A stretch of 64,000 nt of DNA from Haliotis cracherodii. Lineage: Eukaryota. The translations under genes were made by a program, and so were the position numbers. Below are positions 1-64,000 of this stretch, piece after piece. The DNA lies in NCBI RefSeq assembly GCF_022045235.1, contig NW_027266271.1, positions 31,310,001-31,374,000 on the forward strand, read 5' to 3'. How positions within the stretch are numbered: position 1 is the first letter of the stretch; the number at the start of each line of letters is the position of its first letter. The notes below the pieces were generated by a model that had not been told where the DNA came from, searched no databases, and worked only from the letters and a program-made list of their open reading frames with translations.

Positions 1-103
1 TGATTTTGTGTTTTCTTTCATGGCAAATCCATTTGGGGTGAGGTTGAGGTTGTTGTCCTTATTTATAATCTGAGAAAACAAATTCATTGTCAAACATACT
101 CAC

Positions 104-170
104 TCAGTGTAAAACACACACAGCAAGCTAATCCCAGGACTGCAAAACACAACCTACAGGAGGCCGCCAT
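104..170 (-). CDS. Signal-peptide first exon of a neighbouring paralog that continues left of the window
   Basis: ATG, then MAASCRLCFAVLGLACCVCFTL+A, then GTGAGT donor. 67 nt, phase 1, 6 differences from the exon at 47639-47705. Confidence 0.8.
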
Positions 171-984
171 GTTGGGTTTAAAGGGAATGGGAAACGTCAA
201 CGCAGAAGAAGTCAACCGAACGAAACTGTTCCTGATAACTGTATTTATAATATAATGGCTAGTGTTATAATAGTGATAAACTTGGTCTCACGATCAGATA
301 AATATGCAAATGAGGTCGTCACGCAGGAACTACTTTCAAGCCCCATACATATACATCGATACACTGCCTTTTTCCTCAAAACACTGTTGACTAACATTCC
401 CAAATATATATGGCTTCTCAATGTGTGGTTGACAGCATGTTTATTTGTCGCTGTATGATAAAGTGGGCGATTCACTCACACATTGTATTTATACGTATAA
501 AGCTACTTCACTGAGTTTAAATTCCCCCTTAAACATCAATCATTTCAGACCATCGTGTGTTTCCGTATCATAAACATCATGTGTTTGGAATAAAACCTAT
601 GTATTCATATGGAAAAACAATCGGCTAATGAACTCAATGCGTTTTGTACATAAAAACAAATTGAAAGTATTTTGCAATGAAATGGATCAGAACTAAGAGG
701 CCAATCCCGGGTGAATGAATGAATAAATATTTATGGAATGGCTGCGTAGGCTTTAAACGATAAAGGAAACCAGCTGACGTCAATGATAGTCGATAGGTGA
801 TGTCATTTTAAATTGGGTTCAACCTCGCGTTCAAAATAATTGCACATATATCGCGATGTACGTGTGCGCGCGTGTCGGTGTGCGAGGGTGGATCGGTGGA
901 TGGTTGCAGGTTCGAGAATATCGTCCTCATCGCAGTGCAATCTCATTAATAATAGCAGTAGCAAGAGCTAAGATCTTATTTTAA

Positions 985-2836
985 TGAGACTTTATCACAG
1001 TGCCGAACATCATCATCGCAGTGGAGAACATCGTCCTTATCACAGTGGAGGACATCATTCTTATCGCAGTGCTGAACATCATCCTTATCACAGTGCCGAA
1101 CATCATCATCGCAGTGGAGAACATCGTCCTTATCACAGTGGAGGACATCATTCTTATCGCAGTGCCGAACATCATCCTTATTGCAGTGCTGAACATCGTC
1201 CTTATCGCAGTGGAGAACATCGTCCTTATCGCAGTGCCGAACATCATCCTTATTGCAGTGCCGAACATCGTCCTTATTGCAGTGCGGAACATCGTCTTTA
1301 TCGCAGTGCCGAACATCATCCTTATCACAGTAGAGAACACCGTCCTTATCGCAGTGGAGAACATCGTCCTTAATGCAGAAGAGAACATTGTCCTTATCGC
1401 ATTGGAGAACATCATCCTTATCGCAGTGGAGGACATCATTCTTATCGGAGTGCTGAACATCGTCCTTATCGCAGTGGAGGACATCATCCTTATCGCAGTG
1501 GAAAACATCGTCCTTATTGCAGTGGAGGACATCATCCTTATTGCAGTGGAGAACATCATCCTTATCGCAGTGGAGGACATCATCCTTATCGCAGGGGAGG
1601 ACATCATCCTTATCGCAGTGGAAAACATCGTCCTTTTTGCAGTGGAGGACATCATCCTTATTGCAGTGGAGAACATCATCCTTATTGCAGTGGAGGACAT
1701 CATCCTTATCGCAGGGGAGGACATCATCCTTATTGCAGTGGAGAACATCATCCTTAGCGCAGTGGAGGACATCATCCTTATCGCAGGGGAGATCATCGTC
1801 CTTAATGCAGTGGAGGACATCGTCCTTATCGCAGTGGAGGACATCATCTTTATCGCAGGGCCGAACATCATCCTTATCGCAGTGGAGGACATCATCCTTA
1901 TCGCAGTGCCGAACATCGTCCTTATCGCAGTGGAGGACATCATCCTTATCGCAGTGCGGAACATCGTCTTTATCACAGTGCCGAACATCGTCCTTATTGC
2001 AGTGCGGAACATCGTCTTTATCGCAGTGCCGAACATCGTCCTTATTGCATTGTGGAACATCGTCTTTATCGCAGTGCCGAACATCATCCTTATCACAGTA
2101 GAGAACACCGTCCTTATCGCAGTGGAGAACATCGTCCTTAATGCAGAAGAGAACATTGTCCTTATCGCAGTGGAGGACATCATTCTTATCGCAGTGCTGA
2201 ACATCATCCTTATCGCAGTGGAGGACATCATCCTTATCGCAGTGGAAAACATCGTCCTTATCGCAGTGGAGGACATCATCCTTATTGCAGTGGAGGACAT
2301 CATCCTTATTGCAGTGGAGGACATCATCCTTATTGCAGTGGAGGACATCATCCTTATCGCAGTGGAGGACATCATCCTTATCGCAGTGGAGGACATCATC
2401 CTTATTGCAGTGGAGGACATCATCCTTATCGCAGTGGAGGACATCATCCTTATCGCTGGGGAGATCATCGTCCTTAATGCAGTGGAGGACATCGTCCTTA
2501 TCGCAGTGGAGGACATCATCCTTATCGCAGTGGAGGACATCATCCTTATCGCTGGGGAGATCATCATCCTTAGCGCAGTGGAGGACATAATCCTTATCGC
2601 AGGGCCGAACATCGTCCTTATCACAGTGGAGAACATCATCCTTATCGCAGTGGAGAACATCGTCCTTATCGCAGTGGAGGACATCATCCTTATTGCAATG
2701 GAGGACATCATCCTTATCGCAATGGATAACATTGTCCTTTTCGCAGTGGAAAACATCATCGTTATTGCTGTGGAGGACATCATCCTTATCGCAGTGGAGA
2801 AGATCGTCCACATCGCAGTGGAGAACATCGTCCTTT
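985..2836. repeat. 24-bp minisatellite (about 77 units)
   Basis: Consensus CATCATCCTTATCGCAGTGGAGGA with occasional 21-bp units. An internal block recurs at 768-bp spacing (about 1326 and 2094). Confidence 0.97.
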
Positions 2837-5780
2837 ATTATAAAACCGTTGATGACGGCACCACAGCCAGTTAGAGAAAGGCGAACTAGCTTTCAACAAA
2901 TATGTCCACGCATCACCCATCATTATAAAGGCTTCAGATATGTGAATAATAAATTGAATGTTAACTAAATTGAGCACATGAAGACACATCGTATGTTACT
3001 TTCCTAACTGTAGAATCATCAGTATCAAATCAACTAGGTATTGTGAAAAAGGTCATCAAGGACTAGCAGGAAGCTTCCAATGTTGCTAATGAGGACTAGA
3101 CTAACATCCAGTCTCTGAAATGAACACATCGTACAGTCGTATCGTTGTTCAGTTATCTTAATAAAAATATAATAAAAGGGAGCCCAGTGACTCTCTTCAT
3201 TTTCCTGATACTGCAGTAATCTAGACTTGCCAAACATTATAGACTTGCATGGGCTCCCCATCGCTGGCGACGTTCAGTCGTGTTGATTCAATAATGTGTG
3301 TAATTTTGTATACAATCAGACGTTTGGTTACTCGACTGAAAGTCTCCAAGATAACGTGTACCTTGCGAACTTGCAATGTACGGAATGTATAAATATACTA
3401 AATTTAATCAGCTCAAGGGTCTTATATAGACGTCGGTGTGTAAGAGAGAGCAAACACGGAATAAAAGAAAAGTGGGACTGAGTTATTAGTTTCTAATCAA
3501 TATAGTAGAGGTATGTGATTTTCAACCGTGCAACGCCAATGTATAAGGCCAGATTAGGACAAAGTCACATTGATAGTTCAGTAAACTTCCATCCCTACGA
3601 AAGAAGTTTCCTCATTTGCATGTTTATCAGATCGTGATGCCAAGTTTATTGGATCGGTTTATCGCATCGATAACATTATTCACACTACGTTATAAGTATG
3701 TGTTTATTAATCACTCTAAAAATGTGATACCAGGTGTTCACGAAAATGTCAGCGCATCCTGCTCCTTCGGTGGCACCCGTCAAAAATACATGCACCTGAA
3801 AAAGACGGGAATATATGGTTCAAGTCAAACTAGGGACATTATTTGATCACTAATGCATCAAACGTCCTTCACATGTCTACCATCATACTTTTTGAAAGCT
3901 TTGCTGATGCCTTTAATGGTGTACCCTGTTTACACAACATGTGCACAAGCGTTGTAAGACATCTTCAAAGACAGAGCATGCGCCATTGTACCTCACAAGT
4001 TGAGAAATGTAGACACCAAGCCCTGGAGCTGCTGGAATATTTGAAAGCTGAAGTCTTCCATTTATCATACAAGAGATCTCTGCTAAAACAGCTTCATCGC
4101 GCAACCAGTTAAATTAGCAGGGCTAGACGTGATAGCGAATACGGGTTTATCTCATTCGTTTCCTGGTCGTTACATGTGATTTGCCCCCTTTCAATGTGTA
4201 ACCTGTGTATAGTTCATATCAGCCACCGCGAATTGTCTGTTGTCCGTCAGCGTACTTTAAACATTTTGCTATAGCTGCTTTGATTTATGGTTTTCATCGA
4301 AATACATTATTTAGAATAACCTTACTTGTCGAATATAAATTTGAATATTATTACCTAGCATGCATAAGCGCTTTATAGTTTCAAAATGGGCTTTACGAGG
4401 AAGTATAATTTGGCGTATCACTGGAGGTTGGGGACGGTTGTTGTGCCCCCTCAACCGGTTGCGTACGGTTCTGCCACAAATTGGTCTCAAATCCAGTAAT
4501 TGCCCAAGCTGTTCGTGTGGCAGTTTGGTAATCGATCCCGTTGATGCACCAACCGCATATGGTTGACCTTTGGTCGTGACGTCATACGTGGACGACCGGT
4601 CATAAATGCACTCAAGTCATAAGTGTTGTCTTGCTGGAGAAGCCTTCAGAGATGAAATTGTGTTTCGATGAACAGTAAAATGTCTGGCAACTTTCTTTTA
4701 TGAAATATAACCACGGCGCATAGATGTTAATTGTCAGTGGCATTTATGAGCACCTGATAGCTAAAAGGTCATTGTGCGCTGTTCACATTTAAAAAACACG
4801 TGTGCAAGTAGCGTGCTCCAAACAAACAAGCTGACACCAAAATTCTACGCCGTGCACGAACATGCACGTGCAAACTGTGAATCACGACACTAAAGTCGAG
4901 GAGATGTCTTCATGAATATGTATTGTAAGATGCTTTCTTTCATCTCAGACTATTTTTTTGGGAACTGTACATGAAGCGCAGTTTCTTTTACTTTCCTTTA
5001 GTATATTGGAGTATGTCAAAATCCAGTTTAAACACTAGTCTGTGTCCTTTGTACGTTAATGACGGCATTGCACCACACTGAACACGTGACAATACAGTTT
5101 CCCATTGACCCACGATACAGCCGATGCGTGGACTCAGTTTATCTTTGCCTATAATGTTATTACCTTCAGACAGACAAATACTCATAATATAGTTTCTGGA
5201 ACATGGTTCGGTGGTGGTTTAGTACGGGTGGTGCAGCATTACACAGGGGGAAGTGTGTTTTGTTTGCCCTTTCTCCTAAACTACATTAACGTGAACTCCA
5301 TGACAGGTGCTGGAGAGACATGTGAAATACTGTAATGAATGAAACATGAACACATAGTTATTCATTTACTGATGTATGAATATGAGAGGCATTATGGATA
5401 CACAAATTAAAATACAGCAATATAAAACTGACAGCATTAATTCAACATTTAGTCTCTTTTCCTCAGGCGTGGCGATAACTTTGAAAGAGTGTTATCGGTT
5501 GTGCGTATGATTGCCTCCTCCTGATCAGACAGGAAATGTTGTCCCCTTGCATAAACGTTGTGATTTCCAAGGAAGAGTTAAATATTCATGCATTTGTATC
5601 ACACAGTGTGGATGAATGGATATAATTTAAGGCCGCAATGACCTGAATTACTGTACAGAGCTTTCTGATAAAGCTTATTGATAAGAGAGTGTACGGGGAC
5701 ATAATTCAAGGGGAGGAAGGGACAGGTCAGGCTCTTTGTATCATCATGGGTATCAGTGTCGGGAAATACAGAACAGCTAT

Positions 5781-7072
5781 AGAGGTTATCACGCGAGTGT
5801 GTATGGGGATGGTAAATATCCTGCATTAGGAATAAACATTGCATTTAGCGATCCTTGGGGAGCTAAATAAATAGTGTTTATTCCTATTACAGGATATTTA
5901 CCATCCCCAAACACACAAGTGTGATAACCTCTTTATCATATAATGTTTTCTTTAATTCTGTGCTTGAAAATCACTTTCCCTCTCTCACAAACATTACCTA
6001 AACATTGCGAGTTTTCATGGAATGCGCGCATTAATATTTATTACGTCACAGGGTAAGTGATGTGACAGTCGGACATTGACAGTAGCCAATATAGTTGAAA
6101 CTGAAATCTGTTTCTTATACAGTGTCGAAGCAACATATACGCAAAACAACAATTGTGTTTACCTGCATTTCGCGGCAATCCATCGATATGTCCGCTAGAG
6201 TAACTGCCCTTTGTCAAAGGGAAGCTACTCTAACCCTAGTCCATGAGACGTCACGGCCACGTTCAGACGTTGTTGACAGTCGGCCTGTCCTGTCATAACG
6301 TTAAGAAGTGCAGTCAGATGTACACTCAGCGACAAAACAAAACAAGGTAACAATTCAAACATATTTCGGCCAAATCTAACTATTTTAATATGTGGAAACG
6401 GTTTCAAGCCGCAGAGGTCTACAAACACAGATATGGCTACTGATACCGCTTGGATAGGCCTAGTGCCCTCGCAAAATTGTTTCGAAATTTATATCTCCAA
6501 AGTTGCCCAAACTTATAAAATGCCTCAGCGACGTCACAGTTAGACACTGATTTTAAGTATATTAGACTGTTCTTTTGATAATGATAGCAATTATCTCTGT
6601 AGTTTATCCAGATTCCCGATGGTTAATTCTGACTCGATTGCCGAATGACAAGGTTGGTTGGTTGGTTGGTTTGTTATTTAACGCCGCACTCAGCAATATT
6701 ACAGCTATATGACGGCGGTCTGTAAATAATCGAGTCTTGACCAGACAATCCAGTGATTGATATCATGAGCATCGATCTACGTAATTGGGACGGATGACAT
6801 GCATCGACCAAGTCAGCGAGCCTGACCACCCGATCCCGTTAGTTACGAAAAGCATAGTCACCTTTTCTGGCAAACATGGGTTGCTGAAGACCTATTATTC
6901 CCCGGATCTTCACGGGTCCGAAGGCGACGCCATGTTTGTTTATAAACACTGAAAGTAGTCCCTACTTGACCTTTGATATTTGCATCTCTATCCGCATATG
7001 ACCCCAACGGATATCGTTTTTATCCGTTGACTTTATCCTGCCGAGAAGCCTACCCATTAATTATATGATAAA
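5781..7072 (+). mobile_element. Hairpin-headed putative non-autonomous element
   Basis: About 150-bp imperfect palindrome at 5781-5932, followed by TTTATCATATAAT, whose perfect inverse lies at 7060-7072. Confidence 0.65.
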
Positions 7073-8551
7073 GCACATTATTCTGTCTGATAACTGGTTT
7101 GTGTAAATACATTATCACGAAACATTGAATAATCGTACGGGAGTGATTCACATATAAACCTACTGCGTTTCGAGATTAGAGGTGCAAAACGTTGTCAATT
7201 CAAATTTTCCAAAGCGTGTCTTTAGACTACAAGTATTTCATTAGAAAAGGAAAAGATATCTTTGTAGGTTATCTGATATCGCTACCTGCCCTGTATTCAT
7301 GCTAAACAATAGGGTATGGGTGTACAAGATGAAAATGGCAAATAAGCAATATACAATTTTTGAAGATTTAACCCAATAGCAATGTCTCGTTTATGCCATA
7401 TATTCATATAAGTCGGCCACAAATAGACATGTAGTTGCAACTCTGCTTCTGTATGACCGCATTAAGGCTTGATGAATACAAATGAACTTGTATTGAAGCC
7501 TTAAAGATACACATGCATTACATGTTAATCATATTCTTCTGCAAACAGACGAATTATAACTCAGCTTTGGAAATAGTTGGTTGTCCAACAGACGCGCTGT
7601 ATTGGTGCTTTTGCATGTGTTTGCGACGGTGGCCACCGATTGGGCAAGATCTTTCGCGAACACCTGGCATGGTTACTATTTGATAGAGGTTTTTAAAAAA
7701 AACATGCTTATGCTATACTAGGAACAGATTTCTTATGATTAAGGAAGCGATTTTTGAATTTCATCGTATCCCAATTGCAAGGAACGAGGACAGTCACTGG
7801 ATTGTCTGGTTCAGACTCGATGTGATACAAACCGCAGTCATTTAGCTGGAATATTGCTGAGTGACCAAATATACACTTGGGTCATGAAACCTGAGACACG
7901 GATTCCATTCCCCACATGGGCGCAATGTGTGTAGCCCATTTCTGGTGGTCCCCCCGTTTCCGGTGAATGAAATGTTCGAACATTCATGTAATATGTGGCC
8001 TGCAGGTTATACAATGAGTGTGGGTACATCATCCTGACTTGGTCTGCAGTTGCAGTGTATTATTATGCCTCAAAGTGAGATTGACCAATCAGAGAGCAGA
8101 ACTACTGACCCCACATGAGCCCGTATACCGTCGACCCGTGAAGATTCCGTGGTAGAACAGGTCTTCAGCAAACTATGTTTGCCGTAAAAGGTGACTATGC
8201 TTGTCGTAAAAGGCGACTAAAGGGATCGGGTGGTCAGGCTCGCTGATTTGGTTGATGAATGTCATCGATCCCAATTGCGTGGATCGATGCTCATGATATT
8301 AATTAGTGGTTTTAATATCATAACTTGTGATGTGCAAGGACGTTCATGTATTTTGGGTCACTTTCATGACTTTAATAAGATTTTATGAAGTTAAAATTAT
8401 CAAAAAGCCTACGCCTCTGAGGTTTGAAGTGTAGTCTCCCTTTGACCCTTAACGTCTTAGGTTGTAAGTGTTAAGTGTTGAGTTTTAAGTTTTGACATGA
8501 CATGTGCGACAAAGATACCAAATAGTGTAAACTTTTCGGCATAATGAATTC

Positions 8552-8749
8552 GTTATGGTATCTTTAGTTGCCGTTCTGTGTCATATTAGGTTAGCAGAAA
8601 GATATTGGCCGAGCCGTCAGCCGGTGTCATATTAGGTTAGCAGAAAAAGATTGGGCGAGGCGTCAGCCGGTGTCATATTAGCTTAGCAGAAAAATATGTT
8701 TCTGCTAACCTAATATAACTTCATAGGCGGCAATTAAAGACACCATAAC
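8552..8749 (+). repeat. Long imperfect palindrome with internal ~45-bp tandem copies
   Basis: Arms GTTATGGTATCTTTAGTTGCCG...ATATTAGGTTAGCAGAAA and their inverse; GTCATATTAG(G/C)TTAGCAGAAA occurs three times. Confidence 0.75.
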
Positions 8750-9003
8750 TAATAGTATGTGTCGACTTATTTCAATGCCGTCCTCCGTGTACAAAACACG
8801 CAAAGTTATTGTCTACCTGGATGGGTCACAGCGAGTTTCTGCACGTGGTGCGTTTCCTGGTTGAAACACTCCACGTGATGTTCTTGATGTGTAATCACGT
8901 GCTCGCTGACATTTACATGGTTATAGACTTCGAATAACATTGTTGACATCCACGTGCTATCCACTAAGTATTTGACTCATTTTAGTTATATGTATACACA
9001 GCA

Positions 9004-9104
9004 NNNNNNNNNNNNNNNNNNNNNNNNNNNNNNNNNNNNNNNNNNNNNNNNNNNNNNNNNNNNNNNNNNNNNNNNNNNNNNNNNNNNNNNNNNNNNNNNN
9101 NNNN
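9004..9104. other. Assembly gap (N run)
   Basis: About 101 Ns. Confidence 0.99.
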
Positions 9105-10266
9105 TGCTGTGATACACAATACTAATCATGAAGTATGACACAGTTGCACAGTTTATTAGGGAAGAGTGACAGTTAGGGAATAATACAACAGTGATGAAAA
9201 TACAGAAACATGCTTAAATTGGCAGCATCCAGTTGTAATACATAATTGATAAATAGAAGTGAATGAAACAAAACAAAGACTCAGACCTACAAATGACATG
9301 CCAACGGCGTAGTTGAGGATTTTGAACAACGCGTTTAAATCACAGTAACTTTATATTATCTCATGAAGATTCTTTTCAACTGCGACTGTACTAGATAAAG
9401 GTGATACCAGAACGGTATTTACCATAGTACGAGATGAAGATCCCCCAGTGTTTAGACGATAATCACAAATTATTTCTGATCATGTATTTAAAAGCCTCCT
9501 TTCACATATGTATAGGGGTGTTGTGGCAGCCCTGTACTGAATCCATTGATTCGTCAAGTCGCAAATCCAGGTTTAATTTAAAAAATGGATACGTTAGTGA
9601 CATACAATGAGTGATTATCAACCTATGAGTGACAACGGGACATTACACGAGAACTTATTCCTTAACACGCATGATATACGGGTATAATTTTATGTCATTC
9701 AGTCGGGGCTACTTGAGTGAGTCAAACCGGCAATCCTCACATTATGGTGACAGAATTAAGAAATGCGCAGCTTGCGGTGTATCCGTCACTTATCCGTCAA
9801 TTTAACGTGAAGCTAAAGCTGACAAAAGTAACTGAAACGGACATAAACGATAATAAAATAATTGTCAATATTATTTTCCACCCGCTTTAGCCGGAAGTAG
9901 AATGATAATGTCAAACTTGGCTTGTTTACACATACTACTGACCTTCTGGACCAGCATGAAATCATTAACCGTATTTATGTTAACATGGTTAGAAAGGTGC
10001 ATGTGTATCATCATGACACCTACACACGATCATTCTACACTTCGGGGTGATATAGAGGAGATTTGTATTGGTCAATACACATACGGTTTGAACATAAGAA
10101 ACCATGACAACGAGACAGGAAGTGGGGAACAAGTCATTCTAACAAGTAATGGGACATCTGCCCGATTTATGTACTGCACAATTACACAAACACAATTCTA
10201 GAAACAGTATCATAAAACTAGGAAATTAAAGAAAAAAATATCGAATATGTTCAGCGGATTCATTCA

Positions 10267-10338
10267 TCAGATGTTGGCGTAAGTTCCGACAGTCTCCAGG
10301 AACTGTCGAGAAAACTCCAGACAGAAACGGACGTCATC
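10267..10338 (-). CDS. Last coding exon
   Basis: ttttcag|DDVRFCLEFSRQFLETVGTYANI*. Confidence 0.88.
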   Translation of the reverse strand, partial: DDVRFCLEFSRQFLETVGTYANI

Positions 10339-13300
10339 CTGAAAAGACAACACTGACATGAGCTGGTTCCACTGTGGATTACAACACTAGGCTACCCTAA
10401 ACAAATCAGGTCGAAAGCGTGTTATGTCACAAATAATAGTCAGATGATGTCAGAGCCGTTCCACCATTCGACTGACATCCATCTCAGAGGTAGTCTCGGC
10501 CAGAATTGAGATAAGTTGAACTAGTTTCACTAGTTTCACCAGTTTACGTGACTATCGCATTTCTACACAGCTTTCATGTCATCCTGTCCTGACCTTTTTA
10601 TAAATGTTCCTCGATATCAAAATAAAAAGTTAATTTCTATCAACCAAGATTATTCATATTGCAATTTTGTTTTAAAAATTCTCGTTTCATGAACTGCCTG
10701 TATATGAGGAGAGATCGTTTACAGAATTACTTTTCTCATAACATCAACTTGTGACACAGTTCTCATTTTTGTGTAGTTTTGTAAAAAATGCTTTTCATTC
10801 TATAGTTCATGCCACAGCCATTGCGACCTACCATTGTAAAGGGTGCACCTCCATGACGAGCACACAGTCTCCCCATATCAGTGATGAGGTCAACAGTTCC
10901 GTCGTCCTTCAGTCTGCTGGCGATGTTCACAAGCAGCACCAGGAGCAAGGATTCTGTAGCAGTCCTGGAGACATCACAGAGATATGATGGCATTAGCTGG
11001 AGCCAATATTATCGGTGGAGTACAGGCATATTACAACAATGATTAGATGGACGCAGAATTCGTACCAGAACACAGAGACATTAGCTTGGACCGACATCAG
11101 AGCTGACATGGAGGACAACAGTAGGTGCATGATGAGATCACGGGAAAAGTGTGGAGAACGAAACCTACATACCTGGACACAATCATACTTGAGCCTCGTT
11201 CTGGATCCTGTGTCCATGTGAGCAAGTTGTCTATCATCTCAGCGACACCTGGATCACGCACACTCCCAGTCAGGTGGTAGTTGTGGATCGTGGTGGTGGT
11301 GGTGGCATCATCCTGTGCCATGGGTAGATCAGTGAATGTGTAACCAAACTTCACACATGAATCAGTCCTCAAGTTATTTCAACGTAATCAATTGAAAGTA
11401 AACCGTCAATTGACTAGATTGGAAATTATACCGACAGAACCTTCAGGACATAGTGAGTGAATGCTATATTCCAGTGGTATCCCAGCAACATGTAGCTAGC
11501 CGAGTCTGACTCAGACAACCCAGTGGTTGATATAATGAGCCACGTCCCTTGCTGGCGGGTATGATGATACACAATAAATCAAGTCTTATCATCCGATCGA
11601 TTTTAGTCGCCTCTTACTACAAACTTCCCACAGGGTCTATAGGTAGGAGACAGAGTGAGTGGTGTGTGTTTACTGGCTGTTAAGGATAAATCAGTTTATT
11701 GAGATATTGTTGGAGGCAAAGTCATATATGTTTGCCATATAAACAACAAACATGGTATGGTACTGATTCAACAATCGTCGAGATGGATTTTATGAATAAA
11801 CTGGTTGCACAATATTACCCTGGCCCCTGTGTTTATTGTTAAATGTAGTGGTATATTTAGGCAATCTAGAACTGATATATTCCTGATATACTAGGCTCGT
11901 TCTCAGTTGGAGGAGGGCTGTTCCATCCTGACAGGATCGACAAGATTCAGTATCCGGGTGAGAACATGGTCAAATAAGAATATATCGACTTGAAATGTGT
12001 TTACCGCATAAAAGATGGGATGAAATTAGGTTCATTGTATTTATATAGCAGTGTGCATTCATATGTATCTGAGTGGGTGAGTGTCTGCTTGTCTGGACTA
12101 GAACCGGTTTAATGGTTCTAGCCCACTGACACAGTCTACTGACTTCGAGTTGACTAGGCTTTATGTATGTCCATAATGCTGAGCGTAAAGGGTAACAACT
12201 ATCATCTTTCAACATCATTATTATGACGCGGCCCGGGATCGAACCATCGCCCTTCTACTCTCCAGGCAGACGCCCTATCCACTCTATACATAATTCCACT
12301 AACCTTTAATCCAAGATCAATAGTGGTGACTGAGATACCATCTGACAGCACAGTCTTACTGCGCATGCTGGCTGTGAACCTGGATGTTGTAACGTCCTTG
12401 TCTGAGGACGGGAAGTGCGCCTGTAAGGATAAATACCTCATGTTTCAAGCAAGGAAGTTTTAGAAACACATACACCGACAATATTGGTATTGTTGTAACT
12501 TAAATGGTTTATGCAGAAAGAAGATGCATACGTTTGTAAAGCAAATGTTTTGTAAATTGTCGTCGCTAACCTGGTTCTCTTGACCCCACGTGATGAGTGT
12601 GCGAGAATCAGTGTTATACACCGCGTTCCAAATATCTTCTTTGTTGGGACATGAACTCATGATGTAGAAACCATTGTTCCATTTATAAGACTGAAAAAAT
12701 AGGAGATTAGTATATAGGCTGCAAGCTTCCATGGGATTCAACTGAACACGAACGCAGAAAACATGAGTCGTTTATTATTTGACATAGTTCTTGCTCGTTT
12801 TGTCACATTGTGTTAAATTGATGTTAAATGTGTATGCATGCACCCTATGAAATTGGATGCATGGGCTTTGGTACTTACAGGCACTGTTGCGATGGAGTTC
12901 CGCTCACTGTCCACTAGATAACATATAAGTCAAAGTACATTCGTCAGATACATTGAAGACTCGAATATGGAAGTAATATTTGTGACAAACTAGTTTCGCA
13001 TCTTTTGACCACACGTGGTTATTGAACTGATTACAAATTTTAGAGGACAGACATGTCCCATTCACGAGTTACATTGTAATGCATTTCATATGACACATGC
13101 CTATGTAACGATTCACCGATCAATGTTTTGCGATATTCAATGGGATCGTTGTGTGAGGTCAACATTCGATATAAACAAAATCAAGAGGATATTAAATTAT
13201 GTTCAAAATTTAAAATATCGCAAAAAGAAAGACCCAAATACTGGGTACACATAACACGAATGTTGATTACATTTTGAACAGAACAGTGTCATGGTCATAA

Positions 13301-16300
13301 CAAGTTTCAGCTTTGAGTGTTGTCAAAGTGAAAAGGTCAAATTAAGGTCAAAACTTATAATATAAAAACGCAACATACATGGTGATCCCAACTACAACCT
13401 ACACATGTACATAATTCATCCCATTTGGACAAGGAGTGCTTGGTAATGACAATGAATAGGTTTTTCAATATGACTGTCGTGGAGGCCATGTTGAACATCG
13501 GATTTGTACCTCTTGAACAAATTGGTGAAATCAAGGATATGAAGTTTCAGCTTCGTTGGCCCAGTGGTTTCTGAGGAGATGTTAAACGACGGGCCACGAC
13601 ACTGACCACGACATAAACTCACGAGACTTTCTTTCACGTGGGCAAAACATAACAATGTAGGCCGGCGCGTAGGAATACTTTTTGAGAGAAAAAATATGTC
13701 CGTCATCTTCAAACCATTGATCAAACTGATCTGATTATTCAGAGTGTATCATCAACAGGAAGGGACTGAACAGACAAGAACATTGGATGAACAGCAGAAA
13801 GTAAGATAACTGCCAAAACACAATGTCAAGACTTGATGTCTTTAATAAGGTCAAATGGTCTCTTTAAACCAGTCTTGGCGATCCTGACCTATGTCCAAGT
13901 TGCCTTGAACTTTGACCAGTTTCTATTCATTTGGCAGGGTTATTCCAATGATTCATTCGATTATTTCGCTGACAACTACAAAACAAAAAGTGTTTGTATG
14001 AAGGCTTGTGTTATGTGATATGCGTATGCATTGTTTCGTCCCAGAGTGAGGTCGATCTTTGCAGCACCTACTGACAGCAGTATTTCATGCTGGTGCTGCC
14101 ATATATGCTCACCTTTTTTCTAGTTCAATATTAATGGGGGCACGAAGGGCCCATTCGTCTAAGTCGTGGCAATACGCTGTGCAGAGTTGTTTCCCTTTAG
14201 GCGTGCCAAAAACCTATGACCGTAAGTTCAGAACAGATTCACCCTGGTGATGTTCTTGGTTTGTCAGCACTCACTCATTCACTAAAGCACACATGCTGAA
14301 ACATTCTCTCTTTTATTGATGTCATGACACACACTGATCACAATGTTACAGTTGTGCAGATGTCTTTGTGTGAAAATTATAGGATAGTAAGTAGGTCAAA
14401 TAACAGTATGCAACTAACTGAGGACATGTCAACATCACATCGATTATCTTCATAATTGTGGGACCAATACATTGAAGAATCCCTCAGACCCCTCAACACC
14501 AGACCCAAAGAACATCAGACCTCTGCCAACAAACTAAAGCTGAAGTCCGCTCTTTCCGAATACAACCTCAAGAGCCAAGGCCATAACATCGTGCGGGAAG
14601 CCACCATAGTGTCTACCATGAACAACAACTGGCAACAAGAAAACTACATGAAGCCATTGACATCAGGAGACACCAGCCAGCCATGAACCGTGACCAGGGA
14701 ACCTATATTTATTGCTTTGACCATTGTCGGGGCACATTATCCAGCTGGCTTCAATTTGTCCATTGTCATTTCCATTCTATTACCTATCAGTGCTAATTAC
14801 CCAAATGCCTTCCATTTGCGTTGTGTTCCTCATAATAAAGAAGTTGACATCCACAAATGATATTCCTTATACTGTATATACATGTAATATTCTATTCTAC
14901 TTACTGGGTGGGCGAGCTTGGAGCGCCTACAACAAATACAAATTTCAAATGACGTGTGGTAATAAACAATAGAATGGATTGCAATCTAGTCACTCTTACA
15001 CGACTTGTTGATGTATTCACGAAACGTCGCACAAGTGTCGGTAAATTTATCAATTTTAAGAACTTTCATCTATTTTGCAGAACCACAACGTTTCATATGT
15101 ACCTACCTCAAGATGCTGTTGTACGGTCTTGTTTCCCATGGTCACGTCAGCCAAATCATCAAGGTTCAACCTTTTGAGGAAGTTTGAATCCAAAGACGTG
15201 TCCCCCTCCGATAACCACATCGCCATCGCTTGGTAGACGAACAGATACTGCTCCTGTATGTATGATAGAGTGAAATGGTTTACAAAATCAGCAGCAGCAA
15301 CGAATGATTTCCCAATCTTGATTTAATTTAATGACTTCTATCCATGACATTTGCCCCTGTGGAGAACTGGGTTAGAACAGGTGCACAACACTCTACTGTA
15401 TGAGACGCGACTAAATTGGACTGATTGCCCGGCCCAGACTGCTATGACAAGCTGTAATATGGCTGCGGCGTTACACGACATTCACTCACTCACTCCAGAT
15501 GAAGATGCGCCTACCTTTGTCTGGATCATGTTCGTCCTCTGTCTCCTCATGTTGGAGGCGATGCTAACAACGTCAACCACGCCCTCTGTCTTGGCCTGCT
15601 CCATGAGACCCTCGACAGCGATGTAGGTCCCTGTACGGCCTATACCGGCACTGGAGATGTTTTGAAAACAGAAAGATATTGAAATAATTATCAGCTGGAA
15701 AAACACATGTACTTCAATACCTTCATTACAAGATACTCCTTTAACACAACGGCCTGTCGTGTTCTCATTGTCATAGATTACATATATTATCTTTCACTTC
15801 AGTTCTTTCTGACCGTTGTGCATACACCTCTCTGTTCTCGTGTGGAGATAGGTTCACCCAGATACACTGAAGGACAATTATACTCAGCTGTTGGTAATCA
15901 CCGAATGACATGAGAAATTCTTTTGTTTATGGAATGGGTGAGCTGATTACCATTACTCTTGATCGTGACACCAAAGCGGTATAAATCATGGTGTCTTGAT
16001 CGGCAATTGTTAAGATGGGCGGAGCTTAGGTTGCATTATTGCACTGAATGATGTCACTCATATCGTATTGATTCTTCAGTTAAAGATAAATAATAAGCAG
16101 TATGTGAATGTATTATTGTTTACTTTGGTTAGAAGCCTCCAATGAAAAAAGACCCGTGAACACACAGAGAACAAACTAGTATGTATGTCTATACCTCCAC
16201 GTACACAAGACATCTTGGAATCTGGTGGAATAGAAACCATTACCTCTTCTGGTAACATTGTAATGCACGATATAGTTAATTGAAGTATGTTCCCTTGTAC

Positions 16301-19300
16301 CTATGAGGTATTCAACTTTTTTAATATAGCAATATTTAAACTCTACATCATTTAACCAATCTGTCAAAATAAAAGAAGGGGTTTGCTGTGCATTCCTTTT
16401 GCGCTTGGAACATTTGTTAAGTCCAGCATCAAATAACACTTTACTTCAGAAGCATATCCGGAAATCCCTCAACCAGATAACAACTGTGGTCTTACTTTCT
16501 AGAAAACAGATAAAAGGAGTATTTCCCTTAATTTCTAACACGCAGCAACATTCCATTGATTACATTGATAACGTTTATGCATGAACGTTCCCAGTTAAGA
16601 AAAACCCGGCTGTGGCGCTAATCCCATTAACCTTTGTCACAAGCAATATGCGACACATATATTTTCACTCTCTGTGTAAATGTATCCCAGTATATTTGGC
16701 GATTTGATTCTTTATCTATATATGGTTATCAGGTTCATAGCGACTGTAGGCTGGCGAGTGCAGTCAACACAAAAATACAACAGCACACGCCATTCACGAC
16801 AAACAAATATTATGCTCCATTCTTACCTGCAGTGAACTATGATTGGCTGCGTCTGCTCCCTGGATGTGACCTTCACCTTGCTAATAAACTCCAGTAGAGC
16901 GGAAGTGTCTGGGACGCCATGATCCGGCCAGCTGGTGAAGTGGAAGTGCTGGAGACACAGCTTCTTGGCAGCCTAAACACAGAGTGGAATTGTAAGTTTA
17001 CTAATGTATTAGTCAGTGTTTATCATATTTCACTAATGGTTATTTGGCAATTCAAACGTTTAATGAAACAAATCTATACTATACCTGATTGTGTTGCACG
17101 GAAAGCTTAGTGACCGTGTAGTTTGCGAAGCGTGTCTGTGTATCCATGGTTACAGATATGTCCCCGTACGTCTCTGTACCTTTCTCCGGCCAATAACGAA
17201 GGCACTTCATCTGTGTTTAAATGTATTTACTTCGATCAAACAGATTACGAATATTCCCCAACACAAACGTTATAAATATAAAACGTCAAGGACAAAGAAT
17301 AACCAGTCTCCAATATCTACCGAAACAAATTCCACTGGGCGTAATGGGCAAAACAGCTGTGAAACATACACAAACTAACGAGCAAAAAACCCGCCACCAA
17401 ACAGTTTTCTAGTCTAAAACAAAACATGCGCAAAATTTAACAGTTGATGTTTTAATATGAAAAACAATTATTCAAAAACGGCATTTGAAAATGACAAGAT
17501 AAAAAAACCCAGGTACTTAAAGTTCTGCAGACAGGTTTATCATGCTGTGCACTGTCGAGTAGTCGATCAGACCCGCAGAATCGACGTCGATCTATTTTAA
17601 AGTCCAGTGCTACACATAAGGCTCAGTATCGGATGTGACAACGAAGCCTTTAGCAACGATGCAGGTCCTAACACGACATCGAACAGGGTACACGAGTCTC
17701 CTGACATCCTGATTTGGGATCCTACGCCATTCTTCCTGCAGGGTTCTTGCCAAGGCATCCCTCGTCAATGGTGCCTGTTGACGTTTCCGAATCAGCGTCC
17801 ACTTTGGTACCAGAGGTACCAATGTAGAATTTGTAGTATTGATTGTTTCCATTTGTCTTGGAGACAGCAACTTCCCCTTTACAGTTGCATTGCATCATCA
17901 TTAAATGTTAGGAAAGTTAAAATTCATTGCTCAGATGCAATCTTACACTCGAGTCCCCGATATTTCATTGTCATATAATGTGTTTGAGTGTGCTTTTGAC
18001 ACTATTTCAGTTATTTTCAGGAAAGCTCGACGTGATGCAGGTATAGACGTATATTATTTTGGTGAAACGCTCGAGATTGGGTCTGTTGCACATCGTGTTG
18101 GCAACTTTGTAACCATCGCCCATATATCGAATTCTTCGAAAGTCGGTGTAACAGAAAATTCATGTGACAGCTTCACCAATATAGCATCATCACCTTGCCT
18201 GCCTCGATGAGACCAGTTGCCATGACAACGATTCTGCATTCTTCCTGCCAGATCATCCCCCAGAAGTTGTCCACAATCTCAAGTCTGTAGGGCCCTGTGA
18301 ACGATATCAGCGATTTCAGTACTTTGCTATACAGAGAGCACGTTGTTTATGGCTTCATCAAAACAGAATAACAAAACACTCGTGTATATATATCAAGGTT
18401 TTCAAGCCACAATACTCTTACGACATTGTAGTGGTGGTCATTAATGTACCAATCAATCCTACCTTGTGCTGCTATGTAGCGCCTTTCGGTGTAGTATCCC
18501 TACAAAATCAATATAGTGGTCAGGTTACACTAGAAACTACAAACGTCAGATTATGTTTGCATAAACCCATTCAGAAACAAGTATATGATCATATATCATA
18601 CTGCGCATACACCGCACTTTATAACATATAATAAGACTATTCGATGGGCTATAGACATAATTTTACAACTAAACAATGCTATTTCACACTGAGCATATAT
18701 TGTAATTTATCACTGTGACAACGATAAAGGGTGGCTTTAGCCTTAATTAAACACTAAACGGTCATATCTCACACTGAACATATCTCGTAATTTATATTGA
18801 TACGATACGGTGGGTTCTGGCCATAATATAACACTAAACGCTCACGTCCACATAGCTGGCGTTGATGTAGTCTCCTCCACCGCCGCTGTTGTCGTCATGC
18901 AGCACCACACGGTTGTAGTCATCTATACAAAGACACACCACCAGATCAGGGACGTAATGTTACAGAATGTGATAAATTATAACCCGATGTTTACTCGCTG
19001 CTTGTCGCGTACATTACATTCAAGTTTAAACGTGCAGCAATTGTACTTTATAGTAATAAGCAAGATAATGTGTACCCTACCTGTAGCACCCGCCACTCGC
19101 AATATGCGCAGAAATTAGTCATGTTTATATACCAACAACTCAAAGGCATTTTTAGGAGCGGTCGGATAACCTGGTGGTTAAAACGTTTACTCGTCACGCC
19201 GAAAACCCGGATTCGATAACCGAATTTGGTACAATGTGTGAAGCCCATTTCCGGTGTTACCGCCGTGATATTACTGGAATATTGCTAAAAGCGCTCACTC

Positions 19301-22300
19301 ACATTTTTTACTGTTATGTGTGCACGTCCTATGTACTACACCACCATTGTAAGACAATCATCGTGGGTTCGGATAGCAATATGTACCAGTACCACTTCAC
19401 TAACTTACACGGGTAGTAGCCTCTAAATCTATTCTTCCCTTTGTTTTCCGACAGCTGAGATTCTTGGTGGGGGTGTATGAAACCACAAGGCAACCCCTGA
19501 AAGTAACAAAAGATATCAGTAGCCGATCAGTGTCAGACGTTCTTGTCTACTTCAAACATATACCGAAACAGCCGAACTGATCTATTTTCAAGCCATTATA
19601 AAAAAAGACCTGAAACTCGTCCTCAGCCTCCTCCGGTCGTTCCACCATTCCCCGAACCTTGACCTCTAACTCTGACACAGGTATCGCAGTACCCATCAAC
19701 ACTTCCCCTACGTTGCAGTAGTTCCTGTCCTGGAGACCCACATCAGCATCTGGTTCAAGGACAGGCGGATCATGGTCCTGCTCAACCTGGATGATGTCCT
19801 GTTGCAGTGGCGGTTCTATGTCATCATCTTCCTCATCTACTTCTCTTTCTACTGTATCTCCCACTTCCTTACCATCTGAGAACATATGACACACATAACA
19901 GTCATATAATATCACACATACTTGTCATATCTGAGAATATATGCCACACATACTTGTTCAACGTTTTATTTTTCTAGAACGTTTAAGGTATACTCAAACA
20001 AAAAGAAACGCAAAGCCAGATTTGTGTGAGGAAGGAAAATACATTTATACGAGGAACCACACTTGGTATTGAGCCAAAGTGTTGTGGAAAGAACACTTGG
20101 TGATTGTAGTCATCTCAGTTATCGGTACATAGGAAAAGTCCCAGGTGAAGGTCAGCTACCATCAATAACGCGTATGTCCGTTGGAATCGATAGCGGCCTG
20201 ACATCTGCTGCCCATGGACGAAACGAGTATGCGAATCATATCCTGGGGAATGGTAGCCAATTCGGCCTGCAACGCAAAAGCCAACTGCTGCAACGTCTGG
20301 GGTTGTGGTTGAAGTTGGCGTAGCCGTCTATCCAATTCATCTCACAGGTGCTCTATCGGGTTCAAATCCGGGGATCTCGAGGGACAGGGGAGAACATCAA
20401 CGTTGTTATTGTGTAGACAGGCTCTTGTGACCCGTGTTGTATGCGGCGGAGCGTTGTCCTGCTGGAATACACCGTTGCCGTTGACTGCAATTGAGAGGGC
20501 GTGTGGTAGGAGAATTTTGTTGATGTATCGTTGCAGCGTAAGACTGCCCTGGATGTGGACCAAACCAGTCCTGCCATGATGAGAGATAGCCGCCTACATC
20601 ATGACCTCACCAAACCTGTCCACTTCCTGTACGCAGTTTCCGGCGTAACGTTCTCCTCGACGTCTGTAGACCCGTGCTTTTCCATCCCCTCGACGGGGCA
20701 TAAATTTTGATTCGTCGCTGAACCTGACATCTCTCCATCGCAGTTGAGGCCATACCCTGTGTTGACGACACCAATGTTGTTGACCATGTTGTCGACTCAA
20801 TGTGACGCGTCGAATTGGACGTCTTGCTCGTTGACCTGCTCGCTCCTAAACGATTCGCACGGTCTGGTCGGAGATTCTGCGGGTATTTAGGATGCGGTTG
20901 AGGTTGCTGTTGTCGTCCTGTCACCTGGCTAAAATCCTGGCTTCAGCCGACCGGGATTCCTCTGCCTGAAAGTGGCCTATGACGTTGTTTCTTTGCACTT
21001 CTGATAATCTTGGCATGTTGTTGGACTGTTACTGTTCGATTGACGCAGATGCCAGGCAATAAAAAAACAGGCACTTTAATACCGTTCATACTGCTGTGGC
21101 TGCACGTGCAGTACGTGCAGCTCCATGGCCCTTTTGTTTCCCGAATAATGGTTTGCATGTTCTTGTAGTGATCATTTTGATCCGGGAAATTTGTCATTGG
21201 TATTATAAGATATTAAACTTCTTCATTTGACACCTCTTGGTCCGCTAATGTTGCTTTTATGGGCAAACATATTCGTATTGCGTTTCTTTTTTAAAGAGTA
21301 TATATGTTGGCTATGTTTTAACATTATCAATATATTCATCCCAAGCAATGATCGGGGGCGCGGGTCGCCCAGTCGTCTAAGGCGCCGTATATTGCATTGA
21401 AGAGTTCCGTCCCTTGTGCACGCCAGAAACCTATGATCGTGGGTTCGAATCCCTGGTTATGTTTCGAGGTTTGACAGCACCATACCAGTGCTCGTGGGTT
21501 TCACCAAAGTGGTAAACGTCTTAGAAGCTGACATGCTGTGATGTAACTGGGATATTGTTCAAAGAAATACTAAAACCCAAGTCACTCACTCATTCACTTT
21601 TTCACTTCCCAATTTCTTACCTAACACGCCAAGATGATAACGAGTGATGATGACTAGATTTGTGCCAATGAGCCCTTGATCTTTTGGCAGTGTTACTTGT
21701 TACATTCCATTCCTATAACTTCCTAAATTCAAACAAATACATGATTCCAAACACCTAAATGTCAAATGCTTTCAATTCTCGAACCAAATCTGAAACGATC
21801 GCGACAATGTTTTGTTAATCATTCAATCCAACACATGCAACAATTAACCAAAACTAAAGTTTAGATGTGTATGGCATCACACATAAATTGTTTGCGTTAA
21901 TAGACAATGCTTACTGTGTTTCTCCGATCTTGTAGAATTCCAATTTTCCGTTTGTCCAACAGGACGTTTTTGCAACAATGCTGCGGACTGTTTTCTCGTT
22001 CGTCGTCTGGAAATATGAAGAGAATTTACAAACACAAGCAACAGGTAAAGTACTGCTGGCAACCACTAAGGGTTTTGAAAACATTGTACTCACACTAGCA
22101 ATACCGTGATGATGACGAAGAATAGAAGTATCACGGCACCGGTTGCACACCCCACAATGATAGACACGGGTAAGGATTCCTGACCTTGAATAACAAAACA
22201 TATTATTGGGTAGATATTGTATGATTTAAGGCCTCAGTAAAGCTTTCAAAACGTTGTATGGTTGACATTTGACGCACCAGTGACAAATATAATGTCCGAT

Positions 22301-25300
22301 GCAGTTCCGTATCTGAATTTACGCCATATGTTGCCTGTTTTTTTAGGTCAACAATTGACTTGTCTTTGCATGCGTTTGTGACGGATGCTGTTGGTAGGGC
22401 GGGATGCGCCAGCCTTTGCGCGAACACCTGGTATCATCACTATTTGATAGTGATTCATGAACACATGTTCTTGATATAATCTTACAATAGACTGATATTA
22501 CCAGAGATTTGTGACTACAGAAAGAGTTTCCTCTCCATTTATTAAAGTAAATGTGAATTGTAGCTATTTTGATGAACGAGTCAAAGTCTACAATATTACA
22601 AGTATAAAGCGTCAAATTCCAGTCAGCCCATGGTGACTGGCTCTACCCGACAACGGGCGCATACGTCTCAGTTGTACGTGTCTTGTCAGAAGATATTGAC
22701 TAAAAATCCGAAACAAAAATGAAAACAGAGACTCTTATCTTGATTTCCCTGATTAACGAATGAAATCGTGGCATATCTGTTTGCAGCACAAAGTAGATAC
22801 ATATCCATTCAACATCATCTGCTTATCATTTAAGATGTATTTGTATTTTTTGTTAAAGCATAAAAGATGTGCCAGCATTACAGGATTGACAATGATTGTA
22901 GCGTTATTATTGTTCTGTGCAAGTTGACCCTGCTATGGCACAAATGGAATGTTACGTTGTCCAACGGCAGATTCTAAGAGACCTGTCGGAATAATTTGAC
23001 GATACTTGTCTGAGTTAATGTTATCCCCAACAAGGACTGCTATCATAGTGATACAACCACACACTGCCAGACGGGGTGAAAGCTTCGGAACCATTTCACA
23101 GATTCCCCTCCTCTGAACCATCTTTTCCCAGATTTCTGTACAGCTGGAACACTGACTCATCTATACAAATCACATTATCTAAAACTGCAAGGATTTTTAC
23201 CAGTGCATCCGGCCAAACGACCATGTGTGCGTCAGTTATTGGAGGGATTTGCCGTTATTTCCAGTAGCTAATGTCGTGTTCTACAAACTGTCCATTCTGA
23301 TGCCTCTCCTCCCAATTCCTAAACCAATATGTTTAGCGGACATCATCGGATGAGTGCGGGCAAGTCGATCAACACGTCGTCTGTGTTTGGCGTTATAAAT
23401 GAGTCGACGCACATGTACTGATCTCAGCTGACACAATGCATCGATGCCCGAGCCAATCTGCTTTAGATTATGCTACACAAAAGAGGGGAATGCCGGCCAT
23501 GCTATGCATCTCGCGTGTAGTTTTGTACCCGTTTGTGTACAGATAATAAGGAAAGATTCGTTTTTCAAATTCTGATATGTATCGAGGATAATATACTATA
23601 AACTTTGAAATATACTGATAGTTCATGGTTGAAAAAGTACTGGGGTAAGATATGAATTTGAAACTACAAGACACCTAACAAGTTTGAATTGTTGTAAATT
23701 TGTGCCTTAAAAGCAAATCCATTTATTTTCAAAGATAACATTCAAATATACCCTTCAGCAGTTGTATATTCTGAGATTTGGTTTTAATTTAGAAGTTTGA
23801 AATCCAATTGCACTTTAAAGCATAAAATAAGGATAAGATCAACTGAGAGGTACAGTTTCTTTTTCCCCACGGTTTATTTTGGCTGCAATGTGCAATGAAG
23901 TATTTGATGTGAAGGTGCAAGCAATGTTATTACGAAAACATACCTTGTGCACAGTCATCGCCCGTCCAACCCACGAGACATCCAGTGTCACATGACCCGT
24001 TGTAGCGGTCACATGATGAGTTGGTGCCAGCACACTTCCTCTCCACACATGCTTTGTTACAGTCGACACCATAGTGACTGGCGTTGCATTCTGACATAAA
24101 GTGGATAAACGTTCCGTTTTCAGGTTTGTGTATTCTCATAATGAAACCAAAAAATAATCGCCTTAAAAAGTGAGACAAAAACTGATTTGTTTCAGATATT
24201 TCAGATATGCAAAACAGTAAATAATGACATTTTAAGGAAAATAATGACATGATAAAAAGGGATTCGTTTCGTTGAGGTGAAGGCGATAGGCAAATGCTGT
24301 GCAAGCAGATTTACCCCGGCTGCAGTCTTGACCCATCCATCCGGCCTCGCATCCGGGCTCACACCTCCCAGTCACGTGATTACATGGTGAAGTTCTCTGA
24401 CAGTTTCTTTTCAGGCATTCGTTCGCGCATCCATCTCCGTAAGTACCTTTGCTACATTCTGCAAACATAAAATGGAAGTGGGATTGGCGTATATTGATGC
24501 TTTTTAGATAATTTAGATAGATTAGCGCGATAATTCGACAACACATTATCTTAAAACATTTCGGCTCAGATATCAGCATGTTCCAGAAGGAGGACTGGGA
24601 ATGTTCGAGAATCATTGCTTAAAGAAACCATGAAATACATGGTATAACATCTTTTCATAATGTGAATAACACTGAAGATCATTCTTAAATTAGCAGGTTA
24701 TACCTCGGGTGCAGTCACTCCCATTCCACCCTGGAAGGCATCCAGTGACACACCACCCGGTATGACGATCACATGATGTGGTGCCAGCTACACAATTTCG
24801 TTCCGCACAGGCTTTGTTACAGTTTATTCCATAGTTGCCTGTGTCACATTCTGTAGGACACATGGAGATGGACATGAAAACGACAAATTGATGTTTCATG
24901 AGACATGAAGTCATGTTTAATGTTAGATACGTTAGAAAGATATAGTTCGAAAAAACAATTGTTTCAAAACATTTGGACTTAGATATCAGAATGTTCCAGA
25001 ATGAGGACTGCAAATGTTCCAGAATGCTGGCTTAAAAAAAAACATGAAGTACACTGAATAACATCTTTTCATCATGTGAATAACACTGAAGGCAATTTAT
25101 GAAAAGGGAAGTAGCAGGTTATACCTCGGGTGCAGTCACTCTCTCTCCATCCAGGAAGGCATCCAGCGACACACGACCCGGTATGACGATCACATGGTGT
25201 GGTGCCAGCTACACAATTTCGTTCCGCACAGGTTTTGTTACAGCTTATTCCATAGTTGCCTGTGTCACATTCTTGAGTAGACGTGAGATTGACATGAAAA

Positions 25301-28300
25301 AAGAAAGTAAAATATGTTTTATCAGCCTCAATGTGCTGTTCAAGAGTGTTAAAATAAAAGGGTCATGCTCATGTTGACATCAACTTTTGATATTACGAGT
25401 CACTTGTGTCGACAATGTTTTTACATCTGGCTAAAATGTATCAAATATACCATTTTTAACTTGGTGCAAGTCCTTAGTATCAGTTTTATTGAAGTCCGCC
25501 CCTAACGCACATTAAGGCAAACTTAGGTGGCCTAATGGGTTTTTGCAACTCTTTCATATCGACATCTCACATGTACTCTGCCAAAATAGAAACGCAAAAG
25601 AACTTAAATCCAGTGTTGCCGACATCCATACAAAATAAATACCAAAAAGGAATTGGTCATTTCTGCATGGATTGGGATTCATTTGTGTCGATAGAATGAG
25701 GTAGTGCAGAAATTTGATGATGAGATGAACAAATGGCAATAACCCACTCACGAGAGAGCCTGGCGCAGAAACACACCAACATGATATACACGTGAAAATT
25801 CACTTCTTGGGCATCCATTTGCATGTCATCACAGTCGTACAGCAAGTGAACAGCGAAAACATGCCACGCCTGACGGAATCCCAATGCAACAACGCCATCG
25901 GCCGATTGCAAACAGGAGAATTATCTTCTGCTGTAGCCTGTTTTTTCCACGTAGCACCGAACACCATTACAAGACTGACTGTGGAACCGTTATCAGACAC
26001 GCGGGACCTTCCCATTCCAGTCGACCAGCAACAAACACAGAACTTCCGACAGTTGGCACAAGCACTGCAGGAAGAGTGGGTGAACATTCCTATTGCCACA
26101 ATTCGGGATCTGATTGCTTCCATTGGACGATGATGCCAGTCAAATTTGGACCCTAAAGGTGGCCATACAAGTATTGAGAACAGATGACCTTCACTTTGAA
26201 AATCTACTGTTCCATGTGTGCCGAATAGAACCTTGTGTAACACTATCGAGTGTGGCCAGAGGCTGTGTAGACAGGTGGGCTTATTGTGATCATCAGAAGA
26301 AACAGTTACTGACCCATGGTAATAAGAAAGGAGGCACCCACCATGCATTCTTGTATTTAATGACCAGGTGATGGTCATTGATCGGACAGTGGTTGACCAA
26401 GAGTTTCTAGTTTATTGTACAATGAACACCCCCACCCCCCCCCCCAAGATTTGAGGGTCACAGCTTATCGGCTAAGAAACCCCTATATAAACAACACTGT
26501 CAGTGAAGTCGGGGAGAGAGGCACGGGGGGCACTGAACGGGGCCAGACCGACAGAGCAGTCCAGACGGAACGGCATAAGAACACAAGCCAACGGCCAACA
26601 GCTAACAGTCGACTCATTGCAAAGAAGGGACGAGCTCTTGTCACACTTGGTCACGCCTGAAAAAGCCCATAGCCTCTCTCACAGTCTCTGCCACGCGCTT
26701 GTTAGCCGTTAGTAGTACCAGCGTATAGACAGTTCTTATTCTTAAAGCTGCTGAAAACAGAGACCGTTTTGTCTGTTGTGCTACACTAGGTCACTGAAAA
26801 TGATGTGCAAATTTTGAACAATCGATTACCGTTATTTATGATGGTTGCTGAGCATTTTCCTATTTGAATATTTGAAGTCTACATGCTATTAAATTTATTT
26901 AACGTTCAACATTATTGTCCCTCAAAGTTTACATTTAAAAACATGTGACCGGCCATATCGTCATTATTCAAAACATGTCATAAAGATAATATCATGATTC
27001 GTTATGCAATGGCCAAATTTGCTATTCAAAACATGATCATGACATAATTTATACACCTGTCAAAATGCTTTACAAGTGTAGAATAAGGGCAATACACACA
27101 CAGACAACTAGGTCACACTTCACCTGACAGTAAGACCTCCTCACCTGTATCACACCTGTCTCCCTGCCACCCTGGTCTACAGTCTCCAGGACACACACCA
27201 CTGTCTGGGTCACACTACACCTGACAGTAAGACCTCCTCACCTGTATCACACCTGTCTCCCTGCCACCTTGGTCTACAGTCTCCAGGACACACACCACTG
27301 TCTTGGTCACACTACACCTGACAGTAAGACCTCCTCACCTGTATCACACCTGTCTCCCTGCCACCCTGGTCTCCAGTCTCCAGGACACACACCACTAACT
27401 GGAGAACAATACACCTGACAGTAAGACCTCCTCACCTGTATCACACCTGTTTCCCTCCACCCTGGTCTACAGTCTCCAGGACACACACCACTGACTGGGT
27501 CACACTACACCTGACAGTAAGACCTCCTCACCTGTATCACGCCTGTCTCCCTGCCACCCTGGTCTCCAGGACACACACCACTGACTGGGTCACACTACAC
27601 CTGACAGTAAGACCTCCTCACCTTTATCACACCTGACTCCCTGCCACCCTGGTCTACAGTCTCCAGGACACACACCACTGTCTGGGTCACAGGAGCTGTT
27701 TTGACAGTGGCAGAATTTGTTGCAGAATTTGCCATATGTCCCATGACTGCAGACTGCACATATAAAAAGCAGGAATCACATATGTCATAGTCAAGTGAAA
27801 CATCGTTAATTCAAATGGGGTTCATTGAGACAGTATGAGTTACAATATTAGAAGACGTATGGGGAGGTTAGGTGAAATGGCGTTTAACGTTGCATGCAAG
27901 ATTATTGCACGTATAGGTACTTGTCCAGACTGATGCCGATTTATTGTGCTGCCGACTGAGATACCATGCCACAGTTTACCATGAATACCCAACTCAGACA
28001 CAGTATACTGACTCCGAGCCGACCAGTGCTGGTTTTATCCCCTTAATGCTGAGCGCAAGATAGGATAACAACAGGTACCATCTTTAAACGTCTTTTGGCA
28101 TGACGCGCCGGGGATTCAACCCCCGACCTACTGCTCTCCGGGCAGACGCTCAATCAATAGACCACAGAGGTGGTCAGAAGACGTGCGGTGTTTGAGTATT
28201 TTAATACTATTCTAATGTATTCTAACTGTATGTACGATTCAATAACAAGACAAAACTTCTGAATCACACAAAAACTACTCAGTCATGATACTGCGTTGAA

Positions 28301-31300
28301 CATTAATAACGTAAAACGTCAACGCCAAAGAATAACCAAACTGATTGCAGTGGGCAGAAAAGGCAGAAGAGCGGTGAAAATGACATGAACGGATCAGGTA
28401 CTTGTTTGTTTCTTGGGACGGCGGCTTGAAAACAAATCAGACAATAAATTTAGTTTACATAACTCATTGTACTACATTTTGGAGTCTTTGTAAATATTTT
28501 ACAGTGGCTATTTCATACACTGGTACTCTCTGCGCATTTGCAAAACCAGATCAGTGGTAGGGTCATGAACCTTTGTTTGGTTCGATGACAACATATTTCT
28601 TCGAACTAAAATTGCAACAAATATTTATATTTGGAGAATTGTTTCTTGAAATATAAGTCCTCAAATTAATCAAGGTTTATTGAGGTACACAAGGCGTCGT
28701 AATCTTTATGGAAATATACAATGATATTCAATATAAAATTAAGCTGTAATGGTTCTTTGGATTATTCAATTTAATACTTTATTCATAAGTTTGTTTGAGC
28801 TGGACAACTTCCAAATAATATCCAACCTTTTCCACAGAAAAGAAAAGGGCGGGAAGTTTTGCATGAATTGAATGAAACACCATATGAATATATCATTTGT
28901 AGATATATTGTCAAATAAGATGGCGGGTATCAGTTAGGAAGATAAGTAAAATATAATTGTACCGATACATCGCCTTGGCAATCCAAATTTAGTTGGTCAG
29001 AGAGGCTTTACATTAGATAATGTGTGATGTTATATTAAAATCAGACCGGATATTCCCTGTATTCAACATACCATATATTTCCACTTCACAGATGTTGAGC
29101 GTGTCATCCCCGTTAGCCGCCCTCCCCGGGTTCCTGATGGTGAGGTATCTGCCTCTGCCGTCACACAACAGGTCGATGACTGAGTTGTAGACAGTGGCAG
29201 GGAAGGTGTGGCACAGTGTCCCGTCAGAGGAGGTGTCATTACTCAGGTGTATGGTGCAGTTAGCTATCCTGCGTAAAACTGAAAGTTAAATCGTCATGAT
29301 ACACTCATATTAAATTTACAGGAGAGAAAATTATGATAACAAATGTGGAGAATATGCCTTAATCTGGCACGGATTTTCCAGTTACTACTGAAGTATTGCT
29401 GCCTCCTTAGGATAACACAAAATAGCATGTATATCAAGTCAAACAAAAATAAATAACCATTTATAGCAAACATACCTTACATAAAATTCTTAACATTTAC
29501 CCAAATCAATATATACAGGAGCAAAATGATAAGTTCAGTCTTGTTTATTGACCAAGTACAAGTAACGAGGAACAATAACGAATCCAATTATAGATTTGAC
29601 GACACTCGTTACGTGTGCATAAGAACAGCACAGGTGACCAGAGCATGTCACGCGGGGATTGTCTCAACATTCCTATGAAACACAATGACACGTTTTCTGA
29701 ATCAGACTGTGAACAGTCTGATAGATTCACAATTACTTGATCGATTTTACTCCTCTGATTGGCGATACTGTTCCGTAAATCGCAAATACATGTCTTTCAC
29801 CAATTTTCCATCCACGATTGTCAAATTAAGCTTGTACCAACAATTTAGCTTCTGATATTTTAAATGAGGCATTTTTTCCAGCAACACTTTTTTTACAATT
29901 CGCACAGATCGGCTCTCTTATACTCTATTATACTGATTCGCAATATTCCACTGAAGTACAGGGTGCCCGTGATCAGCCGCCATCTTGTCTGTCTGAAAAA
30001 CAGGTGGCGTTCGTAATATCTTTTCATATAAAACTGTTTTTGTATGCTTCGATGGAATCACGCTACCTCGCACGTCAAGCCAGTTTTGCATTTCAGTTTT
30101 GAATACTGTCGCATTCCTGTCGACGATTGTCGTCATTTTCCCTAAGGTAAGAACAAGTACTGCTATGGTTAATGATGTTTTTGTCTCATTAATTGTGCCC
30201 TGTATTTCATTTCGTATTTCTTCCACTGTTAGTAGTACCGTCCTTACTTATAGTTTGTGTACAGCTCTGCGAATAGCTGACTTATCAGTAAACTCACGTT
30301 TCTTCCTCTTCCTCTGTCTTTAGTACTGATGAGATAGGCCCTAAATCTACAGCACCGGGTACTGTTATATAAAGCAATCGTATGTTGATCGTAACTCCAT
30401 ACCTTAGAAGTACGGTCTTGACTGCTGATATCTCATATAGGAGTGTCAAATAGCACATTTGGTTGATTATGGATGTTCCTTTTTCTTTGTTTTGTGCATT
30501 TCTGTTCCTTTGTGCTGCAGTGTATTCAAAACCTTAAAAAATATATTTTGCTTTTGTTGATTTATACAGTCAGTTTAAGAGGCATTTTCCTCGGCAATGG
30601 CTGACAACAGATAGGGCTGTGAGGATGGGTTCAAAGTGGTGGCTTCAGGAATGATGCGAATCGGTCGTATTCCATATGTTACATCAAAAAATAATGTCTA
30701 GCAATGTCATCATCCCAAGGCAAGGGAGTTAACTGACTGTAAAAGTCCAGTTTCCACCCTTGCCGAACTAGACTGGAATTTAGAGGCTCGATCGTAGCAC
30801 GACCTATGGCTAATATGAGTTATGGCCCTTATTTGTCACTCCCACTGACCAATTCCACCTCTCATGTTGCTTGCATTTGCTTCAAACAAAAAGGCGGCCC
30901 CCCTGTCTAAACGATCAAATCTTAAGTGCATCAAATCGCTTGAGCACCTCGATTAAAATAATGAAAAGATCTGGAAAATATCTGTTGACGCCACGTTGAT
31001 GGTGCACATGTTTTGCAAATCCTGCAATCGACCGAAATCTGCACGGCAGTCGTCGTGTTGTTTAAGAACCGGATGCTAACTTCGTTCGTGACTTGGATTG
31101 TACTGTGCAGACTGAGCTTCACCACATATATTACATTTAAAAAAAAATTTCATTGCACTCATTATATTTGTGCTTACCCCACACTCAGCACAAACATGAT
31201 GAGTGCTCCGCCACTTATAAGAGACCTGCCCAACGGACTGACATTTGAAACAGCACAGAGCAGGAGAAGTTTACATCCGGATTGTAAATCTTTGGAAAAT

Positions 31301-34300
31301 AATAAAAACATGATCTGGTAAAGACTGACCAGCAAATGTGCGCAGAACAGATTAGTCCATGAGTCAGACGCACATGGACTAATCTGTTGCTTTACAATAA
31401 AAAGGACAAAACCCTTTCCATATTCATAAGTCGATGTGTCTTTGAGTCACTCTCACATAGTGATGATACAAGGTGTTTGCGAAAAGGCAAGCGGATGCTG
31501 CCCCACCAATGGCACTCACTACAAACACAAACAATGGAAAATCGATTATTCACCTTATAAAATGGGAACACACGGCAAAAACCAAAACAGAGATATGGAT
31601 CGAACATCAGTTTTGTTTCTGATGCATCGAATTTGGAAATGTCCTCCACGTGTCTACCGTAAAACCTTTGAAAATCTTTACTGAGACCTTGAATTTTGTA
31701 ACCTTGATAAAACAACTTCTGAGCAAGAGTTGTATGACCCTTGGAAATCTTGGTAGAAAGAGTATGCCCGATTGTATCTCAGAAGATGTAAAATGTAAAC
31801 TCCAAAGCTAGGAGCTGCTGCAATATTGCTCGACATGAAGGGAAGTTGACTGTTGGAAAGTTGAAGTCATCCCTCTTGTCAAACAGTTTTGTGGAGAGTG
31901 TTTTGTCACTCAGAATGTTTATGCATAGATCTGAATACGAAACGGATGAGGCGGTCTCACTGGTCTCCTTCATTTCTAGTTAGCAGGTACATCAGTGGAA
32001 GGGAATTTCGCCATCTGATGGTTAATGAATGATGTCAGATCACCGATATACAGTGATTCTGTCAGCACTTACAAGCAATTCAGTAAGGGTCTTCCTCAGC
32101 GACGCAGGATTTAATTACCAATATACTCGTCCTTTTTAATGAATGAATTTTCACGGATACCTGCTTATGTTGGACTGCGTGGAAATAAGAAAGCTGATAA
32201 ATTGGTAAAAGCTGATGTTAAAAGAATAACTTAATATCGTTTTCTCCTGCAGACTTAAGCACCGTCAGTAATATTCATGCTAAACAAAATGGCAACCGAG
32301 ATGGGCATCATCCTTAAAAGGATGCCATATCTTTGGCATTTAGCCTTTCATTAATAAATTACATATATCTCTAAATGATTGGAGTGAAGACTTTCTCTTG
32401 ATCAGACTTTGTCTTAAGCAACTGGGCTTGGTGTGTATGTCAATAATCTTATAAATAACATTTCTGCAAATTGTTCACTTCATAACCTACTTGACAATAT
32501 GGTTAATTAGTTACTCAAAATTATAGATTTATACGAAGATCAACATAAGTTAATTATGGAGGCTCTTAGTGTTCTCAATATTGACCCCATATTTGCGGAA
32601 CTGTTATGTTGTAGGAATAGAGTTCGCCATGAAGTTCAGAATCTAATTCTCGTAGCCCGAACACCAAAAAAACTTTCAAAGATTAATCAATCCCCTAAAG
32701 TCCAAAAGCATTAGGTATAACCTGGATAAAAATAGTAGAAAGCTGAATTTTTCTGGAGACCACATAAAGTCATACTGATGCCCCTAGAACAAGGTTTCCA
32801 AGATGGCCACCATTATTTGTTAAAAGGATGGGAAATTTTGTAGTTTTACATTCATGATATCATGCAATATATCAAATCAAAGCTCTTTTTATATGTTTCC
32901 AAACAAAACTTTTTAATTTTTTATAAGCATTTGAAAAATTATTTAAAGTTTTGTGTGTGAAATACCCAGTAATAATAAGGTTGGGTAATGATAAAACCGA
33001 TCTATGAAAGAAAAAAAGGTATTTCAGGATTTGCAATACTGACAATGCAAACGGGTAAACAGTAGAACACATCCCTTGTTTCAATACATCTTGTAGGGCC
33101 GGAGGGATATTATGTCCCTTGGAATTATGTCCAGTGTCAGTATATTGTTCATGAGCTGCTGCAAAGTAGGTAACAGCATGTGTACAGTGTGAAACACTAT
33201 TATGAAATAATTAGTAGAATCAGCACGTCATTGAAGTGAAACAGAAGTTTAACCATAAACATCATTGTGTATCTCTATGACAGGGGCATTTTTACAATTG
33301 TAATCACTACATCCTGTGCATAGGAAAGTGCACTCCATTCGCTTTGTCGCTACATCACTTAAGCATCTCTTCCTTGCAGGCACACAATGTCATCTTCAGG
33401 ACTTTCAGAGGAGCAACAGATCAGTCAGTTCCATTGGAAACAAGCTGGGAACAAGCTGTCCCTCTCTGTGGTGCCACGCCCACTCTGTGGGTGAGAGTTC
33501 ACTTCCGTGCCATTGTTGTACAGCATGGTATGCTCTATGACTATGGAATTTGGCAGCTACTGATGTTGGAGAGGGGGATTCTTGATAGACTTGAATCTTG
33601 CTGTGGCGTTGTTTTTAATACTTTTTTCTGGAACTTTAGCGAATTGACCCGAGGAAGCACTTTGGGTAGACCGCAGGAAGGAGTTTGGAGTTTGCTAGGG
33701 GCATGATTATCTGAAGGTCTCAAAAACCAATTCAGCTTTTTATTATTTTCTCCCAGGTAGTTGTTATTTTTTGGTCTAATTATTTTGGCCTAATAGCTGA
33801 ACATAGACTTACGACAGTCGTAGCACAAATATGTACAACAGCACCCCTGTTCCGTATGTTGACAATATTATACACAGTAGCCTAATCAATTTCTAAAGCC
33901 TTTTCTGTTCTCTCAGATACTAGATCAAAACCGATAAGCGGTTTCAGCCCCTCTATTCCAAATCCAAGTTATTTAAGAGATGGACAAGATTTTTCGATCT
34001 GAATGGAACACGTCTGATCATACCCATCTTGTCAATTTCACAACGTTGTATACGTCATCAAGTTTGAAATACGCTGCTATTATGATACACATATACACAC
34101 GTTTTACAGAGCATGATGATAAAGAATATATGTAATTTTTAATTATTCTTTATCAAAGAGATGTAACAATAATGATATTTGCTGCTTTTGTTATGTTTAC
34201 ACACTAGATGTGAGGTGATATTAGATTTAACGTCGCGTCCAAGATTATTGTACTTATATAGCTACGTGCATGCACATTTGTGTGTGTGGCTGCTTGTACC

Positions 34301-37300
34301 AGTCCGGGCAAATGCAGATTTAATAGTGCTAACCCACTGAGATACAATGTCGCTCCTTGACGTGAATACCCCACTCAAATACGGTATACTGACCCCGAGC
34401 CGACCGGTCCTAGTGTTAGACCCTTAAAGCCCAGCGCCAGACAGGGTAACAAGTACCTTTTTCATGTCTTTAGGTATGACGTGGCCGGGGATCTCCGGGT
34501 GGACGCTCTACCACTAGACGTTTACAGACCATACCCTGTAGTCGGTCTCAGTTACTGATGTAAAGGTCACTGACTTCGACAAATCATCACCAAAGCAGGT
34601 ATTTACCGGAAAGCACTGCCACATTTTACAACTGATAGCTTTTTTTTAGAGATAGGTAGTTGAAGTGCCTTGACCGTTTAATTTCTGAACGGAGCAATAT
34701 CGCAATTTGCATTGGGGAAAACGATTTTATTACGTTTCCGGTAATACTTTAGTATTCATTTACGAAGTGATTGTATACATTTATCGTTCTGTTCATCAAG
34801 TTAATACTCTAAAAAGCTAACAGTCAAGTCAAGTCAAAGGCGTTTATTGTATCAAAGGCCATCGGCCCATATACAAGTTCAGATAAATACAGTGGGTGAG
34901 AATTTACGGATTGGGAGATACAACAAAAATTATAAAAATATAACATTCATTTAACAATCGGTGATAATCATGAGGACTTTCTAGGGTAAGGTAATTAAAA
35001 TTCTGAATTTCCGCTCAATATGTAATTTCGTAGCTCCATCCCATGTTTTACAAATAAAGACAGTTTAAACATTACATTGGCATCATTCGATGACAAAATA
35101 AAAACAAACGCTATTCTACTCGTCTTATATAAGAAATATTCTGGTATATATTTAGTACGTAATTCTGCATAATAAGGACATTCAAAGGTAAAATGTATTT
35201 CCTCTTCTATAGCAGAGTTACAGAATGGACAAATTCTTTATATTCTTTCAAGTGATATATTCCGTCCATAATTAATCTTAAGTTTTGACAAGCCAAGTCT
35301 GTATTTAATATATACATTTCTTAGGTGACTATTTGTTAAAACTGATAGATATTTTTCTGGTTCTAGTAAAGTCTTATGTGTTCCGTACAAATCATAACGT
35401 GAACTGTTTTCCAAGTTGCATTGCCACCCTTGATAGAACATATTTATTGCTATTTTACGAAAATCATTTAGAAATAAATGTTGATCACCAACAGATTGGT
35501 TAAGCCATATATACCCATACCCATATGAGAATAATAGTGTCCTAATATGCGATACCTATGTAACCTTACCGATACTATCTAAATGAAAGAGCATGTTATA
35601 AGCATTTTTTCGGAAGCCGAAGTGCTGGCATACGGATGATATTAAACCAATATTTTAAACACTTTATTTGCGAATTAATGTAAAGTGGGTATCTTCCACA
35701 TTCTCCATATATCATATTATTTGGTGTTGCTATTCCTACGCGAAGAATTTTTTCTAAACATTCATGTCTTCGGTAATTGCAGAATTGCAGCCTATCCTCA
35801 TAAATGTGCTGTCATACTATAACATAAAAACATGAATAATCAAAATGCGCCATATCCACAACTGACAGTGGCCAGGTAAGTGTAAAACGTCGACACCAGT
35901 CTCCATTATCCGCCGAAACAGATTCGCCGTGCAAATTATTTGGAAATCAGTGATGACACCAGGTGTGCGCGATAAGGGGAACTCGGGATTACGCCTCAGT
36001 AGGTCAATAAACTGCCAGGCGAGACGCCTCTTTCAAATTTGATAAACAACATGAGAGCAATGAAATAGGTACCCACCCTTGTTGACATTGGTGTTAACGT
36101 GGACGCGGACTTCGGAGGAAGTCCATGACTAATTATACTGAGTCAAACTAAAAACTTCACATTTTTAGAAGTAATCCCATACATGATATACAACGGACAA
36201 ATGTATCAGAGAAGGTAATTATTAATCATTAATGTCCAAAGAAGGATTTTAATTAACGGTGGTAACCATAATTTGTTCCAAGGACCTACGGTATTCGGTA
36301 ATAACATCAACAGTTTAAATCATAAGTCCCAAGCACGAGAATCTGATGGCACACAAGTTCAGTAGCGTGTATAGCCACACTGTGCGTTGACAACTGCCAT
36401 ACAACGCCTCCGCATGGACCTTGTGATGCTTGTGGACACATGATTGGGAGGACGACGCCATTTTTGCTGCAAAATGGTGCCAAGATCCTGCAAATTCTGT
36501 GGTTGGTTCTGGAGAGTGCGCAGACTTCTGCCAAGAGCATCCCAGACGTGTTCGATGGGATTGAGGTCGGGAGACCTTGACGGCCAGTCCATGATGTTGA
36601 CTCCCGCATTCTGAAGGAAATTCCTTGTCAAAATTGCTGTGTGGGGTCTGGCATTGTCGTGTTGGAAGATCAAACCGGGTCCATGTGCTGCCATAAAAGG
36701 CAGAAGTGCTGGTGCCAGTACTTGGTCGCGGTAAGCAGCAGCGTTGAGGTTGCCATGGATGACAAGAAGCCTGGAACGTGCATTGACACAGAAAGCACCC
36801 CACACCATGACACTTCCGCCTCGAAATCTGTCAACTTCCTGTACACAACACTGGGCGTAACGTTTATGACGGCGCCTCCCAACCCTCGCCCTACCATCAG
36901 CAAATCGAAGATTCAATCGGCATTCATCACTGAAGACGACTTGATTCCAATTCTTCTTAGTCCATCGTAAGTGTCGCTGTGGCCACAATTGACGTTGACG
37001 TCTGTGTAATTGAGTCAGAATCGGCTCGCAGAATGGCCGTCGTGCTTGAAGGTGAGCAGTTCTCAGACGGTTTCGAACAGTATTCGCACTCAGTCTACCC
37101 CTAAACAGTTCATTTCTGGTTGATGTAGCCTTCAAAAATCGGTTACGGAGGTGACGTAAGACAATCTGACGATCCTCTGCATGTGACGTGGTCAACCTGG
37201 CCGAGGGCGATCAGCGGTGGTACCCGTTTGCTGTAAACAGTCGGGTCGACTACAACCCATCGTCCTTGCGACTTCAGCTACGGACGTTCCCGTCTGCAAC

Positions 37301-40300
37301 ATGCCGATGGCACGTTCACGTTGCACGTTTGAAAGGCGTGGCATGACAAATGGCCGTAAAGACTTTTGTTTTCTTGTGTTTTTCTTTTTTTGTTAATGAC
37401 TGCTAATAAGTATGGCTGAAAGCACGTGCGGTATTAGGCCACGTGACCAGTTGCACGTGAAAAACCACTTTTGCCACTATAGTGCTGTGCACATGATTTT
37501 CATCGATTCACCTGCACAAAAACGGGTGTTATCTGAAGCCAATACGTGGCCATTACTGTTTAAATACACAATAAGGGCCCACAATGATAACTGGTCAAAA
37601 TGTTAAAATTGTGAAGTTTTTAATTTTGTTCAGTATATTTTGTGTTTGTGATGTTGTTCCCTGTACATACGTCCTGCATCTAAAATAACAGTTGTAGCTT
37701 TTGTACATGTGATATATTTGTTAACAGAACAGAATGCACGCAAGTGAATGTTATCACTCCAGCGTGTGATTCTAAGTAAACATCAGGGCTGTAATCGTAT
37801 CGCGTCAGTTCTCTGTATAAACACGCTTCAAGTAGCTGCTCATGAACAGCACAGACAGTATTACCAACACACCATAAGGTAACAACTATTTGCTATTCAT
37901 CAGTTAACAATAAATAAATGCGCATTCCCTAGTATCTAGGCAATATCATATTCGGGACGTTCACGCAAACACGTAGATATGACAATTACTAAAATGCTAT
38001 GCTTATTTCATGGAAATTGACTACAACTGAAATGTTACACCTTATTCGAGGAGGGTTTAACATTTGTCATGAACAACATAGCGTTTATTTACTGACTGTA
38101 TGATTCCATCGATTCCAATATAACGTTTATCTCATTTCTTATTGAGAATTGTACAAACTAGCTAACTTTAAATGAATTAACAAACATATTTTCTGAACTT
38201 AAATTCTCACCAAACAAAACATATACAGTTTTATAGTGAATATGGGGCGGTGGTAAAAGAGATCGCACTTCACGCCGAAGACCCGGGTTCGATCCCCCAC
38301 ATTGGCAAAATGTGTTAAGCCCTTTTCTGGTGTCCCCCACCGTGATATTGCTGGAGTATTGCTAAAACCATACTCACTCATTATAGTGAATACACTGCAA
38401 GGTAAAGTGTCAGCCATATTCTTAACCATTTATCATTATACACTCTGTTACACAGAGAAACTAGTTGAATTCACACAATGCTGTGTGACTGTAGCCCCGG
38501 CCAACTGACACACGCCGTCATGTCATACCAAAAGTTCGAGCCCCATTGCGGCATATGTTTCATTACAGGTCATGACGAGGGACAGATAACATCCAGTACG
38601 AAGCTCGAAATTGTGCATTTGAGGTTTTGTTAAAAATTCATAAATGTTCATGCACGAGATGGAGTTTTGACCCAGCTATGTCTCTTCGTGGAGGATGTTT
38701 TAGTATTGGTCTGACGCATCAACGTTTTAGAGCACAATTTGTTAATTAAACAGTTCCAAGAAGTAATAAAAACATGTGACGTCAATGAATAAAAGAATAT
38801 TATAAAGATATCACTTTGACTAAGACTATAGACACGGATCTTTTTTATGTATTTCACAGATACAAATCTAACATAAACATGCAACGTACGTTGATCCCTG
38901 TGGTAGACTGTAACATGACGTATCCTGTACTGCCGTCCCAGGTCCACCTTCCACATACTCGGGGAGTTGGCAGCAGAGTGGAAGCAGGAGCCGCCATTCA
39001 CGTCCTGGTTCCTGTTGCCGTCCACAGCCTTGTCTGAAGTCCAGTTATTAAGTGTTCCAGATGTAGAGGTGGCTGTCTTGTTGAAGGCCACGTTCTCTGC
39101 AAGTACGACATATCGATAATCATTACTCAAACTCAATCGCCCACGTGAAGTGCTGGTAGATTATGTAAGGTCCAATCAACATTTATTGTATTCCTTTTTT
39201 CATAGAATGTTTCAAGAAAATATTTGTGAAACTGAAACATATATAAAATGCAATAGCGAATACTTGTCATACTTGTTTTAAATACTATACTCAACAACAA
39301 AAGTTCTTGTGACACCAATATTTTAGTGTATTTTTAAAACAAGTAAAGTTTGGTTTTCAATACTGTAGTACATGTATAGAATCAAATCACAAAAACGCAA
39401 CTGCTACAGAAAAGCATGCATTCCATGCAAAAGTTGACTTTTATGCAAGCCTCATGCATTTCACTACCCAAGAATGGGTATAAACACATGTTCGTTAACG
39501 GGATTCCATATGCATTGTTTAGCATCGTGCTGACAACCACTTAGAAAAACAACAAAACTACGCAATTATTCAACATTACGAAATGCCACGCCTGTCCGAA
39601 AATGAGCGTCTGCGAGCCATTGGTATGCTTGAAGCAGGATCGAGTCAACGTGATGTTGCAAGACAATTTAACGTCCACAGAAACACCATTTGGTGTTTAT
39701 GGCAACGTTGGCAACAGACGAATGTAGTCAGAGACCATCTTCTGAGTGGCAGGCCACGAGTAACCAATAATCGACAAGACAACTGGATTCCAACAACACA
39801 CCTACGAAATCGATTCCAGCCAGCAACAGTGACTACAAAAAGCATCCCTGGCCTTCGACGAATATCTTCACAAACCGTACGTTGCCGCCTCAGATGTGCA
39901 TGGATTGTCGCAAGAAGACCCGCCAGACGTCCCATTTTTACAGGAAACCACCGTCAAGCACGTCTACAGTGGTGCAGACACTGTCTATGCTGGACGATCA
40001 TGCAGTGGGGACAAGTTCTATTCACTAACGAGTCTCGTTTTCACCTCAGCCACAGCGATGGACGGATTCCAGTGTACCGACGCCGAGGTGAACGTTACGT
40101 CAATCATTGTGTCATGGAAGAAGATCGGTTCGGGGGCGGCAGCGTTATGGTATGGGGTGGGATTACAGCAAGACAGAGGACCCGTTTGATAGTGGTAGAG
40201 GAAAATCTCAATGGACAGATCATCGGCCCTGTTGTTCTACCGTTTTTGCGTCGTCATGGCCCAGGCATTGCCTTTCAACATGACAACGCCCGGCCTCATA

Positions 40301-43300
40301 TTGCTCGACTTGTTCAGGATTCTCTACAACAAAACAAGGTGAATGTCATCCCCGGGCCGGCTCGCTCCCCTCGATATCTCACCAGTATTGTGTTATCGCT
40401 GTTTCGGTGAAACTTAATATGATAGCAAACCTACTTGTGAACAGGGGCGGTCAGGGGTTGCCTAGTGGGTAAGCGTTTGTTCGTCACGCCGAAGATCCGT
40501 GTTCGATTCCCCTGATGTCTACTACGTGTGAAGCCCCATGATATTGCTCGATTATTTCTAAAAGAAGCGTAAAGCCATACACGCTCACTCACTGCTTGTG
40601 AATAGTTATCATTCCATTATAAAGGTTGATTTACTTAACATAGACTCCAACGTGTCATTAACACTTTGTACAAGTGTGAGGAAATAATGTCGGGAGTCCC
40701 AAATGATCTTTGTTGAAATTGTCCTCTTAAACGAATTAAGCAGTTATCGCACGGTCTAACCTACCATGGATTGATATTCTATAATTCTGAAGTGTCCTAA
40801 GACCTGATGTAAAAATTATCAATGTTTAAACGCTGGCTACGTGATTTCACCATTTTCAATTAAAACGTAAGAGATTTTTATGAGGATAAAAACTCCCCAG
40901 TAAACAATTGAGTTTATGTCAGTTACCACACATTTGGTTATGTGTACACTGGGGAGCAAAAGAAACAATACCACGATATATACAAAGGTATTGACAAAAA
41001 ATAGTCAAGACTATTTTTCCAAATGCAGTGTTTGAAATGAGGTAATAGCTAAAACAGACAGCAGCGATACAGAGCTAATAGTTGAAATGGTAGCGAAAAT
41101 ATTGGACCCAAGGGGACAACAAGGACATAGAGGTATGTTGTCAGTTTGCAGTAAATGTAAACACCACCCGGTTCAAATTACAGTCACTCTGAACGGGATG
41201 AATTTTAATAATCAGTTATTTTGCGTATGTAAAGACAGAACGCCAGAACACAACGTCTTGCAGAGAGCATTAGACGTCGTATTACGCCATTCGTATTCGG
41301 TGCTACTCTAACCTGAACGCCTGTATCATGTCACGTATGTTTGCCAGAGGTTTAGGTGTTCAATTGGCGAGATGGCAATATGGCAAGCCGGCCAAAGCTG
41401 CACGTTGGAGGATGATACGCGCTTTATGTGGTCATGCGTTGGATTCTATTGGTGAAGGTAGGTAGAAGTTGTCGTAAAACCTCGTGCGATTAGGGTTCAA
41501 CGCACGAAGAACGAGTATGGAAGGTTGGTAGTTGAAACCCGGCCGTGTTATACTGGTTGTATAACTCGGCATTGAAACGATTAAACCAGGACTGGTCGGT
41601 TCGGAGTCAGTATTCTGTGTCTGAGCTGGGTATTCGTGTTAACTTGTATCTCAATGGACTAGCACTATCAAACCGGCATTAACGTGAAATCATATAAAAC
41701 GAGACGTCAAACACCATTTTATCGCACCTTTTCCTGACGACATATCATCATTACTGGCGATTGTTGAATGAGTGTATCCAAAGTGTCGTGTGACGGTGTC
41801 ATGTGTGACTCCCAACTGCAACATGCCAGGGAACCCTTATCTCTGTCCTGCCAGTAAGCGTGGCATGTTACTGTTGATTATTGGAGTCCTTGGCGCCTTT
41901 TTATACTTATATGCGTCCTGTAATCATGCTGCACGTACATTTCCTCCAATTTAAGCTCATCCAGTCAATTTACAGTGAACAAAGGCAGGGAATTCAGATG
42001 CATTTGTGTCTGGACCATTTCTTCGATTGGGTTTACATGGTTTGGAAACACTGTATCGTGTTCGTATCCAAATTCTAAAAAAGGATTGTGGCGTAGCAGA
42101 AGAACGTAAAACATGACAAAGTTTAATATTTGTTCTACTTCTCACTATATCATCTCCAAGTTTAAGAAGCAATACACATTACTGCAATACACATATTGAT
42201 ACTGTGTTTTACGTTGGCCGAGAATTAACTACGTCCCTCTCACCTATCCACCTATTATTTGAGTCAACACACCCACCAACTAAAGAAATGAACATCCCCA
42301 TATCCGTCCATGTCATAAATAAAATGATTATTAATTTACAGTTTCGATCATATCTTTACAGGAAACTAGGTCCGAGAATGGACTGGCAAGAGCCTTGTGG
42401 TTTCATGAGCTTTTCGAGAAGACTTTGAGTTGTCATATAATTTTGCACCACCATTTATGAATTCATAATCAACAAATAGAAAATACTTTGAATGGTGTGG
42501 TCTAACGTATCTTCTCCGGAGACATAGAAAATACTACACTCATTCTCGTTAGATACCATCTCTACGAAACGAGTGGACTTTCTATGCTATCTGACCGAGC
42601 GAAAGTCAGGTCAGATACCATAGAAAGTTCACGAGTTTCGTAAAAATGGTATCTAACGAGAATGAGTGTGGTATTTATTTATTACCCACCATAAATATGT
42701 ATGTAAGTGTAAATACATAACAACTTTTTTTCGTTAACAGACCAAACTGAAACCGGTTGCGAAATCTGGTTGTGCGTGAACATTGATATATGCCCAAATA
42801 TGGGCATTGTTGACATTCCTATGCATACGCATTACCAACATGCGCCTGCAGTTGTGCTTGCAAACATAACAGCACCGACGCTTAAGATCCTTTTGGAAGA
42901 ATTTCTTCAACTTATGAGAATTCCAGCGCTATGTTGTTAGTACGCATGACACCAATAAGAACATTTGAAAAGTCACATAAGCGCCGCGCTTTGAATATCG
43001 GACCAACAGTCGGTCACTCGCCCTGCCGGGGCCCCGTCTGTGCATTCAAAATGGTTCGGTTTCTTTGATCTATCAGCTGAATCTATATCATGTCCGTACC
43101 ATTTTGGAAGAGGGAAATCAGAGTGTTCGCCAAAGTTTGTTTGTTTGTTTGTTGTTTAACGCCGCACTCACCAATATTCCAGCTATATGACGGCGGTCTG
43201 TAAATAATCGAGTCTGGACCAGACAATCCAGTGATTGACATCACGGGCATCGATCCACCCAATTGGGATCGATGACATGCATCAACCAAGTCAGCGAGCC

Positions 43301-46121
43301 TGACCACCCGATGCCGTTAGTCGCCTTTTACGACAAGTATAGTCGCCTTTTACGGCAAGCATGGGTTGCTGAAGACCTATTCTACCCTGGAATCTTCACG
43401 GGTCGTGTGTGTCAAAGACATTTATGTTTACTATACCACTCTTTACTGAAGACGCGAAAATCAACACGCTCAAGTATACTTGCATGTCAGTGACAGCTTC
43501 GAACGAAACGCAAGGTCACCACCAGAATAAGAAAAGACAACGTTAACCGTGATCTACTCAGCGTTTTGCGCTAGAGATAGGGAATGTTATTGTTCACCTT
43601 TGGGATATTTTGGGCCACATTATCAGAAATCAGACACACTTCTACGGAGTTTTCGAATGATTGGTATCGGAAATGTTCACTTTGAGTGATCTGGTTGTGC
43701 AGTCGTAAACAAACAACTCCCGAAACAGTGCCACAAAATACCCTTCGAAGAGGACACTGATGGCACAACCGGATCATTCCGAGTAAGTCCAGATATCAGT
43801 CCAGATAGTTTAAACTGACTTCATTTCACCACGCTGATCCTTTTACGTCGAATCAAATTGAAAGTTGCGAAAGTAGTTGGGTGCGTGACGCTCATTGGGA
43901 CCCTCGATCTATTGAACGGTAGTCGTACATTGTAAATGGATATATGACTCGATTATAATTATAATGTCTGTTGAAGCTCAATGCATAACTTATCTAGGAT
44001 GCAAACCGAATTTGATGCGTGTGACTTCCTTGTTTGGTATAATAAAGTGTTTGTTAATATCTCTCGCTCACATGAGATTGTTTCAGTTCTGCCTTGTAGT
44101 TGCAAAATGAATGACGTCTCGCGATATTTTATGAATGAAAAAAGTAGTCCCGGTGTGACAGAGGTCACGGTTATCCAATGAAAACGAATAAAACAAGGTC
44201 AACCTTTTACGACACACGTGTGACGTACGGATTTAGTATCTTACCACCTGTATCTTCACCAAGTGGGTAATAAAAGTGTTTATGCTACGTCTACCATCTT
44301 TTTTTTGAGGGAACAGATACTGAAAATGTCAGTTAATAACTCTATTCTACTAATTATGAATATCATATTTAATAAACATGTATCTGTTAATGCCATTAAC
44401 TATAAATAGTAATTATAATAAATGAGATCCTTTGTGATAAAGAGTTCATTCATCCCTTGCGATGGAGAAATCAACAAAGTCAAGCAAATAAAAGCGACAT
44501 AACCCTTCACATATTCATACGAAATCTCGATTGTACGTTTTCTACTTTATTATCATGAGCATGTATCTATGAATTAATATCCAATAGTGATGACAACAGG
44601 TGTTCGCGAAAAGGTGAGCGTATCCTACCCAACCGGTGACACCCGTCACAAACATATGCATGACAAGTCAATTATTCACCTGAAAAAAAAATAGGAAATT
44701 GCATCGGACATTATTTTTGTCATTGATGCATCATCATGTCTCCCATAAAACGTTTTGAAAGCTTTGCTGAGGCCTTGAATGTTTTAACCTTGATCAACGA
44801 ACTTTTGTGGAAGACTCGTACATGTATGATGCTCTTGAAATCTTGGTAGAAAGAGTATGCTCGATTGTATAATTTTAAATTTTATAAATTAAATGTAAAC
44901 AACAAAGGCTGGAGCTGCAGGAATATTGCTTGGCATAAAGGGAACGAAATACGATGACTTGCCTCTTTGGCAAGTGCCATTCCTCCCATCCCTCCACTGT
45001 AGTGCACAGGCCCCAGGACATTCTCCTGTGGTGGAGTTACACACGGCCTCTCTTTCACAGTGACAGGAATAGCGACAGGAGTCTCCGAACTGTCCTTCAG
45101 GGCAGGTAGCTGGGGAGAAAATATAATACTGCTTTTGAGGCGTACTAGTAAGAACGAAATGTTGTCATACAAGTAGAGTGAGTGAGTGAGTATGGTTTTA
45201 CGCCGTTTTTAGCAATATTCCAGCAATATCACGGCGGGGGGACACCAGAAATGGGCTTCACACATTGTACCCATGTTGGGAATCGAACCCGGGTCTTCAG
45301 CGAACGCTTTATCCACTAGGCTACCCGACCGCCCCTTCATACAAGTAGAAGAACCTATTCATATTTTGAATGACACTTGCGTTGGGGATGCCACACCCTT
45401 GTTGTCTTGAGTGATATATATAGAGGATTCATCACGAGTGTTTTTTAATATGGGAAATATCAACCGAGTCTTAGTTAATCGGTATTTGCCGAGCCTTTGG
45501 CGAGGCAAATACTGATTAACGGGACGAGGTTGATATTTCCCATATTAAAAAAACACGAGTGATGAATTCTATTTATCATTTTCACATTTTTGCTTCCCAA
45601 TTAAGGAATAATTAATTGCATTGAACATTAACATCAGCAACTTGTCGAAATCTTACGTATAGATCGTGCGTAGTGATACATGTTTTCAAAAGCCGCGTAA
45701 ACCAAAATTAACAACCCCTTAACTCCTTTATGGCATATTCCTTCGCTGAGAAAAAAAGATTATTTTAAACAAAATACTTGAAAGGACTTTTGCAGAATAA
45801 TTGAAATAATGTCTCCAACATCAAAGGTATCCATGTAGTTTTTAAACAACTACTCACATGCACCGGCGAAAAAAGTCCCACTTCCGGCTATCTAATTTGC
45901 ATATCTAATTTGCATACTTATGTCATTGGGGTATGACATATATGTTTTTATGTCATAAGCTTATGTCATGGATAAATGCTTTAGTTAAATGATAAATTAT
46001 CATACGCTATGTCAGGCAATGTTGAACTGTGACACTGATGAGTGTAAAGGTTATTGTACACCTGTTACTGTCAAATCACAATGCATTGGATTGTTTAGAA
46101 GGGTTGGATTGTTTAGAAGGG

Positions 46122-46190
<69 letters not shown>

Positions 46191-47705
46191 CTGTTTGTTT
46201 AATTATTGTTTAACACCTCACACAGAAGTATTCCAGCTATATGACGGCGTTGTGTAAATAATCGAATCTGGACCAGACAATCCAGTGACTGGCGTCATGA
46301 ACATCGATCTATGAAACTGGAATATCATGACATGCATCAACTGAGTCAGCGAGCGAGACCACTCGATCCCGTTAGTCGCCTCTAACGACAAACATGGTTT
46401 GCTAGGTGGTTGGGTGTGATCATGTGGTACTTCTCTTAGCTTAGGCACTTCAGCGCATGTATATTTCAGTCAAAATTTATGGAAAGACACATTTTGCTTA
46501 CAACAGTTTACTAGGTTTGCCATCGAAGGCCTGCTTGAATCATTCCAGAAATTGTATGGTAGACATTCAGAATAATTCACTATCACCTTTACCGTGAGTT
46601 TTCACGCCTCCTTACTCACTGGTACTTTATTAATGACATGAGTGGTGGATGCTACCAGTCGAGCAGGACTTATAGTACCCTTAGGCCTAGGTGCTATATT
46701 TGTTATTCAACAGGTGGCATTAAGTCAAAAACAGTCAGTGTTTCTTCCCAGATATGCATGCCTAGATAACAATTGCCTGAAGGACGAATATCTGAATACA
46801 TGTGTATACCTATTTTCATCTGCTGAAGTTTTTATATCATCTTCCTAGTACACATAACCTCATGTTAAATTCTTATGTTCGATAAATGTCCTTGCCTATT
46901 GTGAATCGTGTTGATTTTGGCAGGCATTCCATACCTTTTCTGTCAACTGATCTAGCTCTTCCAAACCTGTTAACTGAATCTCCAAGCCAATTCTTATAAT
47001 ATAAATACGACACAATCTTTGTGAAAATGACGTATATATAGCTTAATGTACATAGAATGGTATTTCATGAATATGTTGTACACTTTTGGCACGGGAGTCA
47101 ATATTATAGCTCCAAATTCCTATACCATTTACTATATATTTCCAGTGCAATAAATAACCTTGTTTTCTGCATCCATACTGTCGGGCAAACCAACCCACCC
47201 CAAACACCCTAGAGATCAAATGTCTCCCGCGCCCCTTTTAAAGTTGTAACCACCAAATCCTCAATAGTCGGAGAGTCGTGTGATATTGAGGACCTAGTGT
47301 GCCAAGAAGCCCCAGAGGGTCTATGTAATAAATGTACGTATGGTGTCATTATAAGTTGTCAACCGATCTCGAGGGGTTTTTGGTGTAAGGTTAGGGGTAC
47401 ATAGGCTCGCACACTGGGTAAAGCATACCATATGCCCGGTTGACAACGAATACATCTCATAGACATTCATTCACAGACCCGTAGTATATGGCCGAAGTTT
47501 CTCGGAGCAAAACGGTTTTTTCAGCCATTTTGATAAATCCATAAATACAGAGATGGTTGTAGTAGTTTTCTTGTATGTATATAGAGCTCATATTCACCGT
47601 ATGAAAAAAACAACAACTTCATAGTTTAACATACCCACTCAGTGTAAGACAAACACAGCAAGCTACTCCCAGGACTGCACAACACAACCCACGGGAGGCC
47701 GCCAT
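10267..47705 (-). CDS. Whole-gene span: receptor-type tyrosine phosphatase with F-type lectin + EGF ectodomain (spliced, >=26 exons)
   Basis: Hand-assembled exons with AG/GT(GC) boundaries and matching phases give SP-EGF-FTLD-5xEGF-TM-PTP D1-PTP D2-stop. One junction (15107 to 12913) is unresolved. Confidence 0.92.
10832..10964 (-). CDS. PTP D2 exon
   Basis: TATESLLLVLLVNIASRLKDDGTVDLITDMGRLCARHGGAPFTM. Phase 2-0. Confidence 0.85.
11173..11312 (-). CDS. PTP D2 exon (WPD and HC degenerate)
   Basis: DDATTTTTIHNYHLTGSVRDPGVAEM...GSSMIVS+AG|gtatgt. Phase 0-2, like the D1 WPD exon. Confidence 0.85.
12304..12420 (-). CDS. PTP D2 exon
   Basis: AHFPSSDKDVTTSRFTASMRSKTVLSDGISVTTIDLGLK|gttagt. 117 nt. 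Confidence 0.8.
12571..12690 (-). CDS. PTP D2 exon
   Basis: SYKWNNGFYIMSSCPNKEDIWNAVYNTDSRTLITWGQENQ, equivalent to the D1 YIAxQGP...FW region. 120 nt. Confidence 0.85.
12879..12913 (-). CDS. PTP D2 micro-exon
   Basis: tctag|TG GAC..., DSERNSIATVP|gtaagt. 35 nt, phase 1-0; the upstream phase-1 partner was not securely found. Confidence 0.6.
14456..14860 (+). mobile_element. Penelope-like GIY-YIG endonuclease fragment
   Basis: QYIEESLRPLNTRPKEHQ...KSALSEY...GHNI..., then MNRDQG in a shifted frame. Confidence 0.7.
15107..15253 (-). CDS. PTP D1 end and interdomain linker exon
   Basis: EQYLFVYQAMAMWLSEGDTSLDSNF...QQHLE|gtaggt. 147 nt. Confidence 0.92.
15515..15650 (-). CDS. PTP D1 exon (P-loop and Q-loop)
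   Basis: SAGIGRTGTYIAVEGLMEQAKTEGVVDV...MRRQRTNMIQTK. 136 nt. Confidence 0.95.
16827..16972 (-). CDS. PTP D1 exon (WPD loop to VHC)
   Basis: AAKKLCLQHFHFTSWPDHGVPDTSALLEF...PIIVHC+AG|gtaaga. 146 nt. Confidence 0.95.
17085..17210 (-). CDS. PTP D1 exon (KCxxYWP)
   Basis: MKCLRYWPEKGTETYGDISVTMDTQTRFANYTVTKLSVQHNQ. 126 nt. Confidence 0.92.
17620..17800 (-). mobile_element. Tc1 transposase C-terminal fragment
   Basis: LARTLQEEWRRIPNQDVRRLV...RVRTCIVAKG. Confidence 0.75.
18194..18294 (-). CDS. PTP D1 exon (FWxMIW)
   Basis: PYRLEIVDNFWGMIWQEECRIVVMATGLIEAGK. 101 nt. Confidence 0.93.
18463..18499 (-). CDS. PTP D1 exon (YIAAQG)
   Basis: GYYTERRYIAAQG. 37 nt. Confidence 0.92.
18846..18922 (-). 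CDS. PTP D1 exon (DYINAS)
   Basis: YDYNRVVLHDDNSGGGGDYINASYVD. 77 nt. Confidence 0.93.
19409..19496 (-). CDS. PTP D1 exon (KNRF loop)
   Basis: GLPCGFIHPHQESQLSENKGKNRFRGYYP. 88 nt. Confidence 0.92.
19610..19875 (-). CDS. RPTP exon: acidic juxtamembrane region
   Basis: GKEVGDTVEREVDEEDDD...NYCNV...AIPVSEL...EDEFQ. Phase 1-0. Confidence 0.85.
19991..21300 (-). mobile_element. Degenerate Tc1 transposon
   Basis: TA-flanked TIRs (TACTCAAACAAAAAGAAACGCAA / TTGCGTTTCTTTTTTAAAGAGTA). MPRLS at 21016; FSDES, FQQDNAPPH and SPDLNPIEHL in broken frames. Confidence 0.92.
21915..22006 (-). CDS. RPTP exon: basic stop-transfer/juxtamembrane segment
   Basis: RRTRKQSAALLQKRPVGQTENWNSTRSEKH|gtaagc. Phase 2-1. 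Confidence 0.88.
22094..22184 (-). CDS. RPTP exon: transmembrane helix
   Basis: GQESLPVSIIVGCATGAVILLFFVIITVLLV|gtgagt. Phase 1-2. Confidence 0.9.
22880..23280 (-). mobile_element. Highly decayed Tc1-like fragment
   Basis: GCIT...GDNINSDKYRQII...QNNNA-like translation. Confidence 0.5.
23944..24090 (-). CDS. RPTP exon: EGF-like repeat
   Basis: ECNASHYGVDCNKACVERKCAGTNSSCDRYNGSCDTGCLVGWTGDDCAQ. 147 nt. Confidence 0.9.
24315..24458 (-). CDS. RPTP exon: EGF-like repeat
   Basis: ECSKGTYGDGCANECLKRNCQRTSPCNHVTGRCEPGCEAGWMGQDCSR. 144 nt. Confidence 0.9.
24704..24850 (-). CDS. RPTP exon: EGF-like repeat (duplicate B)
   Basis: ECDTGNYGINCNKACAERNCVAGTTSCDRHTGWCVTGCLPGWNGSDCTR. 147 nt. Confidence 0.9.
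25125..25271 (-). CDS. RPTP exon: EGF-like repeat (duplicate A)
   Basis: ECDTGNYGISCNKTCAERNCVAGTTPCDRHTGSCVAGCLPGWRESDCTR. 147 nt, with a weaker AAG acceptor. Confidence 0.82.
25861..26140 (+). mobile_element. Internally deleted Tc1 derivative
   Basis: MPRLTESQCNNAIGRLQTG N-terminus joined directly to the C-terminus LAQALQEEWVNIP...IASIGR. Confidence 0.85.
27110..27692 (-). repeat. 97-bp tandem repeat derived from the EGF exon 3' half + splice donor
   Basis: Anchor GACAGTAAGACCTCCTCACC at 27126, 27223, 27320, 27417, 27513 and 27603. Confidence 0.95.
27622..27753 (-). CDS. RPTP exon: EGF-like repeat
   Basis: VCSHGTYGKFCNKFCHCQNSSCDPDSGVCPGDCRPGWQGVRCDK G|gtgagg. 132 nt. Confidence 0.9.
27868..28176 (-). 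mobile_element. SINE of a third family
   Basis: tRNA-like head (GGTTGAATCCC B box on the minus strand). Related copies at about 12070-12285, 34210-34520 and 41530-41720. Confidence 0.7.
29072..29278 (-). CDS. RPTP exon: F-type lectin domain, second half
   Basis: LRRIANCTIHLSNDTSSDGTLCHTF...CDGRGRYLTIRNP...TLNICEVEIY G|gtatgt. 207 nt. Confidence 0.92.
29750..30330 (-). mobile_element. Decayed IS630-Tc1-mariner-like transposase fragment
   Basis: KTEMQNWL...KTVLYEKI...TDKMAADHGHPVL. Confidence 0.55.
31600..31980 (-). mobile_element. Penelope-like RT C-terminal fragment
   Basis: KETSETASSVSYSDL...TKLFDKRDDFNFPTVNFP. Related pieces lie near 3730-4060, 22230-22440, 44620-44945 and 46500-46570. 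Confidence 0.75.
32100..32650 (+). mobile_element. RNase H-bearing LINE (I/Nimb-like) fragment
   Basis: RIPAYVGLRGNKKADKLVK, resembling the WIPAHVGIxGNExAD motif. A similar LINE 3' end lies at about 59290-59640 (GEDPPFC...TVKHILFDC). Confidence 0.6.
32721..33757 (-). mobile_element. Unclassified TIR-bounded DNA element with decayed coding remnant
   Basis: Imperfect ~40-bp TIRs (CCTGGATAAAAATAGTAGAAAGCTGAATT / AATTCAGCTTTTTATTATTTTCTCCCAGG). Internal AAKFHSHRAYHAVQQW...PTEWAW...VLKMTLCACK. Confidence 0.65.
34820..35760 (-). mobile_element. LINE 3' fragment
   Basis: RLGLSKLKINYGR...RICPFCNSAIEEEIHFTFECPYY, with a (AAGTC)n tail-like repeat near 34822. Confidence 0.75.
36136..37635 (-). mobile_element. 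Near full-length Tc1-family (DD34E) transposon with frameshifted transposase
   Basis: TA-flanked TIRs (TACTGAGTCAAACTAAAAACTTCAC / GTGAAGTTTTTAATTTTGTTCAGTA). ATG at 37344 (MPRLS), frameshift near 37200; FSDE, FQHDNARPH and SPDLNPIE with D-34-E spacing. Confidence 0.95.
38890..39096 (-). CDS. RPTP exon: F-type lectin (FTP) domain, first half
   Basis: ENVAFNKTATSTSG...KAVDGN...SCFHS...WKVDLGRQYRIRHVTVYHRDQ. 207 nt, phase 1-1. Confidence 0.92.
39375..40410 (+). mobile_element. 3'-truncated Tc1 transposon (ORF 39583-40410)
   Basis: MPRLSENERLRAIGML HTH; FTNESRF (first catalytic D mutated to N); FQHDNARPH; ends before the catalytic E. Left end approximate. Confidence 0.9.
40945..41520 (-). mobile_element. 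Decayed Tc1-like remnant
   Basis: TA-CACTGGGGAGCAAAAGAAAC terminus-like sequence and an SPIEHL-like motif near 41360. Confidence 0.45.
42529..44274 (+). mobile_element. Hairpin-headed putative non-autonomous element
   Basis: Palindrome at 42529-42676, followed by TTTATTACCCAC, whose inverse lies at 44263-44274. Confidence 0.65.
43136..43405 (-). mobile_element. SINE of a second family (GACCCGTGAAGAT head, (AAAC)n tail)
   Basis: Near-identical copy at 6655-6918; partial copies near 8130-8300, 11480-11630, 46190-46400 and 63850. Confidence 0.85.
44963..45109 (-). CDS. RPTP exon: N-terminal EGF-like module, GC-AG donor
   Basis: ccccag|CT ACC TGC..., TCPEGQFGDSCRYSCHCEREAVCNSTTGECPGACALQWRDGRNGTCQR G|gcaagt. 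147 nt, phase 1-1. Confidence 0.88.
45178..45336 (-). mobile_element. tRNA-derived SINE with 13-bp TSD
   Basis: GGGGCGGTCGGGTAGCCTAGTGG...GGGTTCGATTCCC (A/B boxes), (ACTC)n tail, TSD TCATACAAGTAGA. Relatives near 19158, 38243, 40443 and 48095. Confidence 0.9.
45422..45996 (+). mobile_element. Hairpin-headed putative non-autonomous element
   Basis: Palindrome at about 45422-45572, followed by TTTATCATTT, whose inverse lies at 45987-45996. Confidence 0.6.
46124..46188. repeat. (GATT)n microsatellite
   Basis: Directly visible. Confidence 0.95.
47639..47705 (-). CDS. RPTP exon 1 (signal peptide), proximal copy
   Basis: MAASRGLCCAVLGVACCVCLTL+A|GTGGGT. Phase 1 matches the EGF exon starting at 45109. 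Confidence 0.8.
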
Positions 47706-49959
47706 GTTGGGTTAAAGAGGATGTAAATCACCCCAAACTATTTTGTCTCAAACTGAAAATATTGATGATTGCTGGGCTTTTGTCCCTTTCCGGCGGGGAC
47801 ACCACTGAGGATACTACAATATGTATACTAGTCATGTTGTGTAACATCGCTGATACGCATCACATTTAACAATACTTCATAAATGTTCAAAGAAATCTAT
47901 TATATGTTTACTAAGAACTGATTGTGGAGTATCTGAAAGAACACTGCTTGAATACACACTATTTTTAGATAAGGGGTATCCTCGTGCGTAATCACACCTT
48001 TCTGAAATCTATATTTTGGTGAAAATGTTTACAATGTTCTGTACATGGGACACAACTACGACGTCAACTACTTTGTCGTGATACTTTTCAAAGCGAGTGA
48101 GTGAGTATGGTTTTACGCCACTTTTAGCAATGATCCAGCAATATTAGGGCAGGGGACATCAGAAATGGGCTTCACACATTGTACCCATGTCGGAAATCGA
48201 ACCGAGGTCTTCGGCATGACGAGCAAACGCTTTAACCACTAGGCTACCCGACCGTCCCAAATTTCAAAGAAGCCTTGTAGGTGTTGAGTTGGTGAAATGT
48301 CATAACATCACATCACATCACATCTCTACAGCATTTAATGATGCTCCAGATTCCATTTACCAAGTGAATTCTCATGCCGCAAACAAAACTAGTATTACCC
48401 AAGTCAAAGGGCCAGTGTGCATTCTCAGCTCCCTGGGGAGAATGCAATCGAAGCTGCCCGTAAAGGTTAACAGTCGCAATATCATTTTATCCATCTGTGT
48501 GTAGCTCGCAATGTATAGCGGTGTATACCTCATTGTAAAACAAGTTTTTGTACTGAGTGAGGAATGTTAACATCGCTAATGACAGTTTTCAGTTTAATTT
48601 ATAAACCAATGCAAACCAGCTTTCCTACCCTAATTTCCATCCTTGCCGCACTAGGCTGCTATTATGGAGTTATTTTTCGGCTGGACGAACATGTCTGTGC
48701 ATAGTCCAATCAAAATCTTGTAACGAAATCAACACCCGGTTCATAACAACACGACTGCCGTGCAGATTTCGGTCGATTGCAGGATTTGCTAAGTATGTGC
48801 ACCGTCACCACTGCGTTGCCGGATATTTTCCCTTTGTTTGTTTTTTCAATCAAGGTGCTGAAGTCATTTGATGCACTTTTTGAGGTAAGACCCGTTTTTT
48901 TTAACAGTTAGATCTTCTTTGCTGGAAGCAAATGCAAGCGATATGTGAAGTGGAATCTGATTGGTCAATAGGAGTGACATATATGGGGCATTTCTTGTAA
49001 TAGACACTGGTGGCGCTATGATCGAGCCACTTTACTGAATAAGTTCGGCAAGGGTGGAAACGGGACTTTTGTAGCCAGTTAACTCCCTTGCCTAGGGAAG
49101 ATGCTGCAATTAGAACAATAAGAAGGTCACGTGAATCACAGATATCATCCGAGCAGAATCCCTGCGCGAATGTATCTAAAATAGTCATGAAATGACTGTG
49201 TAGCCGTTATACGAAAGAGGAAACTAGCTACCGCCACTGACAAGAGAGAATCATGCACGTGATGCACATTCAACAAGTGACAACAGATGATATTGTGTCA
49301 AAGGGTATTTTGCATTGAGAATGCCTGATACGATTGTGACCTCTCATATACATCTAATGCAAAGTATGCATTGAAAGGTTGCAATGGAGAAAATCGGCCT
49401 TATATATCAGTGACCAGGCACAATAGCCATTTTGTGACAAGTGGAACAGGAAAACGTTATGACAGATATGTACGCATAAAAATTATCAACGATAGCAATA
49501 CATGCTTCATAAATGTGAATAACACATTGAATATGATCTACATTGATACATGTAGCTAACATTCACACGAAAAATGTCTGCTACTTCAAAATCATGAGGG
49601 GAGATGGCGGCTGGACATGTTTGGCCCAGTCATCTGAGACGCCGCAAATCCCTGTGAAGAGTTGCCTCCCATGGGCACGCCAGAAACCTATGATGATCGT
49701 TGGTTCGATTCCCGGTTCGCCCCGACTATATCCGTGCTTGTGGATTTTACCAAAGTGGTAAACTTCTCAGACCTGCATCACTTCAGGCTCTCCTCACACA
49801 TCAAGCTGACAAGGCATGATATAACTGGAAAACTGTTCAAAGCGGCATTTAACTCAAACTCACTCAAAATCGTACCCGTATCAAGGCTACAAGATTCTGA
49901 TAAATACCTAAGTAAATGGGGATCCTCAAGGTCAAGGAGGACACTACTAAATGTAAAAA

Positions 49960-50850
49960 CACTTATATAACAGTAGTTCAATACCACAAACATCTAGGTT
50001 ACATCTTGCAAGAAGACTGTCTTTGGGATATACATATCGAGGAAATTGTAAAGAAAGTGTGCCCTATATTCCATTGTTTTAAATATCGTTTATGGCGAAA
50101 AACTCTTGAGAAATAATGTTAAAATTATGCTCTACTATAACTATGGTACATAAATTAACTCCCGATAATCTTTCTTTTCCACTTTTAGTAATTACTCGAT
50201 AAGGAATAGTTTCAACTTACAAGTAATTAAATGCAGAACTGAAAACTATGCAAATTCATTTATTCCCTCTAACGCGAACTTATGGAACGATTTATCGTCA
50301 GATGTGAGCAACGCAGGTTCCATGGGATCTTTTAAACGAATTAATAATAAACTTGATGATTACACACAGCATTTTGACTTGGACTATGTCAAATTTATCA
50401 CCCGTGACTCAGATCTGGATGTACAGACATGAATGCCCAAAGTGCGAAAGACACATCTCAGAAGACCATTCTTGTTCCTGTGGTTCGATATGCGAGGGCA
50501 CTGCTCATTGTTTCTGCTTTTGTCCAAATTATAGTACTATAAGATCAAACTAATACTTCTGTACCATGGGATATAACCTCAGTTCCGTACTTTAGGGACA
50601 ATTCCTAAGAAACCGCAAACGGTTTTGGCATCTGTTCATGAATATATTAATAAAGGGCTAAGATTGATCACTCTTCAGTTTATACCGTTTATTACTCGCA
50701 TCCGACAACCTCAAATATATCTACACGTATTATCTATGCAAGTTATTTCTACCTTTACCGGATTTAAGGTTTTTTTTATTATATGTGTTATTGGAGCGGT
50801 ATTTATATAAATCGCACGACTTGTTTACCAATCCAGTCTGTGCACAATTT
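49960..50850 (+). mobile_element. Decayed CR1-like LINE 3' fragment
   Basis: HKHLGYILQEDCLWDIHIEEIVKK; NSFIPSNANLWNDL; CSCG...HCFCFC. Confidence 0.7.
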
Positions 50851-51018
50851 ACGGAAATAAATATGTTTCAACCAAGGAGGAAGATGGTGATGGGGTCAGC
50901 AGCTTCATCATCCCTCAGACGGCTGTATTCAGTAAACAACAACAACAGCCTGTGTCTGTCCCCGTACAATCTCAGATCTAGTAAATTTGAACAGAATCAC
51001 AGCGGGAAAGCTACATAG

Positions 51019-52706
51019 GAGTCAGTAACACCTGACACGAGACGGGCGCACAGACGCATGAGACGGGCGCACAGACAGGTTTAGCTTGGGTTTGGACAGG
51101 CGACCCCGAGTCAGGAACACCTGACACGAGACGGGCGCACAGACTCAGCTTGGGTTGGGACAGCGAGCCCTAGTCAGGAACACCTGACATGAGACGGGCG
51201 CACAGACAGGGTTAGCTTGGGTTGCGACAGGCGAGTCCGAGTCAGTAACACCTGACATGAGACGGGCGCACAGACGCATGAGACGGGTGCACAGACTCAG
51301 CTTGGGTCGGGACAGGCGAGCCCGAGTCAGGAACACCTGACACTAGACGGGCGCACGGACGCATGAGAAAGGGCGCACAGACTCAGCTTGGGTCGGGACA
51401 GCGAGCCCGAGTCAGGAACACCTGACATGAGACGGGCGCACAGACCCATGAGACGGGTGCACAGACTCAGCTTGGGTCGGGACAGCCAGCCCGAGTCAGG
51501 AACACCTGACATGAGACGGGCGCACAGACCAATGAGACGGGCGCACAGACTCAGCTTGGGTAGGGACGGGCGATCCCGATTTAGGAACACCTGACATGAG
51601 ACGGGCGCACAGACCCATGAGACGGGCGCACAGACTCAGCCTGGGTTGGGAACACCTGACACTAGACGGGCGCACGGACGCATGAGACGGGGGCACAGAC
51701 TCAGCTTGGGTCGGGACGGGCGATCCCGATTTAGGAACACCTGACATGAGACGGGCGCACAGACGCATGAGACGGGCGCACAGACTCAGCTTGGGTCGGG
51801 ACAGCGAGCCCGAGTCAGGAACACCTGACATGAGACGGGCGCACAGACGCATGAGAAGGGTGCACAGACTCAGCTTGGGTCGGGACAGCGAGCCCGAGTC
51901 AGGAACACCTGACATGAGACGGGCGCACAGACCCATGAGACGGGTGCACAGACTCAGCTTGGGTCGGGACAGCCAGCCCGAGTCAGGAACACCTGACATG
52001 AGACGGGCGCACAGACCAATGAGACGGGCGCACAGACTCAGCTTGGGTAGGGACGGGCGATCCCGATTTAGGAACACCTGACATGAGACGGGCGCACAGA
52101 CCCATGAGACGGGCGCACAGACTCAGCCTGGGTTGGGAACACCTGACACTAGACGGGCGCACGGACGCATGAGACGGGCGCACAGACTCAGCTTGGGTCG
52201 GGACGGGCGATCCCGATTTAGGAACACCTGACATGAGACGGGCGCACAGACGCATGAGACGGGCGCACAGACTCAGCTTGGGTCGGGACAGCGAGCCCGA
52301 GTCAGGAACACCTGACATGAGACGGGCGCACAGACGCATGAGAAGGGTGCACAGACTCAGCTTGGTTCGGGACAGCGAGCCCGAGTCAGGAACACCTGAC
52401 ACGAGACGGGCGCACAGACGCATGAGACGGGTGCACAGACTCAGCTTGGGTCGGAACAGCGAGCCCGAGTCAGGAACACCTGACACGAGACGGGCGCACA
52501 GACGCATGAGACGGGCGCACAGACGCATGAGACGGGCGCACAGACTCAGCCTGGGTTGGGAACACCTGACACTAGACGGGCGCACGGACGCATGAGAAAG
52601 GGCGCACAGACTCAGCTTGGGTCGGGACAGCGAGCCCGAGTCAGGAACACCTGACACGAGACGGGCGCACAGACCCATGAGACGGGCGCACAGACTCAGC
52701 TTGGGT
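51019..52706. repeat. GC-rich ~84-bp satellite with 21-bp subrepeat and 487-bp higher-order repeat
   Basis: Unit GAGTCAGGAACACCTGAC-ATGAGACGGGCGCACAGAC(x2)-TCAGCTTGGGTCGGGACAGCGAGCCC. Identical ORF starts lie 487 bp apart. Confidence 0.95.
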
Positions 52707-53399
52707 AGCGCACGATGCAAGACTGTAATCCCAGCTCCACTGAGGGCGGACGCGCCGACTCGGCTTGTGTTGAGACAGGGGGACATCGCCTCAACGAATG
52801 GGGGTGGCCCATTGTTTGAAAACCATTTTCGACGTCGTCCATGTTCGACTCCTCAAATGCAATGCTTGTACCAACGCCGTCAACAGAAAGGCACCGCTTG
52901 GTGCATATCGCCGATACGAAACTGCCGCAGTGTCCCAGGGTGTTCTAAATCCATTTCATACCTCGACCCTGTTCCAAACCACAATGGTTTACTTTCACCA
53001 GCGCCGTCAAAAGTTAGGCATCGCTTTTGAGACATCGCCGCTACGAAATTTGCTAGTGCCGAGGTGTCCCAGGGTGTCCTTAACCCATTCCTGAGCGTAA
53101 TGAAAGAAAACTGCTGTTTTTTTCCACGGAATATATATATGGGTAATGAATGAAACACTTCCCTCATTCTTGTTAGATACCATGTTTTAAAAAAAAATAA
53201 TCGTGAACTTCCGCAGGGTCTGATTCCATACAAAATTTTAATTGTTTCGTACAAAGGTAGCTGATGATATATATAAAACTCCAATTCCATTCTGGTCCCC
53301 TTCCGCTCTCCGTCAAAGTGGGTGAGTCTCACAGGGATGTTGCGGTAGTTTTCTGATGTGCATAGAGGTACATTGATCAACTGAGAAAACAGTTTGATT

Positions 53400-53568
53400 T
53401 AAACATAATTATTTATTCACAAGGAGTGAACGGGATTGGGGGACAAGTTCTTCAAACTTAGAATGCCCTCTCCCTGGTATTTACAAAAAATGTCACAATT
53501 TTAATTCAATATATATGGATACAACACTATAGATGAGAGATAGATAGAGAGAGAGAGGGAGAGAGAGT

Positions 53569-53604
<36 letters not shown>

Positions 53605-54240
53605 TATATATATAAATATATATATATAAATTGTTGAATGAACAGTTCTTTACACAAATCTTTTAGTTGTGCATATATAATGTTGTACTGCCTTAAATAT
53701 AGCTTCATTTTCTGTAACCACGTGATCTGCATTGTCGTATAACAGTAAGTGTACACCAACAGGTATGTTATGAACAATATTTTTAAGCCTGCTTAACATA
53801 ATTTCACGCTGATGACTAAACAATGTACATTCCATGAGATAGTGATACGCATTTTCACATGTATTCGAAAATGTACAGTTTTGGTGATCTTTTATACCAA
53901 TTCTATATAAATCATAATTCAATTGACTGCACATGTATCTCAGTTTTGTGTGTAAGATATTATATTTTCTTTTTCCATAAGCGAAGTACGCAGGTGACGT
54001 GGGGTGGTGCTTTTGTAACGAAGTTTTAAAACAAGAAATCGTAGAATTTCGATCTGATAACGGAACAGAGTTCCACAATCGGATAGACGATGGGTAAAAA
54101 GGACTCACACGAATGTCTTAGTCTTGTGAGAGGAACACTGATGTTTTCAGAGTTTCTGAGACTGTATGAGTTTTTTGCAACAACGGTTTTGGGTAGAATA
54201 TCTGTTAGATAGGAAAATACAGTTTCATTATTAAACATAC
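53400..54240 (-). mobile_element. CR1-like LINE 3' fragment
   Basis: FYPSSIRLWNS...HTKLRYMCSQLNYDL...ENAYHYLMEC. Confidence 0.8.
53534..53628. repeat. (GA)n + (TA)n compound microsatellite
   Basis: Directly visible. Confidence 0.95.
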
Positions 54241-54387
54241 TCACTCAATACAAGTCGGAGAGTCGTGTAATATTGAGGACCTAGTGTGCCAAGAATCCCC
54301 AAAGGGTCTATGTAATAAATGTACGTATGGTGTCACTATAAGCTGTCAACCGATCTCGAGGGGTACTTCATAGTTAAACATACTCAC

Positions 54388-54454
54388 TCAGTATAAGACA
54401 AACACAGCAAGCTAATGCTAGTACTGCACAACACAACCCACAGGAGGCCGCCAT
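54388..54454 (-). CDS. Duplicated or alternative signal-peptide exon, distal copy
   Basis: MAASCGLCCAVLALACCVCLIL+A|GTGAGT. 67 nt, intact; flanks are homologous to 47266-47950. Confidence 0.7.
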
Positions 54455-55399
54455 GATAGATTAAAGGGAAGTGAATCAAATGTTTCCCAATGTTTCCTGT
54501 TAACTCCATATATGATGTATGTTAGCTATATGAAAACTGTTTTGTGTTTGATATGTGGTGACAGCTCCGCCCTTTTCCCCATGAGGAAAGGGCAGCTCTG
54601 AGTGAACTACAGAGTCATGTCAAAGTCATGTCATGTGGTTTAGCGATACGCAACACATTTGACAATACTTCATAGTAGTTCATAGAAATATATTCTTGGT
54701 GTGTGTTGGGAGCTGACTGTCACGTATCTGAAATAACATTGAATAATCCTCTATGTCGGGGGTAAACTATAACTGATCCGTTAGATAACGGGGCGTCATC
54801 ACATCTTTCTGAAAGCAACATATTGTTGAAAAAGTTTAAAACGTTTTATAGATGCGACACAACTACAACTTAAAAGGGGAGCCTTATCATACAGTCGGAA
54901 TCTCACAATGGACCTGGTATCATTACTATTTGATCGTGGTTCATGATACATGCTCATGATATAGTCGGAATCGTACAATCGACTTTGCTTTTGACAGATT
55001 TCTAACGAATATGGAAATATTTTTTTCGCCCTAATTAAAAGGGTGTGAAAAACGTTTTGGTGAAAAGTCTTCACATTTTTGGAGTATCTTTGCTGAAGTT
55101 TTGATTAAACCTTAGCTCAATGAGGATATAAGCGGTTATCATATTTAACATATGTTCTGTAACATTATAATTTGTTTAATTTGGTAGTAACCCTTTAAAA
55201 CAGATGGTCTTTTGTATATAGATTATACCAACAATAATAATAAGGCTCTCAATGCGGACTGTTCTTTACATAACAATAACCGTACCGTGTATGCTGCTGC
55301 TGGAACGAACACCGGAGGAACTCCATACAGTTTCCAAAGTCAATGAACCAAACAAGGTGATATAAACAAAATCACCAAAAGAAAACCCGGTTCAAAATA

Positions 55400-55483
55400 C
55401 AGTAAACTACGTTTATAACGAACACGCTTATAACGAACTAAAATTAGTGGTCCCTTTGAGTACGTTATAACCGTAGTTTACTG
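55400..55483. mobile_element. 84-bp pogo/Tigger-type MITE
   Basis: TA|CAGTAAACTACGTTTATAACG ... CGTTATAACCGTAGTTTACTG|TA. Confidence 0.8.
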
Positions 55484-56349
55484 TAAAGCTAAATGAAACA
55501 AGGAAATATATATCCTGGATAGAAGTTTGCTTGAAATTACGTTCCTCAGGGCAATCATTGTCAAAACGTTAAAAATCTTTTTGGAAAAAGTGTATCAGTA
55601 AAAGCAAAAGGCAACAAAAGAGAAATTTCAAACTCAAACTCTGGATTCCTTGGAGGAAATGTTAAAGGTTTGGCTAGGAAGAAAAAGAAAGTGGGACAAG
55701 AAAACTAATTTCATTTAATAAACTGTAATAATAGTAGTGTTCAAAATTAATGAAAAACAGTTTTACAGGTAATTTAATGCAACCATGGAAGTAATGGCAA
55801 AAGATTCCAGTGAAAGGTTTCGGAAACAGACGTGGTCTATACCCAGCAACTGTAAGCAACAGAAGCATATCTGGTGTTGCTAATAGGATGAAACAAGAAA
55901 TTCAGGGTGTTGACACCCCAGCACTAAGAATCATATCGCTTACATTTACAAGTTATAATGGGAGGGCGTGGTTTGATTAACGTGAAGGCTCTTCGTGATA
56001 GAATTGTATTTAGCACTTTATCACACATGTATTTGTCTGATGATCCTCTTGTGAAGCATGTCAAGACGAGCCAAGTGGAATTAAATAAGAAATGGATTTA
56101 GAATGGGTTAATACTAAAACAAGGAATAGCATAAATTAGTAATTGAAGCCCTGGTAAACTATCTCCAAACTGCCCATGGAGGCCACTTAAACAGCTATCA
56201 TATGACAGCCTCCCTAAATTTAGGAACTAAATTTTAAACTAAATAAAGATAATGTTCATGTTTTACAATAAATCAAAGTTCACGATTTCTTCAACCTGAA
56301 AGAAACACATTTGAAACAAAACATAGAATAAATAGATAAGTCAAAATGT

Positions 56350-59260
56350 CAATAATGTCATAAATTGTCAAGTCGTTCAGGCACATTGTCATATTCATAT
56401 TGTGGCAACTTGATCAGTTTTGTCTCAGGTCGGAGAATCTTATTGTCATTGGTTTTCACTTTAACTGATCGCACTCTACCGTCGGACCCTGCATAGGTCT
56501 CTATCACATGTCACTGTGAGTGTGAAGAGGGTCAATGATTAGCACAATATCGTCAGTGTGTACATTACGTCGTCAGTCCGTCCATTTCACACGTGGCTGG
56601 AGATTTGGCAAGTACTAATGGATGAATTTCCCCCAGAAGTGATCTGTTAGTACTTGACTTTGACGAAATTGTTTCTTTGCTAGTCTGTCTTAATTCAGGT
56701 AGACAACCTGAGGAAGTGCTGGATCTGATCTCCCGATCAGCAAGGTGTATGAAGTTACAGCATCGGTATCGGAGACGTCAGATGAGGTGTATCCCAGAGG
56801 TTTGGAGTTGAGGATAGATTCTACGTCAGTCATGACAGTTCTCAGGACGGATTCACAGATGAATTCCGTTCATGGTGTACTGCATAGGCCATACTTGATT
56901 GATTGAATTTCCCGTTCCCCTAATTCACCAAAGTGAGGGGCCAATGGCGGATTGAATTGGAATCGGATATGGTTGTTTGTGAGTTTTTCTTCAGTTCAGA
57001 GTTCATTTTAGCCACCTTTGAAGCGTGTGCCACAATCTGGCAACAGTTCATAGGGACAACCCTTCCTGGAGACGAATCTGCGAAGGGCCATTAGGAATGA
57101 GTCCGTGTCCAGACTGTCAATGTGGACGCCTCGGGTTGCCATGCATTTGAAGATGATTCCAAACCTTTTCTCTCTGCGTCGGCCAATCATAATGTACAAA
57201 GGCCAAAAGCAATATATATTCCAGTCGAATAGAAGGGTGATTTGAACGGTCTTTTTCGAGCCTCGATTTATTTGCTCTCCATTTCTGACAATCATGGAAT
57301 TATCTCTGGTGTTTTATTAACAGCTTCACGGCCTCGAAGAATCCAGATGTTCCTTCTTATTTCACTGTGAAGTCTTTTAGCAGTGATGGAGGTCAGAGTC
57401 ATTTTTCCTTATGAGGAGCTTTGTAACATTATAACTTGGATCTAGCACGATGGGATGTTTCACATTGATTGACAGTTCATCACATCTTCTCAGTCTACCA
57501 TCAACACGTATGCCGTGATGGTCTTTATCATACTGTGGACTCAGTTGCGAGGGGCTGCCGTTAGATGTTATTCTCATACCTGGATATCTGGAAAGCATTC
57601 ATCCTGAACTTGGCGATACAGTTGCAGTTCAGCTTTCTCAAAATCGGTACATTGCTAGTATTGATTGTGGCATCAAGGATTTTTTCTCATGATTAATGTA
57701 GAGCTGTATGGCACTCAGTAAGTGTTTGAATTTCAGCTACCAGAGTTCCCACAAATACTTTGTAGCGACATGATTGGGACGTCAACCATGCTAGGACAGT
57801 CGTTGAGTCACTCAACATGATCACTTTGCGAATGTCAGTGGTCATTTCACTGGTGCGCGTGTTGGCAAGCTGGGCTCCTGTTAGAGCAGCTAATATTGAG
57901 AGGACTTCCTTAGGAGCTACTCCGCTTCGTGATGCAACAAAGGAGACATGAGATGATCCATCTTTGGTCTCTGACTTGAGGTATTCAAAAGAACCATATA
58001 CCTTTTCTGATGCATCACAGAAAATATGTCTGTCTCTGATTGACTGGTTCAGGTGGACCAATGCATCTTGGAAGTGAGACATGGTTCAGTTTCTGTTCAG
58101 ATTCCCACAAATGCCATTCTGTGAGAAGTGGCATGTTGGCGGAATCTCAAAAACACCCCAAGTAAGGATGCACCTCGTGTCGGTTCTGGAAGCAATTGCT
58201 TGTTCAGTGAAAGTTTCTGATTTTCGTATGAGCCATTGAATTCCAGTTTGTGTTTAGCATTCTGTATTGTGGGATAACATGCTTTGGGATAAACCAGGAC
58301 TCTGGTGTTGAAGATGCTTCTTCTCCACTTATCACTTTGACATATCCCTTGATCAACGAGTTCTTGAATGTTCTCATTGTCATGGTAGCTGTGACAACTG
58401 CTTACTGAGTCTTCTCCAAGTTCTTCTCATGTTCTCTCGCAAATACCCTTTACCTGCTTTGAGTACAGTCTTGTCAGGTTTTCTGAGAAGAGGTGTGGCA
58501 AAGTGGATCTCACTATCAACTGTCATTTTGACGGTTTTGTTCTCAAGGGTTTTGAAGGCAAAATTGTCTAGCTTGGATCGAGCCACCTGTTTTGTGGTGT
58601 ATGGCAAGATATCAATCTTCCATAGCCTCTCAACATCATCAGTGATCTGGAGTTGAGGTTAGTTTAATGTTCGAGTCAGGAACCAGTGTTGCTTTCTGTT
58701 AGGTTCAAAGGCACATGGTCCCTGTAGAGGCCACCCAAGTCGTGTGTAGATGGCCACTGAGGTTCCTTGAGGTCCAGCTGTAACTGGTCGCAAGAGCAAT
58801 ATCAAGCAAGCATTATCTGATCCTATCAAGATAAGAGGCTTGGCATCACTGATGTCTAGTAGAGGCAGGTTCTGTAGGTGCGGATACATTTCCTGAATGT
58901 CTTTGCCAGGATATGTATAGTTGGGTAAGTTCATTTGTTCAAAGGTGAACACATTATTCATACTTTGTGTCTGGATCAAAGGATGATGAAATAGACCGGT
59001 CCACTTTATGACCATTGCAAGGAAAAGGTTCAGATTGGATCGTTGTCAACAAAATTGAGTCAGGTTTCATTGACAGTTCAAGGTCATTCACCGCAGATGA
59101 CAAGATCATGATTCACATGGACCCAACATCTAGCTAGGCAAAAGTTTCAATGTCCCAATACGCCATGTAATAATACAGGAACAATTTTCAACATCACATA
59201 GTTGTGATTGTCAAGATAGAATGAAGGTGTCTTCTTCACAGTGTTATTGTTCAGTTCATG
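56350..59260 (-). mobile_element. BEL/Pao LTR retrotransposon pol relic
   Basis: Protease-like region; HIFCDASEKVYG...SDSTTVLAWL (Pao RNase H); integrase FKCMATRGVHI..LDTDSFLMALRRFVSRKG; many frameshifts. Confidence 0.9.
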
Positions 59261-62200
59261 GACAGCAAGAAGTATGGTTCAATGCATCAAGGAATATATT
59301 CGTAGTTTGATACAGAAAAGATGGGACATCCAGGTTGGTAGAAATGAACTTCATGAATGTAAACCCAAATTGGTTACACCTACTTGGGTTGCCACTCCAG
59401 ACATGACGAAGTTGTTCTGTGAAGCCATGAATATGCTTTGAAAGGTGAGGATCCTCCGTTTTGTGTCCCTTGGAGTGAGAGAATTACAGTCAAGCATATT
59501 TTGTTTGATTGCACAGACGTTTTTCTCACAAGCTAGGGGATACCTATTATCATTCAACGTCTGTAAAGGGTCTTTTTATAAGTGTCAATTCTCGTTTAAT
59601 TCTCGATGTTTTAAAAGAAATAATTGTTTTAAATTAGTGTGATGTCATTAAAAACTAAGATTATTGAAGGCTGTGCCTCTCAGGGGGTTAAAGTAGTGTA
59701 ACATTATTGTTCCCCCGACAGTGGCATGTGAGTCCATCTATATTGAAGTTATAATATCAACTAGTGTTTTAATGTATTGATTGTGCTTCTATTTGTTTAA
59801 TATTGGTTTGCATTACATACAACCACTGGTGACCAAAGTGATGGCATAAATCCTGCCGGGAATCATGCAGGAAGCAGAAGCACTGTAAGTTGGGTGGTCT
59901 AGCTTTGGTTGCTGGTTGTCTGTAGCCTGGTCGTACGTTATATGAACTAATCTACTGAAAACATCTTTGTTTTATATCTAAACTATGATATTTACATAAT
60001 AATTTACTGTTTTACTGTCCTTCGTCGACAGATCTTTAAAAATGATAACTACCTTGTTCTCATCGCGATATGGTTGCAATATTGCCGATGCGATGTAAAA
60101 TTTTAACTCACTCACTATACATGTTGATTTGTGCAAGACAAGGGACACAATGCAAGTTGATCATACATAAATATTCAGGTCAAAAAGAATATTTAATGTT
60201 ATTATTATAGCAGGAATATTTTACAAATTGGTGTTTACATGTATTTATCAAATGTACCTGCGATCCATTCACAGCGTAGCCTTATAGTATACACTGTACA
60301 TGTATGGAGAGTATTGTCATTGACTGCAACGCATTGGTTGCGTGATGGTCCTATAAACAGAAGTCTCATACCCCGTGGATTATTCGAGAATTATTTAAAA
60401 CTGATCCGCGGAATATCCACGGATTATTCGCAATTTAACTGCAGAACACGATAACAATCATTTGCGTTGTAGTAGATATATATAGGCTTCTTAATGTTGA
60501 GGTTAAGGTTAGTTGAGATGTGAAACCACAATTTACGACTGGGACCTTCGGTTTCATTCCTTTTTGGTCCTCGGCCTCATATAGGATACCTGGGTTAAGC
60601 CAGGTTCACACAGTGCCGATTATGGCTCCCTTTTGAGATCAGACAACGCTACGACACGAAAAGTGAAAAAGTCGAATTACTATCCTCAGTGATCTGGAAT
60701 ATTCTATAATTGTCTGAACCCAGTCGTATACGTTCGTAACAGAGTCCTACGGATCGGGAAAGGTCCAGGGAGGTCAGCTGAGCACTCCCGACAGCATGGT
60801 GCGTCCCGTAACATTCGGGAAACTCAGCCGATTTTGTTTGGTCGGATTACGATCGTGACTATGTCGTGACAGATTCTGCTGTATCGGATCAAAATCGTAA
60901 CAACGTCCTGTGTTGTCTGGACGGTGTCCTGTGGATCGGGACGCTGTCGTGATGAACGGGCCTGAATTGTGCATTACCGTTTCTTGTCGATTGTTGTCCA
61001 GATTGCGTCCAGATCTTACTGAATGCGAACCGGTTGTTTGTCGGTTCACTGTCCGGTCACTGTCTGATCTCTGTCGGATCGCATTCGGGAGATTTGGTCG
61101 TTTTTAACCATGCGGAAGATACAAATCGGATCAGATTCTGATTGAGAACGGGAGAATCTGGACGACTTCGGCTGGAAACGGTTGAATCGGACGCTTCCTG
61201 AACAATATATGATTGTTGTCGTGACTGAGCCCTAATAAAGCAGTATTGTTTACTTATTGTGTACACTTACGAATTCCTGTGTCTCAACATTCCGCAATGA
61301 ACACAGAAATGAACTTTCGCAGGTAAGTCAGGAAGTAACTTTCACAAGAGGCGCGTGTGTGACATTTGTATTGTATCACGCTAACGGTGATCACAGGTTG
61401 AGTTAATGGTGTGTCCAGTTGTGTTTGTTGGTATTCGTGGTGGGAAACAATGAAGTGTTCCTCCCGCATCATTTTTTCTGAAAAGCACACTATACTTTAT
61501 TAGTGTATAGCCATTACGGTGTTTTTTTGGCTAACAACTGCGAAAGAATTTCCGAACTATTTCATTTCCTTTATTATTTAAAGTGCACCACGGCCATTCA
61601 AACATGATGTGCATCTGCTTGATCAAATATAGATGAAATGGGCCACTCGTGTTTCTCCAGTCGATGGTGCAAGTTGATGCAAAAGAAACGTTATTATTCA
61701 TTTAAACATTTGGCGTACATTCATTGTCTACGATAAATTAAGGTATGCATTTCTTTATGAACCTTTAGTTTCTACTTCTTGTTAAATTATAAATGGTAAC
61801 CTATAGAAATGAGAGGTCTTTTGATTCGCCGAGACGAAATCGGGAAATGTTCCTACGCGGGCTGCAATCTCTGTTTTGGTTGACAAACACTCCAACGTCT
61901 AGAAAAACGTTCAAACATCTTCAAATGGTGGAAATTGGAAGAACTGCAAATGTCCGCACATTAATCACGTGTTTACTCGCTAATGGGAAAGGACAAAGGT
62001 GAGTAAATGAAGTTCAAGGTCGAAATCTTCACATTTCACCTCAACGTTATTCATACATCTCAAAATAAAGTTCTTACAGTGCTAATGAATAATGTTTCAC
62101 CGTAAGTGTTTAACGCCGCACTTAGTAATGTCCAAGCTACATTGGTAAGACAGCCGTCTGTTACTAATCGAGTCTGGACCTGACAGTCAATTGAGTGATA

Positions 62201-64000
62201 CCATAAAGTAGTAGCATATCTTGATAATTAAGAAAAACAATATGTAAAGCTCTTGCATTAGGCCACTCTGATCAGACTTCTGAATAAGGGCATTTGTTTA
62301 CAAACATGAGAATAGCCCGGTCACGTGATTTGCAGTGTTGTAATGCCAAGTCATCACTGCGCTGGAATGTGACGTTTTCACAGACATTATTGAGATTTCT
62401 GCACAAAATTGTCTCAAAGGATTACCGTCTTCAATTTGTCAAAAGCCGATTTCCCATCACATCAGGACATTAAACATGTTGCGTTTACGGACCTCACTAA
62501 ATTGTCATTGTACTTGTTTAAAGTAACAATACCAGTACTTTATCGGTATTTTTTCCTTTTATCAATATTTATCTAGAACCTGCGTTTGTGTTTCCTTCAA
62601 CAAACGACTCCCGTTAGATATTATAAGTTGTAGCAGGATCACGAGGGGTAGATGGGGTGTTATGTGTCCCGTGTTGCGTTATAGCTTGAATATTGCTGAG
62701 TGTGGCGTTAAACAAAACACAAGCAAAGCATTCTGTCAGGCCGCCATCGACGTTCTAATTTAACTGAAAAGTGTTACATAACCAACGATTTCAGAACATG
62801 TTTTTACATGGCAATTCCATTTTGTGAAACAGACCTGCAACCTCACATATCGTCTCAGTCTTGTAAGCCAATGTTTCCCACTGAGCCACCGGGGCAGGTC
62901 ATGAAAGGATGGTCAATCTTACTGAGGTCAATTGTTTGCATGCTGCACGTGGTCTTTCTCTCACCCTTTGTGTTCGAATTCGTTTTTTACCGCGACTTCT
63001 GTATTGTTTCACTACAAAATATCTCAATGGTTTTTTTTTACAGAATAGAATCCGACCACGGCAATATCGGACACGTCCATTTTATGAACAGGTGGTGGGG
63101 GAGGGGGAGGGGGATTAAATTTGATCTTTCCCGCATATTCTTACTATTTTCACGTCGATTATCTGTACTTTTCTCCTAATACTGACTGTCATATCTCTCC
63201 CACTTTTGGAAGCGATCGTTCGGTCGTTGCGTTTATCTACGCTGCCCAGCTACATCTATGAGGAACAAATCACCAGACACTGCCCTCTAAATAATAACGT
63301 CGTCCAATTTTCGACGTCATCAAGTTGCGAGCGCATGTTCGGATCTCCAGAAATGAGGCCATGATCGAACAATGTTTCATTGTGAAATAAACCATGCTTC
63401 GTTCTTCATTGCTCTTTGCGATTTATCGGATAACTATCTTATATATCCCGATAAAGTGCTGGAAACAGTTCTCCCGCTTTACATGTGCTCGAGTTACACG
63501 CACTGTACCCTGCAGATCGTACAAACTCCAACACTGCACGATGTCATACACCCCGTACGGTTCGTACAGTCAAGTGTTTGTTGTTTGTCGTCCTGATATT
63601 TACAAGTTTCGCGAAGTTCGAGAGTTTCACGGCTCTTACAACTATATATTTTACAGTACTTTATCTACATGTAAACGTGCTCTACCTCACCAAACTAGTG
63701 ACCACCCATTGGACGACATTGTCTGCTCATAAGATCAGAGATAACTGAAACATAAGTTAAACCTCTTGGCCAAATTCGCTTGTATTGATTATGCCAATCC
63801 GAGCCTAAATTCTGCTTCAAATATCATAAAGAACCGACAAACAGTATCAGGTGGTCGGACTCGCTGAGTTGATGCGTGTCATCGTATCTCAAATGTGCAG
63901 ATCGATGCTCATGACGTCAGTCGGGGGCACGGGTGGACCAATCGTCGAGATGCCGTGATTCGCTGTGCAGTGTTGCGTCCCTTGGGCACGCCAGAAACCT

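What the first reader, a model, noticed from the sequence alone, without database searches (positions are those of the whole stretch)
10267..47705. Fucolectin-EGF receptor tyrosine phosphatase: a candidate glycan-sensing signalling receptor
Seen: the exons assemble to SP-EGF-F-type lectin-5xEGF-TM-PTP D1-D2, with WPD, HCSAGIGRTG and Q-loop intact in D1. Known: vertebrate two-domain RPTPs use Ig, FN3, MAM or carbonic anhydrase ectodomains, and F-type lectins are fucose-binding innate recognition modules. Inference: this is an invertebrate lineage-expanded receptor that couples glycan recognition to dephosphorylation (immune, allorecognition or gamete role). Automated pipelines would probably label it only 'PTPRK/MEGF-like' or split it across the 6-10 kb TE-filled introns.
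Basis: partly seen in the sequence, partly recalled or inferred. Interest (0 to 1): 0.8.

Follow-up and report, generated by a model that had tools for sequence, protein, structure and literature searches.

The report
Abalone lectin-EGF receptor tyrosine phosphatase
The window holds an intact black-abalone gene for a cell-surface tyrosine phosphatase with a fucose-lectin-type domain and six EGF-like repeats outside the cell. It is one of nine tandem copies of a mollusc receptor family that is already annotated and was described in snails in 2025-2026, so it is real but not new.

Summary
On the minus strand, 27 coding exons (47705 to 10267; 3,291 nt, 1,096 codons) have consistent phases, no internal stops and canonical splice sites, with one GC donor. 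They encode a signal peptide, an EGF, an F-type lectin domain split over two 207-nt exons, five EGF-like modules, a TM helix, PTP D1 and D2.

- **D1:** keeps KNRF, WPD, HCSAGIGRTG and the Q-loop.
- **D2:** a dead pseudo-phosphatase that Pfam misses. Profile and structure comparison of paralogues show it has a PTP fold.
- **Lectin domain:** keeps the His/Arg/Arg triad but lacks the vicinal Cys-Cys.
- **First exon:** a second intact signal-peptide exon lies at 54454-54388, so the 5' end is ambiguous.

The novelty claim fails. The same architecture is annotated in RefSeq for four Haliotis species, other gastropods and bivalves. It was published for Biomphalaria (PMC12297450, PMC13712769) with the same glycan-sensing reading.

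This gene is copy 3 of nine tandem paralogues on one chromosome. Its sister copy has a full-length RefSeq model. RNA evidence is thin: spliced contigs confirm the E11-E12 junction and the E6 donor only.

This scan found the same family earlier on other DNA of this genome (s1-820426, s1-836061).

The parts
47639..47705 (-). E1p: proximal first coding exon. ATG plus signal peptide, phase-1 donor GTGGGT.
54388..54454 (-). E1d: alternative distal first coding exon. Intact ATG and signal peptide, same length and phase, stronger donor GTGAGT. The sister copy's RefSeq model uses this type.
44963..45109 (-). E2: first EGF-like module. Phase 1-1, GC-AG intron donor.
38890..39096 (-). E3: F-type lectin domain, N-terminal half. 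Holds the His and the first Arg of the sugar-binding triad.
29072..29278 (-). E4: F-type lectin domain, C-terminal half. Begins with the loop that holds the second Arg.
27622..27753 (-). E5: EGF-like module 2. Its 3' end and donor are copied six times by an intronic 97-bp minisatellite (27107-27691).
25125..25271 (-). E6: EGF-like module 3. An RNA contig ends exactly at its donor.
24704..24850 (-). E7: EGF-like module 4.
24315..24458 (-). E8: EGF-like module 5.
23944..24090 (-). E9: EGF-like module 6.
22094..22184 (-). E10: transmembrane helix.
21915..22006 (-). E11: basic stop-transfer and juxtamembrane exon. Its splice to E12 is seen in RNA contigs.
19610..19875 (-). E12: acidic cytoplasmic linker.
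15107..19496 (-). E13-E20: PTP domain D1 in eight exons (19496-19409, 18922-18846, 18499-18463, 18294-18194, 17210-17085, 16972-16827, 15650-15515, 15253-15107). KNRF, DYINASY, WPD, HCSAGIGRTG and QTKEQY are all present.
10267..14926 (-). E21-E27: linker micro-exons and degenerate PTP-fold domain D2 (14926-14905, 12913-12879, 12690-12571, 12420-12304, 11312-11173, 10964-10832, 10338-10267 including TGA). No catalytic Cys, P-loop Arg or WPD.

Best explanation
This is an intact member of the mollusc lectin-EGF receptor-type protein tyrosine phosphatase family. That family is called 'MEGF/GBD RPTP' in Biomphalaria sudanica and 'scavenger-receptor class F-like subgroup 1C' in B. glabrata. The gene is the third of nine tandem, same-strand paralogues on one black-abalone chromosome.

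What is shown:
- 27 coding exons encode a 1,096-residue type I membrane protein. In order: signal peptide, one 8-Cys EGF-like module, one F-type-lectin-fold domain, five more EGF-like modules, a TM helix, an acidic linker, D1 and D2.
- D1 has every catalytic motif.
- D2 has a PTP fold but no catalytic residues.

What is inferred:
- The lectin head binds a ligand, most plausibly a fucosylated or other glycan. It keeps the His/Arg/Arg triad but has lost the Cys-Cys ridge.
- Ligand-driven clustering or exclusion then changes D1's access to phosphotyrosine substrates at the membrane, as in other receptor PTPs.
- D2 acts as a regulatory or docking pseudo-phosphatase.

The array evolves by diversification of the outer half and gene conversion of the inner half.
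For: - **Gene model:** intact, with canonical splicing.
- **Exon-level domains:** Pfam and PDB hits for the lectin and D1 exons.
- **Lectin triad:** His, Arg(-Asp) and the second Arg align with the canonical F-type triad in a 638-domain alignment.
- **Lectin fold:** an AF2 model of the family ectodomain proxy P0124 (pLDDT 88) has F-type lectins as its top 11 PDB matches.
- **D2 fold:** an AF2 model of the paralogue P0201 D1-D2 (pLDDT 86.7) superposes on LAR, RPTP alpha and RPTP epsilon D1D2 at TMq 0.82-0.87 over about 570 columns. An hhalign comparison of D2 with D1 is colinear, E 0.0036.
- **Sister copy:** RefSeq model P0188 joins the signal peptide, lectin, EGF, TM and PTP in one protein. 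Those of its exons that tblastn recovered at 97% or more (537 of 954 residues) map to C8:31.498-31.539 Mb, nine at 100% and two at 97-98%.
- **RNA:** spliced contigs join E11 to E12 exactly at 21915|19875, and one contig ends at the E6 donor.
- **Array and family:** searches show the tandem array. Searches show the same architecture in Haliotis spp., Pomacea, Patella, Gigantopelta, Littorina, Physella, Mytilus, Solemya and unionids.
- **Literature:**
Against: - No full-length protein identical to this copy's product was found in the protein collection.
- No RNA contig covered E7-E10, and none was laid on the lectin exons. The one reads call was limited to 6 kb.
- One of the two junction contigs (X1) has 9 mismatches in 82 nt of E11, so it probably comes from the sister copy.
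- Ectodomain exons differ from the sister at dN/dS of about 1.07. This fits diversifying selection but also relaxed constraint.
- The vicinal Cys-Cys of classical fucolectins is absent. No binding or catalysis has been measured in any family member.
Confidence: 0.85

Rival explanations
1. The gene is as described, but the lectin-fold domain is not a sugar binder. It serves as a variable protein-recognition or structural head, so the receptor senses proteins or self ligands rather than glycans.
For: - The vicinal Cys-Cys that packs against fucose in classical F-type lectins is lost in the whole abalone family.
- The loop after the first Arg is highly variable, and many members also lack His, the first Arg or the second Arg.
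- Ectodomain dN/dS is about 1 between sister copies.
Against: - This copy and its closest paralogues keep His, Arg-Asp and the second Arg at the canonical spacing.
- The top structural matches of the family proxy are fucose-binding modules, including ones solved with fucose or Lewis antigens bound.
Confidence: 0.3
2. This copy is a young, still-open but transcriptionally weak or silent duplicate, on its way to becoming a pseudogene. The functional gene is the sister copy.
For: - No full-length RefSeq-type protein for this copy was found, while the sister has one.
- RNA contigs were sparse, and one junction contig fits the sister better.
- The proximal first exon has a weaker donor, GTGGGT.
Against: - All 27 exons are open with intact splice sites.
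- X2 contigs match this copy at about 96-98% in E11 and E6. E6 is an exon the sister lacks altogether.
- The runs were tiny, at 80-89 Mb of contigs.
Confidence: 0.1
3. The lectin and EGF exons and the PTP exons belong to two different genes that happen to be colinear.
For: - Lectin-EGF-TM receptors with short tyrosine-bearing tails exist as separate genes in this genome (P0113 and relatives).
- A PTP-only RefSeq model, P0201, exists for a paralogue.
Against: - The only TM exon (E10) is spliced through E11 into E12 in RNA contigs.
- E10 starts in phase 1 without a start codon.
- No alternative terminal exon or short tail follows the TM exon.
- RefSeq models for the sister copy (P0188) and for H. 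rufescens relatives (P0185, and P0183 from the lectin domain onward) join the lectin head to the PTP half.
Confidence: 0.05

Closest known systems
Biomphalaria MEGF/GBD receptor-like PTPs (SudRes1 region of B. sudanica, PMC12297450; B. glabrata LG5R 'subgroup 1C', PMC13712769)
   Same: - Same domain composition: signal peptide, MEGF/Tie2-type EGF repeats, a galactose-binding/fucolectin signature, a single TM and tandem PTP domains.
- Clustered paralogues with variable EGF number.
- The same proposed role in glycan recognition coupled to phosphatase signalling.
   Different: - A different gastropod lineage (Vetigastropoda). Orthology was not tested here.
- No antistasin-like neighbour was seen in this window.
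- In this abalone subfamily Pfam cannot detect D2, whereas the snail proteins are reported with two PTP signatures.
RefSeq 'receptor-type tyrosine-protein phosphatase epsilon-like' of Haliotis cracherodii (P0188), the sister copy 178 kb away
   Same: - Same exon plan, including two alternative signal-peptide exons.
- 99.7% nucleotide identity over the last 7.8 kb. The D1 catalytic exons and the D2 exons are identical at protein level.
   Different: - The sister has two EGF modules after the lectin instead of five; E6-E8 are absent.
- The outer exons differ by 1-12% at nucleotide level, mostly through nonsynonymous changes.
- Its RefSeq model skips the two conserved micro-exons by using an in-frame alternative acceptor.
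Vertebrate tandem-domain receptor PTPs (RPTP alpha/epsilon, LAR/sigma, CD45)
   Same: - D1 has all catalytic motifs.
- The D1-D2 arrangement superposes on solved D1D2 structures.
- D2 is non-catalytic, as in CD45.
   Different: - The ectodomain is a lectin plus 8-Cys EGF modules, not Ig, FN3, MAM or carbonic-anhydrase-like domains.
- D2 is shortened at its N-terminus and lacks the Cys, the Arg and WPD altogether.
F-type lectins (eel agglutinin 1K12, striped-bass FBP32 3CQO, pneumococcal SpX, lectinolysin)
   Same: - Same fold.
- The His-x26-Arg and Arg-Asp-x4-Arg triad spacing is kept.
   Different: - The vicinal Cys-Cys is replaced by Gln-Leu.
- The domain is embedded in a membrane receptor and split by a 9.6-kb intron.
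SCARF1/MEGF10/Draper-type EGF receptors, and the abalone lectin-EGF receptors with short tyrosine-motif tails (for example P0113)
   Same: The outer half (EGF, lectin, EGF repeats) is 50-60% identical between the short-tailed receptors and the phosphatase-tailed ones.
   Different: The cytoplasmic part is a tandem PTP instead of a short tail with YxxL/I motifs.

Membership tests
Classical receptor-type PTP (tandem D1-D2) | PTP catalytic domain recognised by PF00102 | tested here: met
   Five D1 exons hit PF00102 singly, with E values from 1e-3 to 7e-12. The sister model P0188 hits at 7e-81 over residues 476-706.
Classical receptor-type PTP (tandem D1-D2) | Catalytic motifs in D1: KNRY loop, WPD, HC(X5)R(S/T), Q-loop | tested here: met
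   KNRF (a Tyr to Phe change), WPD, HC|SAGIGRTG and QTKEQY are read directly from the exons.
Classical receptor-type PTP (tandem D1-D2) | Second PTP-fold domain after D1 | tested here: met
   - Pfam does not detect it.
- An iterated HMM reaches the D1 and D2 domains of CD45 and LAR.
- hhalign against D1 is colinear, E 0.0036.
- The AF2 model of paralogue P0201 covers whole D1D2 crystal structures, TMq up to 0.87.
- This was shown on paralogues. Their last two or three D2 exons are identical in protein to this gene's.
Classical receptor-type PTP (tandem D1-D2) | Signal peptide and a single TM helix | tested here: inconclusive
   The sequence shows a hydrophobic N-terminus, and a hydrophobic stretch of about 25 residues followed by RRRTRK. 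No dedicated predictor was available.
F-type lectin domain | Sequence similarity to solved F-type lectins | tested here: met
   Exon 3 against FBP32 gives 2e-13, SpX 3e-10 and eel agglutinin 6e-7. Exon 4 against FBP32 gives 0.003.
F-type lectin domain | F-type lectin fold | tested here: met
   The AF2 model of family proxy P0124 has F-type lectins as ranks 1-11 in the PDB search, TMt 0.76-0.83 for the single-domain entries. This is a proxy, not this gene's own joined domain.
F-type lectin domain | His / Arg / Arg sugar-binding triad at canonical spacing | tested here: met
   His-x26-Arg is seen in exon 3. Arg-Asp-x4-Arg spans the E3/E4 junction. These positions align with the canonical columns in 638 domains.
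F-type lectin domain | Vicinal Cys-Cys after Arg-(x)-Asp | tested here: not met
   It is replaced by Gln-Leu here and is absent from the whole abalone family.
F-type lectin domain | Fucose binding | not testable with these tools
   This needs recombinant protein and a glycan array.
MEGF/SCARF-type (8-Cys) EGF-like repeats | A recognised EGF-family profile for each module | tested here: inconclusive
   E5 scores 21.9 bits against EGF_laminin, whose cut-off is 21. E6, E7 and E9 score 21.5-23.9 bits against DSL, whose cut-off is 24.2. E8 gives only a weak teneurin-EGF match. The eight-Cys pattern is visible in all modules.
Mollusc MEGF/GBD receptor-like PTP family (Pennance et al. 2025) | Extracellular MEGF plus a galactose-binding-like domain, one TM helix, and intracellular tandem PTP, in clustered paralogues | tested here: met
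   The domain order comes from the exon model. There are nine tandem copies. The paper's definition was read.

The most novel reading that the evidence does not exclude
The array is one arm of a paired-receptor system. The same rapidly diversifying lectin-EGF head is mounted in three ways:
- on an active phosphatase (this gene, its sister and two others);
- on phosphatase domains that have lost the P-loop arginine (three neighbours carry HCSAGIGSTG);
- on short YxxL/I-motif tails, in other clusters.

Gene conversion keeps the signalling halves uniform while the heads diverge. This would be a mollusc analogue of vertebrate activating/inhibitory lectin receptor pairs.
Probability: 0.25. Interest if true: 0.6.

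Novelty: new member of a known kind. Interest (0 to 1): 0.3.

Why it matters
In schistosome-vector snails, the same receptor class lies under a parasite-resistance association peak. A well-resolved abalone array therefore gives a second system for asking what these receptors recognise and how the phosphatase signals. The array offers diverging heads, converted tails, variable EGF number, and both active and Arg-less D1 domains. That could bear on abalone disease, for example withering syndrome. This gene on its own adds a curated model, not a new kind of receptor.

Tried and rejected
- **Representatives search:** the search with lectin exon 1 was dominated by multi-lectin proteins. It gave only short family fragments (P0074, P0113, P0124). 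Full-length relatives came from word searches seeded with P0113 and P0188.
- **This copy's own product:** no protein identical to it was found, so the sister RefSeq model and other paralogues were used as proxies.
- **Joined sequences:** All searches on this gene were exon by exon. The joined CDS was checked only by coordinates, phases and split codons.
- I dropped that approach and redid the exon check from coordinates alone.
- **D2 by single-sequence methods:** these failed. There were no Pfam hits for the D2 exons, and phmmer of P0201 against the PDB matched only D1.
- **Sequencing runs:** only three small runs of uncertain type were listed. The single 6-kb reads call gave two informative junction contigs and one exon contig.
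- **Literature:** a second search for the architecture outside the two Biomphalaria papers found nothing more.
- **Flanking genes:** a look for Cys-rich (antistasin-like) ORFs in the flanks found none.
- **Minisatellite donors:** alternative donors in the 97-bp minisatellite were rejected as coding options, because the frame hits a stop ten codons after the first donor.

Full report
**What is in the window**

The window is G000:C8:31310001-31374000 of a 1.18-Gb genome. Earlier notes of this scan, and the species names on near-identical RefSeq proteins, point to the black abalone, Haliotis cracherodii.

I fixed every splice site by reading the DNA. I then verified the model with a script that used coordinates only:
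- 27 coding exons run from ATG 47705 to TGA 10269-10267.
- All acceptors are AG.
- All donors are GT except the GCAAGT donor of E2.
- Phases are consistent and there is no internal stop.
- The CDS is 3,291 nt, or 1,096 codons.

The ectodomain exons are all phase 1-1, as expected for shuffled extracellular modules.

Searches on this gene were exon by exon, and RefSeq paralogues served as proxies for whole-domain tests.

**Domains**

*Lectin domain*
- Lectin exon 1 (39096-38890) hits PF22633 and PF00754. Among solved proteins it hits only F-type lectins with significance: FBP32 2e-13, pneumococcal SpX 3e-10, eel agglutinin 6e-7.
- Lectin exon 2 (29278-29072) hits FBP32 at 0.003.
- The His and first Arg lie at the canonical x26 spacing.
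- Across the E3/E4 junction the loop reads Arg-Asp-Gln-Leu-Leu-Arg-Arg.
- In an alignment of 638 F-type domains, the Asp and the last Arg fall in the canonical Asp and second-Arg columns. The Gln-Leu pair replaces the vicinal Cys-Cys.
- An AF2 model of the family proxy P0124 (pLDDT 88) has F-type lectins as its eleven best PDB matches.

*EGF-like modules*
- The six modules have eight cysteines each and sit at or just under the Pfam thresholds for EGF_laminin and DSL.

*D1*
- D1 (E13-E20) hits PF00102 exon by exon.
- It carries KNRF, DYINASY, WPD, HCSAGIGRTG and QTKEQY.

*D2*
- D2 (E21-E27) is invisible to Pfam and to single-sequence search.
- It is nevertheless a PTP-fold domain. Its profile reaches the D1 and D2 domains of CD45 and LAR after two iterations.
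- It aligns colinearly with D1, E 0.0036.
- The AF2 model of the paralogue P0201 (pLDDT 86.7) covers whole LAR, RPTP alpha and RPTP epsilon D1D2 crystal structures at TMq 0.82-0.87. Single D1 structures reach only about 0.5.
- D2 has Ser where D1 has the catalytic Cys, no P-loop Arg and no WPD. It is therefore a pseudo-phosphatase.

**Is it one gene?**

Support for a single gene:
- The TM exon starts in phase 1 and has no start codon of its own.
- RNA contigs from two runs labelled with the same species splice E11 to E12 exactly at 21915|19875. One of them (X1, 521 nt) runs on for the length expected of E13+E14.
- An X2 contig covers E6 and stops exactly at its donor.
- The sister copy's RefSeq model P0188 joins the signal peptide, EGF, lectin, EGF, TM and D1-D2. 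Those of its exons that tblastn recovered at 97% or more (537 of 954 residues) map to C8:31.498-31.539 Mb, nine at 100% and two at 97-98%.
- H. rufescens model P0185 has the same full plan, and P0183 has it from the lectin domain onward.

Weak points:
- The X1 contig has 9 mismatches in 82 nt of E11, so it probably comes from the sister copy.
- No contig covered E7-E10.
- The lectin exons lay outside the one 6-kb stretch I could lay.
- No full-length protein for this copy is in the protein collection.

The first exon is ambiguous. A second intact signal-peptide exon, with a stronger donor, lies at 54454-54388. The sister copy has the same pair, and its RefSeq model uses the distal type.

**Context**

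Own-genome searches with the lectin exon, the signal-peptide exon, a D2 exon and the P-loop exon place nine same-strand copies between 31.17 and 32.01 Mb of C8. Further clusters lie on C78, C34 and C5.

Compared with the sister copy:
- Identity is 99.7% over window 10000-17817 (E17 to the 3' UTR).
- Identity is 97.9% around lectin exon 1.
- Identity is about 86-93% elsewhere. This pattern indicates patchy gene conversion.
- Three EGF exons (E6-E8) are absent from the sister.
- Ectodomain exons differ at dN/dS of about 1.07, from 44 nonsynonymous and 11 synonymous differences, with all cysteines kept.
- The cytoplasmic exons are almost identical.

Three array neighbours carry HCSAGIGSTG, which lacks the catalytic arginine. 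Introns hold Tc1/mariner remnants.

**Comparison with what is known**

The architecture is not new.
- Pennance et al. (PMC12297450) describe 17 B. sudanica receptor-like PTPs with extracellular MEGF and galactose-binding domains and tandem PTP domains. Most are clustered, and three lie in the SudRes1 schistosome-resistance region.
- PMC13712769 defines B. glabrata 'subgroup 1C': fucolectin/galactose-binding plus Tie2/EGF plus TM plus two PTP signatures. It proposes glycan recognition coupled to phosphatase signalling.
- My searches found PF22633 plus PF00102 proteins in four Haliotis species, Pomacea, Patella, Gigantopelta, Littorina, Physella, Mytilus, Solemya and unionid mussels. I rescanned two of them myself.
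- The scan's own earlier notes on other DNA of this genome reached the same conclusion. I took the lead to the papers from them and checked the papers myself.

**Verdict**

This is a real, intact and correctly read gene, and a new curated member of a known, published family. The glycan-sensing mechanism remains an inference.

What is mildly new here:
- the pattern of diverging heads and converted tails in the array;
- the alternation of active and Arg-less D1 domains among neighbours;
- the twin first exons;
- the degenerate D2 that Pfam misses.

Noticed in passing
G000:C8 31.249, 31.392 and 31.450 Mb (loci L009, L008, L010): Three of the nine tandem paralogues carry HCSAGIGSTG in D1, so the catalytic P-loop Arg is replaced by Ser. 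This gene, its sister and the copies at 31.188 and 31.933 Mb keep Arg. The array therefore mixes predicted active and inactive phosphatases.
   Followed up: partly
window 10000-17817 vs G000:C8:31498201-31506018: A 7.8-kb tract (E17-E27 plus the 3' UTR) is 99.7% identical to the sister copy, against about 90% background identity. A second 97.9% patch lies around lectin exon 1 (37636-40037). This indicates patchy gene conversion.
   Followed up: partly
window 24255-25803: Three EGF exons (E6-E8) have no counterpart in the sister copy. EGF number therefore varies between recent duplicates, as reported for the snail genes.
   Followed up: partly
window 27107-27691: A 97-bp minisatellite of six copies repeats the 3' end of EGF exon E5 together with its splice donor. 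Only the first donor gives an open frame. The array is also present in the sister copy. It was already noted by the scan as s1-836113.
   Followed up: partly
window 12741 and exons 14926-14905, 12913-12879: The RefSeq model of the sister copy (P0188) uses an in-frame acceptor 51 nt upstream of E23 and skips two micro-exons. Those micro-exons are 100% conserved in both copies and are used in other paralogues' models. This is either alternative splicing or a misannotation.
   Followed up: no
window 102-170: The first coding (signal-peptide) exon of the next paralogue downstream lies at the window's start. Its lectin exon is about 20.5 kb before the window's start (C8:31289283-31289489).
   Followed up: partly
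window 979-2892: A repeat with a 24-bp period keeps a 638-codon open frame of DKDDVLHC-like octapeptides on the minus strand. It lies between this gene's 3' end and the neighbour's first exon. It is probably a non-coding minisatellite.
   Followed up: no
window 51057-52706: A GC-rich satellite (units of about 84 bp within higher-order repeats of about 487 bp) lies between the two alternative first exons. A related array lies at the same place in the sister copy.
   Followed up: no
window 21400-21599 and 22400-22599: Contig word depth in the three runs is extremely high (about 1e5 and about 1e3), with many loose ends. This suggests a highly repeated or highly expressed short element, such as a SINE, inside introns 11 and 9.
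   Followed up: no
window 20345-20593, 36359-37195 (-), 39583-40410 (+), 57693-58082 (-): Tc1/mariner DDE_3 and HTH transposase remnants lie in introns. A Pao/BEL retrotransposon peptidase fragment lies upstream of the gene.
   Followed up: partly
window 9004-9104: A run of 101 N (an assembly gap or mask) lies 1.2 kb downstream of the stop codon. It was left untouched.
   Followed up: no
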